Positions 1 to 59,932 of a stretch of 59,932 nucleotides of DNA are shown one piece after another. A model generated the notes under the pieces. It had not been told where the DNA came from. It searched no databases and saw nothing but the letters and a program-made list of their open reading frames with translations. The translations under genes were made by a program, and so were the position numbers. Numbering within the stretch: position 1 is the stretch's first letter; each line of letters opens with the position of its first letter. This DNA comes from a virus. Lineage: Duplodnaviria > Caudoviricetes. The stretch lies in IMG/VR virus record IMGVR_UViG_3300042560_001663, positions 1 through 59,932 of that record. One strand, given 5' to 3'.

Positions 1-2
1 GT

Positions 3-836
3 AGAAGATAAAGTTGGTTGTTTATAAGCAAACACGGCAAAGTTTGGATCAATTCCAGAACGATATAAGTTTAAATCTAACTGATAAGAATTGGATGATG
101 CAAAAGTAATAGATTGAACTACATTTGCACCATTAAGACTAGAGGAGGAAAGTTCTAAATTAGAGCCTATAGGTTGATTCTGTATATCAAAATACTGATT
201 CCCTGCCCAACGATTTTTGTAGGAATTTCCTCTGTCAGAGGTATTAGTAGTGTCCCAAGGATGAAATCCAGATCCACTCATTATATACATTTGAGTATTC
301 GAAGTCGGTTGAAATCCTCTATAAGTATTTCCAAAGTTTTTATTAGACTGAATTGTATGTCTTACAACTCCCCAAGGATATAATGATCCTGCAGTCACAT
401 CTTTATCGTAAAAGGTATTGGTAGATCCATATCCAACTGGAGAAACACCACCAGCAACTTGAACAGTAATTCCAATTCCAGTAGCACCATTTGCAGATCC
501 ACCGATATCCTCTGCGGATAATGTCACATATTCTCCATCAGTATAACCATATCCAGGACGATTAACATAAATTGCATTTACTGGCCCATTATTTCTATAA
601 ACAGCAAAACTTGCTCCAGTCCCGATACCTGTAGTTGTCGCAGGAAAAACATCATAATAATCTGTGTTTGAAGTTCCAACTATTCCACCACCACTATAAG
701 CACTAATACCTGTTACAATGCCAGTTTGAGTTCCTCCGTGCCAACCTAACCAAGTAAATGCTTCTTCAAGTTGTAGAACAACATCAGTTCTTGCCCATCC
801 TGCTGATTTTGAAATTGTAGTTGTTGTAATTGCCAT
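3..836 (-). CDS. Partial (runs off window) virion structural / tail-associated protein
   Basis: Not in ORF track. ATG at 834-836 opens MAITTTTISKSAGWARTDVVLQLEEAFTWLGWHGG..., open to the window edge; Gly/Thr/Ser-rich with 'VNRPGYGY' and 'GIGT' motifs like the neighbouring structural proteins; starts 7 nt after the stop of 844..3615. Confidence 0.75.
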   Translation of the reverse strand, partial: MAITTTTISKSAGWARTDVVLQLEEAFTWLGWHGGTQTGIVTGISAYSGGGIVGTSNTDYYDVFPATTTGIGTGASFAVYRNNGPVNAIYVNRPGYGYTDGEYVTLSAEDIGGSANGATGIGITVQVAGGVSPVGYGSTNTFYDKDVTAGSLYPWGVVRHTIQSNKNFGNTYRGFQPTSNTQMYIMSGSGFHPWDTTNTSDRGNSYKNRWAGNQYFDIQNQPIGSNLELSSSSLNGANVVQSITFASSNSYQLDLNLYRSGIDPNFAVFAYKQPTLSS

Positions 837-843
837 TTGTTAC

Positions 844-3615
844 TTATGCCTCCAGTTGAAGAATGGTTAGGTTTGCTGTGATTGCTTGAGTAGAACCAGA
901 AAGATTTGTGATTGCTGCATAAATTGTGGTATCAGCAGGATTATCTAAATTACCGCCCATTACAAAAGGAGAAATAATCTGAGTTGTTGAAATACCTGTT
1001 GTAACAACTTCAGCAATCACTCCACTTCCAGGTGATGGATCAATACCAACACTTCTGGATGCATCATTTGATCTTGATGTGCTATCAGTATATAGTCTTA
1101 ACCATCCTGCAGTGGATAAACCAACTTTCATCAGAGCATATGACTTAAATCCAGTGATGTTGGTATTTCCAATTCCATTATTTACTATTGAAGTCGTAAC
1201 TCCAGTGACTGTGGTTCTTGATTGTAAAGAACCGCCAGAAGCAGTAATTGTTGCAATACCCGAATTAAATGTAACATCAAGTCCAGTTCCAAAATTAACT
1301 GTTACTGCGGATCCAACTGGAGTATTATCATCTCTAATTGCGATTCCAGTTCCCGCAGCGGTAACATTTAATAATGCAGAACCATCAATAGCAGGAAGTG
1401 ATCCCGTCAATTGTCCTGCTGGTAGATTAGTGAGTCCTGAACCAGATCCAGAGAATGATGATGCCGTAACTATACCAGAAACTAATGTATCACCAGAAAC
1501 TGTAAGTTTTGATGTTGGATTTGTTGTCCCAAATCCAGCATTTCCAGATCCTACAATTCTAAATCTTTCTAAATCATTGGTTCCTAAAATTAATGGAGCA
1601 TTATCAATATTAAACAGTGAGAGTGAATTTGAAGAAACTGTGGGATAATTGATATTATTATAAGAAGAACCAACTTTTGCAAGGAATCCAACTCCACCAG
1701 AATTGTTTGTAAAATAAAGTTGTCCTGCACCAGTGGATGATGAAGATTGAATATGAATGTCGGGAGCCGAGCCATAAATATGGATTTCTTCATTTGGATT
1801 TGTAGTGCCAATTCCAATTGAAGAATTACTGATTAATCTGGAAGCAGTAACAACTCCAACATTAAGGTTTGGAGTTCCCGCAAGTGCATAAGCAGTTGTT
1901 GCAGCAGATACTGAACTTGCACCAGAAACAGTGGCAATACCTGAAGCAAAAGAAACACTGACATTATTTCCAAAGTCAATAGTTCCAGCGGTTCCAACTG
2001 GTGTTCCATCTTCTCGAACTACAACACCACTTCCAGAACCAGTTACATTAATCAATGCAGATCCATCAATAGCTGGAAGGGCACCAGTTAATTGACTTGC
2101 ATTTAATGTTCCATGGAAACTAGTCGCAGATACAACACCAGCAACTGTGAGTGCTTCTGTAACTATTGTGGTCTTGATACCTACATTGCCACTTGAATTG
2201 ATATACTGACGAATATTTCCTTGACCATCAGCAATAACTACATTGTTTGATGATGTACGGATGTCTAGATTTCCAGAGTTTCCATCATAGGCACCAAGAA
2301 TTACATTATATGAACCTGTAGAAACCTTCTGCCCTGCTCTCTCACCAATACCAATGTTATATTGTCCAGTAGTTGTATCATAGTATGAAAGTTCTCCAAT
2401 ACCAATATTTCTACCAGATCCTCCACTCAAAGATGCAAGAACTTGATCTCCAATTGCAATATTTCTTCCACTTCCAGAACCTGTAGGTAGATTACCAAAT
2501 CTCAAGTTAGAACTAGCATCCGCTTGAATTCTTCCTTGAGAAATTGTAGTAATACCAGAGACATTCAATGATGATGCATTTGCTGTTCCACCAGTAAGAT
2601 TAGTTGCATCTGTGATAGATCCCGAAAAGTTTCCTACAAATGTTGTGGCAGTAACTACTCCAGAAATTAATGCATTACCATTAACAGTAAGGGTGCTTGT
2701 TGGATTTGTGGTTCCTATTCCAACATTAGAAAGTGTATGAATTCCTGCGTTTGTTGATACCCAATATGATTCTCCAGAACCACCTCCACCTGTACTAGTA
2801 ATAGTAACTTTACCAGTACTCTGGTCTATAGAGATTCCAGAACCTGCTTCAATATAAGTTACAATTCCTGTTAATGAAGATCCGTTTCCAGTAGAACTTA
2901 ATAATCCTGTAGTTGCTAAACCAACATAAGTTTCTGTTGCATATGTAGACGTATCAACAGATCCATCTGCCTTTAAAAATTGACTTGAAGTTCCTCCAGT
3001 CTTTACAAATGAAGATGCAGTTACAACTCCAACACTCATTCCAAAACTTGAGGTATTGCCAAGTCCTAATGTATCATTGAGAGTTTGAGAACCTCCCCCA
3101 CCACCAGTTGCAGTAATCGTAACATTGCCAGTTGATTGATCAACAGAAATTCCAGAACCTGCAGTAATATAAGTTACTGCAGCTCCAGTTAAAGTTGCAC
3201 CCCCTAAATTAATAGAAGAAGCATTTATAACTCCAGAATTTCCGTCAATAGTTACCCCTAAACCAACAGTAATTGTATTATTTGTTCCATCTAATGTTAT
3301 TGATGATGTCCCAACCGTAAGAATTCCAGTTATTCTTGCGTCTCCATTAACCCACAAAGAAGTTCCCGATGCACCTACCGAACCAACTTCTAAAGAAAAT
3401 CTTGGATCAATTGTGCCAATACCAACATTGCTTAATGTGTTAATACCAGAAATTGTCTTATCCCAGATAGGTGCAGAAAGTGTGTCAGTACTTCCTGCAC
3501 CCAAATAAGTATAAAGTTCTAGAAAATTACTATTGATTTTTCCGCCAGCAGCACGTAGGGAGTCTCCCGTTCCATCATTTCCTATAGCACCAGTGTTTAT
3601 TCCTAGTCTTGCCAT
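844..3615 (-). CDS. Tail fibre-like structural protein (923 aa) with internal repeats
   Basis: N-terminal INTGAIGNDGTGDSLRAAGGKINSNFLELY resembles the T4 gp9/gp10-type baseplate-attachment N-terminus; repeated NVGIGTTNP modules and duplicated LTG.LPAIDGSAL.NVT blocks; late-type promoter upstream. Confidence 0.75.
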   Translation of the reverse strand: MARLGINTGAIGNDGTGDSLRAAGGKINSNFLELYTYLGAGSTDTLSAPIWDKTISGINTLSNVGIGTIDPRFSLEVGSVGASGTSLWVNGDARITGILTVGTSSITLDGTNNTITVGLGVTIDGNSGVINASSINLGGATLTGAAVTYITAGSGISVDQSTGNVTITATGGGGGSQTLNDTLGLGNTSSFGMSVGVVTASSFVKTGGTSSQFLKADGSVDTSTYATETYVGLATTGLLSSTGNGSSLTGIVTYIEAGSGISIDQSTGKVTITSTGGGGSGESYWVSTNAGIHTLSNVGIGTTNPTSTLTVNGNALISGVVTATTFVGNFSGSITDATNLTGGTANASSLNVSGITTISQGRIQADASSNLRFGNLPTGSGSGRNIAIGDQVLASLSGGSGRNIGIGELSYYDTTTGQYNIGIGERAGQKVSTGSYNVILGAYDGNSGNLDIRTSSNNVVIADGQGNIRQYINSSGNVGIKTTIVTEALTVAGVVSATSFHGTLNASQLTGALPAIDGSALINVTGSGSGVVVREDGTPVGTAGTIDFGNNVSVSFASGIATVSGASSVSAATTAYALAGTPNLNVGVVTASRLISNSSIGIGTTNPNEEIHIYGSAPDIHIQSSSSTGAGQLYFTNNSGGVGFLAKVGSSYNNINYPTVSSNSLSLFNIDNAPLILGTNDLERFRIVGSGNAGFGTTNPTSKLTVSGDTLVSGIVTASSFSGSGSGLTNLPAGQLTGSLPAIDGSALLNVTAAGTGIAIRDDNTPVGSAVTVNFGTGLDVTFNSGIATITASGGSLQSRTTVTGVTTSIVNNGIGNTNITGFKSYALMKVGLSTAGWLRLYTDSTSRSNDASRSVGIDPSPGSGVIAEVVTTGISTTQIISPFVMGGNLDNPADTTIYAAITNLSGSTQAITANLTILQLEA

Positions 3616-3637
3616 TACTGCGACTTTATTGTAGAAA

Positions 3638-3644
3638 TATTTAG
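3638..3644 (-). promoter_or_regulatory. T4-type late promoter variant (CTAAATA)
   Basis: TAAATA core 22 nt upstream of the tail-fibre ATG. Confidence 0.5.
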
Positions 3645-6600
3645 ACTATGTAATTTCTGAATTTTAGTGATGATGTTCTTTGAACTACTGCCGAAGTAGT
3701 AATTCCACCAATTCCCATATTTCCGTAGAAATTAAATTGATTTTCTTCACTTCTATTTTTTAAATCAATTTTACCCCAACTAAAATTACCAAAAGAAGGT
3801 GATGTTGTAATAATTCCAGTATACCCAGATCCAGAAGTTTTAAGAGAATCAAATTTAAATACTTCAGAATCAAAAGTAATATTTGTAGAACTAAAATCTA
3901 TAGTTATTCCAATTCCAGTAATTCTAGTATAGATTCGTTTTACAAAAGTTGTACCAATACCAACCACATCAGTTTCTGTAACAAAAATACTATCAACCTG
4001 ATAGACATTATCTATGAATTGAGTGCCTACACCAATAACATTAGTATCAAAATCTAATGATTTTATTGATGTTGATGCTAATCCAACATTTGAATCGTAA
4101 ACTACAAAATAATCATTAACATTAAGTGAACTTATAGTAATTGCAGTTCCTACTAAAGATTGATTTCTGAGGAAAGAATCTTCGGGAATATACAAATCAA
4201 AAATAAATTTATCGATTGAATCTTGTGTCGTTGTTCCAAATCCAACTATAATTCCAGAATCTCCGGAGTATGAAGAAACCTGATTAGTTTCAATAATTGG
4301 TGTTGGTGATGATATAAGGACAGATGGTGGATTTGTACTTGTATATCCAGATCCTGGATTTGTAATTGAGATTCCTGCCACAGTCCCAGCAGCACTAATA
4401 ATTGCAGAACCAAATGCCTGAGTTGAAGTATTAACTCCAATAGTTGATCCGAAACTAACTGTAGCAGTTGTATATCCAACACCACCATCAGAAATAGCAA
4501 CAGATAAAATTGTACCCATTCCAGAAACAATAGCAGTTCCAATTGCACCCGATTTAGGATCCTGTGATATTAGTTTTATACTCTTTTGAAAAGTTAAAGA
4601 AACATCATTTTCATTTTGAGAGTCAAAGAATGGTTTCAAATTATCAACATAAATTGTTGTTGAACCAATGCCAACAGATTTAATAATATATGCAAAAGGA
4701 TTAATAATTGGTTCATATAATTCCCTATCTTTTCCTACTTCCTTCTCGTTGATAATTTTATCTTCAGTTTGTCTACACCAAGTAACTGGTCTAACTAATC
4801 TTGAATCATTTGATAAACCTGGGCCATAGTAAGGTAAGGTTTTAACTAAATCTACTGATTTTAGAAAATCGACAGTTCTTTCTGTTTCTTGTAACAATTC
4901 GGTTTGGCCTAAAATTGCATCATAACCAATCGTCAATTCATCGCCAGATTTAATAGTTTCTAAAATATTTCTTTCGATGACATCTACTGATCCAGTTCCT
5001 TTATAAAAAATAATCTTACAAGTATCACCAATTCTTGGAGGTTCTGTAAATGTAATTACACTGCCACCGGCAAATTCAAACCCAATTCCAGGAACTTGTA
5101 ATACATCATTTAAAAATACCAAAAGATTATCTTGAATATTAATGTTTGATCCTATTGCAGATCTTAATGAAATCAATGATCCTGCAACTAATAGTGGGAA
5201 AATAGTTCTAGAACCATCAAATAAATTTTCAGGAGTATCTAAAACCTGAAGTTCTCCGATTGACCATCCAGTAAACTTATCAGTAATAGTTTTTTGAATA
5301 GAAATTTGAAATTCTTTGAAAGTTTTTGTTGGATCTGTAGGAATGCCAACAGTTCCACCAACAGAAACTGTAAGTATTTCTCCCTGACCATATCCATATC
5401 CAAGATTTTTAATTTCAAAATCTATCACACTTGACCCTTGTCCAACTACCACATCAATAGTTGCCTGACTTCCCAATCCAGATAAAGAATCGGCACTATA
5501 GATTAGTGGCAGATCCGAATAAGAAAGTGGATCATCGATTATTACATATGGTGGGTTTGAAGAAGTATATCCTGTTCCTGGATTTGTAATTGAAACTCCA
5601 ACAATGTGCCCATTATTTACAATTGCAGTTCCAATGAATTGTATTGAGAGTGTATCTGTACTTGATGTTGCAACACCAACTCTTACTGTCTGAAGACCAG
5701 ATCTATACCCAGAACCACTATTACCAATGCTGACAGATGAAATCGTGCCCAAACCAGAAACAATCGCAGTCCCACCAGCAGATACTAAAGGTTGATATCC
5801 AAAACCTTCAGTAGAACCAACCGAAATAATTATACCACCAGCGGGTATAGATGCAGTATTAACATCATATGCAATTGACGTTGCACCACCAACGAAGGTA
5901 ATAGACGTTATCCCAATAGATTCTGTAAGATAATAATTATTTGTTAATCCTGGACCTTGAAAAATGTCATTAATTAAAATGATGGAATTTTCAGATGAAA
6001 TGTCAGAAGTATTTGATCCATTTGATTTTAAAGTAAATGATTTAGTTTTTCCATTAAACTGTTCCGAAATATCATCAAATATATAATTTCTGTAATATGT
6101 CTCATTTGCACTATCAGATATTCCAGATTTTAGGAATGTTCTCCCTTGAAATTTGGAACTAGTTGTTATCCCTACCCAATCCCTTTCATCTGGGCTTTCT
6201 GTAGAATTTGAAAGGGGAACATTTCCATAAGGAGCTTCTGAAAAATTTAGCGTATTATCTATAATATTATAATTTCCTACAACTTTTGTAACAAGTGTTC
6301 CCGTTGAATATCCTGCAATAGTCGTTCCCATCCAAGGTCTTCTAACTCTAAAAATATTTGTATTCGCCACTCCAACAGATTCAATTTTCATAATTTCATT
6401 ACCAATCTTAATCAAGTCTCCACCAAAAAATGAAGTTATTCCTGCAACATATATCAAATCGTCCGTAGTAAATACATTTTTTGATAATATTGTTGTTTGG
6501 GCTGTTGATGTAATTGGTGATTGTATAATATTATCAATTGCAATTATCGCTTTAGCATTTTGATTATTTGCAGTAAATGTATGAGTAGTTCCTATTCCAA

Positions 6601-9600
6601 CAGACGTTAAATCTAAAATTTTTGGTATGAATTTTAAAGCATCTTCTGCACTTTTTGCCAATTTAATTGTATTTTCATTAACCTTCACAATATAAACTGT
6701 TGATGGTAATTTATTAGTAATTCCTATTCCAACACCAAAATCAGTTGTACCTATACCTATAGATTGAGTTGTTCCTGCACCTGGATTTGTATAAGTAATT
6801 TTTTCTCCAGTAACAAAAAAGTGATTGGGAATAGTGATAGTATCCAAAGAAGTGTTTACAATAAGCGGACTACTTCCGTCAAAATCTCTTTTGAAAATTT
6901 GATTTCCTTTGTGGTTCAAAGGGAAATCACGTTTAATATCACTCTCGGTTCCAAAATAGGTTCCATAATTTGTTTCTATACTTCCATTATTAAGTGATAA
7001 TATATCTTTTTCATCATCTTGATGTCTTAATGCGTTAGAAAATCCAACAATTCTAGTATCAATATTTGGTAATGGAGTGAAAGTAAGTTCTGTTACTAAA
7101 CCATTTTTTCTGAATCCAAAAGTTCCCAATCCAGAATTGGTTTCAATGTTTCCAAATTCAAGAATATACGTTTCACCTGGGTTTTCATCAGTTTGATCGT
7201 CCAAAAGAACAATTTCAGATAATTGATACCTATTATTTGTAGTATCAGCAACTTGAATTAAACAATATGAACAATCGTAATCTTTTAGATATTCAATTAT
7301 AGGAGTTTCAGTTGGGGATATAGATGATAATATTGAAGTTGAAATACCTTGAAGTTCGGCGTGTTTCATATCATATGCATCAATTCCGAAAAAAGTTCCT
7401 CCCAATAATGTTTGGAAAGTATTAATCGTTACTGCAATTCCTGTATTTGGATAAAAATCAATTTTTAATTCTGATCCCGAAATATAGGGATGATAAGTTC
7501 CCAATCCAGAACTAGAATATGGGTTTAATGAATCATTTGTAATTTGGCCATATTGCAATAATTCAACGTTAATTCCATCGTGTACGATATTAAGTTCATC
7601 AAATTCATATTGTCCATTAGAACCTGCAATTTCAACTAAAACTTTTGCAGAATTATATGTTGTTCCAATTCCAACAATGCTTGTTGATCCAGAAGATACA
7701 AATTCACTACTAGTTTTTATTATTACAAAATCTCCAAAACTAGATGTACCAATTCCTAGCATTGAATCTTTTAGATTGTATGATAATGTAGTAATATTAT
7801 AATTATTAATCGAATATTTTACTGGATTAAAGGTTAGAACTCCTTCAGTTCCTTCAATAAAAAAGTCGAAAGACCCCAAATCATATGAAGATTCTAATCT
7901 TGCATATTGATTAAGATACCCAACTCCTTTAGAATGTAGCAAAGAAACTAACATTAATTGTCTTTGTCCAGTAAATCTTCTATCACTTACAAAAGTAACA
8001 TATTTTTGTGCTCTTGCATTAAAAAGTGAAAATCTATGAACTTCAGAAAATCTTGTAAATCTTGGATTGCTGCTAAATTGTGAACTTATATCATCAATTG
8101 ATAAAACTCTATTACCAATAGATTCAAAATAATCAGTTAGAATTCTACTGGAAAATGTGATTTCATCAGAAAAATATCTTTCGGAAATTGAAAGAGAATT
8201 TTCTTTTACTAAATCAAAATCTGTTACACAATTCAAATCCGCAGATCCAACTATATCTACAACAACATCTACATAAGTTTTTTCTGTAGAAATTCCTATG
8301 GACATAGAATTAGAATTTTTTGTTTCTAATTGATATTCCGAAAACTTTTTAAATCCAGTTGTATGATTTAAAGTACTAACCGCATCTTTCCAAGAATCAT
8401 AACTTACTGAAGATTTAATTGAATATGAGAAATTTTGATAGAAATCACTATCCTGAATTCTTTCGGAGTTGAGATTTAAGAATCCAGCACTCGTTTGCCA
8501 TCCATTATTAACTAATGATGAAGAGTCTAAATTAAAAAATGAATCTGTTGTATCCACTAAACTTGCTATTCCTTGAGTTTTTGAAGTTAATCCTTCAACA
8601 ATCTCTCCTGGAATAAAATTTTCTTTTGATACTGCTCTTAATTGATTTGTTATTGGGTTCCACCCATCAACATAACCAAAAGTAGAATTAGATTTAATAT
8701 TTTCCCCAATAAAGTAATTATTTTTTTGCAGTTCGACATTAAAAGTTGGAAAATATTTTTCAGGAATTATTCTTCCCGACGAATTAACAGGATCATAATT
8801 TCCTGGAACTTGTGATTCGGACAATAAACCATTTAAACTATAAGATACAGATCCTATTCCACCTCTATTTTCAGTCACAGAAGTGAGAGTGAACAATTTA
8901 TAATTATAATTTTCGGAATTATAGCCAATACCAGTCGAACCTACTCCCACACTAACATTTTCGATCATAACTTTGTCATTCACTTTAAATGGGAATGAAT
9001 CTGATGTACTAAATCCAACAGATAAAGTAACAGTTACTTCTTTGTTTAGTGAATTATACTTTATAGATCCTATACCAACACCATTTGAATTTTGTATGGG
9101 TAAAATAATTGGAGAGACATTACTTAAACTATATGCATTTTTGCGTATTTCTACATCATTGCTTCCTAAAGTATATTTTAGATCAATTTCTGGAATAAGT
9201 TCGTTTGTTTTTCCATCAAATACTAAAAGTTTTGGTGATGTATTATAACCTCTACCAAAAGAATTAATTCCTACGGATTTAAGTGATGATAAAGGTTCTA
9301 TCTTTACAATTTGATTTAATGAAATACTTGGTCTTAGAGTAAAATCACTTGGAAAATCAAATCCAATATCATTAATTTTTGTTTTTTTAATATTTCCGAT
9401 CGAATAACTCGATGCCTCTAACAGAGCATTTTTCCCGAATTGAGAAACAATCGTAGAAATTCCAGGCAAAGCATAATAATTTCTGCCCTTATTAACTATT
9501 TCTACTTCAAATATTGGACCAAGAGCATTTATTGAATCTGTGTTATATTCAATATTTGAAGAGGAATCGGCATAAAAAATATTTTCTGGTGTTTGTGGTA

Positions 9601-12600
9601 ATGTATATGTAAATGATGTAGATGAAAGAGAAGTTATTGTTTGTTTTCCATTATACTTACTGGAAGTAATTTCAATTTGATTATTAAAAATTACCTCAGA
9701 ATCTATATTAATTTTTTTCTTTTCTTCTGGAAGAACATCGTCATAAACTGGAGTTAATTTATAATATAACTTGTTTGGAATATCATCATTAATAGTTAAA
9801 GTAACCTTTGCATCACTTGTAACTCCAACTATTCCCGTTTTTTGAACTTCGAATTGATTTTTTTTCTTACTTGATTCAAATTTTTGAGTAAAATTGCTGT
9901 CTTTATAAAAATCTAAACTAAATGCTGGATATCTTTGAGATTGATTCGCATAAGAAAGAGAAGAATCTGCTAAATCAAAAATAGCAGTTGAATTTTTATA
10001 GAGTGTTATTGGTGGATTAACTGGTAAAATCGTTCCAAATGAAGAACTTGTAATTCCTACAGGTATTGGTTTTATTATCGTTGCAGTATAAAAAGTATCG
10101 GATAATTTGATATTATTTTTATCTACTCTTATTACATAATATTCTTTCTCACTTTGTAAACCACCCGCGGGTGAAGATGATGTATGTATTACCTTTTGTC
10201 CGTTATATAACTGGTGATCTTGTATGGTGATAGTATTCGTAAATGTATTGACACCGACAGAAACAAACGTCTTTGGATTGATTCCTATTTTTCTATTGTA
10301 ATCATTATATTTTACAGTAAATGTCGTCGAAATTGATGGATTAACGTTAACATAAACGGTATCATTATTATTCAATCCGTGAGTTGATGAGCAAGAAACT
10401 GTAACAAGATTTCTTTCAATTGTTCCAGAAATTACATCAAAATTAGTTTTAAAGCTATGATAGACTCCAGATCCCAATCCCATAAAATATAATGTAGATT
10501 GAGATCTTTGAGTACTAGCAATACCAACAAAAGTACCAGTAGATCCAAGTCCAACTTGAACCGTAGATATACCAATCAAATCATTAGAAATTTTTGCAAC
10601 ATAAACGTTTGATTGGTTGGCAAGAGTGGTAGTTCCAATTCCTGTTGATGAAACTACTAAAGATAATCCACCATTGTTTGAATAGGTAACAAGATCACCA
10701 GTCTCTAGTCCGTGATTTGGAATATAAATTGTTTTAGTTGGAATAAAAATTTGAGTTATTCCTGCTCCAGGATTGCTAAATGTGATAGTTGTACCAATAC
10801 CAACTCCAGATAGAGATCCAAGTCCAACAGAATCTATTGGATCAAAATATAATTCGGTATTAATTCGATAATCATAAGAAGTTTTATAACCTACATTAAT
10901 AATTAATTTTCTCGAATCCTCCTTGAGTTGAGTTGATGATGTATGAGCAGAACCAATTGTCCCCTGATATGATCGAATAACTCTAATTCTTGAATTTAGA
11001 CTATCAACATTGAGGACTTTTAATTTTTCATTCTCAATAGAAAGAATATCATTTTCTTTTATATTTGGATATTTTAAATTACCAGAAACCTTGATGTAAG
11101 TAATAATTCCAGTCACTCCAGCACTTTCAATGCCAGTGACCACAGTTCCTGAATTTATAACACTTAGAATATTTGTTGATATTCCTGCTTTATATGACCC
11201 CTCTATCAAAGAAGATGTTGTATTTAATCCATAAACAGACACAAAGTCACCATTTTTAAAATTATGTGGTTCATTTGCAATAATTATGTAATCACCATTA
11301 TTTCCTGTTGGGTATATTTCTGCATTAGAAATAGTACTAGATGCAACACTTACTGAAGATACATATTTTCCCTCAATTTTGGAAATTTTGGCACTTAAAT
11401 TATAACCTTGAGTACCTGTATTATTAAAAATAATAGAATCATTAACTTTATAGTTTTGCCCTCCCGTTACAATTCCTATTGATTCTACTGAACCAGGAGA
11501 TGCAAATTCAACATCTATTGTTTGATTTAAATTGTTTGGTGCAGTTATGTATGAATATGAAGCTTCATCATTTATTAAATTATAAAAATAAGTGTTTCTT
11601 AACCACCCAGTCTCATTTAAGTCAATATCATCCTGATTTGATTTTTTTGCAAAATTAAATTCTATTGGTTTTGATTTAAAGTAATTACCAATTAAATATG
11701 GAAATTTTGGTTGCTTGTAAGTTGCAAATTTTCCACTACTATCAGAAAATTCTTCTAAAGTAGAAAAGTATGCATAAGTTCCTTCTGGAAATTCTGGAGT
11801 AACGCAAAATCTTCCATTATTCTCATCAAGAAATCTATCATCACTTTTTTTATAAAAGGTAAAATCTTCTACAAAAAAACCAAGATCGAAAGAATTTATA
11901 GATGGCCTATTTGGTTTTGGAGATTCATCACGATCATATCCGGACTTAAGTTGAGTGACAACTCCTCCCGTTTTTGTTATATACCCATATGGACCATAAA
12001 TTGGATTACCATCATATGCCCACCCAATAATGGGAGAATGACTTGTTGTATCTACTTCTACATTATTTTGCTTTATTAAATCAGTTTTTCCATATACTTT
12101 ATTTCCACTCTGATCTGATGGTTGAATTATCTCTCTTAATTTTCTTGGAGCATATAAATGGGAATATTGAAGTCCAAAGCTCTCATTTAACCCATTGGAA
12201 ATAATACCATCATCAGAAGTTATTGAAGAATAATATTTTTTAAATAAATTAATTGTCCAAGATTGTATCTTTGCTACAAATTCTGCCGAAGAACCTGAAG
12301 GAATTATATCTACAGAGGTTGATTCTGGTGAATATCCTATCCCATTTTCAATTACTTTTACAGATGTCAATTGATTATTGGTGATTATTGGAGTTAAAAC
12401 AGCGCCAGTTCCTGTTCCATTTATTATTAAACTTGGAGGAGAATTATATTCTGATCCAGTATTATCAATTAACACTTCAGTAATTTTCCCGTCAGTAGAA
12501 ACGATGGGATTTAACTGTGCAGATTTTCCAGATTTTAAAACAAAAGATGGTTGCCTATAAAAATTAATTATTTCCGAGGATCCATATCCAATTCCACCCG

Positions 12601-15600
12601 AAGTTAAATGGACAGATGTAATTTGTCCCCTAAAAATTGGTTGGACTTCAGCATTAAAAGACTTATTTCCTATAGATGAAATCCCAATATTACCTATAAT
12701 TTCTACTTTAATTTCTGGGTAATTGAATACATGAGTTCCTAATCCAGATGAATTAAATTTAATATATTGTTTGGTATTATAATAAAAATCATAATTTACA
12801 CTACCAATTCCAATGGCAGATAATTTAAAAGAATCATCATTGATTTTTGTTACAATATATTCTGTATTTGTTGTTAGGCCACCAATAGGAGTAAAATCTG
12901 TCGTATATACAACTTTTTCTCCAGAATTATAATTATGATTTTTTATTTCAATTTGAGATAATGATGTATTAATCCCAATATGTGTTGTCGTTCTTTTTTT
13001 ATTTTCATATCCAGATCCTGGATTTTCGATATTAATAGACCCAATAATCGATTTTTGATCATATGATTTAATTTTATGATTACCTATGCCATAGGATAAT
13101 AGAGTAATTGTATTAATTCCAACAATAGCATCATCTAAATTTTTATGAAGTTTAATTGTGAAATCGTCTATTATGGAAACAAAATATGATGCATCCGTAG
13201 ACAATCCTCCAACACCTCTTTGCCCATCTGTTTTGTAAATTACTCTTTCTGCATTTCTAAACTTATGATAAGTTGTAAATCCAATTGTCGATAATGCACT
13301 TCCAATGCCAATTAAATTTGCATTTCCTTGAGAATTAAAAATAGACTCGTGTTCGACCAACTTCATATTTGCATATGCTTTGGCACCAATACCATTTCCA
13401 CCTGTTACTTTGATTATGGGAGTATCTAGATAGTCAAATCCTGGATCTATAATTCTAATTTCTTGAAGTGATCCTCTAACAGCACAAAATCCAGTTGCTC
13501 CAGTGCCAATTGAATCTGTTATACTTAAAATTGGTGGATTAATGACATCATAATTGGATCCGGATGCAGTTACTTCTATTTCTTCTATTTTTCCATAATA
13601 TATGGATTCACTGGATTTGTAATTTAAAATTTCTACACCATTAAGTAAAATTCCGGTAAATCCTGGTTTTGTATCATATACATTACCGTCATCAATTGGC
13701 GAAGATAGTTCTCTGAGAAGTTTTTGTGTATTTAAAGTTTTAAATTTAAATTCATAAATTTCAATTTTATTGTTAGTTACAGTAGTATTGTCTAATAAAG
13801 ATATGAATATATTATTGAAAATATTTGTTCTACTCTTTGCCAAACTAATTCTATTTTCATCAATTCTTTTTACGAAATAAATTCCTTCATCAAACAAGAA
13901 ACTTTTAGTAGTTTTTATTGTAGAAGTAATTCCTTCAGAATCCGTACTTTGTGCGTAAATTACTTCTGGAGTATAATAAATGCAATCTCCAGTATAAAAA
14001 CCATGATCCCAATTTGATGTTATGGTAAAAACATTTCCAGAAAATGTTCCAGAAAAAACAATAGATCTGTCAGTAGCATCTAGTGTTTGTTTATAATATG
14101 ATGGTATGGATGGAGATGTGATTAATGTTTTTTCTCCCAATTTATACACATTCTGTGTATTTGAATTTATTTTTGAAATGTTAGAAAAATACGTTGAATT
14201 TGTTTTTGAGATATTTTTTTTAATTGTATATCTATCTGATAGATCTATAATACCTTGACCCTTTATCGTAAAAGTAGAACTTGAAATTAGATCAATAATT
14301 GTCGAAAGTATTTTTGATCCAGAACTTGAAATTATACTAATTTCATCTCCTATTTTAAATATATTTTTATTTTCTGTAGTTATATTATAAGTATCACCTG
14401 TTCCACGAGAAAGAATTGATTTTACATTATATGATATTGGAATATTAAAGAACCAATCTTTAGAATAAACATCATTAGAATTTACTCCCAAAGTCCTAAT
14501 TACAGAAGTGTCATTTTTGTAATGATATCTCGTATTTCCTAAAATTTCTGTAGAGTTTAAAACAGAAGTTACTCTTAATTTTACCAAAGATCCGTCTGTA
14601 TTATATGCATGAGCATATGTATTAATCCCAATTGATGCAAAATCTGGAATAGTTTTAGTTACTCCCGAACAACCAAAAAATTGTGTTAAAGATTTTGAAC
14701 TGTAAGTAACAACACCTGTAGTTTGATCTCCATAGTTTACCAACAATTCTCCATTTATTGGGAATCCTACTGTAGAATCAACATCAAAAACAGTTGCACC
14801 AGAGGAAACAGGACCAACTATTTTTGTTGTGGGATGAACAGTGAATTTTCCAATAGTTGCACCATTAGCAATCAAATCTCTATTATATCCAGAATCCAAA
14901 CTTAATTTATAATAAGTATTACCAATTCCTGAAATTATTTTTTCAACATAAGTTATTGGACTGCGAGCATATGATATATTCAAATAGTCATTCTGATACA
15001 AAGTTTGATTTGTTAAATCTGAAGGATCGCCAAAAATACTTTCAACAACTATATCATTAGTTAGTCTATAATGAGCATCTGATGGCCTGAAAAGATTTTC
15101 TTTTGGGTTAATAACCTTAACTTCCTTTCCATATAAAACTTTAAATAAAATTTTAAAAGATTCATCTGTTCCTTTGCTCTGATAAAAATCTTTAATTTGT
15201 TTTAAAAATATTGATTGATCCAATTCAGTGTATAAAGATCTATCTTCAAATCCAGGAGAAAGTTGATATTTTATTTTAGATAAAAATTCTTTAAGAAATA
15301 AAGAACTTAAATTGATAATTTTGGTTCCTTTAGAATGTGTTGCTGATTCAGTGGATTTAAATGTTAACTGATCTGGAATATTTTGTGTCGTGTAAGAGGT
15401 TATTCCACTAAATCCTCTTACACATCCTGTAAAAGAACTGGTCGTAATTCCTGTATATGTAATTATTTCGTCATCAATTTGAATTAACCCATAAGATTTT
15501 GGAAAGTTTGATGTTCCCTCTTTGTTTAATCCCAAATCTATTGGAATAGTTGTATCGATATCTGAAATAGTAGATGAAAGAAAGGCGTAATCTGTACTAT

Positions 15601-15784
15601 TTGTTAAGTTATCTACTTTTACATATTGATCTATGTTTTGGATGAGATCAACAGGAGCACTTGTAAATTCCTGCGAAATATAATATTGCGAAAGAAATTC
15701 TGATATTAATGGAAACTCTTCTCTGACATAAGAAGGAAGTTGATTTTTAACAATGTTGCTGAACTGAACTCTCTTTTCTGTCAT
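3641..15784 (-). CDS. Giant baseplate wedge structural protein (gp7-like / 'VrlC-like' cyanophage protein), 4047 aa
   Basis: Directly downstream of gp25-gp6; N-terminus QLPSYVREEFP...FYQSKGTDESFKILFKVLYG and IQDSDFYQNFSYSIKS motifs typical of T4-like wedge proteins; many G.GY beta repeats; YHYH-like segment HSPIIGWAYDGNPIYGPYGY. Confidence 0.75.
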   Translation of the reverse strand: MTEKRVQFSNIVKNQLPSYVREEFPLISEFLSQYYISQEFTSAPVDLIQNIDQYVKVDNLTNSTDYAFLSSTISDIDTTIPIDLGLNKEGTSNFPKSYGLIQIDDEIITYTGITTSSFTGCVRGFSGITSYTTQNIPDQLTFKSTESATHSKGTKIINLSSLFLKEFLSKIKYQLSPGFEDRSLYTELDQSIFLKQIKDFYQSKGTDESFKILFKVLYGKEVKVINPKENLFRPSDAHYRLTNDIVVESIFGDPSDLTNQTLYQNDYLNISYARSPITYVEKIISGIGNTYYKLSLDSGYNRDLIANGATIGKFTVHPTTKIVGPVSSGATVFDVDSTVGFPINGELLVNYGDQTTGVVTYSSKSLTQFFGCSGVTKTIPDFASIGINTYAHAYNTDGSLVKLRVTSVLNSTEILGNTRYHYKNDTSVIRTLGVNSNDVYSKDWFFNIPISYNVKSILSRGTGDTYNITTENKNIFKIGDEISIISSSGSKILSTIIDLISSSTFTIKGQGIIDLSDRYTIKKNISKTNSTYFSNISKINSNTQNVYKLGEKTLITSPSIPSYYKQTLDATDRSIVFSGTFSGNVFTITSNWDHGFYTGDCIYYTPEVIYAQSTDSEGITSTIKTTKSFLFDEGIYFVKRIDENRISLAKSRTNIFNNIFISLLDNTTVTNNKIEIYEFKFKTLNTQKLLRELSSPIDDGNVYDTKPGFTGILLNGVEILNYKSSESIYYGKIEEIEVTASGSNYDVINPPILSITDSIGTGATGFCAVRGSLQEIRIIDPGFDYLDTPIIKVTGGNGIGAKAYANMKLVEHESIFNSQGNANLIGIGSALSTIGFTTYHKFRNAERVIYKTDGQRGVGGLSTDASYFVSIIDDFTIKLHKNLDDAIVGINTITLLSYGIGNHKIKSYDQKSIIGSINIENPGSGYENKKRTTTHIGINTSLSQIEIKNHNYNSGEKVVYTTDFTPIGGLTTNTEYIVTKINDDSFKLSAIGIGSVNYDFYYNTKQYIKFNSSGLGTHVFNYPEIKVEIIGNIGISSIGNKSFNAEVQPIFRGQITSVHLTSGGIGYGSSEIINFYRQPSFVLKSGKSAQLNPIVSTDGKITEVLIDNTGSEYNSPPSLIINGTGTGAVLTPIITNNQLTSVKVIENGIGYSPESTSVDIIPSGSSAEFVAKIQSWTINLFKKYYSSITSDDGIISNGLNESFGLQYSHLYAPRKLREIIQPSDQSGNKVYGKTDLIKQNNVEVDTTSHSPIIGWAYDGNPIYGPYGYITKTGGVVTQLKSGYDRDESPKPNRPSINSFDLGFFVEDFTFYKKSDDRFLDENNGRFCVTPEFPEGTYAYFSTLEEFSDSSGKFATYKQPKFPYLIGNYFKSKPIEFNFAKKSNQDDIDLNETGWLRNTYFYNLINDEASYSYITAPNNLNQTIDVEFASPGSVESIGIVTGGQNYKVNDSIIFNNTGTQGYNLSAKISKIEGKYVSSVSVASSTISNAEIYPTGNNGDYIIIANEPHNFKNGDFVSVYGLNTTSSLIEGSYKAGISTNILSVINSGTVVTGIESAGVTGIITYIKVSGNLKYPNIKENDILSIENEKLKVLNVDSLNSRIRVIRSYQGTIGSAHTSSTQLKEDSRKLIINVGYKTSYDYRINTELYFDPIDSVGLGSLSGVGIGTTITFSNPGAGITQIFIPTKTIYIPNHGLETGDLVTYSNNGGLSLVVSSTGIGTTTLANQSNVYVAKISNDLIGISTVQVGLGSTGTFVGIASTQRSQSTLYFMGLGSGVYHSFKTNFDVISGTIERNLVTVSCSSTHGLNNNDTVYVNVNPSISTTFTVKYNDYNRKIGINPKTFVSVGVNTFTNTITIQDHQLYNGQKVIHTSSSPAGGLQSEKEYYVIRVDKNNIKLSDTFYTATIIKPIPVGITSSSFGTILPVNPPITLYKNSTAIFDLADSSLSYANQSQRYPAFSLDFYKDSNFTQKFESSKKKNQFEVQKTGIVGVTSDAKVTLTINDDIPNKLYYKLTPVYDDVLPEEKKKINIDSEVIFNNQIEITSSKYNGKQTITSLSSTSFTYTLPQTPENIFYADSSSNIEYNTDSINALGPIFEVEIVNKGRNYYALPGISTIVSQFGKNALLEASSYSIGNIKKTKINDIGFDFPSDFTLRPSISLNQIVKIEPLSSLKSVGINSFGRGYNTSPKLLVFDGKTNELIPEIDLKYTLGSNDVEIRKNAYSLSNVSPIILPIQNSNGVGIGSIKYNSLNKEVTVTLSVGFSTSDSFPFKVNDKVMIENVSVGVGSTGIGYNSENYNYKLFTLTSVTENRGGIGSVSYSLNGLLSESQVPGNYDPVNSSGRIIPEKYFPTFNVELQKNNYFIGENIKSNSTFGYVDGWNPITNQLRAVSKENFIPGEIVEGLTSKTQGIASLVDTTDSFFNLDSSSLVNNGWQTSAGFLNLNSERIQDSDFYQNFSYSIKSSVSYDSWKDAVSTLNHTTGFKKFSEYQLETKNSNSMSIGISTEKTYVDVVVDIVGSADLNCVTDFDLVKENSLSISERYFSDEITFSSRILTDYFESIGNRVLSIDDISSQFSSNPRFTRFSEVHRFSLFNARAQKYVTFVSDRRFTGQRQLMLVSLLHSKGVGYLNQYARLESSYDLGSFDFFIEGTEGVLTFNPVKYSINNYNITTLSYNLKDSMLGIGTSSFGDFVIIKTSSEFVSSGSTSIVGIGTTYNSAKVLVEIAGSNGQYEFDELNIVHDGINVELLQYGQITNDSLNPYSSSGLGTYHPYISGSELKIDFYPNTGIAVTINTFQTLLGGTFFGIDAYDMKHAELQGISTSILSSISPTETPIIEYLKDYDCSYCLIQVADTTNNRYQLSEIVLLDDQTDENPGETYILEFGNIETNSGLGTFGFRKNGLVTELTFTPLPNIDTRIVGFSNALRHQDDEKDILSLNNGSIETNYGTYFGTESDIKRDFPLNHKGNQIFKRDFDGSSPLIVNTSLDTITIPNHFFVTGEKITYTNPGAGTTQSIGIGTTDFGVGIGITNKLPSTVYIVKVNENTIKLAKSAEDALKFIPKILDLTSVGIGTTHTFTANNQNAKAIIAIDNIIQSPITSTAQTTILSKNVFTTDDLIYVAGITSFFGGDLIKIGNEIMKIESVGVANTNIFRVRRPWMGTTIAGYSTGTLVTKVVGNYNIIDNTLNFSEAPYGNVPLSNSTESPDERDWVGITTSSKFQGRTFLKSGISDSANETYYRNYIFDDISEQFNGKTKSFTLKSNGSNTSDISSENSIILINDIFQGPGLTNNYYLTESIGITSITFVGGATSIAYDVNTASIPAGGIIISVGSTEGFGYQPLVSAGGTAIVSGLGTISSVSIGNSGSGYRSGLQTVRVGVATSSTDTLSIQFIGTAIVNNGHIVGVSITNPGTGYTSSNPPYVIIDDPLSYSDLPLIYSADSLSGLGSQATIDVVVGQGSSVIDFEIKNLGYGYGQGEILTVSVGGTVGIPTDPTKTFKEFQISIQKTITDKFTGWSIGELQVLDTPENLFDGSRTIFPLLVAGSLISLRSAIGSNINIQDNLLVFLNDVLQVPGIGFEFAGGSVITFTEPPRIGDTCKIIFYKGTGSVDVIERNILETIKSGDELTIGYDAILGQTELLQETERTVDFLKSVDLVKTLPYYGPGLSNDSRLVRPVTWCRQTEDKIINEKEVGKDRELYEPIINPFAYIIKSVGIGSTTIYVDNLKPFFDSQNENDVSLTFQKSIKLISQDPKSGAIGTAIVSGMGTILSVAISDGGVGYTTATVSFGSTIGVNTSTQAFGSAIISAAGTVAGISITNPGSGYTSTNPPSVLISSPTPIIETNQVSSYSGDSGIIVGFGTTTQDSIDKFIFDLYIPEDSFLRNQSLVGTAITISSLNVNDYFVVYDSNVGLASTSIKSLDFDTNVIGVGTQFIDNVYQVDSIFVTETDVVGIGTTFVKRIYTRITGIGITIDFSSTNITFDSEVFKFDSLKTSGSGYTGIITTSPSFGNFSWGKIDLKNRSEENQFNFYGNMGIGGITTSAVVQRTSSLKFRNYIV

Positions 15785-15788
15785 TTGT

Positions 15789-17717
15789 TTATGATCTTAC
15801 TAAATTCCCGTTGTTTGTGTAACTTGATGAAACAATGTAATTTGATGCTGATGGATCTAATCCTGATGAAATTTCATCCACTACCATTTCAAAATTACTC
15901 TTACTAATATCTAGTTGCAAATATAAATCCTGCAATCCTATAACGTCATTTGATTTTGGTGTTACTGATATCTCAATAACAGGTTGCCCATTTTTTTGTT
16001 TTGCTGAAGTAATAATAATGGGATTGAGAGTAATAATCCCAGATGTGTAATTAATTGTTCCAGCATTTCTCCTCAAAATTGTTGGTGTAGTCGAGGACAT
16101 ATTTGGAACATTAAATAAAAAGATTGAACCAGTGGTTCTATTTGTATTTGGAATATCTGATAGGTAAACATCTTGAGAAATTCCACTTACTCTGAATGCT
16201 GTGGATTTTATATTATATCCACTCATACTATTAATATGAAATTCATTCCCAAATCCAATTGAATATTCAGCAAAACTATTCAAAGAAACTCCCAAGTCTC
16301 TTCTAATTTGAATATTTGTAATATTTGAAGTTACAGATTCGTGACTTTCGTCAATAATCTTTAAAAATTTACTATATTTAAATCTAGCACCATATTTGTT
16401 TAATTCTGTCGATTCTGCATACTTATTTGTATTTGATTGTACAATGTTAGAAACATAAGATGCACTAGGAGCAAGATTTGTGTTATAATAAATTTTTGAA
16501 TCGATTTCAATATAAAGATATTTTAAATCCAAAATTTCAGGAATAATACCAGCTACGGCATATTTTTTGAGTTTAAGTTTAATATTTTCTTTAACTAAAT
16601 TTGATAGAAAATCCCCACTTCTCGGTTTAATACTAATAAAAACTTTTCCATACTGTGGAGGAATTAATTCTTCACCACCAAAAACAGATATAGATTCTGT
16701 TTCTGGATAAATTTTTGATGGTATTAAAGTTTCATAGTCATTTGCAGTTACTGCTCTGTTTTGGGAAGAATATATTCTTGGTGCATATTTTTTAATAGAT
16801 TCTACAGATTCAATATTTTCTCCACCAGAAGCAACTAACCCAGTAGTTAAAAGAGATACTCCAGATGTAACCGTATATTCTGTAGAGTTTCTTGTATATG
16901 TTAATCTTCCCGAGTAAGAAAACTGTCCAACTCCATTTGCAGAATCACCATTTGTAACAATATAAGATACTTCTATATAATTTCCGTCTTGGAGGGCCTT
17001 CCCAAAAACATTATCTCCAAAAATTAGTTCATATCTTTCATCTTCAATTTCTTGCAAAAAATAAATCTCAGATTCTTTATCTATTTCAAAAAGACTATCT
17101 TGACGATTATATTTTATAGAAACTGATGACTGTTGATTATTTTTTATGATTACAGAAATTAAATCTGTATCAATTCCTATGTTAGGTAATATAATTTTTT
17201 GATTCGGATTTCTGGAGGTATATGTGAAATTAGATGTTAGCAACGTTCCTTCATAAATTGGAATATCATTGAATGATGCAATATTATCAAAAACAGGAAC
17301 TGTAACATCATCCCAAATCGAAAAAACAAAAGACTGATTTCCAAAAGTTCCGGAGGTACTCGCTACAGGGCCTTTTTTGAGAGTTAATGATACTGGAGTT
17401 GGTTTAATATCTGAACAATCTACAAAAAAACTTATTGTTGCTCTTGCTGCTTTTTTTGAACGGGGTATATATCCAATATTTCTTGCAAGTGCAACAACAT
17501 TTTCTCTAAGTGTTGCACTATCGATGAATACCTCATTTGCAACCATATTTGCATTATATGAGGTAATATAGGTATTATATGCCAACACATCAAGAATAGT
17601 CGAAAGATTAGACCCCTCAAAGTCATAATCTGTGAAATTTGAATTTGCTTTGAGGTAATCTCTAAGTGTGGTTTTAATCTGGTCAAAATCCAGATTCGTA
17701 AAATTTACTAATGGCAT
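15789..17717 (-). CDS. gp6: Baseplate wedge subunit gp6
   Basis: LDFDQIK...FTDYDFEGSNLS.LDVLAYNT...E.FIDSATLRENVVALARNIGY.P.S; FGDNVFGK; QNRAVTANDYE: hallmark T4 gp6 motifs. Confidence 0.92.
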   Translation of the reverse strand: MPLVNFTNLDFDQIKTTLRDYLKANSNFTDYDFEGSNLSTILDVLAYNTYITSYNANMVANEVFIDSATLRENVVALARNIGYIPRSKKAARATISFFVDCSDIKPTPVSLTLKKGPVASTSGTFGNQSFVFSIWDDVTVPVFDNIASFNDIPIYEGTLLTSNFTYTSRNPNQKIILPNIGIDTDLISVIIKNNQQSSVSIKYNRQDSLFEIDKESEIYFLQEIEDERYELIFGDNVFGKALQDGNYIEVSYIVTNGDSANGVGQFSYSGRLTYTRNSTEYTVTSGVSLLTTGLVASGGENIESVESIKKYAPRIYSSQNRAVTANDYETLIPSKIYPETESISVFGGEELIPPQYGKVFISIKPRSGDFLSNLVKENIKLKLKKYAVAGIIPEILDLKYLYIEIDSKIYYNTNLAPSASYVSNIVQSNTNKYAESTELNKYGARFKYSKFLKIIDESHESVTSNITNIQIRRDLGVSLNSFAEYSIGFGNEFHINSMSGYNIKSTAFRVSGISQDVYLSDIPNTNRTTGSIFLFNVPNMSSTTPTILRRNAGTINYTSGIITLNPIIITSAKQKNGQPVIEISVTPKSNDVIGLQDLYLQLDISKSNFEMVVDEISSGLDPSASNYIVSSSYTNNGNLVRS

Positions 17718-18119
17718 TTACCTAGTTGGTTGCAATACAAATTGTAATTGTTGTGTAGGAACATCTGCTCCAATAATATTGTATACTATTTTCACATCGA
17801 AAGAGTTATTATCATAGTTTGGATATGCTTGTACATCAATCAATTGAACTCTCGGTTCATAATTTTGTATGGATTGTTTAATTTCATCGACAATCATTGA
17901 TGCAGAAATATCATCGATATTCTCGAAGAGTGTTCTAGAGATATTTGAACCAAAATTTTCATTAAAAAATTTCTCTCCAGGAATTGTAAATACAATATTT
18001 CGAATTGAACGAGAAATAGCAGTTTCGTTTTTAAGGGCAATCAAGTCACTATTCAGGGGACTAACCTGAAATGACATACTAATATCTTTAAACCCTTGAT
18101 TAACCCTTTCTAAAGGCAT
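17718..18119 (-). CDS. gp25: Baseplate wedge subunit gp25
   Basis: AISRSIRNIVFTIPGEKFF...FGS...IQNYEPRV: GPW/gp25 family signature; adjacent to gp6. Confidence 0.9.
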   Translation of the reverse strand: MPLERVNQGFKDISMSFQVSPLNSDLIALKNETAISRSIRNIVFTIPGEKFFNENFGSNISRTLFENIDDISASMIVDEIKQSIQNYEPRVQLIDVQAYPNYDNNSFDVKIVYNIIGADVPTQQLQFVLQPTR

Positions 18120-18139
18120 TTAATATTATAATTCTATCT

Positions 18140-18146
18140 TATTTAT
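18140..18146 (-). promoter_or_regulatory. T4-type late promoter (ATAAATA) for gp25-gp6 operon
   Basis: ATAAATA 20 nt upstream of the gp25 ATG. Confidence 0.65.
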
Positions 18147-18400
18147 TACCCTTTTATGGATCCATAAATGGGTTCTGTTCCATAATTCCAATCGTCATAA
18201 TCGTCATCATTTCTAATTTTTTCGTGAATTTCGTTCTGATGAAAGAAATCGTGTTTTTTGGGTGTAATGTCATCATTGTTGATTTCACGAAGCATTTTTT
18301 GGTTCAAAATTTTTTCTTCCCAACCATATTCTGTTGCCAAAAATTTAGTTCCCCATTCATTTTTCATAAAATTTTGGTCTTTATCGATGTGTTTAGTCAT
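18146..18400 (-). CDS. Hypothetical phage protein (84 aa)
   Basis: AGGAG Shine-Dalgarno upstream of ATG; fits gene packing. Confidence 0.7.
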   Translation of the reverse strand: MTKHIDKDQNFMKNEWGTKFLATEYGWEEKILNQKMLREINNDDITPKKHDFFHQNEIHEKIRNDDDYDDWNYGTEPIYGSIKG

Positions 18401-19076
18401 TGTTTTGCTCCTGATTTGTTAGATCAGAACTTTTTACGGGGTTGCTATCCCGAATGTTCTTAATTTCGTACATAAAATCGTCAGATGTTTCAATTTTACG
18501 ACGATTTTCGACAGAATATTCAGTCGAGTCGATTTCATACCCCGGATTTTTAGTAATTCTGTTGCGAGTCCATGCATCGTCATACCATAATATCTTGTTA
18601 TTAGGATATGCATAGAAGTTTCCATTGTCCATTTTGAAAAAATGGGCACATTTGTGCTCTGGAGTTTCACTAAAGTTAGTATTCAGTGTTGATTTTGATT
18701 CCCATGACCAATCAAGAGTAAACATATAGGTTCCTTCATTCTTCTTTCCCTTATAATTGATTAGTTCGGCACGTAAATTAGACAATCTTGAACGTACTTG
18801 AACATCAATATAAGGAGAAAAGCAATCCCACCACATACACTCTTCTAATTCAGGAACTGGTGCATCAGGTTTCCAACAAAATGCATGAATCGGTCTTCTT
18901 GTCCAGTTGACTCCATTTTCTAAAAACGACTCAAAGAGGGGTACGTGCTTCTCTAAGGATGCTACAGAGTGTACATCGCACAAAGTTACCTCTCCGTGCC
19001 CTTTTTTATGATTGTAGAGAAATTCATTGCGAATATAGCAAGTAATCGTTGGAAGATTATGATTTAAGTAAGACAT
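18393..19076 (-). CDS. Conserved hypothetical phage protein (start revised to MSYLNHNLP)
   Basis: Trp/Cys-rich globular ORF (WWDCFSPY, FSETPEHKCAH, GNFYAYPNNK); the track's upstream TTG extension runs into low-complexity intergenic DNA. Confidence 0.7.
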   Translation of the reverse strand: MSYLNHNLPTITCYIRNEFLYNHKKGHGEVTLCDVHSVASLEKHVPLFESFLENGVNWTRRPIHAFCWKPDAPVPELEECMWWDCFSPYIDVQVRSRLSNLRAELINYKGKKNEGTYMFTLDWSWESKSTLNTNFSETPEHKCAHFFKMDNGNFYAYPNNKILWYDDAWTRNRITKNPGYEIDSTEYSVENRRKIETSDDFMYEIKNIRDSNPVKSSDLTNQEQNND

Positions 19077-19161
19077 TCGGAAATTTTTTCTGTTTTGGTT
19101 TTTTCGGGTTTTGATTTCCTTCAAAACGAGAAACGACGGCGCTTCCGGTAACTAGTTATAT

Positions 19162-19195
19162 AAAAAAAACACCTAGAGGTTACTCTAAGTGTTTT
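19162..19195 (-). terminator. Rho-independent terminator
   Basis: Minus strand aaaacacttagag-taac-ctctaggtgtttt followed by more T, right after the stop of 19200..19343. Confidence 0.75.
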
Positions 19196-19199
19196 AAAA

Positions 19200-19343
19200 T
19201 TATTTACCTTGTCCTCTATAGGGTTTTTTTGCTTTATTTCTGCTAGTTGCAGCATACTTTGTATTCTTCCCGAGTCCCTGCCGAGTATTTTTTGGATGAG
19301 ACTCAATTTGTGCTGAGCCACTCAGACTTTTACGATTTGCCAT
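19200..19343 (-). CDS. Small basic protein (47 aa) ending KPYRGQGK
   Basis: Not in track. MANRKSLSGSAQIESHPKNTRQGLGKNTKYAATSRNKAKKPYRGQGK; GGAGG SD upstream; start overlaps stop of 19343..; followed by terminator. A YRGQG C-terminus is typical of a small T4-like phage protein family. Confidence 0.8.
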   Translation of the reverse strand: MANRKSLSGSAQIESHPKNTRQGLGKNTKYAATSRNKAKKPYRGQGK

Positions 19344-19492
19344 TAAATTTCCTCCATTTCAATTAATTCTGGACGTATTTCCTCTCCATCATAAAACTTT
19401 TCGGAGAAGTCTTGAAGAATCTCACTACATTCTTCTGCAGTGAGATTCATATAAATTTTACGACCTTGATAAAGTATGTTATATCTTTTCAT
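19343..19492 (-). CDS. Hypothetical protein (MKRYNILYQGRKIY...)
   Basis: ATG at 19490-19492 overlaps the stop of the upstream gene. Confidence 0.65.
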   Translation of the reverse strand: MKRYNILYQGRKIYMNLTAEECSEILQDFSEKFYDGEEIRPELIEMEEI

Positions 19493-20259
19493 CAGATAAT
19501 ACGAGTTTTTTCGTGTCCTACACGAATACGAGGATCGCACCAGATTTCAAAACCTGCTTCTTTTGCATCAAGACAGAATGAGACATCTTCTCCGCACATG
19601 TCTTGAACATTACCAGATTCAAAGACTTGCATTTTAGGTGCAAACCAAGGATACTCAAGATTCTCGAAGACACCTTTCTTAATCAGAACCCAACCAAACC
19701 CAGTATAATCAACAGTAAAAGGTTTTTTACGTTTCGAAATTGATTCTACGGTTTCGTGATTCATAACTCCACCATTCTTACGGAAATCATCCTCTTCTAA
19801 CCAATGTGCGACAGAAGTTGTGTGACCATCTTCAGTAGCATACCACCCAGCAACTACTTCTCTTTCTGTGCCATCTTCTGAGAGAGCAAGATCACAAAGT
19901 TGCCAGAACTTGTTAGAATCAAAAACAATATCACTATCAATCCAAAGTTGATAATCATACTCAAGTTTTCCATCCCAAGGAAGTTGTTTTGGTCCACGAA
20001 GTACATTTGCACCAAGGCATTTGCACCGTGCAAAGTTAACCATCGATGAGTAATCTTGAGAAATTTGAATACTCATTCCATTTTGTACTAGATCAAAGCA
20101 TAGTTGTACAAATGCTTTTAAGAAAATAAAAGAACATCCTCTGCCAGGAAGACAAAAGACAATTGACTTTCCTTTCATTCTTTCTTTAATTGAATCAATA
20201 TCCCATTCTTGTTTTTGAGATTTTGGTGCAGAAGCTTTTACTGTAAATCCTTTTGCCAT
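19492..20259 (-). CDS. Glycosyltransferase family 2-like protein
   Basis: YDYQLWIDSD (DxD), TGFGWVLIKKGVFE, GEDVSFC, DPRIRVGH motifs of the GT-A fold. Confidence 0.75.
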   Translation of the reverse strand: MAKGFTVKASAPKSQKQEWDIDSIKERMKGKSIVFCLPGRGCSFIFLKAFVQLCFDLVQNGMSIQISQDYSSMVNFARCKCLGANVLRGPKQLPWDGKLEYDYQLWIDSDIVFDSNKFWQLCDLALSEDGTEREVVAGWYATEDGHTTSVAHWLEEDDFRKNGGVMNHETVESISKRKKPFTVDYTGFGWVLIKKGVFENLEYPWFAPKMQVFESGNVQDMCGEDVSFCLDAKEAGFEIWCDPRIRVGHEKTRII

Positions 20260-20284
20260 AAGTTTAAAATAACCTTCAGTTCAA

Positions 20285-20313
20285 ATTTTAACACTGTATA
20301 TATGACTTGTCAA
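20285..20313 (-). promoter_or_regulatory. sigma70-type promoter TTGACA-17-TAAAAT with extended -10 TG
   Basis: -35 at 20308-20313, -10 at 20285-20290, 17-nt spacer, upstream of the glycosyltransferase-like gene. Confidence 0.75.
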
Positions 20314-20501
20314 TGTGAAGAATTGAGTGCTGCTTCTTTATTAATCAGCAGTTCCTCATATGACAAATCTTCAATAACATAGTCAGTTTTCATAATACCA
20401 ACCATATTATTAAGGGTGCTCCACGTTGTTTGGAAATCTTCTTCTTTAACTGAATGAAACAAACATCTATCTTTTGCATATATGTGATAGATCTTTTCCA
20501 T
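20310..20501 (-). CDS. Hypothetical phage protein (63 aa)
   Basis: GGAG upstream of ATG; fits gene packing. Confidence 0.65.
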   Translation of the reverse strand: MEKIYHIYAKDRCLFHSVKEEDFQTTWSTLNNMVGIMKTDYVIEDLSYEELLINKEAALNSSH

Positions 20502-20536
20502 ACAAAAATATCTCCGAAAATTTTTTGTAACAAATC

Positions 20537-20725
20537 TTATTTTGTTACTGCATTATATATGAGCACAATTAAAAAAGTAAGTGGTATTAACACTACCTTT
20601 GCCATTGTCTTTGGATACCGAATCATCCATCCTGCAAGAATAACCTTCCAGAAATTCCAATATGGGGGTTTATTTCTTTTTGCCACCTTTTTTAAGAGTC
20701 CTCTTGTCTGGTCTTGAGTATCCAT
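20537..20725 (-). CDS. Small membrane protein (PYWNFWKVILAGWMIRYP); start uncertain
   Basis: C-terminal hydrophobic helix VVLIPLTFLIVLIY. Confidence 0.55.
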   Translation of the reverse strand: MDTQDQTRGLLKKVAKRNKPPYWNFWKVILAGWMIRYPKTMAKVVLIPLTFLIVLIYNAVTK

Positions 20726-20750
20726 TTTTGTGAATCCATTTGACTCCCAT
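20670..20750 (-). CDS. Possible 26-aa basic peptide MGVKWIHKNGYSRPDKRTLKKGGKKK
   Basis: Not in track. GGAG SD 6 nt before ATG, downstream of CTAAATA at 20782-20788. Confidence 0.45.
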   Translation of the reverse strand: MGVKWIHKNGYSRPDKRTLKKGGKKK

Positions 20751-20969
20751 TTTTTGCTCCGGAAATTTTTTATTAGAGTGATATTTAGAGGTCGATTTGT
20801 CACCTCTGTAGGTTAGGGTAGTTTGCCTTTTTTAATAAGGGGGGGGGGCTTAATAACAACGCCCGATATAAACAATCAACAATAAATCGCAAACACTGCT
20901 GATAACTATCACGAATCAATCACGATTGCACACTGATTATAATCACTTAACACATTTTCCACATACTAT

Positions 20970-21012
20970 AAACGAAAGGTGAGGGCACTGATTAACACTC
21001 AGCACCCTCACC
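20970..21012 (-). terminator. Rho-independent terminator ending the early cluster
   Basis: ggtgagggtgctga-gtgttaa-tcagtgccctcacc (14 bp with two G-U pairs on minus-strand RNA) followed by tttcgttt. Confidence 0.75.
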
Positions 21013-21024
21013 AGTTACTGACAA

Positions 21025-21150
21025 TCAGAACTCTACTTCTGCCTCCTCACGATCACTCTCAACGTCGGCAACGATTGTATCCAGAATGGAAAGAATCTCG
21101 TTTCCGTTGTTACCTTGTGCCAGAAGAGAAAGAATCACTGAACGGTTCAT
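21025..21150 (-). CDS. Small acidic protein (41 aa)
   Basis: Not in track. MNRSVILSLLAQGNNGNEILSILDTIVADVESDREEAEVEF; followed by a terminator. Confidence 0.7.
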   Translation of the reverse strand: MNRSVILSLLAQGNNGNEILSILDTIVADVESDREEAEVEF

Positions 21151-21183
21151 AATCACGAAGGAAAGTAAGGTGAACTGTGTGCT

Positions 21184-21225
21184 GGGAATGAGTATATTTA
21201 ATGACCCCTCATTCCCGTTGGGTCA
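21184..21225 (-). promoter_or_regulatory. H-type RNA pseudoknot in intergenic leader
   Basis: S1 UGACCC/GGGUCA (6 bp), S2 GGGAAUGAG/CUCAUUCCC (9 bp), all Watson-Crick, loops 3/0/9 nt. Confidence 0.65.
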
Positions 21226-21238
21226 GTGTAAATGAAAC

Positions 21239-21493
21239 TTAGAAATCAAACACGTCTGAGTTAAGTTGAACGACGTTAACTTTGGGGTCGGCAAACTTCA
21301 CACCGTCCTTAGTTTCACTCACTCCATACTCATCATAGAGACGATTTACAAGGGTTTCATAATCACCACACTCAGCAGCAAGGTGATACAAACCTTCTTC
21401 ATTGTTGATCCAGAGAGCAACATTCCAGGTCTCATAATTCTCCCAACCGTTATACTCAGTGGAGAGCAGATTGCGTTGGTAGGATGCAGTCAT
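21239..21493 (-). CDS. Hypothetical phage protein (YNGWENYETWNVALW)
   Basis: Motif typical of a widespread small phage protein family; downstream of a repeat-type promoter. Confidence 0.75.
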   Translation of the reverse strand: MTASYQRNLLSTEYNGWENYETWNVALWINNEEGLYHLAAECGDYETLVNRLYDEYGVSETKDGVKFADPKVNVVQLNSDVFDF

Positions 21494-21616
21494 TGGAGGA
21501 AAAGTGTTGGGGGGTTTGTGTTGATGAATCCCTCACCAACAAGAGTAGAATAGCAGATTTTGAGTGCTGTGCTCATTGATTGTGCCAGTTCATTTATTGG
21601 CACATCGTATCAACAA

Positions 21617-21820
21617 TCAATCGGAAACTTGAGTGTAAAGTGCATTGAAAGCATTGTAGTCAGTGTAATAAAATGTCTGACGACTTTTGCAAAAAAGATA
21701 ATAAGCATCACAACCAAGTTTATAATCAGAAACAACATAATTCCAGTAACCATCAGTCACAACAGTGCCGATTTGTTCTTTGATCAGGTTGTAATCTACT
21801 TTGGTTTGAGTGTTGCTCAT
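21617..21820 (-). CDS. Hypothetical early protein
   Basis: Single ORF exactly filling the interval between two repeat elements 300 bp apart. Confidence 0.7.
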   Translation of the reverse strand: MSNTQTKVDYNLIKEQIGTVVTDGYWNYVVSDYKLGCDAYYLFCKSRQTFYYTDYNAFNALYTQVSD

Positions 21821-21889
21821 TTGGAGGTGTGTCTCTCAACTTCTATAGAATACACCAAACAGAACTCTGTGCTCATTGATTGTGCCAGT

Positions 21890-22276
21890 TCAGATATTGT
21901 CCACACTATAAACGAACTGACGACCGATTGCATTGCGAAAGTCATTCAAATTGGAGAGAATCTGTTGACGATTGTGATAGACTTTCTCACAACCTTGAAT
22001 GAACAGAATTGACAGCAAAACAGACATTGCGATGATAGAAAGAACTGCAGATTTGCAATGTGAGTGTAGATAAGTCCGATAGAACTTACCAACAATCAAA
22101 CCAGCATTGTACGTCTTCTCAATCATATTTGCCAGGAAATTGAGCACCCAAAGCAATGCAGAAACGGTGAAGATTTCAGAACCGATTGCATACACTTTGG
22201 TGCCGTATGTGATCACTGTTTGAATCACTTCTGCGGCAGTTTCAAAAGAAGACAGATAGGAAAGTGACAGGTTCAT
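21890..22276 (-). CDS. Hypothetical membrane protein (start revised to MNLSLSY)
   Basis: Two hydrophobic segments; lies between two repeat elements. Confidence 0.6.
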   Translation of the reverse strand: MNLSLSYLSSFETAAEVIQTVITYGTKVYAIGSEIFTVSALLWVLNFLANMIEKTYNAGLIVGKFYRTYLHSHCKSAVLSIIAMSVLLSILFIQGCEKVYHNRQQILSNLNDFRNAIGRQFVYSVDNI

Positions 22277-22696
22277 GATAATTTGTGTGGGAGGTGAGTG
22301 TAGAGAATCCTCAACCACATGAATACAATAACACCTCTCAAGTGCATTTGGGAATGTTATGTGCCACTACAGATATTGTCCATCGTATAATTTAAGACAG
22401 CAAAAAACACTCAATTCTTATATGCTTTTAAGAAACGAGTTACTGATGTCTTCGGTTAGATTGTGCGACGAATGAAGAATCTCTGTGATAAACTTCTGAT
22501 GTCTGTGATAACGAAACTCATAAGATTATGATATTTTTAGTACTGAATCTAGCAGGGAGTTCTATGTATCCAATGCGAAAGACTTATCTCACCAGGTAAA
22601 CTGTCTGTTGTGCTCTCTTGGTATAGAATTGTGCTATAGATTCTGTCTTGAATAACAGTATCTTATGAGTTTATTTATGTTACTTTGATCTTCAAC

Positions 22697-22870
22697 TCAC
22701 CAACGGTCAGGTGTACTTAAGTCCTCAACATATGCCTCACAGTGTTCAGCAGGTTCCAACTTAAAGAGTTTCTCCCAGTTCAATTGATGCGGATCAAAAT
22801 CACTCATCACGTCCAATTCCAGAGTGACTCTATAACGTTGCTTCTGTGCTTGATGATACGCAACTGACAT
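22697..22870 (-). CDS. Hypothetical protein (MSVAYHQAQK...)
   Basis: AGGAG SD and sigma70 promoter immediately upstream; the track's TTG start is the -35 box. Confidence 0.7.
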   Translation of the reverse strand: MSVAYHQAQKQRYRVTLELDVMSDFDPHQLNWEKLFKLEPAEHCEAYVEDLSTPDRW

Positions 22871-22898
22871 AAGTGGTGCTCCTGATGTGTATGTGAGT

Positions 22899-22927
22899 AT
22901 CCTAAGATGCCTTGTGATTGTTGTCAA
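22899..22927 (-). promoter_or_regulatory. sigma70-type promoter TTGACA-17-TAGGAT
   Basis: -35 at 22922-22927, -10 at 22899-22904. Confidence 0.75.
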
Positions 22928-23002
22928 GGGGTTGGGTTATTTATTTGAGTGAGTGTAGGTTTATAAAGGTTATGTGGGGATTTTATGATATTCCGGGGGG
23001 TC

Positions 23003-23031
23003 TTGACATTTGGGAGAGTTCGTGTTATGAT
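23003..23031 (+). promoter_or_regulatory. Plus-strand sigma70-type promoter TTGACA-17-TATGAT with extended -10
   Basis: -35 at 23003-23008, TG at 23023-23024, -10 at 23026-23031; no ORF downstream on +. Confidence 0.7.
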
Positions 23032-23040
23032 GCGACCTCT

Positions 23041-23133
23041 TAGATAACAAGACTCCGGTACATTAAAAGACTCATAGATCACAACACCTGGACACATTTA
23101 TAAGCATCTAAATCATCACCTTTCAGATACATT
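23041..23133 (+). repeat. Three imperfect direct repeats, 34-bp period
   Basis: tagataacaagactccggtacatt (23041), tagatcacaacacctggacacatt (23075), taaatcatcacctttcagatacatt (23109). Confidence 0.5.
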
Positions 23134-23282
23134 CAACTCAACATTTATACACCTATTCTCAACACATTCCCTTATTGATTCTCAATTAGATAATACTTAT
23201 TGAGAATGAATTAAACAGTTCATTTATATTAAATAATACATTTTTAATTGATTTTTAATACTTTTAGGCACAAAATCACCAT

Positions 23283-23462
23283 TTATTTGTTTAATCGTTG
23301 CAATTCACTTACAAAGAAAGATGCTTGCTCTGGTGACTCACATACAGTAGCAATGTAACTATAACCATTGGAAAATGTCCGACGAATCTTATTACCTTCT
23401 GCACTGTATGTACCGTACTTTTCATTCAACTGATTCAATACAATTCTCAATAGATTAAACAT
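23283..23462 (-). CDS. 59-aa protein, tandem paralog 2
   Basis: Not in track. MFNLLRIVLNQLNEKYGTYSAEGNKIRRTFSNGYSYIATVCESPEQASFFVSELQRLNK. Confidence 0.8.
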   Translation of the reverse strand: MFNLLRIVLNQLNEKYGTYSAEGNKIRRTFSNGYSYIATVCESPEQASFFVSELQRLNK

Positions 23463-23634
23463 TACAATTCACCACTTGATTGAGTTGATTGACGATTCTT
23501 TCTGCTTCTTTTGATGACTTACATACAGTGGAAATATAACTATAACCATTGGGAAATGTTCTACGAATCTTGTTACCTTCCTGAGTGTATGTTCCGTACT
23601 TGACTTTTATTTGATTGAGAAGAAAACGAATCAT
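23455..23634 (-). CDS. 59-aa protein, tandem paralog 1
   Basis: Not in track. MIRFLLNQIKVKYGTYTQEGNKIRRTFPNGYSYISTVCKSSKEAERIVNQLNQVVNCNV; start overlaps upstream stop (ATGA). Confidence 0.8.
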   Translation of the reverse strand: MIRFLLNQIKVKYGTYTQEGNKIRRTFPNGYSYISTVCKSSKEAERIVNQLNQVVNCNV

Positions 23635-23930
23635 AGATTTACACCAAGCACATTCATAATAACTTGTTTAGTATTACGACCAGAAGGATTGTGATAATTC
23701 ATATAAAGATAATCAAGAACTTTGGCATATTGATCTTCTATACAAAGTAAACCTTTCACTGGACGATGAATCTCAATCTTTAAAACTTTGCACACGTACT
23801 GAACAAAATGTGTTCCTTTTTGAAACAGACTCAGAGTCTTGATTGGAACTAATTTACAATCATTTACCTCAATCAAATCAGGAAGATTAGAATAACCGAA
23901 GAAAGCAGAATCAAAGATTGTGGTAGTCAT
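23631..23930 (-). CDS. Hypothetical protein (99 aa)
   Basis: ORF track; stop coupled to the next start. Confidence 0.65.
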   Translation of the reverse strand: MTTTIFDSAFFGYSNLPDLIEVNDCKLVPIKTLSLFQKGTHFVQYVCKVLKIEIHRPVKGLLCIEDQYAKVLDYLYMNYHNPSGRNTKQVIMNVLGVNL

Positions 23931-24123
23931 TGTATCAAGAGAAAGTGAGTTGTTTGACTTTGATTTTACACTGAAGGAGTTACATTGATTTCTTTGATGT
24001 TCAATCCACAGAGTTGATTGTAGACACGATTGAGAATCAATTTATCAGCAGACTTTGCCCTTGATTTCTCATACCAAATCGTCACACATCCATCATAGGT
24101 TTCAACTTGGATTCTGTAGTTTT

Positions 24124-24258
24124 TCATTTGATTAAACGTGCAGGAGAACCACAAGAACGATAGAACTCAATCATACGATTTGCTTCTTCAAGTGTAGAGA
24201 AACTTTGCGTTCTCCACTCTTGATTGTTGTATGGAGTTTGGTAAGTGATTGTGAACAT
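24124..24258 (-). CDS. Small hypothetical protein (44 aa)
   Basis: Not in track. MFTITYQTPYNNQEWRTQSFSTLEEANRMIEFYRSCGSPARLIK; stop overlaps the ATG of MKNYRIQ. Confidence 0.65.
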   Translation of the reverse strand: MFTITYQTPYNNQEWRTQSFSTLEEANRMIEFYRSCGSPARLIK

Positions 24259-25516
24259 CATTCAGAAAGTAACAGATTTGACATCATCAGCATACTTTTG
24301 AGCATACCGATTTGCAATGAGTGATGCACTACTGAAACCAAGATACTTTTGATTCTGATACATTGCCCAGATCAATTTCTTGGTTTGAAGATCAGAACAA
24401 GCAACGAAAGTCATCATTCAACCTCCACCATAAACATAGGACACAACACCTTCAGGATGATTGACATTTTCAATCACCTTAATCGGTGCTTCATTAAACT
24501 CTTTTTGCCTTTCTTTGTTATGATCTTTAGCATAGATGCTATCATCATTTCTTCCAAACTTTTTCATAAAGATTTGTTCGCAACGAGGCAAAGATTCAGC
24601 AGCAATCACACACATTCCAGAAGTGTAATCGTAAAGAACATCGGAGATGATGTAGAGATTCATTGGATTCAATCCTGTGCAGAAGAGAAGGTTTCAATGA
24701 ACAAATCCCAGGCAGGATTGTCATCAACAAAAGAATGAATGTTGCACTGATCGCACACCCATTCGTATGCAGAATCACAATCTGCATCAGTATTCAGAAC
24801 AAACGATTGCAGACCTGAAATTGCACTCAGGAAAGCATCATCAGTGACGAGTGATAGACGAAACTTGTTTGTGTGCTTGTCTTGAATCATTGTCATTTGA
24901 GTTGGATTCCTTTGACTCTCTTAATATACAGGAGATTGGGGGCAGTGGGTCGTTGTGTGTGCCACCTGTTCAACTGGCACATCATTACATTTTAGATGTG
25001 AAATCAGACATCATTGTTGTAAACGTCTTGTTCAATTTGAGAGAGAACTTGTTGATTGCACTTTTCTGGAATCAACTCATCATTCTCATCACACAATTCA
25101 CTCAACCAATCATCAAATTGCATCTGATTGAGTGATTGTAGATTGTCCAGTTGTTGTTCAATAGAACGAAGAAGTTGTGCTTGAGTCATTGTTTTGTATC
25201 AATTTGTAGTTTGATAATTGTTGTCAATGCGATCAGAAAAAGTAAACCAGAAATGAATACTCCTACACCATAAACTCCACAATTTGCATCATGATTCAAT
25301 CCACATGTTGAACTATTCCATGAATCGGAAACTTGAAGTGATTGTTTCATCATCAATCACCAAATACTTGTGCATTTTCTTCTGGTGTGACATTGGTAAC
25401 TTCACTTTCCAGAATCTCAATGTTGAACAGATCAAACAACTGATAGAGTGCTTGTTCCAATATCACTGGATTGACTTCTGCTTTATCAATCGTGAATGAA
25501 ATTGTTGAAGTGTTCA

Positions 25517-25711
25517 TTAGAAATCAACCTCCCAATCTTTGTCGTTGTGAAGAGAAACCCAGAAGTGATTTTTGTTGTTGAGTGAACGTAGAAAGACACG
25601 ATCACCTTTGTTTTGTTCAATCACACATTCCGATTCTGATTGCATTAGGTTACAGAATCGGTTGCGTGCTTTCTTAGACTTTGGAGTGACAAATGCGGTG
25701 TTCATCATCAG
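25517..25711 (-). CDS. Hypothetical protein, paralog of 59613..59822
   Basis: V.PKS.KA.NRF.N.M...EQ...F..S.N....FW....ND..W shared by both. Confidence 0.7.
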   Translation of the reverse strand: MMMNTAFVTPKSKKARNRFCNLMQSESECVIEQNKGDRVFLRSLNNKNHFWVSLHNDKDWEVDF

Positions 25712-26016
25712 AAATCCTTGGTGGAAAATGCAATTCTCATATTGCTGCTCAGAAACAAACAACCCCAGGAATCAAAAGAGAACCAAGGTGCAAGAGTAAA
25801 CACACCAGGGACTTCTTTACACTCTTTCAGTGCTTTCTTGGGAAACCAAATTGTGTGTCGGGGAGTGTGAACTGAACCGAATTGAATTGCTTTTTCAGTT
25901 TCTTTAATCTTCTCAACAGGGAGAACATTAAAGTTGTGCTTGCGTCCCAGATTGATGAGGCAAACACTGTTTTCATTCACGGAAGAATGAATGTCAGTGA
26001 GAGTTGCGGTGTTCAT
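25708..26016 (-). CDS. Hypothetical early protein (start revised to MNTATL)
   Basis: First ATG after the repeat promoter at 26042-26099. Confidence 0.65.
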   Translation of the reverse strand: MNTATLTDIHSSVNENSVCLINLGRKHNFNVLPVEKIKETEKAIQFGSVHTPRHTIWFPKKALKECKEVPGVFTLAPWFSFDSWGCLFLSSNMRIAFSTKDF

Positions 26017-26894
26017 TGGAGTTTTGTCTCTCAACTTCTATAGAATACAGGAAATTGGTGGCAGTGCTCATACCTTGTGCCAGTTCCTTAACTGTCCACA
26101 TTCTCTACACTTTCCAGCATCAATCGTCCCCAAAGTTGTTAGAAAGAAAGTCCTCAAGTTCAGTAAGTTTGTCGTTACTTAAGTTCCAAACATACTCACT
26201 GATGATAGTATCAAAAAGGTCAGCATCTTCACGACACTTTTCTTTCAAAAACCACTCAATTTCAGTTCGGTTAGTCATTTTTGGAACATGATTGCAGTTT
26301 GGTCGCATACAGTTTACGGGCACATTCATATTCCTGTTCAGAATAGTTCCCGTTGTCTATTGTCCAGATTAGTGCTTCCAAAAGGACATCAATCTGTTCA
26401 TCAGTGAAGTGAAACTCTTTGCGGGTGTTAGTCATTTCAGAACGTGAATGTAGTCAAAGGTTTTAATACACCAACCAGTTGCACAAGTGATTTCTTCAAC
26501 TAAATCTTCCTCATCACTTGCTTCCCAGACAGTGTTAGTGACTTCATCAATGATTTGTTGTTGGGCATCTTGAGAAATTGTGCCAAAATCATCCTCAAAA
26601 TCAAACTCAATGTCAACGACTTGGAATAACATAATCAGTAGTTAGAAACGGTTTGGAAAATGATACCAGTTGAGTTGTAACGCAAGTCAACATCACACTG
26701 GTATTCTTCACTCAAACTGTATGCCAAATCAACTGCACGATCTACATCAGTAGTGGTATTCTCCCAAGGAGCAGCATAACATTTGACATCAATTCGGGTG
26801 TCTGGTGAGTGTCTCATTGGTTGTGTTTCTTGAACTTCTTAAGAATACAGGTTTTTGGTGGCAGTGGAGATTCTGTGTGCCAGTTCTTAGAGTG

Positions 26895-27176
26895 TCACAC
26901 TGATGCAGACTTTGCAGATCTGATGATGAGATTTTTAATGAAATTAAAAATAAAGTAAGCACCAAATACTTTCACCCAAGCAACATTCAGTCCGATAAGA
27001 AACACAAGAGATGCCCAAATGATTGTAGGAGCAAGGAAAAGAATAATGATGCCTGCAGTATACTTACCAATGGTTCTTCCAAGTTCTCGTGCTTCAACGT
27101 TCATCCTTTCTTCAGGAGTCATTTTAAGTTTGTTGAGTTCTTGAATGAGTTGTTCAGGAGTGATTTCTTTTGTCAT
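26895..27176 (-). CDS. Two-helix membrane protein (start revised to MTKEIT)
   Basis: Hydrophobic hairpin; bounded by two repeat elements, TGA stop inside the palindrome. Confidence 0.65.
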   Translation of the reverse strand: MTKEITPEQLIQELNKLKMTPEERMNVEARELGRTIGKYTAGIIILFLAPTIIWASLVFLIGLNVAWVKVFGAYFIFNFIKNLIIRSAKSASV

Positions 27177-27254
27177 TTGCGTGAATTGCTTTGACTTTTT
27201 AAGAATACAGGATTTTGGTGGCAATGCTCATACCTTGTGCCACTTATTCAACTG

Positions 27255-27728
27255 TCACAGCAGATGCCGTGAAACACTCAAACAGATTGAATCATTTACA
27301 TTTGCGACACCATATTTCTCTTCAATGTATTCATCATAAAGAGTTTCTTCTTGTTCTCTTGCTTCAATTTCGTGCGGTTGATACTCATACTCATACTTTT
27401 CCACTGGTTCTTTACAATAACACATTTTTCCGTAACGAAGTTGCAGTGAACCAGTTACCCATTGACGAAGATGAACCAATTCGTGCAAAAGAGTTTTAAT
27501 ATACAACTCTTTGTCCATATAAGTTGTCAGTTCAATCAAAAAGTGACGAGGACGATGTGCTTCATCAACAAAATCACAATATCCATAAACTTTTTCCCGA
27601 CGCAATCCACGATGTAGAATATCTACATCAACTTTATGACGTGGCAGAAACTTATTGAGAAACCATTGAGTTACATCTTCACAGACAAGTTTGCTGTAAC
27701 CGTATCCAGAATGATAAATGCTGCTCAT
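27255..27728 (-). CDS. Putative zinc metallopeptidase (SprT/IrrE-like, HExxH)
   Basis: TLLHELVHLRQW and downstream YQPHEIEAR. Confidence 0.7.
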   Translation of the reverse strand: MSSIYHSGYGYSKLVCEDVTQWFLNKFLPRHKVDVDILHRGLRREKVYGYCDFVDEAHRPRHFLIELTTYMDKELYIKTLLHELVHLRQWVTGSLQLRYGKMCYCKEPVEKYEYEYQPHEIEAREQEETLYDEYIEEKYGVANVNDSICLSVSRHLL

Positions 27729-27819
27729 AACAAATGATTGAGAAAAAGTTGAGTGATTCTGCATCCCCAGTTCATAAAGATGCAGAATGATGATACAAAG
27801 ATGAGTTTATCAGTTGATG

Positions 27820-28173
27820 TCATCGCAGATACAAATATCCTCCTGCCCAGTCAGCATTTTCAAGACACTTTTCACGAGAAGAAATAGAGAGAAGATTATA
27901 TCTCTCGTGCTTGGCAGGTGCTTTTACACTTGCAGGTTTGAATACGGAACCAGTTTTCTTATCAATAAATGCGTGGATGCTATCACGACGGTCTCCAATG
28001 TGCATCCAGATTTTATGATACTTACGACCAGAACTTTCCAGTTCATAGAAGTAACCATCTGGAGCATCTTGCTGGAGAGCATCACACAGCATCAAACCAT
28101 ACTTAACGATGTTAAGATAAATGGTGTTCCGTGCATCTTGCTGCAAGGCATAATCAGCAAAAGTGGTTGTCAT
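27820..28173 (-). CDS. Conserved hypothetical phage protein
   Basis: GRKYHKI...HAFIDKKTGSVFKPASVKAPAKHERYNL motif typical of a T4-like phage family. Confidence 0.75.
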   Translation of the reverse strand: MTTTFADYALQQDARNTIYLNIVKYGLMLCDALQQDAPDGYFYELESSGRKYHKIWMHIGDRRDSIHAFIDKKTGSVFKPASVKAPAKHERYNLLSISSREKCLENADWAGGYLYLR

Positions 28174-28252
28174 TGGAATGAAATCCCTTGAACTTCTATA
28201 GAATACAGGAAATTGGTGCCAGTGGAGGTTCAGTGTGCCAGTTTCTTAACTG

Positions 28253-28981
28253 TCACATCATGGCAAGCATTAGTGGTTTGTTTATACGATCTTTAGTAAT
28301 TTGATAGTATTTCTCATCACTTTCAATGCCAATAAAGTTTCTGTTTGTATTCACGCAAGCAACACCAGTTGTTCCCGAACCCATCGTATTATCAAGCACA
28401 GTATCACCTTCATTGGTATAAGTTTTGATTAAATACTCCATCAAATCTACTGGTTTTTGTGTAGGGTGCAATCCCTTTTCTTGTTTGAATCGCAACACTG
28501 TTTTAGGATATCTTGATCCATCTGGATTATCCCGATGTTTGCTCTTTGCATTACCATAAACCTCACCAATCTTACTGGTATCTGATGAGAACCCACTGTA
28601 AGGAGTTGAATACCACATTTGTGGGTTATATATGGGTTTCTTGCGATAAAAAACTAAAATGTTTTCGTGTGATTTGAGAGGCATCACTTTTGCGTTCATA
28701 GGATTGGTTCCTTGTGGTTTTTCCCAGATCCATTCATAACGAAAGTTCTCAAGATTAGATGCTGCAAGTATAGTTGTGAATGGTTGTGCTGCAGTGAACA
28801 CCATTGCACCATCTTCCTTGCAGATTCTGTTATATTGCCCCCACAATTTGTCTAGAGGAATAATAGAATCCCATTTACAGGCAGTTGTTCCGTATGGCAA
28901 ATCTACCAACACCATATCAACAGAATTATCTGCAAGTGTTGGTAGAATATCTAAACAATCACCTAGATGAAGATTTACCAT
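28253..28981 (-). CDS. DNA amino-methyltransferase (N6-A/N4-C, beta class)
   Basis: Motif IV DLPY near the N-terminus, IWEK, HE.ILVF, HPTQKP, motif I VLDNTMGSGTTG near the C-terminus. Confidence 0.92.
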   Translation of the reverse strand: MVNLHLGDCLDILPTLADNSVDMVLVDLPYGTTACKWDSIIPLDKLWGQYNRICKEDGAMVFTAAQPFTTILAASNLENFRYEWIWEKPQGTNPMNAKVMPLKSHENILVFYRKKPIYNPQMWYSTPYSGFSSDTSKIGEVYGNAKSKHRDNPDGSRYPKTVLRFKQEKGLHPTQKPVDLMEYLIKTYTNEGDTVLDNTMGSGTTGVACVNTNRNFIGIESDEKYYQITKDRINKPLMLAMM

Positions 28982-29520
28982 TGATCCAGAGACTTTACGA
29001 ACGACATACTCTTTAATTTATCGATCTTTGTGCAGATATAATCATCATTCCCAATAGATTTGCCACCTTGTTGAGGAGCAAACACACATTCATCACTTTT
29101 AAGATGTTGAATAAAATCATCTTTGGTGAACCAAAAGAAACGGCAGTCCTCTTCAGTTGGATTGATTCCAAAAAACACAAGACGTTCCCAATCTTTATCT
29201 TTTGAGACGTGATTGATGATAAACTGATCTTCTTTCACACCACCTTTTTTGTCCCGAGTTGCAAGAGAAAACTTGATCTCTGTCATTATACCATCAATCA
29301 ACCTATCGTGTCCAGCAGTGGAAGTTTTTGCTCTTTTAACTTCACTACACCTTGCCTCAAAGTATTTGGACACAAAACGTTCACCAAACTCACCTTTTTG
29401 CTTGGGAGACATAAAAACGTAACTTTGAAAGGGTGTTCCAATCCAGGGATCTTGCACATTTTTATTGATATAATCTTGAAGAGATCCATCAATAAAAATA
29501 GAATCAAACATTTTTACCAA
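28975..29520 (-). CDS. Putative PD-(D/E)xK restriction endonuclease
   Basis: QKGEFGERFV...GHDRLIDGIMTEIKFS catalytic pattern; overlaps the start of the methyltransferase. Confidence 0.65.
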   Translation of the reverse strand: MVKMFDSIFIDGSLQDYINKNVQDPWIGTPFQSYVFMSPKQKGEFGERFVSKYFEARCSEVKRAKTSTAGHDRLIDGIMTEIKFSLATRDKKGGVKEDQFIINHVSKDKDWERLVFFGINPTEEDCRFFWFTKDDFIQHLKSDECVFAPQQGGKSIGNDDYICTKIDKLKSMSFVKSLDQW

Positions 29521-29768
29521 GTTCCTCTTTGAATGTGAATCTTTTTGATTTCCTGATAAAGAAATTGACGAAGTTTAGTGTCTGTGGTGTTATCAAAAGC
29601 ATAATACAGACGATTCAAGTATTCTTGCTGTGTGATGCCAATGTTACCATTCCCACCCAAATCATTGAGTGAAGAACCTCCGATAGACTTTCTCCTGCCG
29701 AAGTTTCCTGTCACATTGCCAGATGTTCTCAGTTTGGGACGAATCTTTGAGAGATTAGAGTATGTCAT
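29514..29768 (-). CDS. Hypothetical protein (start revised to MTYSNLSKIRPKLRT)
   Basis: ATGA overlap with upstream ORF 29765..29974. Confidence 0.6.
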   Translation of the reverse strand: MTYSNLSKIRPKLRTSGNVTGNFGRRKSIGGSSLNDLGGNGNIGITQQEYLNRLYYAFDNTTDTKLRQFLYQEIKKIHIQRGTW

Positions 29769-29974
29769 CCCATACCTCGTGGAAATTGGTGTTTGCAATC
29801 AGGACACAACCAATGGTCAATTCTATCCCCGTGAAGTAACTCAACTCCTATCACACGACTATAGAAATAGGGAGGAGAATAGTTTTCCCAGTATTCTTCT
29901 GGAATGGGCAAATCAACCCAGTTAGCACCACATTCGGGGCAATTCTCAAGTTTTGTGATGTCAGTGTAGTTCAT
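29765..29974 (-). CDS. Small zinc-ribbon protein
   Basis: CPEC...CPDC. Confidence 0.7.
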   Translation of the reverse strand: MNYTDITKLENCPECGANWVDLPIPEEYWENYSPPYFYSRVIGVELLHGDRIDHWLCPDCKHQFPRGMG

Positions 29975-30355
29975 TCTTCATCCTCCTCTACAGCAGCATC
30001 AAAACGAAACTCATAGACGGCAGTATTCATATCACTGTTATACAGAGAGTATTTGAAGAATGGAACAGGACATTGTTCCAACCATTCATTAAAATCAATG
30101 TGTTGAGTTGTGAGATTAGGTACAGTCATCGTGCAATTACATCCAGAGACTCTAACAGCATCAGTGAAAGTTCTACCTGATTGTCTTCATCAACCACAGG
30201 AATGTTTGCATCAACGAACTCACTTGCAAGTTCTTGCAGAAGTTCGGTCATTCTACTATCAGCATAAGCAAATGAAGCAAACTCTGATTTGAAACCATTA
30301 CACAGAAAACGCAGAGAACGTGTTACTGTCAGGTCTTTAATTTCTTGTTCGTAAG

Positions 30356-30499
30356 TCATTTGAAACTCACATTTACGGAAACAACTTTTGCTTTAGGATT
30401 TCTTGCAAGTGCAGTCTCTCGTGCATCTTTAGGACTGATTGCCTGCACTTCTTCGTTGAAGGTTTTACCACCAACATAGAGTTGAACAACGTATTTCAT
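30356..30499 (-). CDS. Small hypothetical protein (47 aa)
   Basis: Not in track. MKYVVQLYVGGKTFNEEVQAISPKDARETALARNPKAKVVSVNVSFK; ATGA overlaps at both ends. Confidence 0.7.
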   Translation of the reverse strand: MKYVVQLYVGGKTFNEEVQAISPKDARETALARNPKAKVVSVNVSFK

Positions 30500-31139
30500 T
30501 TGATGTCACCTTCAGCAATCAACGACATAATTTCACGAGCAGTGGCAGCAAAGTTAATGTGGTCTTCAAGTCCTTCATTAGAATAAACATTGAAGACATC
30601 AGATTCTCTGTAAGTGTCAACAATCAATTTGCAGGCATCATAGAGTTCTGCAATGTGATGCTGACGTGTTGGAAAGGAAATCATTGATGTTGTGTGGTTT
30701 GACTCAACAAAGATAGTATAAGGGCATTGTGGGGGCACACAGGTGCCTCTGTGGACACTTAGAGAAGTGTCACCTTTCAAGACATTTTTGCAAGACTTAC
30801 CAAAAGTCTAATCAACAGAAGAACACCAAACACTTGCAGATAAGTAACAGAAAGACCAATCATCAGTGCAAGAATAACATAGAGGACACCTGAAAGAATT
30901 GCCTCTGCAATAATTGCACCAATTACTTTACCGACTGTATGAAGTGCTTCTTTTTTTTCGGTGGAGAGTGTCATTTGTTGTTAAAATGTTGAAGAATAAT
31001 AATTTGCAATGCTCCCAGAGAATATGCTAGGAGAACCAAGATTCCACAAATCATTGAATGTTGTTTGTCTCAGCAGAACTACAATAGACGATTTTGAGTG
31101 CTGTGCCAGGATGTTGTGCCAGTTATTCAGGTGTCACAT

Positions 31140-31526
31140 TCAAGTGTTTGGATGTCTAATATGTGTGTCTGTAGTTGAGAAATCTTTGTTCTTTCCTTTA
31201 TTTGCCTGGAATCCGTGCGATTTATAGAACTTTGCTAATTTTTCTTTCTTTCCTTTTTCTGGTGCTTGATTTAATGTAATTCTTTTGCCTTGTTTATCAG
31301 CATACTTTGATAATCCTTTCATAATTCTTCCACCAACACCTTGTCCACGTTTTTCTGGTGGAATCCAGATATTGTGTAGACGAATGTTGCCAGATTTGTC
31401 ACTGTGAGAAGCATCAACATTTACACCACGATGTTTTTTACCATATGCTCTTGATATTTTGTTCAAAACCTCTTGTGGTGGTTTTGCTGCTTTTGCTTCT
31501 TGAAGAAATTGTGAGAAAGTTTTCAT
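31140..31526 (-). CDS. GNAT-family acetyltransferase with T4 capsid-targeting-like N-terminus
   Basis: IWIPPEKRGQGVGGRIM (acetyl-CoA-binding motif A), LAKFYKSHGF (motif B); begins MKTFSQFLQEA. Confidence 0.8.
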   Translation of the reverse strand: MKTFSQFLQEAKAAKPPQEVLNKISRAYGKKHRGVNVDASHSDKSGNIRLHNIWIPPEKRGQGVGGRIMKGLSKYADKQGKRITLNQAPEKGKKEKLAKFYKSHGFQANKGKNKDFSTTDTHIRHPNT

Positions 31527-31531
31527 TTTTA

Positions 31532-32227
31532 TCACTCTGCTTCATATTCTTCTCTAACAGGTGCATTGCTACGATCCACAAAAGATTGTCTTGTGACTTT
31601 TCTTGATGCAGATTTAGTTGCTGGTTTCTTTTTACCTTGAGTTGCATCCTCTATATCTTTCTCAAGTTGATTCGCAAATCTTGATAGAAAACCAGTTCTT
31701 GCTAACTTAACATCACTTGGATTTCTTGCTGCTTCATCAACTTCATATTCTTCTCTTGCAACATCAGATTGATACCTTTTTGCACTTGCCATTTGCTTTA
31801 ATCGTGCAAGTTGCTGCATCTTTTTGATTTTTCTTTTCTCTTCTGGTGTTGGTGGTGCTTGTGTTTCAGTTTCTTCTTTTGTTAAATGTGGTGCTGCTTT
31901 GTATCCTTTGTGTCCTGCCTGATAGTTTTGCCATGCTTTTGTGTTTGCTTTTCTATCTGCTGCAGTTACAGTCATTGAAGTATCTTCTGGTGCTTTCTTT
32001 TCACCACCATACACAACCTTCTCACAAATACCTACAAACTCCTCAAATGTTCTTGCTCTTGGATTATAGTAAGGAGTGACATCAGAACGATACTGAGTTC
32101 CACCTACATTCTTACCAAGATGCTTTTCTTGTCTTCTCTTTTTCTCTAGTTCGTATTGCTGTTTTGCGGTTTTTGGTTTAGGAATAGGTTGTCCAGTGAT
32201 TCCTACTTCTGTTTTGTCCTTTGCCAT
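31532..32227 (-). CDS. Charged, likely internal-head/late protein (231 aa)
   Basis: K/E/Q-rich; internal RTFEEFV..CE and repeated xEE sites; perfect TATAAATA upstream. Confidence 0.6.
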   Translation of the reverse strand: MAKDKTEVGITGQPIPKPKTAKQQYELEKKRRQEKHLGKNVGGTQYRSDVTPYYNPRARTFEEFVGICEKVVYGGEKKAPEDTSMTVTAADRKANTKAWQNYQAGHKGYKAAPHLTKEETETQAPPTPEEKRKIKKMQQLARLKQMASAKRYQSDVAREEYEVDEAARNPSDVKLARTGFLSRFANQLEKDIEDATQGKKKPATKSASRKVTRQSFVDRSNAPVREEYEAE

Positions 32228-32230
32228 TGC

Positions 32231-32255
32231 TACAAATACTTTTTAGGTATTTATA
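32231..32255 (-). promoter_or_regulatory. Late promoter TATAAATA embedded in a leader hairpin
   Basis: tataaatac-ctaaaaa-gtatttgta ending 3 nt before ATG. Confidence 0.75.
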
Positions 32256-32259
32256 GTAT

Positions 32260-32814
32260 TCAATCAATCGGAAGTTTTGCTTGTGAGTTACTCTTTGGGA
32301 TGATAAGTTCTTCCATAATGATTTGCTTTGGTAGAAAGTTCCAACAATAGTAACTAGAACTGAACGTAATCTTGTCGTTTGGTCTACCATCAGGACTGTG
32401 AAACTTCATCCGTTTGTCAAACATCAACAGTTGAAGATCCTTGTCCTTGAATAACTGTTTCGGAGCACTATCATTCAACCAAGTGTTAGTCATAATGAGT
32501 GCAAATGGTTTGCCAAATGATAATGCCCTCTCAAAGAACTTACGTTTGTTTGTGAATGGTGGATTGGATACAATTACATCCCATTTGAGTGGTTCAAAAT
32601 CAAAGAAATCTTGACCATAACGGATGTGGGAGTAGACTACATCATTCTGCTCACCAATCTGCTTGACAAACTCACTATTTGGAGTATCAAATGGGCACCA
32701 GACGATTACATCTTTGGGAATGTATTTCAGAATGGGAGTAACACCGTATTTTGGAGTATAACATTCGTCGTTGTTACCCTCCGAATACATCAGTTTGCCA
32801 CTGTCAAGAGTCAT
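32260..32814 (-). CDS. Compact amino-methyltransferase (NPPF motif), probably DNA N6-adenine
   Basis: DECYTP, VWCPFD (motif I variant), GQDFF, DVIVSNPPF (motif IV). Confidence 0.75.
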   Translation of the reverse strand: MTLDSGKLMYSEGNNDECYTPKYGVTPILKYIPKDVIVWCPFDTPNSEFVKQIGEQNDVVYSHIRYGQDFFDFEPLKWDVIVSNPPFTNKRKFFERALSFGKPFALIMTNTWLNDSAPKQLFKDKDLQLLMFDKRMKFHSPDGRPNDKITFSSSYYCWNFLPKQIIMEELIIPKSNSQAKLPID

Positions 32815-33317
32815 ACAATTTGAGTTCCGTATTGATAGATTTCTTTGCGGGTCAGATTACCAGAGAGACGGGGATCTTTGTGCTTACCGTGAATCTTACG
32901 TTCCCAATCTTTCTTAAGTTTGGGAAGCAGAATCATCAGTACATCATCACCAGTCAGTTTCCACACTTCAACGACTTTGCCACCATCATATCGGGCAATA
33001 TAGTGATTGGAATACTTACCAAGTTTCTCCTCAATCAGATAACGTTCTTGCTCTTCCCAGGTATTTTGGACACTGATACCATTATAAGTCCCATTGATAG
33101 ATTTAGCAATGGTAGATTTATACTCACATTCACCATCTTGATCCACAGCATCAGCACCCGAATAAGTTTCTGCTACTTGATGTCCAAGAATACTAGCAAG
33201 ATGTATCTCACGGGAACGAGCATAACTGAAAGGATCTCCCCAACCTTGTTCTTCACAAAGTTGATACATTTCTTCAAACAGTTGTTGAAATCTTTGTTCG
33301 GGGGTCATATGAGTCAC
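32811..33317 (-). CDS. PvuII-family restriction endonuclease
   Basis: Collinear similarity to R.PvuII as recalled: GADAVDQDGECEYKS vs GNDAVDNAGQEYELKS; DWERKIHGKHKD vs KWERKWYSDGHKD; YGTQIV vs HGTKIY; similar length; ATGA overlap with the methyltransferase. Confidence 0.72.
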   Translation of the reverse strand: MTHMTPEQRFQQLFEEMYQLCEEQGWGDPFSYARSREIHLASILGHQVAETYSGADAVDQDGECEYKSTIAKSINGTYNGISVQNTWEEQERYLIEEKLGKYSNHYIARYDGGKVVEVWKLTGDDVLMILLPKLKKDWERKIHGKHKDPRLSGNLTRKEIYQYGTQIV

Positions 33318-34219
33318 CAGTGCTTTGCAAGTGTAAAGTTCATTCTACTAAACTCATCACGATTCACGATTTTGTAACTTCCAAACTGATTGTGCATTAC
33401 AAATCCTTCGTGCTCTGAATCTTTACCATCAATTTTGCAAGTGATGTTATCATCAGATTCAATGTAGAAGAACATATCCATCTTGATAGATTCAATCAAC
33501 TTCCACAATCGCAGCAGGTTGATGTCAACATCATAATTTTCTGCGATTTCGTGTTCGTCAACCTCTTTACCCTCACGAATGTAAGAATTGATGATTTTTT
33601 TGAGTTCTTTTGCTTGTTTGTCACTCACAAAGGTGCAAAGTGTGCTCATTTGACGTGCAAACCCACAAAACTCTTCAATATCATCACGATAAGGACAAAT
33701 TGTTGCTGTTGGTTGAACAAACAAACAGTTTTTTGTGCTGTTCAGTTTCTTCAACAAAGGAGCAGCAGTCATCTCACGAATATCATCAGCACCACTGTAA
33801 ATTGTGTGAGGTGCAATGATAATGTCCTGACGAATTGGTGAAGAGAACTTATAGGTAATTGTGTTAGGAGTGAATGTATCTGCTCCACTCCCGAAACCAA
33901 TCCAATCACCCTGAATCACTGCTTTAGTGCGGGGCAGAAAGTCAAGACAATAAATGAGAATCTGTGCTACCTTTGGTTGATGTCCAAAGTGAGTAAAGAT
34001 GTCATCTTGATTGTAGCAAAGACGAATCTTTTGCTTATTAAATGCTGCTTTAGTGCAGACAAAGAACTTTCCATTCTGAGGATTTGTACCCCAAACAATA
34101 GCAGGAGCACCATCAATTTTCACACTGACATTAGAGTCAGCAGTAAACCAATTCAGAACACTCAAATCTCCTGTCAAGATAGAATCTTCAGGATGTTCCA
34201 AGTGGAGGTTTTGAGTCAT
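33314..34219 (-). CDS. Ligase-fold (KxDG nucleotidyltransferase-like; DUF6267-like) protein
   Basis: HLEHPED, SVKIDGAP (motif I), IQGD, EGFV (motif IV), KIVNRDEFS. Confidence 0.6.
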   Translation of the reverse strand: MTQNLHLEHPEDSILTGDLSVLNWFTADSNVSVKIDGAPAIVWGTNPQNGKFFVCTKAAFNKQKIRLCYNQDDIFTHFGHQPKVAQILIYCLDFLPRTKAVIQGDWIGFGSGADTFTPNTITYKFSSPIRQDIIIAPHTIYSGADDIREMTAAPLLKKLNSTKNCLFVQPTATICPYRDDIEEFCGFARQMSTLCTFVSDKQAKELKKIINSYIREGKEVDEHEIAENYDVDINLLRLWKLIESIKMDMFFYIESDDNITCKIDGKDSEHEGFVMHNQFGSYKIVNRDEFSRMNFTLAKHW

Positions 34220-34897
34220 TGTTTGAGTGTCAACAAAGTCATCATAAAGTAAAAAAAGGAACCTTGTGGGTTCCTCTGTGACAGTTTATCAGGTGTCTTC
34301 TTCTTCTTTGAGTTTGTCCATTGCAGTCTTAGATATTTTACAAACTCGGTTATCTTTGTAAAGTTGAGTTACACGTTCCCGACGAAGTTCAAGAAGTCGG
34401 TTGTAAGTTACTTGCTGTCCTTCAGAAAGATTAAAGTCATTGACTCTCCATTCTTTTTGAAGTTCTTGAAGTTGAATCAGGATTTCAGAGGGTTTCATTG
34501 AGAGTTTCTTGTGTGGTTTCTTGAGTCACTTTAGGTGTCACCCGAATGTTGTAAGGTGAATTGAAGAATCTACGAAATGCAGTAACAATAATCAGGAAAG
34601 TTGATGCAACACCAATCAATCCCAGAAAAGTGACAGCATCACCATTAAAATTAAGAGTTTCAGGAGACATAATCAAAAATCGTATTTGGAATTGAGAAAA
34701 GTGTTGAAAGTTTTGTCATCATTTGTATTTTCTTCAAAGAGTTCGTCTTGATAAGATTCTTTGAAGTCAAAGTCATTCAGTTCTTCAACTTGAATGTCAT
34801 CAAACCAATCCATAGAGGTTCCTCAAATGAACAAAAGTAATATACAGAAGATTGTGGTGTTTTTGTGGTGTTGTGTGCCAGTTATTCAGGTGTCCAC

Positions 34898-35254
34898 TCA
34901 ACGAGACATAATTGCTTTTAATCTTGCTCTTTTTGCTGTTACTTCTGCACCTGCTTCGTGTTCCATTTCTCCGTGTGCTTGACGGATTTGCATACCTTTC
35001 CAACGGGCAGATGCTCTGGCAACCTGTTTGTTATACTCATTTGGTTGCATTTTAGGATGTTGCTCTGCTTGTAGTTCTCTCTTTATTTCTTTTTTTAATG
35101 CTTCTCTTTCTTGTGCTGCTGCTTGGTTTTCTCTTTGTGCAGATTGGTAGTCAGCAACTTTTTGTTTTTGCTTTGCCATTAAATCAAGTTGTCTCTGACG
35201 CAACTCTTGTCTGCGGGATTCAATGTCTTCATTAAATTGCTGAAAAGTCTTCAT
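34898..35254 (-). CDS. Coiled-coil protein with capsid-targeting-like N-terminus
   Basis: Begins MKTFQQFNED; Q/E/K/R-rich; late promoter upstream. Confidence 0.65.
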   Translation of the reverse strand: MKTFQQFNEDIESRRQELRQRQLDLMAKQKQKVADYQSAQRENQAAAQEREALKKEIKRELQAEQHPKMQPNEYNKQVARASARWKGMQIRQAHGEMEHEAGAEVTAKRARLKAIMSR

Positions 35255-35258
35255 CTTT

Positions 35259-35280
35259 ACAAATACTTTTAGGTATTTAT
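35259..35280 (-). promoter_or_regulatory. Late promoter ATAAATA embedded in a leader hairpin
   Basis: ataaatac-ctaaaa-gtatttgt; near-identical to 32231-32255. Confidence 0.7.
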
Positions 35281-35662
35281 TTTACATTGAGTTTGCTTAT
35301 GTGTATCAGTTGGGAAATGATGAGTTCTTAATACTCCATAAACAATAAAACAGTTGGTAATTAAAATAGACAAAAACATCAAAAGACGAATAAGAGCAAT
35401 CTTATCTGCCTCCTGATTGTTTTTACCTGCTTTTTCTCCCAGAGATTTTGCAATCAATCTCCAGAGACTTTTGTGTTTCATTTATCTGATTCTTTAAGTA
35501 GTTTGACTTGATTCCAATCATTCCTATGCACCAAGACACAAACATCATTCACCCGATTGTTGCCTACCCGAACACAAATTGATAGATATTCGTCACAGAC
35601 AAAACGAATCTCACCAACCCAATCTCTGTATTGAACGATGATGCCTTCGGCAAAGGATGGTT

Positions 35663-35962
35663 TCATACAAAGAACTTGTCCAGTGGTGATTCTTTAAGAG
35701 GAATTGCTGTGTATTTTGTGGTATTCTTAAAGTTTACAACTTTACCCATTGTCTTACTATTTACAGGACTATAGAACTTACACTCCTTGTGATTGTAGAA
35801 TCCCCAGATGGTTCTGGTAGATTTGCCCAGATTGTAATCAAACTTGCGGTGGCAATACAACCAAATAGAAAAGATACCACGTTTGAACTCTTCAACTTCA
35901 TAGACATAATCTTTGGGTGCTTTGTGAGTAAATTGTGGAATCAAATCAACTGAGAGTTTCAT
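35663..35962 (-). CDS. Conserved hypothetical phage protein
   Basis: FTHKAPKDY...IWL...TIWGFY...YSPVNSKTMGK; ATGA coupling. Confidence 0.7.
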   Translation of the reverse strand: MKLSVDLIPQFTHKAPKDYVYEVEEFKRGIFSIWLYCHRKFDYNLGKSTRTIWGFYNHKECKFYSPVNSKTMGKVVNFKNTTKYTAIPLKESPLDKFFV

Positions 35963-36388
35963 CAGCAATCGTAATCTTTGACATATGAGAGCAGTTTAAT
36001 CTGTTCTTGTAGTTGTAGTATTTCGTATTGCTGTTCTATAATTTTTTGTTGTAATTGCGAGATTCTATCTTGATATTGAGTTTTAAGATCATCAATCATA
36101 TTGTTGGCATGATCTACGTTTTGTGTCACGTCGTAAATGCCTCAACTACACTGGATTCTACATCTTCAGCAAGAGGATAAGTTCTTGCATTGACTACTTT
36201 GTCACGAAGATTTACATAAAACTGTTCGTTGAAACCATCATCATATTCTTTAATCAAATCAAAACATTCATCATCATCCTCTGCAATCACTGCCCAAAGT
36301 CCACCATATTCACTTCTAGGAAAGGGGCAAAAATGATCAACCAGATAAAGAAACTTTTGTGCCATTTGTTTTTGTAAGTTACTCCTTA

Positions 36389-36417
36389 AGTTTAATGTGA
36401 AATGATACGATTGTCAA
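36389..36417 (-). promoter_or_regulatory. sigma70-type promoter TTGACA-17-TAAACT
   Basis: -35 at 36412-36417, -10 at 36389-36394, AGGAG and ATG of 36126..36365 downstream. Confidence 0.7.
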
Positions 36418-37240
36418 TAGAACTCTGCCAAGATGTAGTCGCAAGTGACTTCATATTTCTCAGCAAGTTCATTGACTTCTTGCCAGAACTCTTCTGCCTC
36501 TTTGCTTTGTTCTGCTTGTTGAATCAGTTTTTTGATGCTATCGGGAATCATTTTTTATTCAGGTAATCAAAGTGTTTGGAAAATAGAACAAAGAAGAACC
36601 AAGCAAATGCTGCTGAAATGATGAGAAACTCTATCATTTTTGATGTGTAAGATTTTGAATTGCTTGTTGACGATAATGTGCTTTGAACATAGCATCATCA
36701 CGTTGAATACAGAAGATGTTCCAGGCAATAATTGCAGAGAACCCAATCAATCCAGCAGCAATGTATTTGGTTTTCATTTTAGATGCTCTCTGCAGTAAAC
36801 AAAACGTTCCCATTCTTTATCTGTGAAGTTGTCAGAAGCATAGGGAATACCAACAACATAGGCACAGAACTTGTTAATCTCTTCAGAACGGTTACTTGTA
36901 GCAATCAAAGAACTTGCAAGGAGTTCAATCATTTGTTCATTTGGAAGATACGTTAGATTTGAAAATCATATTAGCAAGAAAGATAATAGCAAAGTTCTGC
37001 CAGAAGGACAAAGATACACCAAACCAAGACAGAATCAATCCAAGCAACCACGCTTCAAAAAGAAGTCCAGCAGTTGCAAGGACAATTACACCAAATACAG
37101 CACCAAGAGCAGTAGAAGTTTTCATTTTTCAGAATCAATAATTTTTTTAAGATCTTCACTCAAACGTTTATTTGCACGACGAGTGAGAATAATGTCTGCG
37201 ATGCAATAACCAAAGGCAAATCCTGCCATAATTGTAGTGA

Positions 37241-37663
37241 TCATACTGCAACTGCTCCTTCAGGAATAGAAACAACTTCGGGAAGTTTGGAATTATCAAA
37301 CTGGTGCATATTATAGCACACCCACTTACCACTACGGAAGACATATGCGTATTCTTCACTGTTATCGGGAAGAAGAAACTCACAGAGGTCTGCATCAAGA
37401 CGGGGAGGGCAATCTTCACCACGTTGAGAGTAGTATTGAGGACCATATTCTGCATTTTTAGCAGATCCATTATCATTCCATCGTTCATCAGTCCAACAGG
37501 AAGACATATCACCACCATCAATCAGTTCAGCAGCAAGTTCTTTGTTGTTGTAGTGAGTAGTCAGAATACGACCCAACCATTCAGGATAACCATCCCAGTG
37601 ATGATATGCTGAAAGAATAGAACCATCAGAGAGTTCAAGTCCAATTCGTGAACGGGTGCCCAT
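37241..37663 (-). CDS. Conserved hypothetical phage protein
   Basis: MGTRSRIG...YHHWDGYPEWLG...EEYAYVF family motif. Confidence 0.75.
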   Translation of the reverse strand: MGTRSRIGLELSDGSILSAYHHWDGYPEWLGRILTTHYNNKELAAELIDGGDMSSCWTDERWNDNGSAKNAEYGPQYYSQRGEDCPPRLDADLCEFLLPDNSEEYAYVFRSGKWVCYNMHQFDNSKLPEVVSIPEGAVAV

Positions 37664-37777
37664 AAAATAGTTGAAGTGTGGTTTGTGTTGAGAGGCAACC
37701 TCTGTGCCTCATAAACTTATGATAGAACGGCACAGGGCAGTTTCAAGATGCTCTGTGCCAGTTCTGCAAGTGTCACA

Positions 37778-38347
37778 TCAGAAGTCCAAATAATCCTCTA
37801 TTGCTTCATCAATCTTTTGAGAAAGTGAAGTCGGAGGAAGAATAGGATTAACTTCTCCAATGTCACACTGATAATAGTCTCCCAAATTAAGTTCAATCAT
37901 TGCACCATCTGCACCCTCTTGATAGAGTGAACGTGCAACTTCATCTTCCAGAACAACAACCCGACGTGCTGTCAAATCAAGAACCAGAAGATAATCATAG
38001 GTAGAGTCTTTTTTGAAATCCTCTACAGTTTTTGTTTCAGACAGAAAAGACTTGACCTTGAACTTTTTAGTTGCGTGAACATCTTTACGTTTGTAGAAAA
38101 GATCCTTTCCCATCTTCATCTCAATTCGGATGAAGTTTCCAGTTTCATCTTCCCAGATGAAATCATAACCAGTTTTGTCAACCCTGACGAGATCAGAAAA
38201 CTTTGCAAGTCCCTTTTCAACAGCAGTGGCACGGGCAAAGTTATCTGCATTGGAGGAGAAACCTTTGTCGGAGTAGAGAGAATCTACAACTCCAAAAACT
38301 TTGTTCCAGTTCACACCAGTTTCAAGGTGATCAATTAGATGAGTCAT
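37778..38347 (-). CDS. Putative PD-(D/E)xK nuclease without adjacent methyltransferase (start revised to MTHLID)
   Basis: AVEKGL...TGYDFIW...RIEMKMG...YDYLLVLD; bounded by two repeat elements. Confidence 0.55.
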   Translation of the reverse strand: MTHLIDHLETGVNWNKVFGVVDSLYSDKGFSSNADNFARATAVEKGLAKFSDLVRVDKTGYDFIWEDETGNFIRIEMKMGKDLFYKRKDVHATKKFKVKSFLSETKTVEDFKKDSTYDYLLVLDLTARRVVVLEDEVARSLYQEGADGAMIELNLGDYYQCDIGEVNPILPPTSLSQKIDEAIEDYLDF

Positions 38348-38389
38348 AGTGTCAGTAGTGGACATATGCAATATACACAAGATGAGAGG

Positions 38390-38560
38390 TCAATCAATAG
38401 GTAATGTGCCACTTGATTGACTGGCACAGTGCTGTTTGATATACTTTTGTGCCTGCAATGAAGTGTTTACAACATCAAGTTGCCGTCCATTGTGAATAAT
38501 CATCAGTTTCTTCCCAAAAGGAACCGCAGCATAATCACCTTTAATAAATCCTTCTTTCAT
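38390..38560 (-). CDS. Small hypothetical protein (56 aa)
   Basis: Not in track. MKEGFIKGDYAAVPFGKKLMIIHNGRQL...; ATGA overlap with helicase stop; its tail reads through the palindrome at 38406-38427. Confidence 0.6.
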   Translation of the reverse strand: MKEGFIKGDYAAVPFGKKLMIIHNGRQLDVVNTSLQAQKYIKQHCASQSSGTLPID

Positions 38561-39783
38561 CGTTTAATAGTAGAAATTGCTGGTTCTCCGTGTTGAAATA
38601 CAGTATCAACAACGTTCTGAATCTTCTTGGCAGTGCTGATACCAACCGAATTAAAAGTGGGAATCACCACAAGTCCATAAGATTTGTGATATTCTGATAG
38701 ATTGCCTGGTGTGATTGTCCCATTGCGAAGTCCTGCAGCATCTTTGTGATGTAATCTTACCACTCTTCCAATCGTTTGGCAGATACCGATTGCATCCATT
38801 GAACGCATAAAGATGACTGCTTCCAAACCTGAAACATTGATACCTTCAGACAGAATAGAATGATGAAGCAAAACAAACTTCTTAGAGTCATCCTTACTCC
38901 ATTCGTGCAGAGTATCAAAGAACTCTTCACGATTGACTTTCTTACCATCAATAATCGCACCAGTCTTAGATGTAATCACCATCCAAGAGTATCCACGTTG
39001 CTCAAGTTGAATACAGAAAGGAGTTTGTGACATCAAAGCAGTGATTTGTTTGGTTGCTTTGGCACATACAAGAACCTTAGAAACTGCTGCCTCATCAATA
39101 CTTTCCAGTAGATGATTACAGTCACGTTCAAACACATTGGTGCTGTCCAATGAAACTTGCTTGGCAATAATCTTTGGTGGAATGATATAACCTTCCCGAA
39201 CCATTCTTGGTGCAGGAACATTTGCAATGATGTTACCATAAACCTGAACATTGTTCATTCCAGGTTTCTTGGGTGTGGAAGAATACTTTGGAGTTGCAGT
39301 GTAGAAGTAACAACGTTCTGACTGTTCACTGAAGTATTCTACCGCAGGATAAAAGTTCTTCTGCACCGAATTGTGTGCTTCATCAAAGTGAATTGTATGA
39401 ACTTTGATGCCCGACTCCATCACCTTATGCAGAGAGTGATAGGTAGTGAAGATGAGTTTATGAGTTTTGGTATGAAACCACCATTTGAACAAAATATCGG
39501 AGTTTGTTGAGGATGTATGATGTGTCTCTCCCGAGTGACAATGATACACAGAAGCATTTGTGATGTGCTCCAGATACTCAGAAGAGAGTTGATTCGCAAG
39601 CAAAATTCGCGGAGCAACAACTACAACAGTCTGAGGAGTTTCTGATTCAAACTGAGAGATTGTATTTGCAATTCCTACAAGAGTCTTACCTGCACCTGTG
39701 GTTGCACAAATGATACCTTTCTTGTGTTCTTTCTGAGCATCACAGCACTCAATCTGATGTGGACGAAGTGAAACAGAAACCAT
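38557..39783 (-). CDS. Superfamily II helicase (ResIII/UvsW-like)
   Basis: LRPHQ, ATTGAGKT (I), FTTYHSL, FDEAH (II), TAT (III), LSEGINV (V), QTIGRVVR (VI). Confidence 0.9.
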   Translation of the reverse strand: MVSVSLRPHQIECCDAQKEHKKGIICATTGAGKTLVGIANTISQFESETPQTVVVVAPRILLANQLSSEYLEHITNASVYHCHSGETHHTSSTNSDILFKWWFHTKTHKLIFTTYHSLHKVMESGIKVHTIHFDEAHNSVQKNFYPAVEYFSEQSERCYFYTATPKYSSTPKKPGMNNVQVYGNIIANVPAPRMVREGYIIPPKIIAKQVSLDSTNVFERDCNHLLESIDEAAVSKVLVCAKATKQITALMSQTPFCIQLEQRGYSWMVITSKTGAIIDGKKVNREEFFDTLHEWSKDDSKKFVLLHHSILSEGINVSGLEAVIFMRSMDAIGICQTIGRVVRLHHKDAAGLRNGTITPGNLSEYHKSYGLVVIPTFNSVGISTAKKIQNVVDTVFQHGEPAISTIKR

Positions 39784-39857
39784 AAGGTAAGAATCAATGA
39801 AGTAATCATATCAAAAATCTGCTGCTGTGGCAAGTGAGTGTGCCAGTTGATAAAGTG

Positions 39858-41453
39858 TCACAGCATAATTAAGTGTGGTGCTGCTGTTAAAGATACCTCA
39901 ACATCTTCATACATTTTACCGAAACTTACCTTTTTACTTAAAAGATTTGAGGTTCCAGAACCTCCAACCTTCACAAATCCTCTCTTTGTGATTGCTCCAA
40001 AGATTGTAAAGAAGATTGCTTTTTTTAAAAATGTCCTAAAAGTTCTTCCACCAACAAAGAAGAAATAAGATAACAAAAGTGAGGTATAATGCTCATAAAC
40101 TCTGTTATTTGGAATTGCATCAACATTTGTTCTAAATCCACCTTCATTTTTAATCATTCTGATGACATTTTTTTGATACAATTCAAATCCACTTGCGTAT
40201 TGCATTTCTTCAAAAAATGGTTTCATAACTTTTTCTAATTCTTTAAATGTATGAAAACCTCTACTACTCAACAGTTGACTGCATTTTTTATATGATGAAA
40301 GTTTTTTAATTTCAGTAAAGTTGTTTCTTGCGGTTGTTCTATTTGTTCTATTCAGTTCACTTAAAATAATATCATCAAACACTCTTAGAAGTTTTATACT
40401 AAGCAATCTCATAATCTGATTATATCCAGAGTATTTTCTAAGAAATGGTTCTAATGACTTAGGTGCCATTCCAGCAACCCACGGAGTAGACGCAGATTTT
40501 GAAGCATCAATATAAAACTTTCCATTAAAACTACCAGATCCCATTGCTGGAAGAGGTTCAAGTCCAAAAATAGTATTATCAAACTCAGGATCTATTTTTT
40601 TATAGTTAAAGTCAAAAAATAGTTTCCACGTTGATGCAGATCCAGCATCTCTTACATCCCATTTATCATACTTAATATCAATTACATCTTCAATTATTTT
40701 CTCAACTTCAATTGGAGATTTTCCACCTAAAACAATTACTAATTGTGAATATGGATCAAGATTACTTTTAGGAACTTTGCCGATTTTTGAAATATCACCC
40801 GCAAGTTTTACTGAAGTTGTAGAATCTCTTCCTTTTGGCATTTTATGTGAGATTGGAATCAAATCACCTGTCTTTAGATACTTCTTAATTAAACCAGCAT
40901 AAGTTTTATCTTTAAATTTGAAATAATTGAGGAGAATAGTTTCATCTTTTTTAGGTTTTATAATAGTATCATTAAAATCTTTTTTGATTTCATTAACTTT
41001 ACTATGATTGACAATATAAAAATCAGCAGGAGTTAAATTCGTTACACTTGCTCCAGCAGATAATGCATCCGCAAATACTTTTGAAAGTCTAGTAAGGCAC
41101 TTATTTTTGATAGTGTCTACAAATACACTATCTTGTCCGTATATTCTATAATCTTTTCCCGTTTGTAGAAAACTAGAGTTAAAAAGACTCACCATTTGAT
41201 TATAAATTGCTTCTAAATGCACATCACCTTTTCCTTTCTCAAAACTATACTTAGATTTAAGAACAGAAAAATTAAAGTTTGGTTCTAAATGAGATTTATA
41301 TTCTTGAGATAATTGTGTTATCTTAAAATCTTTAAAGATGTTTATCCACTCTTCTTTGTGTTGCTCCGAATTAGTTTTATAATCAGGATTTTTTAGAAAA
41401 TATGCAAATGCCAAACACGCAAGATTTTCTTTTGGATCTGCTACTGCTGCCAT
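39858..41453 (-). CDS. 531-aa late protein with divergent PD-(D/E)xK-like motif
   Basis: KENLACL...LTPADFYIV...LIPISHK; CTAAATA at 41468-41474 upstream; AT-richer than neighbours. Confidence 0.5.
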   Translation of the reverse strand: MAAVADPKENLACLAFAYFLKNPDYKTNSEQHKEEWINIFKDFKITQLSQEYKSHLEPNFNFSVLKSKYSFEKGKGDVHLEAIYNQMVSLFNSSFLQTGKDYRIYGQDSVFVDTIKNKCLTRLSKVFADALSAGASVTNLTPADFYIVNHSKVNEIKKDFNDTIIKPKKDETILLNYFKFKDKTYAGLIKKYLKTGDLIPISHKMPKGRDSTTSVKLAGDISKIGKVPKSNLDPYSQLVIVLGGKSPIEVEKIIEDVIDIKYDKWDVRDAGSASTWKLFFDFNYKKIDPEFDNTIFGLEPLPAMGSGSFNGKFYIDASKSASTPWVAGMAPKSLEPFLRKYSGYNQIMRLLSIKLLRVFDDIILSELNRTNRTTARNNFTEIKKLSSYKKCSQLLSSRGFHTFKELEKVMKPFFEEMQYASGFELYQKNVIRMIKNEGGFRTNVDAIPNNRVYEHYTSLLLSYFFFVGGRTFRTFLKKAIFFTIFGAITKRGFVKVGGSGTSNLLSKKVSFGKMYEDVEVSLTAAPHLIML

Positions 41454-41481
41454 AACCCTTTTTCAAGTATTTAGAAGTCAC

Positions 41482-41958
41482 TTAGCATCCAAACAACAAT
41501 GCACCAATACCTGCTCCAAGTGCTTGCCAAGAATAGTTATTGCTGTAAGTATTACTCCAACTACTATTGGAGTAGTTTCGTCCATAACTTGAATTCCAAC
41601 TTCCACTGGACGTTCTACTATTTCCACCAGAAATTGCACCAGCAATACCAGCACCCAAAAGTGCTCCTGCAGTAGGATTGCAATTCCTACGACGATAATA
41701 ATTTACTGGTGGTTGAGTAACATATCCACCACCATTTCCACTATAAACTTTAGATGAATAAACCTCTCCAGTTTGGCAATTTACAGTCAGTTCAGTTGTT
41801 TGCACTCCACCCTGAATATAGTTTCCGTAATTATTATAATACCCAGGAACATAATTTTCCTGATATTGCCGACAAACTTGATAGGTATTAGTTTGTTGAG
41901 CAAATACTGGTGTGGGTGATGCAATCAAACCAGCAAGCAGAAATGCTTTGAGTTTCAT
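41482..41958 (-). CDS. Exported glycine-zipper protein (start revised to MKLKAF)
   Basis: Signal peptide MKLKAFLLAGLIASPTPVFA; GALLGAGIAGAISG and LGAGIGALLFG zippers; four Cys. Confidence 0.7.
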   Translation of the reverse strand: MKLKAFLLAGLIASPTPVFAQQTNTYQVCRQYQENYVPGYYNNYGNYIQGGVQTTELTVNCQTGEVYSSKVYSGNGGGYVTQPPVNYYRRRNCNPTAGALLGAGIAGAISGGNSRTSSGSWNSSYGRNYSNSSWSNTYSNNYSWQALGAGIGALLFGC

Positions 41959-42510
41959 TTGGAGTTTAATTCTAAAGTCATCATAAACAAAAAAGAGGAC
42001 TTGTAAAGTCCTCGTGTGCCAGTAATTCAACCGCCCTTTTCTTTCAAACTCCGTACAAGATACTCAGTAAATGCTTCCATCTTCTGTGGTGCAACTTGTG
42101 AAATGTTATAATCAATCGCATCTTTAAGTGCAGTCATTTCATTCCATTCTGTATCTGTAAGTTTTTCTGCGTGTTTGGATGAAAATGACATAGTTTTTTT
42201 GCTCCCAGAAATATCTTGAAATCCTAACACTATTTAATCAAGTTTGGAGGTTGCTTAAGATTGTCTTTAGAGTGTTGTTACAAAACTTAATCATTAAAGA
42301 ATGAACCAAAACTACCACGACTGTCTGGTTTTCTGCTCTCCAACATATCCATCAGTTCTTCAATTTTCTTGCATTGTTCTAAATCAAGTAGAAGTTTGGA
42401 AAGTTGTTGAACTACCAGTGGTTTTTCATTTGTTGCAGCACTTTTAATTGCAGCACGAAGGTGTGATTCTGCTTCTAAAAGATGATCCAGTGTTTGTTTT
42501 GATAGTGCCA

Positions 42511-43080
42511 TTAAACTTTCCTCAAAAGATAAGAACCGTCACCTCTATCAACCCACTCAACTTTATCACCTTCTTTTAGATTTGCTGCCTCAAGAAGATC
42601 CTCAGGAAACTGAACAAAATAATTATCAACGCCCTCTTCAATTATTTGTTGAACAGGAAGTTGCCACTTCACTACTTTATCTTCTTTTGATTCCCAAAAA
42701 TCATTCCAAGCACCTTGACATTCAGGTGAGGCATCATTTTTATCACAGGATAAAGATTCGTTTGCAATTTGATATTCTAAATCACTGTGTCCCCAAGGAC
42801 GCATACCATCATCTTTTCCTTCATAATACTCTCTTTCACTCAGGACTTCTTTGACATAATTATCATATGCCTCAATATGTCCTTTACCATTACCATTCAG
42901 CAGTGCAAGAAGTTCACAGCAATATTGAGTGTTATGCTTGAAATAATTATACTGCTCCTCTACAACACCTTTAATGACATCATAGATTTCTTGTGGTGTT
43001 GCTTCTGCCGATGAAATGGCATCGTGCATCCAATTTTCAAGATTTTCAAGTGAATACTTTTTGTAATCAAAGTCAGTCAT
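42511..43080 (-). CDS. Protein with C-terminal AbrB/MazE-type DNA-binding domain
   Basis: YFVQFPEDLLEAANLKEGDKVEWVDRGDGSYLLRKV matches the swapped-hairpin pattern. Confidence 0.7.
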   Translation of the reverse strand: MTDFDYKKYSLENLENWMHDAISSAEATPQEIYDVIKGVVEEQYNYFKHNTQYCCELLALLNGNGKGHIEAYDNYVKEVLSEREYYEGKDDGMRPWGHSDLEYQIANESLSCDKNDASPECQGAWNDFWESKEDKVVKWQLPVQQIIEEGVDNYFVQFPEDLLEAANLKEGDKVEWVDRGDGSYLLRKV

Positions 43081-44178
43081 AATTAAAACCAAGAACCTTT
43101 GAGTGATTTGTGAGATTGCTTCATTGCCTTATAGAGTTTTTTAATCTCTTGATAGGCATCTTCAGCAGTCATCTTACCACCGATTGCCATATTTGTCAAG
43201 TAAGAGACGTGATGTGAAAAGTTATTCAGATTGTTGATTGTAGCAATATCCAGAAAACTCATATCAGCATCTGGGTTCATTGGAGGAGTTGGATACAAAA
43301 ACTCCTCTTTCACTTGTTTTGATGTTGTCATTTATTACCAAGATTAAATTGATTTATAGTGTAGGGTTCTGCTGCTAAAATATCAATACGAGCATCAACT
43401 GCATCAATATGATTTGAGAGTTCATATAAGCAGTTGCTTGTTTCTATATTTTCTTCTTCCAGATTTTTAATTCGTTCTTCTAGTTTTTCAATTAGGTCAA
43501 GAAGATTTTGATTATTTTCCATAATTTTTATAATAATTGTTATATGCCATAAATCTTGAAACTGATGGGATTACATTGAGACTTTCACAACATCTCAAGT
43601 AAGATATAAACTCATACCAAGGTGCTGTGGGGTCAGTATCACTCATACTTTCTCAAAACAAACACTATTGAACTTACCATAAACACCACGAAGATGCAGT
43701 TTTGTGTGCCAAGTGTGAATTTCTACTCTTTCCACATAGTAGGTGTCTCCTTCAAAGAGAACACCAACTGGATTGTCATTATTGCCCCATCTTACCTGTT
43801 CTTCAATGCTTCCAGTATATCTTACTTTGTCCCCTGATTTGAAGTTTTCCATAGGATTTACGGATTACCTTTTCTATTTAACTTTTGCATTTCTAGCAAA
43901 GTTTCTAATGGAATCCAAGCAGGATTTTCCTTGTTAAATTGAACTTGCACTTCAGTTATTTTTTGTTTTAGACTTTGACTCCACACTTCTCTTGTTTGTT
44001 TTACGTTGCTGAATGGGTTCTCCATCACGATAAAAGATTTTGATTTTCTTCTTATCTAGTTTATATCTGGTGAGGTGTTTTTGCAAGTCATAATCATCAC
44101 GAAACCAACACACTCTGTTCTCTTCAGTGACTTCTAACCGAACGGGCATTGAAGGATAGGGAAACAGTTGAGGTTCAA

Positions 44179-44640
44179 TCATTCCTGGGATCTCCATTCT
44201 TTTCTCATTCTAACATATTCAGAATCATTGGCAACCCTGTCCCGTATGTTCTTAAATACCATCGCAGCCATTGCTTTAACCGATGTAAGTGCGTCTTTTT
44301 CTTGAGGTAATACGGAACCAGACGAATCGTATTTTTGTCCACTCTTATGATTCGCATACCTTCTGGACCTAGTGAATCCCATTTCAAGGAACTTCCGTGC
44401 CATATCCATTCCAATGAAATCTTTCTGTCGTTTGTAATCACAATACATTTCGTATATCTTATGAGAAGATTTACGAGCAGTATCCACATCTTTGAACCTC
44501 CAGTGGCGGCAAATGTCGTCAGTGTAAGGTCTAACGAGGAGCACACCTTGCTCCCCACGACCGATACGATAAAGTTTTTTCGTATTTAGATTGGTGAAAT
44601 CAAGGGTTTTGTAATCAAGAGAGTAGTCAAACTCCTTCAT
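44179..44640 (-). CDS. DUF4385-family protein
   Basis: YRIGRGEQGVLLV.PY...HWRFK...DMARKFLEMGFTRSRRYANH. Confidence 0.75.
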   Translation of the reverse strand: MKEFDYSLDYKTLDFTNLNTKKLYRIGRGEQGVLLVRPYTDDICRHWRFKDVDTARKSSHKIYEMYCDYKRQKDFIGMDMARKFLEMGFTRSRRYANHKSGQKYDSSGSVLPQEKDALTSVKAMAAMVFKNIRDRVANDSEYVRMRKEWRSQE

Positions 44641-45031
44641 CGTTGTCCAGTGATGTCCTCATACCCCATTAGTTTACCATAAGAAAAATGAAGACGCAAG
44701 GTGGGCCAATCTTCCCACTGTCCTTCCCAAGTTGCTGGATAAACCTGAATATATTTCGTCAAATACCAGGGACGAACTTTACCGTGATTGCCATTAGGAA
44801 TCCACCGAAAATTGAGGAGGGTTCTTTTGTCATCATATCCCTCATCACCTTCTTTGAGTTGTACAAAATCAGCAGTATGTGAGTAATCAATGGTATACAA
44901 ATGTCCATCAGGTGATAACCAATAATGTGACATTGTTCCACCAATACCATCTTCAATGTCTTTTGTTTGAAGTTCAGTATCAGTGAAGTGTTCTCCAAGA
45001 TTATATGAAGAACGAACATAGTCAAACATAC
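44637..45031 (-). CDS. Hypothetical phage protein (MFDYVRS...LQTKDI)
   Basis: Motif typical of phage hypotheticals; ATGA coupling downstream. Confidence 0.65.
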
Positions 45032-45037
45032 CCACGA

Positions 45038-45313
45038 TTACTTTCCTCCGTGTTTTGCTATTGTTGCCTTCCAAAAATCAGTAGTCATTTGATTTGACCC
45101 TTCTATTTTAGCAACAACCACACCATCAATCAAGGCAATCAACGTAGGAGTTGCAACAACACCACAATCCATTGCAAACTGAGTCCATTGATTATGAACC
45201 TTTGCATTGGTAAGAGTCACAACTTTTTCCCAACCTTCTACCTTTTTAAGTTGAGTTTCTGCATAAAGACAAGGACGGCAACCTTGTTGAATAAACAAAT
45301 GGATTTCAGTCAT
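45038..45313 (-). CDS. Thioredoxin/glutaredoxin-like protein (start revised to MTEIH)
   Basis: GCRPC CxxC and GVVATPTLI cis-Pro motif. Confidence 0.75.
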   Translation of the reverse strand: MTEIHLFIQQGCRPCLYAETQLKKVEGWEKVVTLTNAKVHNQWTQFAMDCGVVATPTLIALIDGVVVAKIEGSNQMTTDFWKATIAKHGGK

Positions 45314-45903
45314 CAGTCCCACCACCAGCAGAGATTTGTAAGTGTATTTAAGAATTGTTCGTGATAAACAGTGCGACTTGGATTTGGTTTCCCGTCTTTC
45401 ATATCTTGAAGATACTGAATAATACCACGAACCACTGGAGTGTCTTGAAAGTATTCGTGCATTCTGTAACAATCAAACTTCTCATTGTATTCAATGAAGT
45501 CGTGTAATGGGTTCATATTACGACGATATCCCCAGATGAATACATCTTCATCTTTGATACCTTCCTTGTTGATGATTTCTAATGGATAAAACTTTTGTCC
45601 ATCTTTGTCTTCAACTGCATCTTCTTCTCTTTCTTCTGTATCAAACTTAAAGTGAAGTCCATCATAATACTTATCGTGTAACTCTTCATCAGGTGCGACA
45701 CGAACTTTCTCATTCTTTGCCAGAATATATTCCATACGACCCTTTGCATCTTCGTCAGTCAAACGAAACACGATGTTGCCGATGTAGTAATCCACAGGGC
45801 CACCATACATATTCTCTGACCTTCTTTTACGAAATGAAAGATGTAGTATCTCAAATCCAGGGTCTTCGTTTTCAGTTTCAACAAGTCCTTGTGTAATACT
45901 CAT
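45313..45903 (-). CDS. Hypothetical protein (196 aa)
   Basis: ORF track; coupled start/stop on both sides. Confidence 0.7.
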   Translation of the reverse strand: MSITQGLVETENEDPGFEILHLSFRKRRSENMYGGPVDYYIGNIVFRLTDEDAKGRMEYILAKNEKVRVAPDEELHDKYYDGLHFKFDTEEREEDAVEDKDGQKFYPLEIINKEGIKDEDVFIWGYRRNMNPLHDFIEYNEKFDCYRMHEYFQDTPVVRGIIQYLQDMKDGKPNPSRTVYHEQFLNTLTNLCWWWD

Positions 45904-46259
45904 TTGAACCCCTTTGCCTCTTGTTTTCTATCTAGGACTTCAATGTGACTTAGAAAGTTTCCATTACGGTTCCACCATAAAGATTTTGCATCTTCATAGT
46001 TGTCAAATACTTGATAAGTGCCGTCATTATAAACTACCTTATAATCGTGAAGAAGATAAGGTTCATCTGATGTTTGCTTAAAGATTTTCATTTGTTGATT
46101 GTTGTAAGAAGAACCCATAACCAAACCTCTAATACTATAAGAACAATGATTTCAACAAAAACTGGTGGAAGTGTCATTTGGGGTTCTTTTATATGAGGGT
46201 ATTATACGACAAAAAGCACCTAATTTCAAGGGCCCCCTGTTCCAGTTTGTCAAGGGTCC

Positions 46260-46955
46260 TTATGTTACTCTAACTCTACCCATCTCCCAACCATCACCGG
46301 GACATTCTACACTTCTTTTATTAATTTGCCCATCATTCCACCATTTTGTTCCTCTTACTTTTTGAGATAATATTTTAATTGCTTCTTTTTGTTTTTCACT
46401 TTGAGGTTTTCCTTTTTTTGACTGACTTATTTTTATTTTAGTTTCTTCACTAACAATTTTATTCAAGTTCCATTTTCTTATTTTTTCTTTATGCTCTTCT
46501 GAAAGTTTTCTTCCAATATTCCACTTATTTCCTATTTTTGATTTTTTTAGTTTTTCTATAGTTTGTTTGGAATGTTTTTTAACTCTATGTTTTTCAAGTA
46601 TTTGTTTATGTTTTTCAGAAAGAGTTTTACCTTTATGAATTTTACTCATCTTTTGTTTAGTTTCATCAGTCATTCTCAATCCAGTAGAACCTTCACCACC
46701 ATCAGTTTTATTGCGAAGAATACCAGTTCCCAAATCAATTCTTCCAAGCACATCAATCATATAGATTTCGTGCTTGAATGCGTCTTCTTCCGTTAGATTT
46801 TGTTTAAGAAAAATTATCCTTGATTTATCAGTTGGTTTTCCAACTTCACCCTTAACTTTCTTATATGCTCTATTTTCTTTACCTTTGCCTATGTAATAGG
46901 GAGTTCCATCCTCACGCAAATACGCATAAGTATAAAATCTATATGGATTTACCAT
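46260..46955 (-). mobile_element. Free-standing GIY-YIG-type homing endonuclease with NUMOD3 repeats
   Basis: FYTYAYLREDGTPYYIGKG...R...E...LRN.TDGGEG; repeated (M/L/H)SEETKxKIS...KG motifs; C-terminal KWWNDG...PGDGW.MGR. Confidence 0.8.
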
Positions 46956-46964
46956 AGTTCTACT

Positions 46965-47044
46965 CTTAAACTAACCGCATTAGTATTTATATTACAAAGG
47001 AGGAGATTTCTCTCCTCCCACCTTACAGATTGCGGTCAGTTAAG
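46965..47044 (-). promoter_or_regulatory. Leader switch: outer stem + GAAA hairpin + TATAAATA late promoter
   Basis: Arms 47031-47044 / 46965-46979; inner hairpin 46999-47018; TATAAATA 46984-46991. Confidence 0.75.
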
Positions 47045-48842
47045 GCATTAGTATTTAGATGAACAATCCAAGAAATAAACATATCGTGCAGAATTATCAG
47101 GAGCATATCGTATTACATTACAACGATTATCATACTTATCAACCACTTCAAATGATGGTTCCAATGGTTTACCACCCGAACCAAAGTAAGAAAGTGCAAT
47201 TAAAATAACAATGAAGACGACAGAGGCACCAACAAATACACCAACACCACGGAGCAACTCTTTGAGAGCATACTTATCTTCGGGAGTCATTTTCATCATT
47301 CTTTTACCTCAACTGTGGGAACATCAATCCATTTACCATTTTCAAGGGATTGAAGTTTATATAACATACGAGTATAAGTAATCTCCTTGTCTCTAAAAGG
47401 TGGAATCACTCTCAACCAGTGTAGAAACTTCGGCATATCTTCGCAAGTTTCAACTCCTTTGATTTTTGTTTCAGTTTTTAGGTATCGTAGTTTCATAATC
47501 AATCATCCCACGGAGCTTTGCGTTGAAGTAGTTTAGCAAGATTTTCGTTGTATTGTGGTGGTTCATTCAATCGTTCTACAAGAGCATCAAAGTCCTTTGC
47601 AGGTAACACAATGCGTTCTGGTTTTGCACCTTTACCCCAGAACTTCTCAAACTCCCATTGATAGTTCATATCCAACCATCCACCATTTAGAGAATGCCAA
47701 AACTCTCCCCAGATGTGATAATCATCAAAACGAAATCCTTCGTGAGACATCAAACGATACCACCACCAAAATGGTGTATAACTAAGAAACCTATTGCCTA
47801 TAATAAGTTTATGGAAGTTCATTTCTTTGTCCAAGAATAAACATACATTTGCATCCAACCATCATTTAGTTCTGCCCACATTGCGTGAGGAAGTTTATAA
47901 GAATACTTTTTATCTCTCATCCAATAGGTGTATGCTTCCCAGGCATTTCCTACACCCTGCCAACCCCAAATAAAGTTTCTCCATTTGTCATTATCATACA
48001 CCCATTCATTATCAGTATCAAAAATATTAAATTTAAAATGAGGTTTGAAATCGTATTCAAAAAAATGTTTGTTATACTGTTTGCGAGTGTAGTTTTTGTA
48101 TCTTTGACGGAGATTGATAAGAGTGTTAATCATACAGTCTCATCCCATTCCTCATATCTGGTATTGATTTTACCAGCATTATTGAAAATATTCAAGTGTC
48201 CTATGCGACCATCCTCAAAATAGAATGCCATCCAAACGTGCTCACCTTCATCCATCACCTCATAATGATAGGATTTGATGTTGTCAAGTAGAAACTCGTC
48301 TGGGTTGAATAGTGTTTTATCGTCCATTATTTTGCCTCCCAATACTTACCATCAGGGCCACAAAGAAACTCATACTCCCTCTCATAAGCACAACGATAAC
48401 CATTAGTCATTTGGGACACAAGGTTCAAATCATTAGGACGAAAACACAAATCCCAGTTATCATTTTTTCTAAGAATGTTTTCTACCCAATTCATACGATA
48501 ATACTTACAATCTTTACAGAGTTTAGTCATTTTTCAATTTCTTTTTAAGTTGATATTCACTCAATTTTTCACCATCATAATTGAAAAATGGTTTCTGTTC
48601 CGTGCAAATTTGAGATTTGAAATAAGTCTTTCCAGACCTTTGTGGAAACTCACCTTTAACAAATTCTTGGACATAGTTAATTTCCCCCACACAATTAGAT
48701 TGAAGATCACAACCCTCAAAGTATTTTGGGTTTTCATTCATAAACTTCAAAGTTGCATCTACCAACCTTGTATCTGGTTTAACTGGTTCTGTTGAAACTA
48801 ATTGAAATCCAAATCGGTTAAGTATTTTGTTAAGTAAGTTAA

Positions 48843-49043
48843 TCATTTTTCAAGTTCCTCCGCAAGTTCATAAAGCATTCTAGCATCAACTACCATATCT
48901 TCACCATCACCAAAGTGATAGTATTGAAACTCATTCACAATCTCACGAACAGCAGTCGCAAGTGCTTCTCTCATATCATCTGTGGGTTCTACAATCAGTT
49001 CCCCACAAAATGCTTTCCAGATTGTTTGTGCTTTATTGTTCAT
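48843..49043 (-). CDS. Small helical protein, dispersed paralog family
   Basis: A..I......LA.A.RE.VN......L...A.ELE pattern shared with 49578, 54378, 54738, 57568. Confidence 0.7.
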   Translation of the reverse strand: MNNKAQTIWKAFCGELIVEPTDDMREALATAVREIVNEFQYYHFGDGEDMVVDARMLYELAEELEK

Positions 49044-49577
49044 CTTTTAAAAATAGTGCGTCAAGTCGTTCCCTATACAATCTTTCAAAATGTAATGTTA
49101 GTAAGTATTCATCATAAGTAATAGTCATATGATATTTACCTTTCAAAGTAAGAATAGTTTCCATATCTTTAACCTCAGTATGAGGCAAATTTAAAAACTC
49201 TTGATAGGTTATTAGTTTATCTTTATTTTCCTGAGGAAAATCAGGTTCTTGTGGAAAACCAAAATTAGTCATCTTTTCTTCTCAATCAATCTCTTCAATT
49301 TGAATAATGTCTCCAAGACGTTCCTCTCCTTTAACTAATTCCCCCTGTTTAGTGAAATAAAATTCAAGAAACTCATACGCATATGTATCTCCAAAATGAG
49401 TAATAAACTTAATATAACCTTCGTGTGGATTTCTCTTATTCTGTCTAAAATTCACACTAACTTTCTTATCAACAAACTTTGAGAGGTCAATTTGAGAAGT
49501 CATCAGGTGTCTGTGTGTATGAGAGTATTATAAGGCAAAAAGGGGTCTTGTGGAGACCCCCTGTGCCAGTTTAAGTG

Positions 49578-49745
49578 TCATTCTGCCTCCAGTTCGTCAG
49601 CAATATCAAGAATGTTTTTTTCGGTAATACCAATATATTTCAATTGATTTACCACTTCACGAAGAGTGGCAGCAAGAGTTTCATTACCACGAAACTTTGG
49701 TTTCCAGTAAGTATCAAGGATTGCTTGTATCTGGTGTTCAGTCAT
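49578..49745 (-). CDS. Small helical protein, dispersed paralog family (55 aa)
   Basis: Not in track. MTEHQIQAILDTYWKPKFRGNETLAATLREVVNQLKYIGITEKNILDIADELEAE; sits alone between two repeat elements. Confidence 0.75.
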   Translation of the reverse strand: MTEHQIQAILDTYWKPKFRGNETLAATLREVVNQLKYIGITEKNILDIADELEAE

Positions 49746-51019
49746 TAGAAAGTTCCTCTGTGTGTATGAGAGTATTATAGGGCATCAAGGGGCATCTGTG
49801 AAGTGCCTCTGTACAAGTTCTTCAAGTGTTTTCTATTCTCAATACAAACCATCCCTTCTTTGTCTGTTTTTTCTTTTCCTATCCATAAAATATTCAAGAA
49901 CACCAAATCCCATAGAAATAATAATATATGGAAGTAGGATTATCACAATAAATTCAATCATCAGGTGTCTCAACTATAATTGAAGTGTAAATGAGTTTGC
50001 CAAATACCAAAAGATTTCTCTCTCAACATATAAGCAATCACATCAGGAAGAAATCGTGTGTATTTGTCAAGAAATTCCCGTTCTTCAAGTTCTTCTGTTC
50101 CTTGTAGATAAAAATCAATATCTACAAACTTCTCCCATCTTTTCTGGAAATAATCTTCTGGATATGATGGAGAGTTATTGCGGGAGATTTGTAGGAAGAT
50201 AGTTCTACCTTCACCAGTCCCATAATAATCAATCACATAATACTTGTAGAATGGTTCAGTCATAATCCAATGTTTCTCACATATTCGTGTGCTGTTACTA
50301 TTTTTTGAAGGTCATTAACTTGACTTTTAAGTTCTTCAACTTCTTGTTTAAGTTCCCAAATATAATCCTTCAAGTTCCACTCAACATCACCAATCAGTTG
50401 AAATAGTTCTTCAAGTGTGAGTTCGTGATTGCGAGTTTCACTCCACTTTGCTCGTTCAGGTCTTTCACTCATAGTCATTATCCAATAAAGAGATTTGTAG
50501 AAATGTCGTAAAAGTATTGAGGTGGTTCGTCTGGTTTCTTTTCTGGTTCTGGTTGATAAGAACTTTGTGGTTTTTGTTGAGTTTTTAGATACTCTTTGAC
50601 TTCTTCCACACTCATTTCGTGAAGTTTTGGTTGTTCAGTCATTATTCTTCCTCACTCGTTCAAGAAACTCATCTGCTTGGTTACGAAGACCTTCAATCAA
50701 TCCCTCAATATCCTCAATCGCAATATTATTATACTCCCGATTGAGATATTCACAACGAATAGCATCAATCATACTTTCCATTGCAATAATCTGTTGATGC
50801 TCTGGTGTGATTGGTGTGCCGTGAGGAAGTCCAGAAGTTTCAAAATTGTGAAAGTCATTATATCGTTGCAGAATACGATTACTCTTCTCACGACGTTCTG
50901 CTTCCTCAAACATCGCATCAGGATAAGGTTCGCAGTCCATAATGTTCCTTTGATTTCTTCTATTATACAACAAAAAAGGGCACCTGTGAAGTGCCCGTGT
51001 TCCAGTTTGTTAGGTGTCC

Positions 51020-51721
51020 TTATGATATTCTAACTCTTTGAGAAGTGTCTATACCTCGTGCTCTTTGATATCCTGTTAAAGTTCCAGGATGAGTAATAAA
51101 TCCAGTTTCTAAACACATCCACTTTTGAGAATTTGTAATTTTAGCATTCTCACTTCTTTGTTCTTTACTTAACGCAAATATACCAACTCCAAGTTCTTTT
51201 GCTTTTTTACCACCTATTCCTGTTTTACCTCCTTTACTGCTTGCTTTTTTCTTTTCTTCTTCGGGCATAGAAAAAAATCCAACACCAAGTTCTTTTGTTC
51301 TTTGACCTCCTTTTTTACCTCCAATTTTTCCAGCATTTTTTGAAAATTGAATTCTCTCTTCTTTTGAATATTTGAAGAAACCTCTTCTTAATTCATAATT
51401 CATCTTACCAACTTCTCTTTTTACATCAAGAGAAACCATACCACCACAATTTTCATTCAAACACCATTTATCGGTATTAAAAAATGGTTTGATTAATCTT
51501 TCTTCAACTTTATTTGCTTCCAACCAACCTTCATCGGTATAATCAAACATCTCTAATATTTGCTTCTTTGGAGTATAAAGTTCCCAACACCATTTGTTTG
51601 TTTTTGGAGAACCCCAATAATCATCATTAAAATATTTTTCCTTATGAACTCCATAATAGTAATATGGAACTTCTTCAAAAGTAATTTTATACAAGTATAT
51701 TCTTGGACTTTGTGAAGTCAT
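51020..51721 (-). mobile_element. Free-standing GIY-YIG-like homing endonuclease
   Basis: IYLYKITF...YYYGVHK...YWGS...E..LI...CLNEN catalytic-domain pattern; repeated GGK...KELGVG.F..S.EE modules. Confidence 0.7.
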
Positions 51722-51729
51722 CGTAATCT

Positions 51730-51810
51730 TGTTAGAACGGCATTATTATTTATAATAGAAAAGGTGCCCGAAAGCACCTAATCTGTCCGTAGAGAATTGC
51801 CGTTCCAACA
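51730..51810 (-). promoter_or_regulatory. Leader switch: outer stem + UUCG hairpin + TATAAATA late promoter
   Basis: Arms 51798-51810 / 51730-51742 (13 bp, one G-U); inner hairpin 51762-51779; TATAAATA 51747-51754. Confidence 0.75.
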
Positions 51811-52782
51811 GACATTTTTATTTATCAGTATCTTCTTTATTCTGTTTTTCTTTGAGTTTTTTTAATTGTTCTCTGCCATAATTCGTTAATTCGTGTTTTT
51901 TGTTGCGGAGTTCTTCTACTTCTTCTGGATTGAGTAGAAACCCATCAGGAATGTGACCGTATTCTTCAATCATTGTTGTTTATAAAAAAATAAATGTATC
52001 CAACGATTAATCCAATAGGTAGCAGTTACAAGAAACAACCATAATCCGATAAGACCAAAAAATAGAATAAACTCTTTAAGTTGTTCATTAGACATTTTTT
52101 TCACCCATATCGTTCATTTTGTTCCATAGCATATTCTTTTTGATATTCCAGTTCCCTTTCAAGATACTCAATTTGTTCTTTGAGTTCTTTATTTTGCAGA
52201 TAGAGTTCCTCCAAGTGTGATGTGAGTTTATATGCGTTAATTTCGCACATTTCATAGACACCATCGGTTGTAAGGTCTCCAAAGATAGTTCTCCAATCGT
52301 CGGTTCTGTCAGTCATAATATGTATTACAATTCCCATAATTTAAATAATACCAGAACAGTTCTCTCATTCTATCATCGTCTGTAAATCCGTCAAGATGGT
52401 TCCACATATGATTTCTCCAACTATACACACAATACTCAAAAAGATGGATTGATGTATAGATGTTCCACTTTTTCCAAGTGTCATTGTTCATCGCAGTTTC
52501 CTTTTTATTTTGGTAAGGCAATCATTAAAACCTTCTACACTACACTCAACATAAGCATTTTGACTTCCTGCTGCTGATTGTTCTTTCGGTAACCATTCTT
52601 CAATCTGTTCTACAAGTGTTTCAATGTTCTGCCCTGATGGATTGTTGTTGGTAAAGATTTCATCCCACCAATCAGCAATAATCTCATAAAGAGTAGTGGG
52701 TTTTGGTTTTTCTACTTTTTGATACTTTTCTCCACGAAAATAGATACAATCTCCGTCTTTGAGAATAACAGAGGGGTCAATT

Positions 52783-53376
52783 TCAGTCATACTTTCCACC
52801 TTTTACTTCATTAAACCAAAGTCCTTCAAGAAGACGACGAGTTTCACCATCAATAATCTGCACCAACTTCACACGACTAACATCAACAGTAATATCTCCC
52901 TTTCTCTTATACCAAATAACAGAAGTTGGATATTCCAGACGATAATAAATCTCATCATTATAAGAGACAACCTCACCCTCAACAGTATCTTCAAGGTTCA
53001 TTCTTGGTTGAGATTTATCATTATAATCATCTTCTCTTACCTTCTCTTTGTATGCAAAATGAAAACCTGCTTGGAAACCTTGCCACCTCATTTCATCATA
53101 CTCGGAATCAGTTTCCAATTCAGGATATTGCCCCCACCAATCTTTGTATGCTTCTTCTACTGGTGATTTTGTTTTTTCCAGTTCTTCCAGAAGGGAAAGT
53201 TTGGATTTGAGCATTTTGATTTCTTGTTTTAGAAGTTCAATTTCTTTATTGGAATTCATTTGTTTAAGATAAGGAGTAGCATCCATCACACCATCTTTGA
53301 TTGCTTGTCTAAAAGCATTACGCAATCCATCGGCAACTTCTTCGGGATGCTGTGGTTTTGGTTGAAATTCAGTCAT
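52783..53376 (-). CDS. Hypothetical protein (197 aa) with coiled coil
   Basis: ORF track; overlapping start/stop with neighbours. Confidence 0.65.
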   Translation of the reverse strand: MTEFQPKPQHPEEVADGLRNAFRQAIKDGVMDATPYLKQMNSNKEIELLKQEIKMLKSKLSLLEELEKTKSPVEEAYKDWWGQYPELETDSEYDEMRWQGFQAGFHFAYKEKVREDDYNDKSQPRMNLEDTVEGEVVSYNDEIYYRLEYPTSVIWYKRKGDITVDVSRVKLVQIIDGETRRLLEGLWFNEVKGGKYD

Positions 53377-54377
53377 TATTCGTCAGTCCTACTTCAAGTC
53401 CTTCCATTCTTCCCATATTATACCCCACAACAAACGCAGAGTGCAACCACTTGTGCATCAAATCCTGACGGGTCTTCACATCTTCTACTTCTGCATCACC
53501 ATAGAACCACTCGGATCGTAAGGAAAAACCACCATCAAGGTCATTAAACCATTCCTGAAATGCGTCTTCAATTGTATCATCAAAGTCCCAATCAGCAGTA
53601 GGATGGTTAGTCATTTTAAAATAACCTCCGTGCCTAAATTAACACAATACATAATCATATAGAAACCGAATATAGCAAGAAGAGTAAGTGGTTTGTTTCT
53701 TAAATGTTGTGCCAGGAAAAGATTACCAACAATAAGATAGAGATCTGATTTACTCATAATGTATCAAAAGGTTGTTGTGGATCTTTGTGCCAACTTCTAT
53801 TGTAAGTAAGCCATTCTTCTTTTTGATGAGTCATCTGTGCCATCCAGTGTCTTCCGTCTTCATCAATCGCATCAAGATAATGAATACGGGTCTTTGGATC
53901 AATCACTCGTGTGATGTGTGTGAATTTTACTTCGTTAGTCATTTTTAACTCCCACTATGTTCATAAGATGCGTGTTCATATCCCTCACTATACCCTCTAT
54001 CATATCCATCGTTGTATCCATCTTCGTGCATTGTTAGGGCAAACTTCAAGAGTTGTTCTTCCCAACAATCCCAGTAATTAGATTGTGTCCCATCATCCTT
54101 TTCTCCCACAAATTCATCAAATCCACAAGTTTTAGCAAGTTTAAGGATTTCTTCGTTAGTCATTTCACAAAATCCCCAACCACAGGAATAGGACCACAAA
54201 TCTCATTAACAAAACTTTTTGTATTATTTTTGAGTGTTTGACGACACTCCAAGTTCTTATTGTATGTTTGTTGAAAAAGTGTTCGTTGTTGTTGCTCACT
54301 ATAAGTGATAATAGCACCAGCAACGATTACAATAAAAAATACAGACAAAACTGCCCAATCAATTTCATTAAAGTTTT

Positions 54378-54554
54378 TCATAGGTTTTCAATCTCCTCAC
54401 ACAATTCCAACACATCAGCACACATAATCACACCAGGGCTTTGTTGGAGTTGGTTGATAACTTCACGGAGAGCAGCAGCAACTCCGTCCTGTGGATAGTT
54501 GTAAGTATCCTCTGCTTTGTATGCTTCCATAATCCGTTGTGCTCTTTCAGTCAT
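54378..54554 (-). CDS. Small helical protein, dispersed paralog family (58 aa)
   Basis: Not in track. MTERAQRIMEAYKAEDTYNYPQDGVAAALREVINQLQQSPGVIMCADVLELCEEIENL. Confidence 0.75.
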   Translation of the reverse strand: MTERAQRIMEAYKAEDTYNYPQDGVAAALREVINQLQQSPGVIMCADVLELCEEIENL

Positions 54555-54737
54555 CGTTCATCATCCTCCACAGGAAACCCATCCATCTCTTTTAGCTTCT
54601 TTACTATACCAATAATCAAAATACCACACTCTAAAATCACAACGATAATATTGAACTAAACCAAACTCATTTGCATCCTCTTTTGTTGGACTATGAGTGT
54701 AGATGAGGTCTTTGGTGTCTAATACATTTTTAGTCAT

Positions 54738-54944
54738 TTAGAGTGCCTCCACATCATAAGAAATACAATTTAGTTCATCAGCAATATGAGTAAGCCAAGG
54801 TTCATCTTCAAGAATTCCACTTCTATGAATATTGGAAGAAATCACACGAATAGCATTACCAAGTGCTTTCTTCATATCCTCTGTGGGTTCATCTTTAAGA
54901 TTTGCTTTGAATGTTTCCCAGATTTGGTATGCTTGGTTAGTCAT
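54738..54944 (-). CDS. Small helical protein, dispersed paralog family
   Basis: MTNQAYQIWETF...EPTEDMKKALGNAIR closely matches MNNKAQTIWKAF...EPTDDMREALATAVR of 48843..49043. Confidence 0.7.
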   Translation of the reverse strand: MTNQAYQIWETFKANLKDEPTEDMKKALGNAIRVISSNIHRSGILEDEPWLTHIADELNCISYDVEAL

Positions 54945-56873
54945 TTCAGTTGTCCTCTCTCAAACGAATACTACCTTCAATCTCACCTCGCATATCATAA
55001 AAATACTCTTTGGCAGTAGAAAGGCACCAGTTATCATAGTCCTTTTGTGTTGGATTTCCTTCGGTTTCTTGAAGCCGAAATTGTTCCCACATTTCCAAGA
55101 ACTCATCTACGGAAAGTGTGTATTCCAGAGAAACATATGCTACTTTGGGAATTATGTGATTAGACATAGAAGGAAAATTTTGGACTGCGATGAGAAGGTC
55201 GTTTCCAGTAAGCATAAGAGGTGTCTGTGTGTATGAGAGTATTATAAGGCACTCACAGGGTCTGTGGTGAGGTCTTGTGACGGTTTAGAAAGTGTCTTCG
55301 TATTTCAGTTTTAAAACAAATATTACAATCAGGGATATGATACTTACTGAATGCCAAATTTGTTCATCAGTCATAATAAACATCCTCCTCATAAGCAACA
55401 TAGTCAGTTTGAAGATGGCAGAAGAAATCTCCACCACTATCTTCTGGGTGTGTCATAGTATAACACCATTCATCAAAGATTTCTCCTACCCACCACCAGC
55501 CAACTTGGATTTTCTCAAAGAAGTTCATAGGACGATTGTAGAGTTTCGTCATCGGGCACCTTCTTTAATCATTTTACGCATCGTTGTTTCAAAAATAATG
55601 TCTTTTTCCAGTTCGTATGGTGATGCTACTTGGAGATAGGTTTGATACTGATGCTCGTTGAGGTCTTTGGAAGGAATGCAACCATTATAAGAGATGATTT
55701 TTTGGATTGCTTTTTCAATTGGTTCTTCATAAACCCCTTTGAAGATAAACATCAGTTATTCTTCATCCTCCTCATCATCACTCCCCCAGTCAATCTCAAC
55801 GGTTTCAAACTGCTCTACATTAGTGTAAGGCATAGGATTTGCAGGTCCTCCCATCTCATAATGGATTTTATCAAACAATTCTCCAAGCACTAAACTCTCA
55901 AATGCTTCCTGGTCTGGATAATCCTCCCAGTCCTCAAACATTTCAGTTGTGGGAGCAACTGTGAGAGTTCGGGTGTAAGTTACTGTGACTGCTTTGAGTT
56001 GGATTTTAGTCATTCTTCATCCTCAACAGGGAACATAGCATCATACTCTTCATCAGTTAGTGTGAGATACTGGACATCAGCATCTTGATGTTCTTCGGCA
56101 TACATCAGTTGGTAATGTGCAAAGGAACTTTCAGAAGTGCTGGCATATTCTACAAGACCATCAACAAGGCAGAGGTAGTTCATTTCAGTTCAGAATAATT
56201 GCTAACTCGGTGTTGTTGTCTTTGTATGAAGAACTTACGATGTCTTGAACTTCTATATCATAAACATCCTCAAAACCAATACCAGATGTTTTAACTACGA
56301 TAGTGTCATCAGGAACCTCAAGATTGACGAGAGCATCAATTAGTTGTTTTTTAGTGAGTGACATCAGTTTCTTTGTGTATGAGAGTATTATAAGGCAAAA
56401 AGGGCACCTGTGGAGATGCCCTGTGCCAGTTCTTCAAGTGTCCTATTTAAGTTCATCTTCTTGTCTTTCAATTTCAAAAGTTTCGTTGAGAAACTCAATT
56501 GCGTATTTTCCTACTACGAATGCATCTTTATCTTCAAAGAACCTAGTGCCGATGGTTCTCATATCATAACCTTCTTTGTGTTTATCAAAGAAAGCAATCA
56601 CATAGCAGTTTTCACTACCATCAGTGTTCTCATACCAACTAACCAGTTCATATTTGTTGTTGTATTTACTGAAACGAAATTCAATCTTACGAAATCTCAT
56701 TGTTCTCCAACATAGTTTTGATTTGTTTGAGATCTTCTACCCTTTGTTTAGCAATGTCATACTCCTCACAATACCAATCAATGTTATTGTTCTCATAATT
56801 GGTTTCCTCCCTAATGTCCCATTCAAGACATTGTAGATGTCCTTCTTGATCGTTGATGAAGTAGTTGAGAGTT

Positions 56874-57149
56874 TCAATGAGTGACATTTTCAGGAGCAGG
56901 AGGAGGGGGAACAGGTGGAAGTTGTGTAGGTTGTGGTGCGACTTGTGGAGTTTGAGTGGGAAGTGCTATAGGTTGTGGAACGACTTGTGGTTGTTGTGTT
57001 TCTTCAAGTTGTTTTTCAAGTTGTTGAACTTTTTCTTCAAGTTGTGGAGTAGTTGATTGATTGTCTTGTGAAAGTTTATATCCAGCAGCCCCAGCAGCAA
57101 AGATACTTGCAAGTGCCGCACACACAGAAACAGTCTTAGAAAAACTCAT
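56874..57149 (-). CDS. Membrane-anchored Pro/Gln-rich protein
   Basis: N-terminal hydrophobic helix, short coiled coil, P/Q-rich tail. Confidence 0.65.
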   Translation of the reverse strand: MSFSKTVSVCAALASIFAAGAAGYKLSQDNQSTTPQLEEKVQQLEKQLEETQQPQVVPQPIALPTQTPQVAPQPTQLPPVPPPPAPENVTH

Positions 57150-57567
57150 TTTGGATCAGCAAGTTTGTAGGGGAACTCTTTGCCCGACAACTCATCATAC
57201 AGCAGTCGGGCAAAGATGATGTGGGGTCTTGTGCCAGTTTCAATTGCGGACGATGTGGCAACAGTCCACATAATATCAAGGTTTTTTTTATCAGGTAAGG
57301 GTTTCATCCAACTCATTCAAACGATCAAAGTTCCAAGTTCTTTCAATCAATCCAATATCAAATCCAAACTTATAAGCCCAGAAGAGAATACTTAAGGTGC
57401 TTCCACTTCCAGACTTGATTTGTAGATAAGGCCAAGATGGATAATCATTCCAACTTACAGATACTTGAAGCAAACTCCAACGATTGATGTTTAAGATTTG
57501 CACATAGTATTCGTGTCCAAAATCTTCACGATGATTATACTTAATCAAAAATTTGCGTTTATTAAAT

Positions 57568-57768
57568 TTAATCAAGTTCATACAGTTCCTCCGCAATTTT
57601 TAATAGATCATCTTTATCCAGAACAATTAAATCGTTCTGGGCATTATAAGTTTTTACAAAATTAGAGGCAGTCAAAAGAACAGCAGAAACTAACTTTTCT
57701 TCAGTATCAGCACCATTATTGCGACATTCCCATACTGCATTCATAAACTCCTTTGCTCTGTCTGTCAC
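57568..57768 (-). CDS. Small helical protein, dispersed paralog family
   Basis: MTDRAKEFM...VLDKDDLLKIAEEL. Confidence 0.65.
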   Translation of the reverse strand: MTDRAKEFMNAVWECRNNGADTEEKLVSAVLLTASNFVKTYNAQNDLIVLDKDDLLKIAEELYELD

Positions 57769-58199
57769 ACTCCCTCCTCAAGATTAGTTTGTTGGACTTC
57801 TTCTTCGGTATATTCTACAGTTCCCATAGGTCCTTTAGGTGCTTTCATCAGTCGTGCAATCTCTTCCTCACGGATTTTATATTCCTGAAACTTATCTTCA
57901 AGGTCTTCATCCATCGTCAGTTCATATTCCTTGCAAACTTTGCGTTGGTCTTCTTCACTTACCCAATCATTAAACACCAGAGACATTGCACCACTACGGA
58001 TACTTTTGGGGTCCATACCAACACACAACATAAACTTCTCAAACAGTTTGAAATACTGCTTTGCGTTCAAGTCTGCAGCAGGTGCAGTAATCAGGTAGTG
58101 CTCTTCAGGAATATAATCATCACCAGTCCACGATGATGTTCCATAAGTTGGTGTGAATGTGGCATCAAATTGCAATCGGACTTCGGCAGAATAAGTCAT
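57765..58199 (-). CDS. Hypothetical protein (144 aa)
   Basis: First ORF after the promoter element at 58223-58263, which also has TTGACT-17-TATAGT. Confidence 0.7.
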   Translation of the reverse strand: MTYSAEVRLQFDATFTPTYGTSSWTGDDYIPEEHYLITAPAADLNAKQYFKLFEKFMLCVGMDPKSIRSGAMSLVFNDWVSEEDQRKVCKEYELTMDEDLEDKFQEYKIREEEIARLMKAPKGPMGTVEYTEEEVQQTNLEEGV

Positions 58200-58682
58200 T
58201 GGAGTGGTGTTTCAATACAGATACTATAAAACCCCTGACTGGTAAAGTCAAGGGCAAGTGGACGGTTTTTAAATTGGACTATGAAGATAGAATTGATCGG
58301 CAAATCCTTTTACAAACTTGTTGATTGTCATCACATTCAATCAAACAATTATAATAATCATTAATCATATCATTTTGTTCGTTTGCCCTCTCTATAGTTT
58401 GGTTTAAATGATCCAAATTTTGTTTCCATCCAGCCAGTTGATTATAAGAAATTAAGTTGTGCATAATAACCCCCAATGCACAAAGAACATCATAACAAAG
58501 TTTGGTTTTCGTTCATAGGTTTTCTCACTCCATCATTCTATCACTATTTAGATATTATGTCAGGGTTTCTTAACATAACTTATTCTGCGTCTCTTCTACC
58601 AATCAAATATCCAAGATAAAGACCACATAAAAATGCAATAAAAAAATAAAGTTCTTTAGATACAAATTCAATCATTTCCATA

Positions 58683-59381
58683 TTAATATTTGATTGTCTG
58701 AAAGAAACCATTCTTTTCTACAATTGCTGTTGTTGAGTCAACGAAATCACCGCAGCACATATACTCAATCTTATCAAACTTTCTCATATTGTTATGGTGT
58801 ATGTGACCACAGATAATGCCCTTATAATCTCCTTTCTGCCTACAATAGTTTGCTAAGTCAGTTTCATATTGATTGATATAATTCTTTCCTTTGATTGTAT
58901 TCTTCAGTGCATAAACCAAAGAAAACCTAAAAATCTTTTCTAAAAACAAACTCATTGGAGTAATGAATTCATATCCCCAATTAAAGCAGAGTTGTTTCCA
59001 AGAACCAGAAGAGAATTCAGAGTGTTGATCTCCGTGTGTGCAAAGATACTTATCTCCATCTTTTGTTTTATACACATATTCTTCAACCATTTTAAAGTTC
59101 TTGTGCTCAAAAGGACAGTATCTCCTCAACATTCCTTCGTGATTTCCAGGAATATAAATGACTTCTACACCTTTCTTTGCAAGGTTTAAAATTTGATGCA
59201 CACATTCAGTATGTTCCTTTTTCCAATGCGTATTATATTTTTCCATACAATACACATCAATAATATCTCCAACCAAGATCAGTTTCTTGGTTTTGATTTC
59301 TTTGAGAAACTTATGAAACTTTTTGACATTGCACCGAGTCACTCCAAGGTGAACATCTGACACGAAGACTGCATCAAACAT
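58683..59381 (-). CDS. Calcineurin-like metallophosphoesterase, LpxH/UDP-2,3-diacylglucosamine hydrolase-like
   Basis: SDVHLG, VGDIID, PGNHE, HGD, CGHIH metal-binding motifs. Confidence 0.85.
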   Translation of the reverse strand: MFDAVFVSDVHLGVTRCNVKKFHKFLKEIKTKKLILVGDIIDVYCMEKYNTHWKKEHTECVHQILNLAKKGVEVIYIPGNHEGMLRRYCPFEHKNFKMVEEYVYKTKDGDKYLCTHGDQHSEFSSGSWKQLCFNWGYEFITPMSLFLEKIFRFSLVYALKNTIKGKNYINQYETDLANYCRQKGDYKGIICGHIHHNNMRKFDKIEYMCCGDFVDSTTAIVEKNGFFQTIKY

Positions 59382-59612
59382 TTTGGTTTTCCTCCAATTC
59401 TTTCATAAGTTCTTTTGCAAGTTTCATTGAACGACGATGCATACTATACCGTGCCCAGGGTGTTTTGGGATGATACATTACAATCCATTTATATTTCTCA
59501 TACTGAAATTTGATGAGATTGATGACAAATAAAAATGCCTTTGCGACACTCTGATCTGTGCAAATCAGGTATGCAGCAAAAGCAAAGAGTATTAAGTATA
59601 TGTATTGGGAAG

Positions 59613-59822
59613 TCACTTAATGATATTCCAGTGTGTGTCGTTCTCTTTATTTAACCAGAAACAATACCTCTTGTTAATGGATACTACAAAGAGTTCAGTT
59701 TCAGTCTCTTGTTCCACTTCCATTGCGTGTAGAGAATCCATCTGATTTATAAAACGATTTTTTGCCTTTGAACTTTTAGGAGCAACGTTGATTAAGTGAC
59801 GTTTGGTTTTCATAGAGTTCAT
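59613..59822 (-). CDS. Hypothetical protein, paralog of 25517..25711
   Basis: Shared PKS.KA.NRF.N.M and FW....ND..W motifs. Confidence 0.7.
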   Translation of the reverse strand: MNSMKTKRHLINVAPKSSKAKNRFINQMDSLHAMEVEQETETELFVVSINKRYCFWLNKENDTHWNIIK

Positions 59823-59845
59823 TGTTTTTCAACCCCCACAAAGGG

Positions 59846-59874
59846 ATTATACAGAGATTGGTAGAGTGTGTCAA
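59846..59874 (-). promoter_or_regulatory. Perfect consensus sigma70 promoter TTGACA-17-TATAAT
   Basis: -35 at 59869-59874, -10 at 59846-59851. Confidence 0.85.
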
Positions 59875-59932
59875 GTACATACTATAAAACCCCCAGCAGA
59901 AGACTGTGGGGGTTAGTGGACGGTTTATGAGG

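Follow-up and report, generated by a model that had tools for sequence, protein, structure and literature searches.

What is the function of a palindrome that recurs on the minus strand at a near-constant distance from a −10 box in a stretch of viral DNA, and which protein would read it? The stretch analyzed here (the window) comprises the 59,932 nucleotides of IMG/VR record IMGVR_UViG_3300042560_001663, and a first-pass annotation had counted 25 such elements in it. Our recount confirmed that the repeat is real but revised the number: between 21547 and 56445 there are 22 solid minus-strand elements, to which two degenerate variants (58280 and 59926) and two weak ones can be added. Each consists of a 24-bp dyad, TGTG(A/C)CA(S)TT-N4-AA(S)TGGCACA, and, after a spacer of 28–31 nt, a −10 box of the form TAnnnT. 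The elements are as follows.

59881..59926, minus: variant element truncated at the window end; AAACCGTCCAC, hairpin, T-run and TATAGT, then a perfect TTGACA-17-TATAAT at 59874–59846
58223..58280, minus: variant element; AAACCGTCCAC, terminator hairpin containing TTGACT, T-run, TATAGT, spacer 28
57194..57253, minus: weak candidate within coding sequence; only the proximal half, with TATGAT at 30 nt
56387..56445, minus: element, subfamily B; dyad 56445–56422, terminator hairpin and T-run in the 29-nt spacer, TATAAT 56392–56387
55241..55299, minus: element, subfamily B; dyad 55299–55276 (degenerate AAACCGTCACA), hairpin without T-run, TATAAT
50962..51021, minus: element; dyad 51021–50998, 30-nt spacer holding a terminator, TATAAT
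49774..49833, minus: degenerate element (AACTTGTACA); hairpin without T-run, TATAAT
49527..49585, minus: element; intact proximal and displaced distal half, spacer terminator, upstream stop 49578–49580 inside
46201..46261, minus: element; dyad 46261–46238, weak hairpin and T-run, TTGAAA-17-TATAAT
41980..42038, minus: element; dyad 42038–42015 with poor distal half, spacer terminator, TATGAT; forms the left edge of a cassette that is replaced in relatives
39805..39862, minus: element upstream of the helicase gene; full dyad, TTGCCA-17-TATGAT, upstream TGA stop inside the distal half
38370..38428, minus: element; dyad 38428–38405, TATATT
37719..37777, minus: element; full dyad, without hairpin terminator, TATCAT
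34839..34897, minus: element; dyad 34897–34874, unstructured spacer, TATATT
34241..34300, minus: element; dyad 34300–34277, spacer terminator, TATGAT
31081..31138, minus: element; full dyad, distal edge an indel breakpoint (31586/31137) in relatives L186–L188
30715..30774, minus: element; dyad 30774–30751 (GTGACACTT-N4-AAGTGTCCA), TATACT, breakpoint 30760 in relative L188
28200..28257, minus: element, subfamily A; full dyad, TATTCT, distal edge bordering a movable two-gene methylase module
27202..27259, minus: element, subfamily A; recombined with the 26899 element
26842..26899, minus: element, subfamily A; recombined with the 27259 element
26042..26099, minus: element, subfamily A
24923..24981, minus: element, subfamily A; TATATT
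22325..22383, minus: element; poor distal half, TATTGT
21847..21904, minus: element, subfamily A
21547..21604, minus: element, subfamily A, the last of the array

The strict pattern GTGCCASTT-N3-5-AASTGYCAC was found 4 times in the window versus 0 times in 100 shuffles, and 23 times (both strands) versus 0.18 expected when up to three mismatches were allowed. These two counts are the independent test against chance, because our two-block matrix was trained on 20 of the window's own elements. Scored with that matrix (24-bp dyad plus −10 box, spacer of 27–32 allowed, cut-off 8 bits), the minus strand had 24 matches versus 0.6 in 30 mononucleotide shuffles, while the 10 plus-strand matches are minus-strand dyads read in reverse. 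The strand bias is also visible in the single motif TGGCAC, with 34 minus-strand versus 7 plus-strand occurrences.

The geometry of the array is tight. Among the 22 solid copies the spacer measures 28 nt in eight, 29 in nine, 30 in four and 31 in one. The gap between half-sites, previously given as 3 or 5 nt, is 4 in every solid copy except that at 49585. A canonical −35 box was said to be missing throughout; a sigma-70 scan (criterion ≥9 of 12 positions) rejected a −35-like hexamer in 13 of the 22 solid copies and accepted one in the other nine. Spacer hairpins with a T-run are present as annotated at 34278, 42016, 49563, 50999 and 56423, but the 37755 spacer has neither a stable hairpin nor a T-run (MFE −1.3 kcal/mol). 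The variant pair (58280–58223 and 59926–59881) repeats one build, including the 28-nt spacer. Because a terminator lies inside the spacer of just five of 22 solid copies (six of 24 with the variants), the suggested role of ending one transcript and starting the next is limited to a minority. The stop codons at 26895, 27255, 28253, 39858 and 49578 all fall inside the distal half-site, in agreement with the earlier observation, and in 15 of 21 copies examined the stop of the upstream ORF ends −4 to +15 from the first base of the dyad.

If the transcription start site (TSS) lies about 7 nt downstream of the −10 box, the dyad would occupy about −41/−42 to −64/−65, close to the −43 to −65 proposed for a dimeric activator replacing the −35 box. 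The position proposed for a dimer-type site is supported; nine of the 22 copies do have a −35-like hexamer. In cyanobacterial promoters of the NtcA type, GTA-N8-TAC replaces the −35 box and ties expression to nitrogen status. The phage units resemble these in their TAnnnT −10 box, upstream dimer site and, in 13 of 22 copies, absence of a usable −35, but differ in sequence and in position (dyad centered at about −53, NtcA site at about −41.5).

The unit is widespread. At least 166 stretches of cyanophage-like IMG/VR viral contigs carry it, and among the matches listed a TAnnnT lies 26–32 nt downstream of the dyad in 174 of 241 unique oriented viral instances, with offset peaks at 29 (85) and 30 (60). 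S-PM2 has 10 forward matches, and Syn9, for which a related motif had been mentioned in the first-pass annotation, indeed has about seven units in the syntenic small-gene region. Doron and colleagues reportedly described, in ISME J in 2016, a novel, conserved regulatory element preceding early genes in T4-like cyanophages, Syn9 among them, said to be abundant in genomes and metagenomes; to our knowledge they named no binding factor. The dyad units found here, in Syn9, in S-PM2 and widely in IMG/VR, may correspond to that element. We take the units to be real promoters before small genes of a T4-like cyanophage. Ahead of the helicase gene, relatives retain the −10 box together with the proximal half, while spacer and upstream context change; in several of them the distal arm is missing there, so that a dimer site is not always kept.

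Among the matches listed, the two S positions of the viral dyad are identical in 197 of 242 instances and complementary in 45; because of this identity the dyad is evidently not an RNA hairpin. The proposed likeness to integron cassette boundaries does not stand either. An attC site is an imperfect hairpin-forming sequence at the 3' end of a promoterless cassette, with an integrase nearby. Here the arms are anti-complementary at S in those 197 instances, every unit has its own −10 box, and no integrase or recombinase was found among the 123 window ORFs scanned.

Might the units nevertheless serve chiefly in recombination? PeSL cassettes, described in T4-type coliphages and vibriophages (Arbiol et al. 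2010, PMC2839356; Comeau et al. 2014, PMC4122927), are likewise terminator/promoter repeats at ORFan borders in hyperplastic regions, and at our units, too, some indels end; cyanophages are treated in neither paper (0 occurrences in the 2010 text, PMC2839356). That the elements are mainly modules of this type, shuffling ORFan genes with transcription control as a secondary role, appears improbable to us. It would fit the one clean element-to-element recombination, in which the window has two elements (27259 and 26899) and a gene where relative L187 has a single hybrid element, as well as the cassette 42026–39848, which has an element at both borders and is replaced in at least 12 relatives, and the four indels that end at the exact distal edge of the dyad. 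Yet of 25 unique indels relative to close relatives, only six have a breakpoint inside an element, against 19 with both ends elsewhere, and the idea of cassette exchange points is weakly supported. At gene junctions, in close relatives 9 of 16 element junctions were used as breakpoints versus 24 of 77 element-free ones (odds ratio 2.8, one-sided p = 0.055), and in all 22 relatives 13 of 17 versus 48 of 79 (p = 0.17), although for junctions of at least 40 nt the contrast was 9 of 16 versus 1 of 12 (p = 0.011). Moreover, host genomes and only remotely related phages share the dyad-to-(−10) geometry, for which recombination has no need, and homology starting at a promoter is also expected from selection on the promoter alone. 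PeSL elements are consensus sigma-70 promoters, with −35 and −10 boxes, that have AT-rich sequence upstream and lack an activator dyad; of the phage units, 9 of 22 pass the sigma-70 criterion given above and 13 do not. Most indels avoid the phage units, and the adjacent stem-loop terminator of a PeSL is found in just 5 of 22 solid units (6 of 24 with the variants), where it sits inside the promoter, between dyad and −10. Because the repeats of about 60–100 bp share one orientation, we expect them to be substrates for homologous recombination at times, deleting or inserting genes as a by-product of their main role as promoters.

A candidate for the reader comes from the host side, where the dyad has a counterpart that is new relative to the first interpretation. 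In cyanobacterial genomes, 7 of 15 dyad loci have a Cyano-1 RNA (RF01701) starting 40–41 nt after the dyad. Conversely, 10 of 29 unbiased Cyano-1 upstream regions in a sample of the phylum match the phage-derived matrix at ≥8 bits, with 0.07 expected (13 of 33 including motif-selected genomes), and the matches end 37–44 nt before the RNA, with a mode of 40. The phage units, with their spacers of 28–31 nt, thereby match the yfr2 architecture of non-marine cyanobacteria, TGTGNCASTT-N4-AASTGNCACA with TAnnnT about 30 nt on and the dyad ending about 40 nt before the transcript; the proximal arm prefers TGGCAC in phage and TGTCAC in host sites. We read the phage dyad as the operator that stands, equally spaced, upstream of the yfr2 (Cyano-1) small-RNA genes of cyanobacteria.

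In Prochlorococcus, the yfr2 site is CGRE1, which the GntR regulator PMM1637 (PlmA) binds and activates (Lambrecht, Wahlig and Steglich 2018, PMC6191309). The yfr2 promoter pulled down PMM1637, the protein shifted both yfr2 and yfr4 promoters, and an R50A substitution abolished binding (PMC6191309). In the MED4 yfr2 promoter oligo AACTGGCACA directly abuts TGTGACAATT, and the published mutant shuffles exactly this stretch (PMC6191309). Both 10-mer arms of CGRE1 (AACTGGCACA and TGTGACA-A/G-TT) are common to the phage dyad; compared with the oligo, the phage arms agree at 10 of 10 (AACTGGCACA) and 9 of 10 positions (TGTGACA(S)TT). Like the phage unit, CGRE1 is a palindrome that precedes a promoter whose −35 is weak, and the protein bound to it is an activator (PMC6191309). 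Together with the equally spaced dyad of host yfr2, these half-sites bear out the earlier view that a site of dimer type precedes the core promoter. The arrangement differs, however. CGRE1 is a 21–22-nt palindrome with abutting arms that begins 55–57 nt upstream of the TSS (PMC6191309), its arms in opposite (everted) order, whereas the phage arms span 24 bp with a 4-nt gap and end about 41–42 nt before the presumed TSS. CGRE1 would thus lie at about −76 to −55, some 12 bp further upstream than the phage dyad at about −65 to −42, although its promoter-proximal arm TGTGACAATT, at about −65 to −56 by our count on the published oligo, coincides with the phage distal arm. CGRE1 was also reported before sRNA genes only and called restricted to marine picocyanobacteria (PMC6191309), while the phage sites head protein genes and their arm order recurs at the yfr2 genes of many other cyanobacteria. 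In marine Synechococcus, the host of S-PM2 and Syn9, yfr2 is reportedly CGRE1-ordered, yet both phages use the other order.

The binding factor had been held unidentifiable from the window; based on the half-sites, we propose host-encoded PlmA as most likely. Could the phage supply the protein instead? A phage-encoded or virion-delivered reader, competing with or replacing PlmA at middle-type or self-regulated promoters and thereby accounting for the likeness to the yfr2 operator, seems unlikely. The proximal arm is more uniform in phage (TGGCACA) than in host sites and differs at one position, the window is only about one third of a genome of such type, and cyanophages do encode transcription factors, among them a MarR-type factor of P-SSP7 (PMC9692554). 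Against this, no GntR or other helix-turn-helix Pfam domain was found among the 123 window ORFs, where the sole related matches were an at-threshold RHH (TacA1-like, 22.2 versus a cut-off of 21 bits) and a below-threshold AbrB-like domain, and the full dyad architecture is also present in uninfected cyanobacterial genomes.

Accepting a host reader, the units would probably be sigma-70-type early promoters at which a PlmA dimer at about −42 to −65 activates, with recombination as a by-product. In such a mechanism, each unit of the small-gene, early-type region of this T4-like cyanomyovirus would serve host RNA polymerase through a TAnnnT −10 box with little or no −35, and PlmA on the dyad, about 28–31 nt upstream of the −10, would recruit the polymerase. 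In a minority of copies the otherwise free spacer accommodates an intrinsic terminator, and these units would also end the upstream transcript. The data show the repeat with its geometry, its distribution among phages, the counterpart in hosts and the matching half-sites; PlmA binding to the phage arrangement, activation and early timing are what we infer from them. That the dyad acts in the opposite sense is quite improbable: as a repressor operator, PlmA or another bound factor would delay phage genes, or as a decoy, some two dozen copies per genome would titrate the few PlmA molecules of the host and switch off yfr2. The numbers may allow titration, given about 200 PlmA dimers per cell in S. 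elongatus according to the figure legend of a review (PMC7344720), and 22–24 sites in the window alone, which replication would multiply. Nevertheless, the dyad lies upstream of the core promoter rather than overlapping it, and PMM1637 increased rather than decreased reporter expression from CGRE1 promoters (PMC6191309).

Activation by PlmA would couple the first genes of the phage to the nitrogen, light or redox state of the host; as its box is built from PlmA half-sites, the phage may tie these genes to host nutrient and light sensing. More tentatively, and with a little less than an even chance, T4-like cyanophages may run their early small-gene arrays via PlmA, the yfr2 reader and a partner of the nitrogen/energy sensor PII-PipX. 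If so, the start of infection would be gated by host nitrogen, light and redox state, and dozens of sites per replicating phage genome might drain PlmA from host yfr2 genes. The site itself would then be an old GntR-operator promoter design of Cyanobacteria and Acidobacteriota, and CGRE1 a rearranged derivative.

The dyad, with its −10 spacing unchanged, is also common in Acidobacteriota, from which PlmA proper is said to be absent; another GntR-like reader would therefore exist, and the phage sites, too, could be read by a protein other than PlmA. Recognition of the dyad by GntR proteins is independently hinted at in Bryobacterales, where a GntR-type gene starts 11 nt from the dyad at two loci.

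All credible genes of the window, a 59.9-kb viral contig, lie on its minus strand. PHROG matches included baseplate wedge proteins, a 4047-aa giant protein, a helicase, DNA methylases and homing-endonuclease-like genes, and Megablast returned weak matches only, to S-PM2 and other Synechococcus myoviruses. The window is part of a T4-like cyanomyovirus, and 21.5-59.9 kb is its small-gene array, syntenic with Syn9 gp55-gp93 (small genes, methylase and helicase, then baseplate wedge). The 4047-aa ORF, at 3641-15784, adjoins the baseplate genes and is of the giant structural type seen in cyanomyoviruses.

Within this array we found a recurrent unit which, aligned on the minus strand, consists of the dyad TGTG(A/C)CA(S)TT-N4-AA(S)TGGCACA (S being G or C), a spacer, a TAnnnT hexamer as -10 box, a leader of 20-60 nt and a start codon. 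From dyad to hexamer the spacer measures 28 nt in 8 copies, 29 in 9, 30 in 4 and 31 in 1. The strict motif has four matches in the window versus none in 100 shuffles, and allowing up to 3 mismatches gives 23 on both strands versus 0.18 expected; the count for TGGCAC alone is 34 on the minus strand versus 7 on the plus strand. A two-block matrix built from 20 window copies, for which the two preceding motif searches serve as the independent test, scored 24 minus-strand matches at ≥8 bits versus 0.6 in shuffles, and its 10 plus-strand matches are the same dyads in reverse reading, lacking a -10 box. With two additional degenerate copies, one at 58280 and one where the window ends, the 25 elements counted in the first-pass annotation are a fair figure. 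Copies between 21.5 and 31 kb (subfamily A) have TATTCT and a leader in common (TATAGAAGTTGAGAGAC and the like), and those between 34 and 56 kb (subfamily B) have TATAAT, a common leader of their own (ACTCTCATACACACAGACACC) and usually a GC hairpin. Since Syn9 and unrelated viral contigs have both leader types as well, the leaders are conserved parts of the unit and not merely recent copies.

The suggestion that the spacer ends one transcript and starts the next applies to a minority of units. Among the 22 solid units, our terminator scan placed a hairpin with T-run exactly between dyad and -10 box in five (34277, 42013, 49562, 50996, 56422), not in the others, and it did so in the variant at 58255; at 37755, where the first-pass annotation gave a GC hairpin, there is no terminator. 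Terminator-like sites overall were not enriched over shuffles (8 vs 10.2; 14 vs 8.6). By RNAfold, the five terminator spacers reach -10.4 to -12.8 kcal/mol, two other hairpin spacers (46261, 55299) -6.5 and -7.4 kcal/mol, and the remainder 0 to -4.4. The described lack of a canonical -35 box likewise holds only in part, as for 9 of 22 units, and not for the others, a sigma-70 scan accepted a -35-like hexamer (e.g. TTGCCA-17-TATGAT at 39833); in subfamily B it reads TCCACA or TTCACA and makes up the loop of the terminator hairpin. The observation that upstream stop codons often fall in or beside the distal half-site, farther from the -10 box, is borne out: the stop of the upstream ORF ends between positions -4 and +15 relative to the first dyad base in 15 of 21 units examined, and in four it is the TGA within TGTGACA.

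Two other readings of the dyad were considered. A sigma-54 reading of TGGCAC is ruled out by the lack of TTGC at +5; sigma-54 is not known from cyanobacteria. An RNA hairpin is ruled out because the arms are anti-complementary at S and the dyad in hosts precedes the transcript. At the two S positions, 197 of 242 viral instances have identical letters and 45 complementary ones (among the matches listed), which argues for a protein site and against an RNA or cruciform hairpin.

The host counterpart of the unit was found upstream of a small RNA. A scan for the symmetric 24-mer in one genome per prokaryote species gave at least 121 stretches, by title mostly Acidobacteriota, with cyanobacteria accounting for 7 of 80 among the matches listed. 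Fifteen loci picked among those listed (cyanobacterial by title where a title was given) were searched with Rfam, and seven hold Cyano-1 RNA (RF01701, the Yfr2 sRNA family), starting 40-41 nt after the dyad and with TATTCT 30 nt after it. Cyano-1 is present in 52 of 151 sampled genomes of the cyanobacterial phylum. The phage-derived matrix at ≥8 bits matches 13 of 33 regions upstream of Cyano-1, versus 0.07 expected, with 37-44 nt (mode 40) from dyad end to RNA in these 13; when four genomes reached through the motif itself are left out, 10 of 29 match. Therefore, the phage unit is a yfr2-type promoter of cyanobacteria.

This identification points to a candidate factor. CGRE1, the site before Prochlorococcus yfr2, belongs to PMM1637 (PlmA, GntR family). 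The text of PMC6191309 reports that PMM1637 shifts the yfr2 and yfr4 promoters and not shuffled, yfr3 or yfr5 ones, that R50A abolishes its binding, that in E. coli it increases GFP from yfr2 and yfr4 promoters, and that high light and nitrogen starvation increase Yfr2 and Yfr4. In the promoter oligo, AACTGGCACA is immediately followed by TGTGACAATT, and exactly that stretch is shuffled in the mutant (PMC6191309, Table S1). These CGRE1 arms are both arms of the phage dyad, although they abut in opposite order, whereas the phage dyad has a 4-nt gap. Counted on the published oligo, whose end we took as about -1, consistent with the "55-57" of PMC6191309, CGRE1 extends from about -76 to -55, with its TGTGACAATT arm at about -65 to -56. 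That arm would coincide with the phage distal arm if the phage transcription start lies 7 nt after the -10 box and the oligo does end at about -1. CGRE1 was thought by its authors to be restricted to marine picocyanobacteria, and its marine Synechococcus form is given here as stated in the text of PMC6191309. As the phage-order dyad precedes yfr2 in many cyanobacteria, a phylum-wide regulatory link is suggested. In five small cyanobacterial genomes, the everted CGRE1 pattern gave no match and a loose phage-type pattern did not rise above a reversed-pattern control; one loose match lies in genome G145, 40 nt ahead of a Cyano-1 RNA. PlmA is further described as binding PII-PipX complexes, as being reduced by thioredoxin and as having a regulon that is still unknown (PMC7344720). 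If PlmA does read the phage element, cyanophage infection would be tied to how the ecologically dominant picocyanobacteria sense nitrogen, light and redox state. No Pfam match to a GntR or helix-turn-helix domain was found among the 123 ORFs of the window, itself part of the phage genome. We know of no MotA/AsiA scheme like that of T4 in T4-like cyanophages. In the searchable literature, the factor behind their early transcription is unnamed, "CGRE1" leads to no phage paper, "TGGCAC" with "cyanophage" to nothing relevant, and a PlmA/yfr2 link of the phage element is absent.

The dyad extends beyond cyanobacteria. In the bacterial set, mostly Acidobacteriota, TAnnnT stands 28-31 nt from the dyad in 83 of 121 loci, with counts of 5, 23, 46 and 12 at offsets 28, 29, 30 and 31 versus 2.9 per offset elsewhere (both among the matches listed). 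Often an ATG follows 6-8 nt after the -10 box in these loci (L264-L384; e.g. L311, L296, L305), before small signal-peptide proteins, which suggests regulon-like leaderless mRNAs of small secreted proteins; no Pfam family is common to 80 dyad-adjacent ORF fragments from these mostly acidobacterial loci. Picocyanobacterial PlmA aligns with 313-356-aa frames in 3 of 5 acidobacterial genomes (27-29% identity, covering residues 9-245 or more of 335), and in two Bryobacterales loci the dyad is 11 nt from the start of a GntR gene. Judged from these PlmA-like frames and neighbouring genes, GntR proteins probably read the dyad outside cyanobacteria too, which supports the protein family and weakens the claim that the reader is necessarily PlmA itself.

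Among phages the dyad pattern is widespread, with at least 166 stretches in IMG/VR. TAnnnT lies 26-32 nt downstream in 174 of 241 unique oriented instances, peaking at offsets 29 (85) and 30 (60), among the matches listed. Some IMG/VR contigs have a true TTGAC -35 hexamer 6-9 nt past the dyad, which therefore sits just upstream of -35. There are 10 forward matches in S-PM2, three at gene borders in its "ORFanage" region, and about seven units in Syn9, compatible with the related Syn9 motif mentioned in the first-pass annotation. A Syn9 transcriptome study (Doron 2016) reportedly placed early genes under a "novel regulatory element". For Syn9 the class is reportedly already in print, where it is not linked to a named factor. 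With 22-24 units in 38 kb, the window adds an unusually rich member to this class. The sole RNA run found, a freshwater metatranscriptome (X1; share 0.08), yielded short contigs of related variants only, in which neither transcript starts nor transcript ends are visible.

Other arrangements were also seen. More distant relatives (L205-L263; helicase 57-62% identical) have a different unit upstream of the helicase gene, in which a single half-site-like word (AAACTGTCC, AAAGTGTCC or AAACTGCAC), preceded by a GC-rich GGGGCC word, is followed after 2-4 nt by a TATAGT/TATAAT box. The text of PMC6191309 mentions a host yfr2 promoter whose motif lies at -20. Of 150 unique matches in viral contigs (IMG/VR L451-L571; e.g. 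L452, L473, L476, L482), 34 are the everted CGRE1-type 20-mer AACTGTCACATGTGACAGTT, which repeatedly lies between a conserved stretch (GGACTCGAAAGATCGTAACCC...) and GTAATATTTAT; Rfam gave no family for 12 loci with the everted motif.

The elements had also been proposed as gene-cassette exchange points, an aspect of lesser importance. With the helicase as bait we obtained 80 related loci and compared 22 with the window. The four closest relatives (L185-L188) show 25 unique indels or replacements, of which 6 have an element at an end and 19 do not; the majority remove exactly one gene at tight junctions free of elements (e.g. 33307-32255, 37127-36943, 34672-34502, 30122-29966). Breakpoints fall in 9/16 element junctions versus 24/77 element-free ones in close relatives (odds ratio 2.8, one-sided p=0.055) and in 13/17 versus 48/79 in all 22 (p=0.17). 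Element junctions are longer (94 vs 19 nt); against element-free junctions of at least 40 nt, the figures are 9/16 versus 1/12 (p=0.011) in close relatives and 13/17 versus 9/14 (p=0.36) in all. Individual cases do favour exchange: two elements and the gene between them (27259-26876) correspond to one hybrid element in L187, a crossover within the unit; the cassette 42026-39848, flanked by two elements, is replaced in L189-L204 and L248; and a two-gene methylase module ending at the dyad edge 28256 is missing in L187 and L204 and has another position in L189. Before the helicase gene, the dyad centre is where the conserved promoter meets at least 8 different upstream contexts, and the distal arm is missing in some relatives, a pattern for which a recombination hot spot and simple selection for the proximal arm and -10 box are alternative explanations. 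Nothing resembles an integron. We conclude that recombination at the repeats occurs and is not their main role; gene shuffling is an occasional side effect of many repeats in the same orientation.

Several further features of the array were recorded. The gene pair at 32260-33317, with weak PvuII-endonuclease-like and Eco57I-methylase-like matches below Pfam cut-offs, is exactly missing from L185 and L188 and so may be a movable restriction-modification-like module. At 22320-22700, 378 nt without a called gene lie upstream of the 22383 element. Other promoters in the array are as follows; TATAAATA is the sequence of the T4-type late promoters.

51779-51730, minus strand, T4-type late promoter
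47019-46960, minus strand, T4-type late promoter
~32265-32250, minus strand, T4-type late promoter
~23230-23100, minus strand, T4-type late promoter
59874-59846, minus strand, perfect TTGACA-17-TATAAT promoter (12/12), directly downstream of the window-end variant element

Two of the late promoters come after a terminator and head the homing-endonuclease-like genes 51020-51721 and 46260-46955, the latter with a NUMOD3 match. At the upstream end of the array, the window-end variant element and the TTGACA-17-TATAAT promoter form tandem promoters.

Follow-up and report, generated by a model that had tools for sequence, protein, structure and literature searches.

The window analysed here, a 59,932-nucleotide stretch of viral DNA (IMG/VR record IMGVR_UViG_3300042560_001663), carries genes for gp6, gp25 and a helicase and is a fragment of a T4-like cyanomyovirus, with a gp6 that is 76% identical to that of cyanophage S-SM2. 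An earlier note on this DNA had proposed a lytic phage as carrier, and the gene set agrees with it; from its sequence, the carrier appears to be a freshwater T4-like cyanophage, a virus of lake cyanobacteria. The phage was met again in 17 or more lake metagenome runs other than its possible source. The features considered here are as follows.

33314 to 34219, minus strand: upstream neighbor, a DUF6267 gene of 301 amino acids (Pfam PF19782, E = 1.5e-80)
32811 to 33317, minus strand: predicted PvuII-family PD-(D/E)xK endonuclease gene, 168 amino acids from a GTG at 33317
32811 to 32814, minus strand: ATGA overlap of the nuclease stop codon (TGA) and the methylase start codon (ATG), reading tcat on the plus strand
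32260 to 32814, minus strand: predicted minimal N6-adenine methyltransferase gene ("MT2"), 184 amino acids
32255 to 33313: mobile cassette of 1059 bases, absent from a co-occurring phage variant
28975 to 29520: pair-1 open reading frame of 181 amino acids, with no Pfam match and a D...E-x-K motif read by eye
28253 to 28981: pair-1 PF01555 methylase gene, with the 181-residue frame upstream of it
Nuclease residues D56, E65 and K67, plus the conserved E37: candidate catalytic residues
Nuclease residues 77 to 84 (TYNGISVQ) and 147 to 151 (KDPRL): conserved candidate DNA-reading segments

The two minus-strand open reading frames and the ATGA that joins them can be read directly from the sequence, as the earlier note had described, and the overlap suggests that translation of the nuclease and the methylase is coupled. 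An alternative nuclease start, the ATG at 33308, gives a protein of 165 residues; most homologues use it and it is likely to be the true start. The DUF6267 stop codon overlaps the GTG of the nuclease, or lies 5 nt ahead of its ATG. In relatives, DUF6267 is found upstream or downstream of the nuclease or elsewhere, and it appears to be context and not a fixed part of the cassette. No C-protein gene was seen beside the nuclease–methylase pair. In a scan of positions 30900 to 34700, promoter-like sites numbered 11 (9.7 expected) and terminator-like sites 2 (2.3 expected), an uninformative outcome, although one hairpin sits directly upstream of DUF6267. Pair 1 has the same gene order as the pair studied here, with a nuclease-like frame followed by a methylase in both, again as noted earlier. 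The pair-1 nuclease and an open reading frame at 41482 to 42030 were each considered as a second PvuII-like gene in the window and rejected, neither having any relation to the nuclease family.

The nuclease had been proposed to resemble R.PvuII from end to end, a similarity that the single sequence does not bear out and that the family profile and the fold do. Against Pfam PF09225 the nuclease scores 21.2 bits (E = 3e-4; alignment of residues 8-143 to positions 4-130 of a 155-position profile), below the gathering cut-off of 25 bits, so that the search with the PvuII-family model suggested in the earlier note falls short with Pfam and succeeds, at E ~2e-7, with a profile built from the nuclease's own family. 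A precomputed PF09225 match is carried by 2 of 120 nuclease homologues among the matches listed. PvuII was not found by phmmer of the single nuclease sequence against the PDB, NCBIfam and PADLOC returned nothing for the nuclease, and phrog_35715 is matched at 1.4e-82. The 59-sequence family profile matches native PvuII chains with E of 1.7e-7 to 2.6e-7, aligning positions 10-166 with PvuII residues 14-157, and matches single-chain PvuII at 1.8e-15, with an identity between nuclease and PvuII of only 19-23%. The AlphaFold model of the nuclease has a pLDDT of 96.6, and its Foldseek matches ranked 1 to 11 are all PvuII entries (probability 1.00, E 4e-7 to 2e-5, TM 0.57-0.73, with 0.65-0.73 for the best match); the earlier note had suggested a structure superposition as a check. 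Profile and model together suggest that the nuclease is a distant but real relative of PvuII.

Residues D56, E65 and K67 of the nuclease align with the catalytic residues of PvuII (GNDAVD...E-L-K) and, like E37, are each at least 90% conserved in 59 diverse family sequences. The D/E/K triad is also invariant in a comparison of orphan, MT2-paired and beta-paired nucleases. The D...ExK motif is intact, as first reported, and the alignment and model predict a catalytically active enzyme. In PvuII, which cuts CAG^CTG, the His83-85 segment and an Asn-Asn loop read the site. The loop aligns with KDPRL of the nuclease, and the S-T-H-H-H of PvuII aligns with S82-V83-Q84-N85-T86, leaving no histidine triplet. 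The earlier note, which had STHHH replaced by TYNGIS, was right about the loss of the histidines and misplaced the replacement, because TYNGIS (residues 77-82) lies just N-terminal of the STHHH-aligned segment, partly in a 4-residue insertion. Both TYNGISVQ and KDPR[LI] occur without variation in nucleases of all three kinds, orphan, MT2-paired and beta-paired, which makes a single specificity shared by all of them plausible. A two-copy model of the nuclease predicts a symmetric dimer formed through residues 6-45, with a score of 0.59 against 0.00 for the best control, at least 82% of contacts in common between runs and a partner pLDDT of at least 86; in calibration, 20 of 30 solved same-chain pairs attained the score mark, as did 1 of 23 single chains. 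The PvuII dimer is already solved, and the pass may therefore stem from the likeness of the two proteins.

The partner gene encodes a protein in which the motifs occur in the order YTP, WCPFD (in the cofactor-pocket region) and SNPPF. The NPPF seen earlier occupies residues 84-87; all 46 sequences compared share S83-N84-P85-P86, with F or Y at position 87. The sole strong family match is phrog_799, 'DNA methyltransferase', at 3e-34. All Pfam scores are below threshold (Eco57I 20.3, <25.3; EcoRI_methylase 18.6, <26.4; MTS 14.4, <23), NCBIfam gave nothing below E 0.09 and, with PADLOC, weak generic methylase matches only, and a methylase profile found nothing significant among PDB sequences. The methylase model has a pLDDT of 83, with a core above 90, and its Foldseek neighbors (E 3e-6 to 1e-3) are mostly N6-adenine DNA or RNA methyltransferases: TrmM, M.BseCI, M.TaqI, ZCCHC4, METTL5, a type I M subunit, PacII and CamA. 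The top match is the tRNA enzyme TrmM, Atlas clusters of the methylase family are auto-named tRNA (adenine-N6)-methyltransferase, and in fold the methylase is as close to RNA as to DNA m6A enzymes. The catalytic domain uses up all 184 residues, so that a separate target-recognition domain is absent, and in M.TaqI and M.BseCI the structural alignments extend over no more than the catalytic half (TM 0.20-0.28 when normalised by target). Sequence and model thus point to a bare gamma-order N6-adenine methyltransferase catalytic domain, and its lack of a recognition domain counts against the reading of CATG by this enzyme. Gene linkage and word statistics favor DNA over RNA as its substrate. M.PvuII is a beta-class N4-cytosine methylase, which we take to belong to PF01555. 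The idea that a PvuII-like nuclease has here swapped its partner is upheld, the small gamma-order N6-adenine methylase being no PF01555 enzyme.

Among 72 distinct full-length nuclease loci, MT2 abuts the nuclease in 60 (43 with an ATGA-style overlap, 16 within 100 nt, and the adjacent gene in P-TIM68) and lies 0.4-6.6 kb away in 4; another 3 have only a PF01555-like methylase, without MT2, and 5 have no methylase and are orphans. Of 50 methylase starts compared in related loci, 47 have the ATGA context. PF01555-type methylases adjoin family nucleases at four loci (L071, L092, L133 and L280); in P-TIM68, MT2 and a PF01555-type methylase both flank the nuclease, and in P-SSM2 and P-SSM5 nuclease and methylase are 6.5 kb apart. 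In lake metagenome run X16, one contig (depth 12.1) joins position 32254 directly to 33314 and represents a cassette-less variant, and a second contig (depth 18.8) carries the cassette. The variant has 31 other bases in place of the 1059, which, on the coding strand, read as a GC hairpin and then a run of T. In a natural population, therefore, nuclease and methylase come and go together, as one unit of 1059 bases. This joint gain and loss, together with the 60 of 72 abutting loci, supports the earlier suggestion of a functional pair.

Beyond these loci, the methylase family is about four times as common as the nuclease family (4949 against 1160 protein clusters at 90% identity) and is found with no accompanying nuclease in Thermus, Fusobacterium, Flavobacterium and other phages; the nuclease is absent from 3 of 5 long MT2-only records. 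When 4 kb was compared with phage records by megablast, a single 72-base match resulted. Two peptide patterns run over 185,579 prokaryote species genomes gave 61 pattern matches and no relative of the nuclease, a result limited to those patterns and no proof of absence. Two metatranscriptome runs yielded contigs only on the neighbors (31100-32229 and 33986-34400, 90-99% identity), which has no bearing on expression of the cassette. Excerpts of the literature on cyanophage restriction-modification and on PvuII-like phage enzymes contained no published account of the nuclease–methylase cassette, nor was a report of restriction-modification in T4-like cyanophages found in such excerpts.

Word counts offer a view of the site. 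No palindromic 4-mer in the window is as strongly depleted as CATG (17 against 182 expected), which is missing from positions 36109-59932 (0 against 80 expected). Three CATG at 25290-25319 showed nothing notable. In the 5 methylase-less loci, CATG occurs 0 times against 290 expected; the records are 17-99 kb long, and MT2 and PF01555 are absent from the four that were searched (36-99 kb). These orphans come from two lineages, and among all 4- to 6-mers whose pooled expectation is 12 or more, CATG and CCGG alone are missing from both. CATG is kept in 57 of 64 MT2-bearing loci, being zero in the other 7, and in 3 of 3 beta-methylase loci. A Fisher p of 0.004 for CATG absence (5/8 vs 7/57) overstates independence, since the orphans represent two lineages only. 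For 78 control loci surrounding gp6 in related phages, CATG stands at 1061 of 2079 expected (0.51), and among those with an expectation of at least 10 it is zero in 2 of 74. S-SM2, which has neither nuclease nor methylase, retains 111 of 160 expected CATG, and 77 of 95 in its early region. That phage carries an orphan MjaI-family enzyme (PF09568, 1e-46); MjaI cuts CTAG, and CTAG is found 0 times against 68 expected in 42 kb of S-SM2, which serves as a positive control for the logic of site purging. The depletion of CATG extends beyond nuclease carriers: loci with MT2 alone stand at 211 of 1064 (0.20) and nuclease carriers at 0.17-0.21. Eight further divergent nuclease loci, without a methylase in the DNA compared, hold 4-32 CATG each; two have MT2 elsewhere on the record, and the other six, on records of at most 26 kb, could be counter-examples to the CATG reading. 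AGCT was considered as the site and dismissed, since each orphan locus still has 2-5 copies of it. The earlier note's proposal of a new specificity agrees with these data as far as inference goes, in that the histidine triplet of PvuII is not conserved and word avoidance points to CATG, to which we give slightly less than an even chance of being the nuclease site.

We consider it likely that the two genes form a working nuclease–methylase pair of the restriction-modification type, and we lean toward the fuller description of a compact and mobile cassette for type II restriction-modification, combining a PvuII-family nuclease with a minimal m6A methylase, probably for CATG. The restriction-modification interpretation of the earlier note is supported overall, each of its elements by computation. 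Under this interpretation, the first gene would encode a homodimeric PD-(D/E)xK endonuclease of the PvuII family that, lacking the base-reading histidines of PvuII, would read another palindrome, most likely CATG. The coupled second gene would provide a methylase that marks the same word, predicted to give C-m6A-TG, and packaged phage DNA would arrive already methylated. With its DNA methylated and its sites few, the phage could have the nuclease act early on unmethylated DNA, which might be that of the host, of co-infecting rival phages or of cassette-less siblings. Relatives of the nuclease would protect themselves otherwise, by a beta-class methylase or by complete removal of CATG from the genome. 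Both the biological target of the cassette and the site are here inferred from sequence.

A true restriction-modification pair could have another site, such as CCGG, CAGCTG (its adenine methylated to m6A) or some word that is longer or degenerate, in which case the CATG purge would reflect other restriction pressure, from the host or another phage enzyme. The equal CATG poverty of MT2-only loci and nuclease carriers fits this explanation, as does the depletion by the whole phage group of AGCT, CCGG and GGCC, for which the orphan loci hold 9 of 130, 0 of 78 and 6 of 65 expected sites; CCGG is also missing from two orphan test sets (0 against 48 expected). CCGG is nevertheless kept by 32 of 64 MT2-paired loci, the window with its 12 sites included, and because the word has no adenine, an NPPF adenine methylase could not protect the sites that are kept. 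CAGCTG is absent from the window, from every orphan locus and from all other relevant DNA, so that word counts do not speak against it; retention of the PvuII specificity is argued against only by the lost histidines, the PvuII residues that read the center of CAGCTG not being conserved in the nuclease. The CATG signal in the orphans is by far the strongest, and we regard a different site as unlikely.

The two genes might instead travel together without being cognate, with the methylase acting as a stand-alone anti-restriction enzyme or a tRNA or rRNA m6A enzyme and the nuclease serving in loose degradation of host DNA, in recombination or in end processing beside the ligase-like DUF6267, which stays nearby. 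The abundance of the methylase family and its many occurrences without the nuclease would be expected from this explanation, the genes are unlinked in P-SSM2, and the Atlas names and the TrmM fold match point to RNA. The ATGA overlap, present in 43 of 72 nuclease variants, and the gain and loss of both genes as one unit speak for a cognate pair, and so does the finding that a nuclease without MT2 adjoins another DNA methylase or sits in a CATG-free genome; the closest solved relatives of the nuclease are, moreover, site-specific restriction enzymes. Independent genes are on this evidence improbable. A nuclease that is catalytically dead, or is a mere DNA-binding specificity subunit for the methylase, would account for a translationally coupled methylase that has no recognition domain. 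The conservation of D/E/K and E37 over 59 diverse sequences, the success of the methylase family without the nuclease and the existence of methylase-less orphan nucleases all run counter to such a role, which we judge very improbable.

The restriction-modification cassette could also be placed in a wider and more doubtful picture, that of a cyanophage restriction arms race around a PvuII-fold CATG cutter in which the cassette is a selfish killer element and its methylase, site-specific without a recognition domain, is among the smallest known. The cassette would destroy cassette-less siblings, rival phages and host DNA in co-infected cells. Phages might escape by any of three interchangeable routes: by keeping the 184-residue methylase alone, which would give immunity without the weapon, by swapping in a beta-class methylase, or by erasing every CATG from a genome of ~200 kb.

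Virus-encoded restriction-modification is well documented for chloroviruses. T4-like cyanophages control picocyanobacteria in lakes and oceans. If the cassette works as proposed, a branch whose specificity differs, with a site of probably 4 bp, would be added to the PvuII family and would help to show how the fold can switch targets, and a methylase of 184 residues without a recognition domain would be, to our knowledge of enzyme sizes, among the smallest site-specific DNA methyltransferases. The cassette would also offer a concrete mechanism for host-DNA breakdown or phage–phage exclusion in cyanophage infections, and the loss of CATG from whole cyanophage genomes would be self-protection and not evasion of host enzymes.

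The R.PvuII system of Proteus vulgaris (PF09225; PDB 1pvi, 2pvi, 1f0o, 1pvu, 3ksk) shares with the cassette nuclease a fold common from end to end, the placement of D...E-x-K, a similar size (157 residues against 165), a nuclease gene beside a methylase gene and, in the model, a symmetric dimer formed by N-terminal helices. The cassette nuclease differs from R.PvuII in having V-Q-N-T for the His83-85 segment and KDPRL for the Asn-Asn loop, and its site is probably CATG, not CAG^CTG. The systems differ further in the partner, a 184-residue gamma-order adenine methylase, in the lytic phage carrier and in the C-protein gene, of which none was seen here. The next-best structural neighbors of the nuclease, the N-terminal domain of Eco15I and NhoI (PDB 8q5m, 8q5n; E 3e-4 to 7e-3), are much weaker matches (TM 0.40-0.49) and are methylation-dependent enzymes with a PvuII-like fold; they cut methylated DNA, and such an activity would be senseless beside a methylase. 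With M.TaqI, M.BseCI and TrmM, MT2 shares a catalytic Rossmann domain and an (N/D)PP(Y/F) motif at 11-15% identity, with TM values of 0.49-0.54 for M.TaqI and M.BseCI and 0.38-0.42 for TrmM. MT2 has no counterpart of the large C-terminal recognition domain present in M.TaqI and M.BseCI.

Among phages, S-SM2 offers a T4-like cyanophage with an orphan endonuclease (SSM2_066) in its early region and a purged palindrome, CTAG. Its 'restriction enzyme' was considered as PvuII-like and proved MjaI-like instead, of an unrelated family and without a methylase partner, whereas the nuclease of the window has one. The logic of 'restriction without modification' in S-SM2 also applies to the methylase-less relatives of our nuclease. 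The chlorovirus PBCV-1 encodes the CviAII pair, R.CviAII (A252R) and M.CviAII (A251R), early genes that act on CATG with m6A. Like the cassette carrier, it is a lytic virus with its own type II restriction-modification pair, in which an m6A methylase marks CATG (PMC7248222). PBCV-1 differs in being a virus of a eukaryotic alga, and the likeness is one of function, with no claim of common folds. If the CATG prediction holds, CviAII would be the nearest functional analogue of the cassette.

The phage is a T4-like cyanomyovirus represented by a 59.9-kb fragment, the source record being exactly the window. It encodes a helicase, the baseplate proteins gp25 and gp6, a gp7-like ORF of 4047 aa, and numerous small genes of early type, nearly all of them on the minus strand. 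The gp6 protein shares 76% identity with its counterpart in Synechococcus phage S-SM2. In each of at least 17 metagenome runs from lakes or fresh water (one possible source run not counted), 94% or more of the window's sampled words are present, so this is a recurrent freshwater phage. The earlier note's ATGA-coupled pair, a nuclease followed by a 184-aa NPPF methylase, is present as two minus-strand ORFs that share an ATGA overlap.

The cassette, its neighboring genes, and pair 1 in the window
28253..28981, minus strand: pair-1 methylase, 242 aa, PF01555 N6_N4 (1.1e-31), DLPY motif, overlapping the 181-aa ORF
28975..29520, minus strand: pair-1 ORF, 181 aa, with a D...E-x-K-like motif by eye
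31140..31535, minus strand: small GNAT acetyltransferase, two genes 3' of the cassette and preceded by a 231-aa ORF without a family
32260..32814, minus strand: small methylase, 184 aa, with SNPPF at residues 83-87
32811..33317, minus strand: nuclease candidate, 168 aa from a GTG or 165 aa from the ATG at 33308
33314..34219, minus strand: DUF6267 gene, upstream neighbor of the nuclease

The nuclease belongs to the PvuII family, though distantly. On its own the sequence falls below the cut-off of Pfam PF09225 (21.2 bits against 25; E 3e-4), and a single-sequence search of the PDB found nothing, so the end-to-end similarity that had been proposed is not significant at the level of one sequence. 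It holds with a 59-member family profile, which finds native PvuII chains with E-values of 1.7e-7 to 2.6e-7 (positions 10-166 on residues 14-157). An AlphaFold model built on the same alignment (mean pLDDT 96.6) bears out the structural likeness: PvuII entries occupy Foldseek ranks 1-11 in the PDB (E 4e-7 to 2e-5, TM 0.57-0.73, 19-23% identity), followed far more weakly by the PvuII-like domains of Eco15I and NhoI. The catalytic motif is intact, as noted earlier, with D56, E65, and K67 aligned to the D...E-x-K of PvuII and each, like E37, at least 90% conserved in the alignment. The proposed replacement of the STHHH recognition segment by TYNGIS was correct in that the histidines are gone, but the profile alignment places S82-V83-Q84-N85-T86 opposite S-T-H-H-H, a few residues C-terminal of TYNGIS, and KDPRL opposite the Asn-Asn loop. 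Modeled in two copies, the nuclease forms a symmetric dimer through residues 6-45 (score 0.59 against 0.00 for the best control; runs share at least 82% of contacts; pLDDT at least 86), passing a mark that 20 of 30 solved same-chain pairs attained, as against 1 of 23 single chains. Since a solved structure of the PvuII dimer exists, this result is a likeness and no independent proof. The family consists of unnamed proteins (1160 clusters at 90% identity; 220 representatives at 50% identity, E up to 1e-3) with a match to phrog_35715, and the nuclease is publicly annotated as 'hypothetical protein'.

The methylase matches phrog_799 'DNA methyltransferase' (3e-34), with sub-threshold Pfam matches to Eco57I, EcoRI_methylase, and MTS, and sequence searches detected no solved relatives. 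Its family has 4949 clusters, nearly all of 170-200 aa among the matches listed, and across 46 aligned sequences, with identities as low as 39%, the invariant features include YTP, WCPFD, and an SNPP that precedes F or Y. The model is a class I methyltransferase domain (pLDDT 83, core above 90). Its PDB fold neighbors (TM 0.4-0.54) are mostly N6-adenine enzymes, and the matches to DNA enzymes (M.BseCI, M.TaqI, type I M subunits, PacII, and CamA) cover their catalytic halves only; on these grounds the protein is predicted to be a minimal N6-adenine methyltransferase that lacks a recognition domain. RNA enzymes (TrmM, METTL5, and ZCCHC4) are fold neighbors too, and Atlas automatic names refer to tRNA, so the fold, similar to DNA and RNA enzymes alike, does not decide the substrate.

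We surveyed the linkage of the two genes using one locus for each distinct nuclease DNA sequence, leaving out three partial matches.

Methylases near 72 full-length nuclease variants (MT2, family of the small methylase)
43 of 72: MT2 overlapping ATGA-style
16 of 72: MT2 within 100 nt of the nuclease
1 of 72: MT2 adjacent with a 1-nt negative gap (P-TIM68)
4 of 72: MT2 0.4-6.6 kb away (including P-SSM2)
3 of 72: only a PF01555-like beta-class methylase nearby (L071, L092, L133)
5 of 72: no methylase

Of the 50 methylase genes matched from residue 1 onward, 47 have the ATGA start context. Among cultured phages the nuclease occurs only in P-SSM2, P-SSM5, and P-TIM68 (6 records), and in P-TIM68 (NC_028955.1 46248-48278) it lies between a 304-aa PF01555 methylase upstream (3.3e-58) and the small MT2 downstream. 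Conversely, 62 of the best 80 MT2 loci have the nuclease and 18 do not; five of these 18 are on long records, of which two have the nuclease at a distance of over 10 kb and the other three, of 66-106 kb, lack it. The two genes are a mobile unit, for which the most direct evidence comes from the metagenome DNA run X16. One contig from this run carries the cassette (depth 18.8), and another (depth 12.1) joins 32254 to 33314, omitting exactly 1059 bases with both genes in them and carrying instead 31 other bases that give, in the coding-strand direction, a GC hairpin and then a T run. The cassette is therefore a presence/absence polymorphism in a natural population, and its boundary favors ATG 33308, the start used by most homologs, as the nuclease start.

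The DUF6267 gene lies near the nuclease in most related contigs (L272-L279 among those with DUF6267 genes), on varying sides. By eye, its translation has K-I-D-G twice and E-G-F-V near the C terminus, recalling nucleotidyl-transferase (ligase) motifs; the protein matched no PDB sequence. Just 5' of its start, a promoter-like site (10/12 matches) precedes a hairpin with a 9-bp stem and T run (34255..34362, minus strand), an arrangement not above chance in a promoter and terminator scan. Elsewhere, the window encodes a protein with the NUMOD3 motif, a homing-endonuclease-type DNA-binding motif (46260..46955, minus strand, E 8e-12), and in contig L273 an ORF of 163 aa (6966-7454, plus strand), close to a divergent nuclease gene, weakly matches ArdA antirestriction protein (E 5e-4, 21.1 bits against a cut-off of 27).

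Word counts, with expectations from a maximal-order Markov model, suggest a recognition site. CATG is the most depleted palindromic 4-mer in the window (17 observed, 182 expected); AGCT (10 against 67) and GTAC (45 against 144) are also low. The early-gene half is purged of palindromes far more than the structural half, and 36109..59932 (23.8 kb) has 0 CATG against 80 expected, 4 GTAC against 51, and 2 AGCT against 27. Early regions are not inherently CATG-poor, because S-SM2, which lacks both genes, retains 77 of 95 there and 111 of 160 overall. The five loci with an orphan nuclease, from two lineages (L093/L094 and L095/L097/L100), contain no CATG against 290 expected. Four of these records and the sister record L096 (36-99 kb) match neither MT2 nor PF01555; in the 17-kb L094 record the search for MT2, the one methylase sought, was empty. 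Across all 4-, 5-, and 6-mers whose pooled expectation is 12 or more, only CATG (0/155) and CCGG (0/48) are missing from both lineages. CATG is retained in 57 of 64 MT2 loci and in all three beta-methylase loci (22/27, 18/26, and 12/68 observed/expected), the beta-class enzyme offering an explanation for what would otherwise look like exceptions. In 78 control loci around gp6 of related phages it stands at 1061/2079 (0.51), and of the 74 with an expectation of at least 10 it is absent from two, those with gp6 closest to the window's. A shared nuclease specificity is plausible from sequence because TYNGISVQ and KDPR[LI], the segments that are candidates for reading DNA, do not vary among nucleases that are orphan, paired with MT2, or paired with a beta-class methylase. 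The logic of reading a site from an orphan nuclease and a purged word is validated by S-SM2, a second, clear-cut cyanophage example of 'restriction without modification': its SSM2_066 (GU071095.1 50147-50674) is an orphan MjaI-family endonuclease (PF09568, 1e-46), MjaI cuts CTAG, and CTAG is absent from the 42 kb examined (68 expected).

Other observations weaken the case for CATG. The orphans come from just two lineages, loci with MT2 alone (0.20) show the same scarcity of CATG as nuclease carriers, CATG is also absent from 7 of 64 MT2 loci, and AGCT, CCGG, and GGCC are purged across the whole phage group. A further scan found eight divergent nuclease loci with 4-32 CATG each and no methylase in the DNA examined, nor any within 3 kb on the coding strand; two have MT2 elsewhere on the record, and the other six, on records of at most 26 kb, may be true exceptions. 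CCGG is an unlikely site, as it has no adenine yet is kept in 32 of 64 MT2-paired loci, including the window with 12 sites. The nuclease could instead cut PvuII's own site, CAGCTG: neither the window nor any orphan locus contains this word, so the counts are compatible with it, and the sole argument against it is the loss of the PvuII histidines. We propose CATG tentatively, as a candidate that falls a little short of probable.

Loss of particular words seems widespread among these phages and differs from one to another. GATC is absent from L069/L070, L270/L271, and L281/L283 (18-42 expected), and L075 has GATC 0/16 and TGCA 1/22. The AGCT depletion in the window is assigned to neither nuclease/methylase pair. 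Pair 1 also occurs in L123/L242, ~9 kb from the cassette; its 181-aa protein has no Pfam match and, according to hhalign, no relation to the PvuII-like family.

The cassette is probably a virus-borne type II restriction-modification system, in which a nuclease from a new PvuII-family branch is joined to a methylase of unusually minimal form. Our literature search found no paper describing it or CATG avoidance in cyanophages. We propose that it acts as a type IIP-like unit, in which the dimeric nuclease would cut an unmethylated palindrome and the coupled methylase would add m6A within the same word. Incoming phage DNA, methylated in the cycle before and almost devoid of sites, would not be harmed by a gene order that puts the nuclease first; the enzyme would instead attack host DNA, rival phages, and siblings that lack the cassette. 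In relatives of the nuclease, a beta-class enzyme or complete purging of the site may replace the methylase. If CATG is the site, the nearest analog in function is CviAII of chlorovirus PBCV-1, which PMC7248222 describes as a CATG, m6A system encoded by early genes.

Follow-up and report, generated by a model that had tools for sequence, protein, structure and literature searches.

A modular endonuclease cassette as the probable source of a 3' junction shared by two homing endonuclease genes of a freshwater cyanophage

Introduction

Homing endonuclease genes (HEGs) of T-even phages and Aeh1 (I-TevI, I-TevII, I-TevIII, segB and mobE) are described as lying behind hairpins that sequester the RBS and enclose a late promoter (Edgell et al. 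2010, PMC2988022), and hairpins containing TATAAATA are reported upstream of free-standing endonucleases in the cyanophage-like 'fractured genes' (Dassa et al. 2009, PMC2677866). Free-standing endonucleases also leave genes in pieces, as in Aeh1 nrdA/mobE, T4 gene 39/60 with mobA and phage 25 gene 43, and seg and mob genes are described as containing promoters that serve genes further downstream (PMC2988022). PeSL-type units (2010, PMC2839356; Comeau et al. 2014, PMC4122927) are repeated intergenic elements; in the available excerpts of these two papers homing endonucleases are handled as a separate mechanism, and we found there no mention of an HEG-linked repeat variant or of cyanophages.

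The window analysed here is the whole 59,932-nt stretch of the viral record IMGVR_UViG_3300042560_001663, from the group of freshwater T4-like, Kyanoviridae-like cyanophages. Its repeat resembles the PeSL-type units in combining an intergenic terminator-like hairpin with a -10 TATAAT, in occurring in many copies beside small ORFs in a variable early region, and in marking the edges of indels or replacements, here between the window and its relatives L011 and L010. Unlike those units, it has no sigma-70-type -35 at 17 nt and instead carries a conserved GGACAC box and a 10-nt core, partly palindromic, that precede the -10 by about 29 nt; one subtype (21-40 kb) lacks the hairpin, and box 1 often provides the stop codon of the upstream gene. 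The leaders of its two endonuclease genes share with the hairpins of PMC2988022 and PMC2677866 a TATAAATA flanked on either side by complementary motifs ahead of the endonuclease start, and a ribosome site masked in the long transcript and free in the late one. They differ in that the loop holds two further elements, a terminator hairpin and another TAAATA box, and in that one leader type serves two families with no detectable sequence relationship; moreover, the published hairpins stand at the 5' end, whereas the tract that we describe is a 3' junction. We consider it likely that this tract forms the 3' end of a HEG cassette of modular build and that the copy at the first gene, HEG1, was taken from an end of the type found at the second, HEG2.

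Results

HEG1 (46260-46955, minus strand; 231 aa, ending GRVRVT*) is a free-standing gene of the GIY-YIG/NUMOD3 type, matching Pfam NUMOD3 (E 8e-12, above cut-off), PHROG 314 'homing endonuclease' (E 2.6e-14) and a PDB GIY-YIG domain protein (E 0.006). It has 273 relatives in viral contigs and is present at its site in some relatives and absent in others. HEG2 (51020-51721, minus strand; 233 aa, ending IDTSQRVRIS*) is likewise free-standing and has 32 relatives in viral contigs; its sole family match is PHROG 314 (E 5.6e-8), with no endonuclease-type match in Pfam, NCBIfam or a PDB sequence search. The protein carries the motif IYxY...YYYG at its N terminus, contains internal repeats and has a conserved domain at its C terminus; AlphaFold modelled the N-terminal domain poorly (mean pLDDT 53.8). 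We call HEG2 an endonuclease because of this one PHROG match together with its mobility pattern and its leader.

The two genes end alike. On the minus (coding) strand, 46238-46277 and 50998-51037 are identical at 35 of 40 positions, compared position by position, and each comprises the last five codons (RVRVT*/RVRIS*), a TAA, box 1 (GGACCC behind HEG1, GGACAC behind HEG2), a 6-nt spacer and the core AACTGGAACA. A repeat search of the window extended the match to 86% over 44 nt (46234-46277 versus 50994-51037), the next best copy, at 56418, reaching only 64%. The preliminary description had reported about 40 nt of similarity between otherwise divergent proteins, and this holds: likeness in the DNA alignment starts at AGAGTTAGA, BLASTP detects no protein likeness elsewhere (best E-value 0.36), and hhalign gives the two family alignments a probability of 0.15%.

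Chance, or mere convergence on a conserved basic peptide at the C terminus, is a barely credible source of this tract. The final coding bases match at 13 of 18, and when 202 minus-strand ORFs were compared over their final 18 coding bases, in 20,301 pairs, nine pairs in the window reached that score, so the coding part by itself is only moderately unusual; the best-scoring pairs among those listed were low-complexity acidic tails. Against such an origin, the likeness extends across the stop codon into 22 bases of non-coding sequence, a 95-nt block that contains it is missing in a syntenic relative, and this block matches HEG2-type ends best, over 62-79 nt. The comparison with relatives settles the homology of the tracts.

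BLAST and alignment of the window against the syntenic relative L011, whose HEG1 protein is 75% identical, delimited the 95-nt block (46180-46274, minus strand): tail codons, stop and the whole repeat down to the leader, in place of 6 nt in L011. There the gene has no repeat and ends GRMKK* on the stop codon of the empty site. That old end and stop codon, AAATGA, occurs both in empty sites (L202, L204, L205 and L122) and in the filled L011, and in the window it is stranded downstream of the inserted repeat (46174-46179, minus strand). The repeat behind HEG1 (46201-46259, minus strand) runs from box 1 to the -10 TATAAT (46201-46206); its terminator hairpin is degenerate and folds no better than shuffled sequences (z +0.44). 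Across all fetched loci the best matches to the block are HEG2-type 3' ends (L008, 86% over 79 nt); of the 16 distinct non-self matches listed, 10 are HEG2-linked. The tail of HEG1 thus appears second-hand, and we infer that it was copied as a 95-nt block from a HEG2-type 3' end; the direction, gain in the window as against loss in L011, is suggested on grounds of parsimony by the usual ending of the HEG1 family (GW-x-x-GR-x-x) and the stranded stop codon.

The preliminary description had suggested a survey of relatives for the same 3' junction, which is common in the HEG2 family. An R-x-R-[VILM]-x* tail closes 41 of 49 distinct HEG2-family gene ends as against 5 of 76 HEG1-family ends, and a repeat follows directly at 33 of 49 and 15 of 76, leaving 16 and 61, respectively, with no adjoining repeat; the repeat is a frequent, non-obligatory part of the cassette. 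The five HEG1 ends with a HEG2-like tail are those of the window, L010 and L161 (short tail only) and those of L063 and L085, the last two being chimeras of a HEG1-type gene with a HEG2-type C-terminal domain. By these counts the RVR-type tail is native to the HEG2 family, whose conserved end peptide is IDTSKR-x-R-x-x followed by TAA.

At their 5' ends the genes share a leader. That of HEG1 (46956-47057, minus strand) comprises a TAAATA box with the stop of the upstream gene, arm 1, a GC hairpin with T-run, TATAAATA (46984-46991), arm 2 and the ribosome site; that of HEG2 (51722-51824, minus strand) has the same architecture, with TATAAATA at 51747-51754. In relatives this motif lies within 80 nt (<=80 nt) of the start in 67 of 77 HEG1-type and 31 of 33 HEG2-type distinct upstream regions, one leader type serving two endonuclease families with no detectable sequence kinship. 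The arms covary, with 93.7% of cells paired as against 65% when shuffled and 30-40% when slid, and compensatory changes occur in 11 of 12 pairs. The folding energies of the full leaders are -34.5 and -35.5 kcal/mol (z -5.7 and -6.5); the late transcripts come out unstructured. The leader is thus predicted to mask the ribosome site and to hold a late promoter.

HEG2 lies within what is, in L130, a single 137-aa ORF. The N-terminal piece (51818-51973, minus strand; 51 aa) corresponds in residues 14-44 to L130 residues 10-40, and the C-terminal piece (50635-50940, minus strand; 101 aa; PHROG 32546, function unknown) in residues 4-101 to L130 residues 41-137 (91%). Behind HEG2 stands a repeat (50962-51019, minus strand) with box 1, core, GC hairpin with T-run and -10 TATAAT (50962-50967), followed by the leader and ATG (50938-50940) of the downstream gene half, and on its 5' side the HEG2 leader is preceded by a degenerate copy of box 1. 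The HEG2 cassette is, by alignment with the relatives, inserted inside a coding sequence whose C-terminal piece is apparently restarted behind the repeat. This resembles the genes in pieces of PMC2988022 in that the cassette sits inside a gene contiguous in relatives and the signals of the downstream piece move with the insert. The differences from those cases are that the restart is a separate genome-wide repeat behind the ORF rather than a promoter within the endonuclease coding region, that the interrupted gene is small, has no known function and carries a linker of variable length where it is split, and that repeat-only split alleles also exist. In the latter (L135, L152, L163 and L191) the repeat brings the stop codon, -10, leader and ATG, and all four read TGGCAC, whereas the three HEG-filled alleles (window, L169 and L161) read TGGAAC; the repeat of L152 is nearly identical to that behind HEG2 save for this C/A in the core.

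That the genes move as cassettes, as first proposed, is borne out by their shared ends, by one insertion site that a HEG2-type gene occupies in the window and in L169 and a HEG1-type gene occupies in L161, and by the same HEG1 and repeat adjoining different downstream genes in the window and L010. The accompanying proposal of docking at the repeat fared less well when empty and filled sites were compared. No repeat was found at the empty HEG1 site in L202, L204, L205 or L122, and the filled allele of L011 has the gene but lacks the repeat. At the HEG2 site, 36 of the 47 informative loci have an unbroken, repeat-free ORF, which is the commonest HEG-free state, and 11 have the gene split. Simple docking fails for both genes because the empty HEG1 site is repeat-free and the HEG2 site is mostly an intact ORF.

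We counted 22 repeat copies in the window, with cores TGGCAC (17), GTCAC (2), TTGTAC (1) and TGGAAC (2). The initial count of 25 copies was too high, although just the two behind the endonuclease genes do read TGGAAC; a further exact AACTGGAACA at 38302-38311 has no surrounding repeat architecture. Among relatives TGGAAC is rare away from endonuclease genes, occurring in 23 of 44 HEG-linked repeats and 3 of 83 others, counts whose Fisher p of 2.4e-10 overstates the evidence since the loci, fetched around HEGs and their neighbours, are related and non-independent. Within one right-half type the figures are 22 of 38 and 3 of 39. TGGCAC is kept in 18 of the 44, and every other core position is at least 90% conserved in HEG-linked and non-HEG repeats alike. 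Six groups could be matched by site: one shows a clean C (no HEG) versus A (HEG), in two the HEG-linked copy carries a different core variant, two have C or a third-party variant in both, and one has A in both. The cultured Synechococcus phage S-SRM01 shares the leader, the tail and TGGAAC at gp091. TGGAAC is, on these comparisons, a specific HEG-linked allele and not decay.

Discussion

In the reading that we favour, the cassette begins with a leader of about 100 nt whose TAAATA box gives the upstream gene a stop codon; the upstream arm of the leader pairs with the region of the endonuclease ribosome site, and a terminator hairpin and the TATAAATA late promoter lie between the arms. The ORF follows, ending in the HEG2 family with the conserved peptide and a TAA. 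Directly behind it comes the left half of a terminator/early-promoter repeat of PeSL-like type (box GGACAC, spacer, core AACTGG-C/A-ACA, hairpin and TATAAT). This repeat would stop HEG transcription and restart downstream expression, and a selfish gene could therefore be tolerated between or inside early genes at little cost. In the lineage of the window, the 95-nt block from a HEG2-type 3' end was probably copied into the last codons of HEG1, which thereby gained RVRVT*, the repeat and the allele TGGAAC, by recombination or gene conversion between cassettes for which the repeat and common leader may have provided portable homology. On this reading the TGGAAC allele is inherited along with HEG cassettes.

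Why the allele is linked to HEGs admits several explanations. For free-standing T4 endonucleases, immunity of the phage's own genome has been explained by sequence polymorphism close to the point of insertion. The preliminary description had suggested, in keeping with such immunity, that the enzymes cut consensus TGGCAC repeats, that the cassette copies into the cut repeats and that TGGAAC resists, so that the genes spread and early genes are shuffled. The strong, base-specific HEG link within an otherwise conserved core agrees with this, as do the contrast between repeat-only and filled alleles at the split gene, the essentially single-base difference between L152 and the window, and the degenerate box 1 before the HEG2 leader, which looks like the trace of a cassette's entry into a repeat. 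We nevertheless regard it as unlikely. Generic targeting of TGGCAC would entail self-cutting and is improbable because the phage's own genome retains 17 such copies; consensus repeats are also common within a few kb in HEG-bearing loci, 18 of the 44 HEG-linked repeats themselves read TGGCAC, and the repeat-free states of both sites speak against it too.

A regulatory or structural tuning beside a late-transcribed selfish gene, in which cleavage plays no part, seems quite improbable. Extra A residues 5' of the hairpin might pair with the U-run and strengthen termination, or might alter factor binding at the AACTGGCACA core. In consensus copies the core GGCA pairs with UGCC past the U-run as an outer stem (folds 56380-56445 and 49520-49585), whereas 38 of the 44 HEG-linked copies have the other right-half type, which lacks GCC, and for the HEG2 copy the minimum-energy prediction pairs core GGAA with bases on the 3' side of the hairpin, within the U-run region. 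Alteration of a single specific base with the remaining core kept also suggests that the element is still under selection. Yet the same right-half type retains C in 36 of 39 copies not linked to HEGs, so that right-half type alone fails to explain the A; the extra pairing is weak, and the folds of the HEG-linked copies are no better than shuffles (z +0.44 and -1.45).

Hitch-hiking or local gene conversion is a fair candidate that we hold only tentatively, at somewhat less than even chances: TGGAAC would be a neutral marker of an ancestral HEG2-side repeat, spread by co-conversion, and in this genome conversion between loci 4.7 kb apart would have made both copies alike. The left half of the repeat tracks the gene and the right half the site (window versus L152), and the best matches of the HEG1 block point to copying from a HEG2-type end. 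By base count the HEG1 tract is closer to the HEG2 tract of the window (35/40) than to its L010 orthologue (32/40), which reads TGGCAC, although this difference is not significant. A-type copies, however, carry many spacers, including the generic TTGAAG (L045 and S-SRM01), so that A either outlived the turnover of adjacent bases or arose repeatedly.

Two dissimilar endonuclease-type genes share a 3' end

The two endonuclease-type genes of the window, HEG1 (46260-46955, minus strand, 231 aa) and HEG2 (51020-51721, minus strand, 233 aa), end in a common tract of about 40 nt (46238-46277 and 50998-51037) that reads, on the coding strand, AGAGTTAGA, six further bases, TAA, GGAC(C/A)C, a 6-nt spacer ending in ACA, and AACTGGAACA. 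The two tracts are identical at 35 of 40 positions, and in a repeat search of the window they match at 86% over 44 nt, the next-best repeat copy reaching 64%; upstream of the last five codons the alignment of the two genes is near random. The proteins are unlike by BLASTP and by profile comparison, and alignment of the two families with hhalign found no significant relation (probability 0.15%). The preliminary description was therefore right that two otherwise divergent endonuclease genes have like 3' ends, and right that a TGGAAC core is limited to the two endonuclease-linked repeats of the window. We found 22 repeat copies rather than the 25 it counted, a difference immaterial to the point; all are in minus-strand orientation within 21.5-57.3 kb, with cores TGGCAC (17), GTCAC (2), TTGTAC (1) and TGGAAC (2, those behind HEG1 and HEG2).

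HEG1 has the N-terminal motif YTYAY...YYIGKG, a match to a GIY-YIG protein in the PDB (E 0.006), a match to TIGR01453 that lies under that family's cut-off (E 6.5e-4) and NUMOD3 above the Pfam cut-off. Both proteins match PHROG 314 (E 2.6e-14 for HEG1 and 5.6e-8 for HEG2); this is the sole family match of HEG2, for which no endonuclease-type match was found in Pfam or NCBIfam, nor by PDB sequence search. An AlphaFold2 model of HEG2 from a 17-sequence alignment had a mean pLDDT of 53.8, with values below 50 at the N-terminus and confidence at residues ~190-233 only. No PDB structure matched the model at E 0.001 or better in a Foldseek search; the highest-ranked matches, small domains of U-box and rubredoxin-like type, were all weaker than this and were not taken as a structural assignment. 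Both sites are polymorphic between conserved neighbours among the relatives' loci that we fetched (L-numbers): the HEG1 site is empty in L202, L204, L205 and L122 and filled in L011 and the window, and the HEG2 site is filled by an endonuclease gene in the window, L169 and L161 and holds an intact ORF in 36 of 47 loci.

The window, a whole IMG/VR record of 59.9 kb with an estimated completeness of 27%, encodes a T4-type baseplate wedge protein, a cyanophage-style ferredoxin-family gene, a DNA methyltransferase and helicase pieces, and from ~20 to 58 kb it carries small genes almost all on the minus strand. Its nearest cultured relatives at the protein level are the freshwater Synechococcus myoviruses S-SRM01 (Kyanoviridae), B3 and B23; a DNA search of 44-53 kb against GenBank phages gave three short matches only and no close cultured relative. 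A 4047-aa ORF with many internal repeats (3641-15784; repeat families D9-D18) adjoins the baseplate wedge gene and presumably encodes a giant fibre or baseplate-associated protein.

The repeat resembles terminator-promoter cassettes

In the direction of transcription, the repeat consists of box 1, (G/T)G(G/T)ACAC, a spacer of ~6 nt, the core AACTGGCACA, ~29 nt and a -10-like TATAAT or TATTCT. In the copies at 42-57 kb (42015-57239) the ~29 nt form a GC hairpin and T-run, that is, a terminator, the -10 is TATAAT, and the repeat is followed by a leader of 20-25 nt and the next ATG. The copies at 21-40 kb (21546-39862; for example 21581, 24958 and 38405) have no hairpin; box 1 and core make a partial palindrome, TGTG(C/A)CA-N10-TGGCACA, and the -10 boxes are TATTCT-like. 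The distance from core to -10 is ~29 nt in both subtypes, and this fixed spacing, with the palindrome, suggests a site for a dimeric factor rather than a -35 element. The in-frame stop of the upstream gene commonly lies inside box 1 (GAC-ACY-TRA; for example at 49562-49585 and 56422-56445 in the window, at 2380-2530 in L152, and in L163, L135 and L191), so that a repeat dropped into a reading frame ends it cleanly, with a protein tail ...EDT.

The repeat has the hairpin, T-run and TATAAT of PeSL, the terminator-promoter cassettes of other T4-type phages (PMC2839356; PMC4122927), in its 42-57 kb copies, and like PeSL it occurs in many copies in a variable region where the repeat marks the borders of differences between relatives. 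A 95-nt repeat-bearing block of the window is absent from L011; L010 is common with the window through the upstream gene, HEG1 and the repeat and diverges beyond; and in four loci (L135, L152, L163 and L191) a gene is split by the repeat alone. It differs from PeSL in that the 3' half of its hairpin sits at the -35 position, in that a conserved motif lies upstream, ~29 nt from the -10, and in that the 21-40 kb copies have no hairpin. The repeat does not fit the sequence definition of PeSL, a GC stem-loop followed by a sigma-70-like promoter (-35, 17 nt, -10), and because it has no -35 element we do not file it as PeSL by sequence; by analogy, it would work like one. When 44-53 kb was scanned with Rfam (E up to 1), the sole match was to isrD RNA, at the HEG2 repeat; its 22.9 bits fall short of the gathering score of 37, and it was taken as chance.

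HEG1 appears to have gained its tail from a HEG2-type cassette

To compare 3' ends across relatives, we fetched 80 loci with HEG1 relatives, of which 273 had been found, and 32 loci with HEG2 relatives, and read every gene end. Of 49 distinct HEG2-family ends, 41 carry the tail R-x-R-[VILM]-x before the stop, usually as IDTSKR-x-R-I-S, and 33 run directly into the repeat; this tail is the last strand of the sole confidently folded part of the HEG2 model. HEG1-family genes usually end ...ECPGDGW-x-x-GR plus 0-3 residues; the R-x-R tail is found at five of 76 ends, and the repeat comes next at 15 of 76. Three of the five exceptions have only 4-6 tail codons (the window, L010, which is 93% identical to the window, and L161), and the other two, L063 and L085, are chimeras in which the last 35-50 residues of a HEG1-type gene are HEG2-type. 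These short tails and deep chimeras mean that HEG1-type genes have received a HEG2-type 3' end on several occasions, the crossovers differing in depth. In L063 the join falls between HEG1 residues 1-194 and HEG2 residues 199-233; both chimeras have a HEG1-type N-terminal nuclease and repeat region and a HEG2-type C-terminal domain.

The history of the HEG1 end in the window can be read from L011, which is syntenic with the window over several genes and whose HEG1, 75% identical, ends GRMKK. The stop of this gene and the next 50 nt are the sequence of the empty site, and in the four empty alleles the upstream gene ends in the same AAATGA, with endonuclease gene and repeat both absent. The window has the same layout as L011 but for 95 nt (46180-46274) after GGTAGA, which replace 6 nt and comprise four tail codons, TAA and a complete repeat; the old AAATGA lies just beyond, at 46174-46179. 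Among all fetched loci the best match of this block is the HEG2-type 3' end of L008 (86% over 79 nt from AGAGTTAGA), and 10 of 16 distinct non-self matches, among the matches listed, are HEG2-linked. A loss in L011 instead of a gain in the window would also account for the 95-nt difference, and is the less parsimonious reading. The comparison with L011 and the empty sites, together with the block matches, indicates that HEG1 did not dock at a repeat; rather, its tail and repeat appear to have been copied in from a HEG2-type cassette.

HEG2 splits a gene that is intact in most relatives

The ORFs flanking HEG2 (50635-50940 and 51818-51973) are two pieces of one gene, PHROG 32546, and are collinear with a single ORF in relatives: the upstream piece corresponds, over its residues 14-44, to residues 10-40 of a 137-aa ORF in L130 (730-1143), and the downstream piece, over its residues 4-101, to residues 41-137 of that ORF. 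The window gene, in pieces on either side of the HEG2 cassette, is thus like the 'genes in pieces' arrangement reported for Aeh1 nrdA/mobE (PMC2988022). Eighty loci were fetched with the downstream piece, and after removal of 16 duplicates and 17 loci without an N-terminal match, 47 were informative, with a single ORF in 36 and a split gene in 11. The split is made by an endonuclease cassette in two loci (HEG2-type in L169, HEG1-type in L161), by the repeat alone in L135, L152, L163 and L191, which were identified by eye as the regular expression had missed them, and by other inserts in five. The preliminary description had proposed that the endonuclease genes move as cassettes docked at the repeat; at neither site is this borne out, the HEG1 site of L202, L204, L205 and L122 and the filled site of L011 having no repeat, and the commonest HEG-free allele at the HEG2 site, seen in 36 of the 47, being one uninterrupted ORF. 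At the split point lies a linker of variable length, where relatives have in-frame inserts of 0-186 nt, endonuclease genes, other ORFs or just the repeat.

Where the repeat alone makes the split, the first piece gets its stop from box 1, and the second would be restarted by the -10, leader and ATG that belong to the repeat. These alleles show what the putative purpose of a repeat at a cassette's 3' end is, namely stop and restart. At this site the window and L161 have the same left and right junctions around genes of different type, HEG2 and HEG1 respectively, which fits an exchange of ORFs between shared cassette ends.

Both genes carry the leader of a late-only lock

A leader of ~100 nt precedes both genes and most relatives, with TATAAATA at most 80 nt from the start in 67 of 77 HEG1-type and 31 of 33 HEG2-type distinct upstream regions. 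It runs, in order, from a TAAATA box overlapping the stop of the upstream gene through arm 1, a GC hairpin and T-run, TATAAATA and arm 2 to the ribosome site. TATAAATA, the putative late promoter, is thus flanked by two arms, of which the 3' one overlies the ribosome-site region. RNAalifold paired the arms across 71 sequences in 12 pairs, 11 of them with compensatory change; paired cells made up 93.7%, a share that fell to 65% in shuffled controls and to 30-40% when partners were slid. For the complete leaders the folding energies are -34.5 and -35.5 kcal/mol (z -5.7 and -6.5), and RNAs from the late-promoter start are predicted to be unstructured. Such a late-only lock has been reported for T4-type endonuclease genes (PMC2988022) and upstream of cyanophage-like free-standing endonucleases (PMC2677866); judged by its sequence, the leader is this known lock and not a new one. 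That it is common to both genes shows that HEG1 and HEG2 are built into one kind of cassette. A box 1 remnant was considered as the general left end of cassettes and rejected: it is present at the split-gene site, and other leaders have unrelated sequence before TAAATA.

Both leaders (46956-47057 and 51722-51824) have a second TAAATA box upstream of arm 1 and the terminator, and in that of HEG1, 13 nt at 47045-47057 are identical to the late-promoter region at 46979-46991. Transcription from the second box could yield a separate RNA of ~55-60 nt with complementarity to the endonuclease leader.

TGGAAC is an allele linked to endonuclease genes

We scanned the fetched IMG/VR loci and the window for repeats (box, core in which no more than one base other than position 7 was mismatched, at least 5/6 of the -10) and obtained 127 distinct copies, two of which were reassigned to the HEG-linked group, one behind a HEG1 gene with its stop inside box 1 and one behind an HNH/NUMOD gene unrecognised by the query. 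Position 7 is A in 23 of 44 HEG-linked copies as against 3 of 83 other repeats (Fisher p 2.4e-10, which overstates the evidence as the copies are related), and in 22 of 38 as against 3 of 39 when only right halves of the type without GCC are counted. The link between TGGAAC and endonuclease genes is real; the variant is rare at elements without such genes, the opposite of what would have refuted the preliminary description. Since the other core positions are at least 90% conserved in HEG-linked and other repeats alike, TGGAAC is a specific allele and not decay of the core. At the split-gene site the base is C in the four repeat-only alleles and A in the three HEG-filled ones, and the repeat of L152 is near-identical to the window copy but for that base; in other site-matched groups (n=5) the picture is mixed. 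Strict covariation of the C/A base with GCC or GTYG after the T-run was rejected, the repeat-only L152 and L163 having C with GTTG. In the cultured phage S-SRM01 the combination recurs at gp091 (annotated as hypothetical), where the leader is present, the tail is of the R-x-R type (RRRLS) and the repeat reads TGGAAC. In L145 (~1100-1860) an HNH-type endonuclease gene with NUMOD-like repeats has the repeat directly 3', with core TGGTAC.

We consider it probable that these features reflect a modular 3' junction of endonuclease cassettes, a HEG2-type tail copied into HEG1 and TGGAAC inherited with the cassettes. The left half of the repeat would hitch-hike with the cassette, a reading that fits the data. 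The data are also compatible with selection, since A is retained beside spacers of many kinds. The preliminary description proposed that the endonucleases possibly target the repeat and that TGGAAC resists cleavage. The rarity of A away from endonuclease genes agrees with this, but the phage itself retains 17 copies with TGGCAC, the two documented insertion sites had no repeat, and 18 of 44 HEG-linked repeats have TGGCAC, so that we regard the putative immunity as unlikely; a putative role of TGGAAC in tuning termination or the promoter is about as probable. It is quite unlikely, too, that particular TGGCAC repeats are landing pads, cut by the endonucleases and repaired from a TGGAAC-bearing cassette, which would install the gene upstream while C-to-A prevents recutting. 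Were this so, one selfish family would colonise many sites and drag early genes along, linking homing to PeSL-type shuffling; an immunity mark would show the selfish gene's route to many sites.

Two drivers of mosaicism are physically joined

Free-standing homing endonucleases and repeated promoter-terminator cassettes have so far been regarded as separate drivers of mosaicism in T4-like phages. Here they are physically joined, the endonuclease cassette usually having a repeat copy at its 3' end. This copy would account for the cassette's ability to lie between early genes, or within a gene, while downstream genes are not silenced, and it provides the cassette with homology to dozens of genomic places. 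Earlier publications cover the leader, the splitting of genes by endonuclease genes and repeats of the PeSL type. In the main texts of open-access articles, we found no paper tying homing-endonuclease cassettes to a PeSL-like repeat variant and none on repeated grafting of one endonuclease family's 3' end onto another; the consistent coupling of cassettes to a specific repeat allele and the repeated 3'-end grafting between families thus appear to be new.

Related genes in cultured phages

HEG1 has matches at six places in S-SRM01. HEG1-family genes of cultured Synechococcus phages (S-SRM01 62515-63246; the B3 and B23 matches) are annotated 'translation initiation factor 2', a label probably owed to their NUMOD3-like repeats. 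In S-PM2, the gene at 137109-137738 (S-PM2p181; L250) lies between psbA and psbD, directly downstream of the characterised endonuclease F-CphI, and its last ~53 residues resemble the C-terminal domain of HEG2 at 53% identity.

Follow-up and report, generated by a model that had tools for sequence, protein, structure and literature searches.

Several homing endonuclease genes (HEGs) of T-even phages are translationally masked by an RNA structure with a nested late promoter. In the relevant parts of a review (PMC2988022), such masks are listed for I-TevI, I-TevII, I-TevIII and segB of phage T4 and for mobE of phage Aeh1; for these genes, repression by a hairpin over the ribosome-binding site (RBS), together with a nested late promoter, is an established mechanism, as an earlier note on the DNA studied here had stated for I-TevI. 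Hairpins that sequester the RBS around a nested late promoter are reported there also for the T4 late genes soc, e, 25 and 26. In the passages of Dassa et al. 2009 (PMC2677866) on cyanophage-like ‘fractured gene’ loci from the GOS metagenomes, which encode free-standing GIY-YIG and Vsr-like HEGs, a hairpin before the start codon is reported in 15 of 16 loci, 10 of them with TATAAATA, and is read as masking translation in the manner of Aeh1 mobE. Promoter-early stem-loop elements (PeSLs), as outlined in PMC2839356 and PMC4122927, are mobile regulatory cassettes of T4-type phages, and the ~225-nt antisense RNA CfrI of cyanophage S-PM2, as summarized in PMC2984593, overlaps both psbA and a HEG.

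We analysed a viral record of 59,932 nt (hereafter the window, meaning this whole stretch of DNA) and found, as the earlier note had claimed, a nested structure on the minus strand before both of the homing endonuclease genes. It is probable, mechanism included, that a conserved, discrete leader cassette of ~110 nt is present once at each site; its carriers are free-standing HEGs of freshwater T4-like cyanophages (Kyanoviridae-type). As in the T-even masks, a stable helix would cover the RBS on RNA from upstream promoters, a TATAAATA late promoter would lie inside the structure and yield a late RNA without the 5′ strand, and the HEG stands among upstream genes of the same strand, which are presumed early here. 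However, PMC2988022 in its relevant parts describes gene-by-gene hairpins and mentions no shared portable module, whereas here one homologous module of ~110 nt precedes at least five HEG types, encloses a terminator-like hairpin and has a second box on its 5′ side together with an alternative 5′ hairpin. Functional tests exist for the T4 and Aeh1 structures, whereas the function of the present cassette is predicted from sequence. With the hairpins of Dassa et al., compared here by their textual description, the cassette shares the metagenomic cyanophage-like HEGs of several families and the TATAAATA-bearing hairpin before the start; an inner terminator, an upstream box, a covariance model and module borders are not mentioned in the corresponding passages of PMC2677866. 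This kind of element is thus not new in principle, because it was reported there in cyanophage-like loci. CfrI, as far as its summary goes, is likewise an RNA linked to a HEG in a cyanomyovirus and a precedent for control of HEGs at the RNA level in this phage group, but it is long and comes from the opposite strand, whereas all parts of the present cassette are on the coding strand and a small RNA from it is hypothetical.

Two leader cassettes with a common architecture

The two genes, which show no significant similarity to each other, and the parts of their leaders (site 1 before HEG1, site 2 before HEG2) are as follows.

46260..46955, minus strand: HEG1, 231 aa, NUMOD3 / phrog_314 homing endonuclease
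46952..47063, minus strand: whole HEG1 leader cassette, covariance-model match (92.3 bits, E 8e-14)
47052..47059, minus strand: site 1 upstream box (box1), TCTAAATA, directly 5′ of the 5′ arm
47031..47047, minus strand: site 1 outer-helix 5′ arm (anti-RBS strand), minimum free energy (MFE) pairs
47020..47046, minus strand: site 1 alternative local hairpin hp1 (GCCUUA...UAAGGU), fold of the upstream part alone
46998..47019, minus strand: site 1 inner GC hairpin, 9 pairs, GAAA loop, then UUUG, terminator-like
46984..46991, minus strand: site 1 box2, TATAAATA, T4-type late promoter motif
46961..46979, minus strand: site 1 3′ arm over the Shine-Dalgarno-like stretch AAGAG, ending 5 nt 5′ of the AUG (46955)
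51020..51721, minus strand: HEG2, 233 aa, phrog_314 homing endonuclease
51716..51830, minus strand: whole HEG2 leader cassette, covariance-model match (91.6 bits, E 1e-13)
51819..51826, minus strand: site 2 upstream box (box1), GATAAATA, overlapping the stop codon of the upstream ORF
51798..51813, minus strand: site 2 outer-helix 5′ arm, MFE pairs
51785..51813, minus strand: site 2 alternative hairpin hp1 (GUCUGU...ACGGAC), fold of the upstream part alone
51762..51779, minus strand: site 2 inner hairpin, 7 pairs, UUCG loop, then UUUUCU, terminator-like
51747..51754, minus strand: site 2 box2, TATAAATA
51726..51742, minus strand: site 2 3′ arm, ending 4 nt 5′ of the AUG (51721)

Both leaders fold far better than shuffled sequences: site 1 reaches −34.5 kcal/mol (z −4.8) and site 2 −35.5 kcal/mol (z −7.2), and in either case 0 of 200 shuffles folded as well. 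Their architecture agrees in outline with the earlier note, in which the tetraloop hairpin with a short U-run (UUU only at site 1, UUUUCU at site 2) and the common UAAUGC.GUU, found after box2 at both sites, had been recognized correctly. Its dimensions have to be revised. The outer helix had been given as 13–14 bp, but the MFE structures contain 17 pairs at site 1 and 16 pairs at site 2 with one to two bulges, and the 3′ arm comes closer to the start codon (5 and 4 nt) than the 8–9 nt assumed. The perfect TATAAATA proposed to stand directly before the 3′ arm is present, but 4 nt intervene at both sites; the late-type box lies between the two strands of the helix. Three features had gone unnoticed: the upstream box of ATAAATA type, the alternative hairpin on the 5′ side, and the sharply defined ends of the ~110-nt module. 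The Shine-Dalgarno-like stretches, AAGAG and AAGA, are weak. A conserved mini-ORF beginning in the TAATGC after the box was considered as well and rejected, as many elements have ATTGC or other letters at this place.

Single motifs are not enriched: TATAAATA occurs 3 times in the window versus 4.56 expected, and the 42–56 kb region contains 6 terminator-like sites versus 6.7 expected. What makes the sites significant is how these elements are combined and conserved, not how often the bare motifs occur. No Rfam 15 family matched at its gathering score across the whole window; between 44 and 54 kb the sole match was isrD (E 0.59), away from both sites. No tRNAs were found. Megablast of the 6.2-kb region gave short matches only. 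In a blastn comparison with named phages the element of site 2 matched Synechococcus phage S-SRM01 only, and that of site 1 gave no match.

A covarying RNA family associated with endonuclease genes

A covariance model built from homologues found 109 copies in 100 related loci, which bears out the earlier proposal of a structured RNA family; that note had taken a lack of further covarying homologues as grounds for refutation, and such homologues were found. In whole records the copies stand directly before HEG-like ORFs throughout: both copies in the window, where the next match scored only 16.9 bits (E 2.3), all 21 matches in five large contigs (990 kb), and all 6 in S-SRM01, one of these with a weak ORF assignment. 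When copies were sampled by DNA pattern only, 74 of 75 assessable ones preceded endonuclease ORFs, so the association with HEGs is nearly exclusive. Among relatives of both HEGs with a usable start, TATAAATA lies 26–38 nt 5′ of the ATG in 98/107, and box2 is TATAAATA in 75 of 77 elements. Not every HEG has the cassette: the model gave no match for some phrog_314 endonuclease genes of S-SRM01 and of two complete contigs, so the cassette is no obligatory part of such genes.

The pairing of the outer helix is maintained while the sequences drift. Cognate combinations of the 5′ region with the box-to-ATG region reached a mean of −23.4 kcal/mol and were at or below −15 in 83/83 cases; non-cognate pairings had a mean of −10.7 kcal/mol, with 108/820 at or below −15. 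RNAalifold recovered the outer helix from a plain MAFFT alignment with compensatory changes in 11 of 12 pairs. The alignment fitted to the model has 96.2% of cells paired and double changes in 21 of 22 pairs, counts that are biased towards the model by the fitting; they are in line with the natural covariation that the earlier note had read from two copies. The covariation score was 0.751 compared to 0.252 for shuffled alignments, none of which (0/500) reached 0.751, and to 0.055–0.125 for slid partners. G-U pairs outnumber A-C combinations 112 to 29, and the coding strand is more stable than its complement in 77/83 cases. Both the G-U excess and the stability of the coding strand point to selection on RNA from one of the two strands rather than on duplex DNA. 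The interior of the cassette varies in sequence and length across the family.

Proposed mode of action

On the coding strand the order from 5′ to 3′ is the ATAAATA-type box, the 5′ arm, the GC hairpin with its U-run, the TATAAATA box and the 3′ arm, which carries the Shine-Dalgarno-like stretch and stops 4–5 nt short of the AUG. RNA arriving from the upstream genes, which are presumed to be early from sigma-70-like motifs only, would mostly be terminated at the inner hairpin. Read-through RNA containing both arms would form the outer helix of 16–17 pairs, which would bury the ribosome-binding region and prevent synthesis of the nuclease. Late transcription of the gp55 type would start a few nucleotides after TATAAATA and thus 3′ of the 5′ arm; because of this downstream start, the late RNA could not form the mask and would be translatable. 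We infer from the analogous T4 I-TevI, segB and Aeh1 mobE that the box acts as a promoter, that transcription terminates at the inner hairpin and that translation is repressed; for the first two of these, sequence features are the basis as well. The term ‘switch’ in the earlier note is a misnomer for such a device, whose state would be set by the promoter of origin and not by refolding or a ligand; overall its interpretation is supported.

A signal role of the box in this phage is apparent from the distribution of ATAAATA, which occurs 9 times versus 21.8 expected and lies on the coding strand in 8 of 9 cases, and from AATAAATA located 20 nt 5′ of a baseplate-wedge gene; NATAAATA is reported as the cyanomyovirus late promoter in the pertinent part of PMC2984593. 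Predicted structures are consistent with this scheme. In 73 of 77 elements the late RNA is predicted to leave the RBS region (−14 to +3) more accessible than the read-through RNA does, with a mean openness of 0.57 versus 0.35. Site 1 is an exception, as its predicted late leader is less open than the read-through RNA (0.14 vs 0.33). The late leaders of the two window sites fold weakly, with −12.1 (z −1.4) and −6.5 (z −1.0). As for terminator features, the 10 nt before the box hold 4–7 T throughout the family. Of the sampled words, the metatranscriptome run X24 contains 8%, in contigs that stem mostly from relatives at 90–95% identity; these contigs carry no transcript starts or ends, and missing cover over HEG2 is uninformative. 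An operator specific for the HEG, similar to that of I-TevI, is considered unlikely because one module serves unrelated HEG families.

The upstream box and a possible RNA acting in trans

The upstream box and the alternative hairpin are left unexplained by a mask with a late promoter. A TAAATA core is found 61–95 nt (mode 68–72) 5′ of the main box in 77/77 elements, and the upstream box fits NATAAATA in 59 of the 77. Its conservation merely as the stop codon of the upstream gene was rejected, because the offset of the stop codon is not fixed but varies widely.

These observations could be accounted for if the first half of the cassette were a separate RNA of ~55–60 nt, acting besides or instead of the cis element, which we consider a rather unlikely but still appreciable possibility. 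Such an RNA, consisting of the 5′ arm in the hp1 loop, the inner hairpin and the U-run, might either be transcribed from the upstream box, which would then serve as a second late promoter, or be the 3′ end of the upstream mRNA after termination. By base pairing in trans with the leader of the HEG message that late transcription initiates at the second box, it would limit the nuclease dose. Besides the constant TAAATA core, the frequent fit to NATAAATA and the independence from the upstream stop, it is favoured by the A/T-rich ..TG context that follows the upstream box as it does the main box, by the box GATAAATA at site 2, and by the fold of the upstream part, which without the 3′ arm yields hp1 (−5 kcal/mol or lower in 74/77) together with the terminator-like hairpin, a shape found in many antisense RNAs. 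However, position 2 of the box is C in 18/77 elements, site 1 (TCTAAATA) among them, and the cognate advantage of hp1 is modest, with 2076/5852 non-cognates also reaching −5. Nor are the arms more orthogonal within a genome than between genomes: the mean is −10.5 for both, with 19/130 pairings within and 82/682 between genomes at or below −15, and one contig has two cassettes with identical arms. If true, each portable module would combine a nuclease leader with its own antisense ‘leash’, and T4-like phages would possess a class of trans-acting small RNAs that moves with selfish nucleases.

Recombination module or riboswitch as unlikely alternatives

The portability of the cassette raises the question of whether it is conserved mainly as a recombination module at the DNA level, a late-promoter counterpart of the T4-type PeSL that shuffles HEG ORFs and flanks, with the RNA role of the inverted repeat being incidental. 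BLAST homology of the paralogous cassettes indeed starts exactly at the upstream box (47058/47057 and 51825), a DNA contig links 51825 to another place, and loci with unrelated HEG families and flanks have only the element in common, with identities of 93.7% over 111 nt, 96.1% over 103 nt and 90.2% over 112 nt. For 15 of 77 elements the nearest relative precedes the other HEG family. Both HEGs also end in a common module at their 3′ sides, to which the PeSL description fits (46248–46192 and 51008–50962).

46192..46277, minus strand: PeSL-like 3′ module of HEG1 with the last codons, AAACTGGAAC, a hairpin (−35-like hexamer in the loop), a T-run and TATAAT
50962..51037, minus strand: PeSL-like 3′ module of HEG2 with a terminator hairpin (50996–50978, TTCACA in the loop), a T-run and TATAAT

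These modules resemble PeSLs in their T-run, their TATAAT and their hairpin, whose loop contains a sigma-70-like −35, and PeSLs, in the parts of the literature cited above, are likewise small conserved intergenic cassettes of promoter and terminator in hyperplastic regions, at borders of modular exchange. The exact pattern of the 3′ module is found in 7 of 139 loci (one, L003, being a copy of part of the window), so this exact form is not general, and the joint at 46179/47132 has no direct repeats longer than 6 nt. The 5′ cassette itself is not a PeSL: it has a late-type (TATAAATA) box and no early, sigma-70 promoter, a long-range RBS mask and a tie to HEGs. Compensatory changes keep its helices despite sequence drift, and the G-U excess and the strand bias described above also speak against a role in DNA only, which makes a mainly recombinational conservation unlikely; portability and RNA function are not mutually exclusive. 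Far less probable still is a riboswitch-like or protein-responsive element in which hp1 and the outer helix interconvert on a signal. The first part of the 5′ arm has two possible partners, a local one and the RBS region, and these states exclude each other, but the outer helix is far more stable once the 3′ arm is present (−34.5 vs −21.2 at site 1; −35.5 vs −22.9 at site 2), the variable interior offers no conserved internal loop or bulge that would hint at a ligand pocket, and Rfam gave no match. Termination would not be switched either, because the inner hairpin fits both states.

Implications

By analogy, the leader cassette would be a portable, more elaborate version of a known trick of phage T4, in which translation of the nuclease is delayed until late infection. 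As an RNA family it is clean and rich in covariation, and Rfam does not contain it. As an isolated phage with six copies, S-SRM01 would allow the mask, the terminator and the possible small RNA to be tested directly. Homing endonucleases are selfish genes, and the host phage must keep them harmless. In T4, the masks described are idiosyncratic and differ from gene to gene. That one homologous module of ~110 nt serves at least five endonuclease types in well over a hundred lake-phage contigs suggests that the control region is itself a portable part, which would make a newly inserted nuclease tolerable in presumed early transcription units.

Nested leaders precede both homing-endonuclease genes

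All substantial genes of the window, the whole 59,932 bases of an IMG/VR record with an estimated completeness of 27%, lie on the minus strand. Freshwater Synechococcus myoviruses gave DNA matches to it in short stretches only. The genes considered here are:

15789-17717, minus: T4-type baseplate wedge protein (phrog_219)
17718-18119, minus: T4-type baseplate wedge protein (phrog_261)
46260-46955, minus: homing endonuclease HEG1, 231 aa (NUMOD3, 8e-12; phrog_314 'homing endonuclease', 2.6e-14)
51020-51721, minus: homing endonuclease HEG2, 233 aa (phrog_314, 5.6e-8)

A single ORF of 4047 aa (3641-15784, minus) adjoins the baseplate genes; its product is presumably a giant tail-fibre or structural protein. 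The HEG1 and HEG2 proteins show no significant likeness to each other (best BLASTP E 0.36).

An earlier note had described a nested design upstream of both endonuclease genes, and minus-strand folds confirmed this observation at both sites:

Leader of HEG1 (site 1)
47059-47052, minus: upstream box TCTAAATA (sequence)
47047-47031, minus: 5' arm (fold)
47019-46998, minus: GC hairpin of 9 pairs with GAAA loop, then UUUG (fold)
46991-46984, minus: main box TATAAATA (sequence)
46979-46961, minus: 3' arm (fold), AUG at 46955
Leader of HEG2 (site 2)
51826-51819, minus: upstream box GATAAATA (sequence)
51813-51798, minus: 5' arm (fold)
51779-51762, minus: hairpin of 7 pairs with UUCG loop, then UUUUCU (fold)
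51754-51747, minus: main box TATAAATA (sequence)
51742-51726, minus: 3' arm (fold), AUG at 51721

The dimensions had to be corrected: the outer helix formed by the two arms comprises 17 (site 1) and 16 (site 2) pairs with bulges instead of 13-14 bp, and it ends 5 and 4 nt before the AUG, respectively, not 8-9 nt, so that the Shine-Dalgarno-like stretches AAGAG and AAGA fall inside the helices. Fold energies were -34.5 kcal/mol (z -4.8) and -35.5 kcal/mol (z -7.2), which none of 200 shuffles equalled. The counts of TATAAATA in the window (3 observed, 4.56 expected) and of terminator-like sites in 42-56 kb (6 observed, 6.7 expected) are not unusual; what is unusual is the combination of motifs and its conservation, not the bare motif counts.

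In cyanomyoviruses, which possess homologues of gp55, gp33 and gp45, NATAAATA has been reported as the late promoter (excerpt of PMC2984593). ATAAATA is scarce in the window (9 observed versus 21.8 expected) and lies on the coding strand in 8 of the 9 cases, and AATAAATA occurs at 18147-18140, 20 nt before the baseplate wedge gene 17718-18119. This depletion, strand bias and placement fit avoidance of a late-promoter signal, and from the motifs we infer late-promoter activity of the main box at both leaders. Two ATAAATA boxes elsewhere (32255-32228 and 35281-35255, minus) are followed by a near-identical leader, CCTAAAA(A)GTATTTGTA..ATG, with an AAATAC/GTATTT inverted repeat; the ORFs behind them (31532-32227 and 34898-35254), which gave no family match, are probably a late-gene pair with a common leader.

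The leaders belong to a covarying RNA family

Relatives were collected from IMG/VR (273 confirmed for HEG1, with 80 loci kept, and 32 for HEG2). In 98 of the 107 loci with a usable start TATAAATA lies 26-38 nt before the ATG, and ATAAATA takes this place in 5 more. The 109 upstream regions represent 88 distinct sequences, 83 of which have the box at -27 to -40; the other five (L013, L025, L032, L091 and L111) were left out. When the 5' region was paired with the box-to-ATG region without any alignment, the 83 cognate combinations reached a mean of -23.4 kcal/mol and all 83 were at or below -15, compared with a mean of -10.7 kcal/mol and 108 of 820 for non-cognate combinations. RNAalifold recovered the outer helix on a MAFFT alignment of 79 sequences (L018, L053, L068 and L078 were dropped for their different stem design), with both-side changes in 11 of 12 pairs.

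With filters off, a covariance model built on this alignment matched the window at exactly two places (92.3 and 91.6 bits; next 16.9 bits, E 2.3). The earlier note had proposed such a model as a check, and further covarying homologues do exist: the model matched 109 times in 100 of the fetched loci, and in the alignment derived from it (86 distinct rows) 96.2% of cells are paired and 21 of 22 pairs show double changes. The covariation score of this alignment was 0.751 versus 0.252 for shuffles (0 of 500 reached 0.751) and 0.055-0.125 for slid partners, values that lean towards the model to which the rows were fitted; the alignment-free and MAFFT/RNAalifold tests are free of this bias. A search with the Rfam covariance models found no such family. 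The elements contain 112 G-U pairs versus 29 A-C mismatches, an A-C being a G-U on the other strand, and the coding strand is predicted to fold more stably than its complement in 77 of 83. Together, these two asymmetries point to selection on the RNA of the coding strand.

Setting aside six sequences of other design (L018, L051, L053, L065, L068 and L078) leaves 77 canonical elements. In all 77 the 5' arm is immediately preceded by a TAAATA core, with the main box 61-95 nt (mode 68-72) further downstream; this upstream box reads NATAAATA in 59 and NCTAAATA in 18. Its conservation as a stop codon was ruled out, since the stop of the upstream gene falls at many different offsets around it. Folded without the 3' arm, the upstream part forms two hairpins: a local one (hp1), in which the first bases of the 5' arm take part, and after it the terminator-like one. 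A stability of hp1 at or below -5 kcal/mol was found in 74 of 77 cognate versus 2076 of 5852 non-cognate cases. When the 3' arm is included, the outer helix beats hp1 (-34.5 versus -21.2 at site 1, -35.5 versus -22.9 at site 2). The upstream box and hp1 had escaped the earlier note, as had the sharp borders, the portability and the shared 3' module described below.

Upstream of HEG1 relatives, five loci (L018, L053, L065, L068 and L078) have a leader of another, unrelated design that follows the same logic: the stem GTCTTGGCGG...CGCCAAGAC reaches the start codon and encloses (T)ATAAATA between its arms, without a GC terminator hairpin of the usual type.

The element is portable and accompanies endonuclease genes

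Homology among paralogous cassettes, as we call the complete leaders, begins exactly at the upstream box (47058/47057 and 51825). In pairs of loci whose nucleases belong to unrelated families and whose flanks are unrelated too, only the box-to-ATG element is shared (111 nt at 93.7%, 103 nt at 96.1% and 112 nt at 90.2% identity), and for 15 of the 77 elements the nearest relative precedes the other HEG family. Further copies in the flanks of fetched loci precede GIY-YIG (PF01541), HNH/NUMOD3 (phrog_655), HEG1-like and HEG2-like ORFs, as well as 'YVYYSYEEYGRGY'-type ORFs, a type that matches phrog_314.

The covariance model found 21 copies in 990 kb of sequence from five large contigs, two of them rated 100% complete. 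Each copy is directly followed by an ORF (135-298 aa) that belongs to one of four recurring types. A scan of IMG/VR with a 25-letter core of the element, which removes ascertainment through proteins, matched at least 119 stretches. The pattern-chosen sample comprised 81 matches in 80 loci among the matches listed; six were set aside (three without an ATG within the locus, three with ORFs cut after 1-2 residues), and a HEG reference protein match (BLASTP E <=1e-5) lies behind 74 of the 75 remaining copies, again among the matches listed. Both samples support the suggestion that a structured RNA family travels with these nucleases. The sole exception among the matches listed is locus L150 (reverse strand, about 3950-4150), in which a canonical cassette precedes an ORF of 31 aa that does not resemble an endonuclease and is equipped with a strong AAAGGAG site; this cassette may have been left after nuclease loss or reused for another gene. 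Also, a contig (G005, the contig of locus L004) is syntenic with the window at 29-100 kb and holds nine cassettes, of which those at 51849 and 67051 have identical arms and precede paralogous HEG1-type genes.

The isolated phage S-SRM01 (Kyanoviridae) has six copies by the covariance model, located before gp030 and gp066 (HNH endonucleases), gp075 (NUMOD3 protein), gp297 (homing endonuclease), gp114 and gp091. The product of gp114 (62515-63273, NC_070963.1) is labelled 'translation initiation factor 2'; its matches to NUMOD3 (3e-39) and phrog_314 (3e-17) identify it, against this annotation, as an endonuclease of that type. For gp091 there was a weak phrog_314 match only (E 0.0019). The annotated starts of gp075 (51291-51992) and gp297 (192466-193167) fall within the model match, so the real starts are probably about 50 nt downstream. 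The converse association is false: several phrog_314 genes in S-SRM01 and in the two contigs rated complete had no covariance-model match, and not every phrog_314 HEG carries the cassette.

HEG1 and HEG2 also share a 3' module, in which the same last codons are followed by AAACTGGAAC, a hairpin whose loop contains a -35-like hexamer, a run of T and TATAAT. Both modules fit the description of PeSL cassettes in the excerpt of PMC2839356. The PeSL-like motif of the window consists of AAACTGGNAC, a GC hairpin, a T-run and TATAAT, with TTGAAA, TCCACA or TTCACA as the -35-like loop hexamer; two of its three copies are the 3' ends that HEG1 and HEG2 have in common:

46248-46192, minus: PeSL-like motif
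49572-49527, minus: PeSL-like motif
51008-50962, minus: PeSL-like motif

The region is contained nearly whole in 23 lake or freshwater DNA runs. Contigs in two of these join 46179 to 47132, omitting 952 window bases including the HEG1 cassette; a further joint, of 51825 to 48992, puts cassette 2, from its upstream box on, in a different place. These data suggest that alleles vary in the presence or position of a cassette and are consistent with mobile cassettes, the evidence being contig joints with short sides.

Possible mode of control

In the T4 scheme, RNA from an upstream promoter has both arms and a masked ribosome-binding site (RBS), and the 5' arm is missing from RNA made at the nested late promoter (excerpt of PMC2988022). 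By analogy, such a mask with a nested late promoter is the best-supported reading of the cassette. RNA from upstream promoters would contain both arms and mask the RBS, RNA started at the main box would lack the 5' arm and be translatable, and the inner hairpin could plausibly terminate or insulate upstream transcription. Predicted openness from -14 to +3 was 0.35 in read-through and 0.57 in late RNA and was higher in late RNA for 73 of 77 elements; site 1 is among the four exceptions (0.33 read-through versus 0.14 late). The folds predicted for the late leaders of both window sites are weak and do not surpass those of shuffles (-12.1, z -1.4 and -6.5, z -1.0). At site 2 the inner hairpin looks like a fair candidate for an intrinsic terminator; at site 1 its U-run has three U only. 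The word switch used in the earlier note does not apply in the riboswitch sense, since the inner hairpin can form in either state.

In addition or instead, the upstream box, hp1, terminator and U-run might define an RNA unit of their own, about 55-60 nt long and complementary to the late HEG mRNA leader. One metatranscriptome run, with contigs that covered 8% of the sampled words and came mostly from relatives at 90-95% identity, gave no evidence for such an RNA. We consider this reading unlikely, as orthogonality of the arms is no greater within one genome than between genomes and about a quarter of the upstream boxes, site 1 included, have C at position 2.

Dassa et al. 2009 (PMC2677866, in excerpt) described hairpins in 15 of 16 HEG 5' UTRs from cyanophage-like metagenomic loci, with TATAAATA within 10 of them and two conserved motifs complementary on the stem; by their description these resemble the present module. 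Our search of the literature on cyanophage HEGs, late promoters and antisense or small RNAs found no account of a nested terminator, twin boxes or module portability. The interpretation of the leaders given in the earlier note is supported at the level of sequence, and the cassette appears as an elaborated, portable form of a known type of control, with a putative function.
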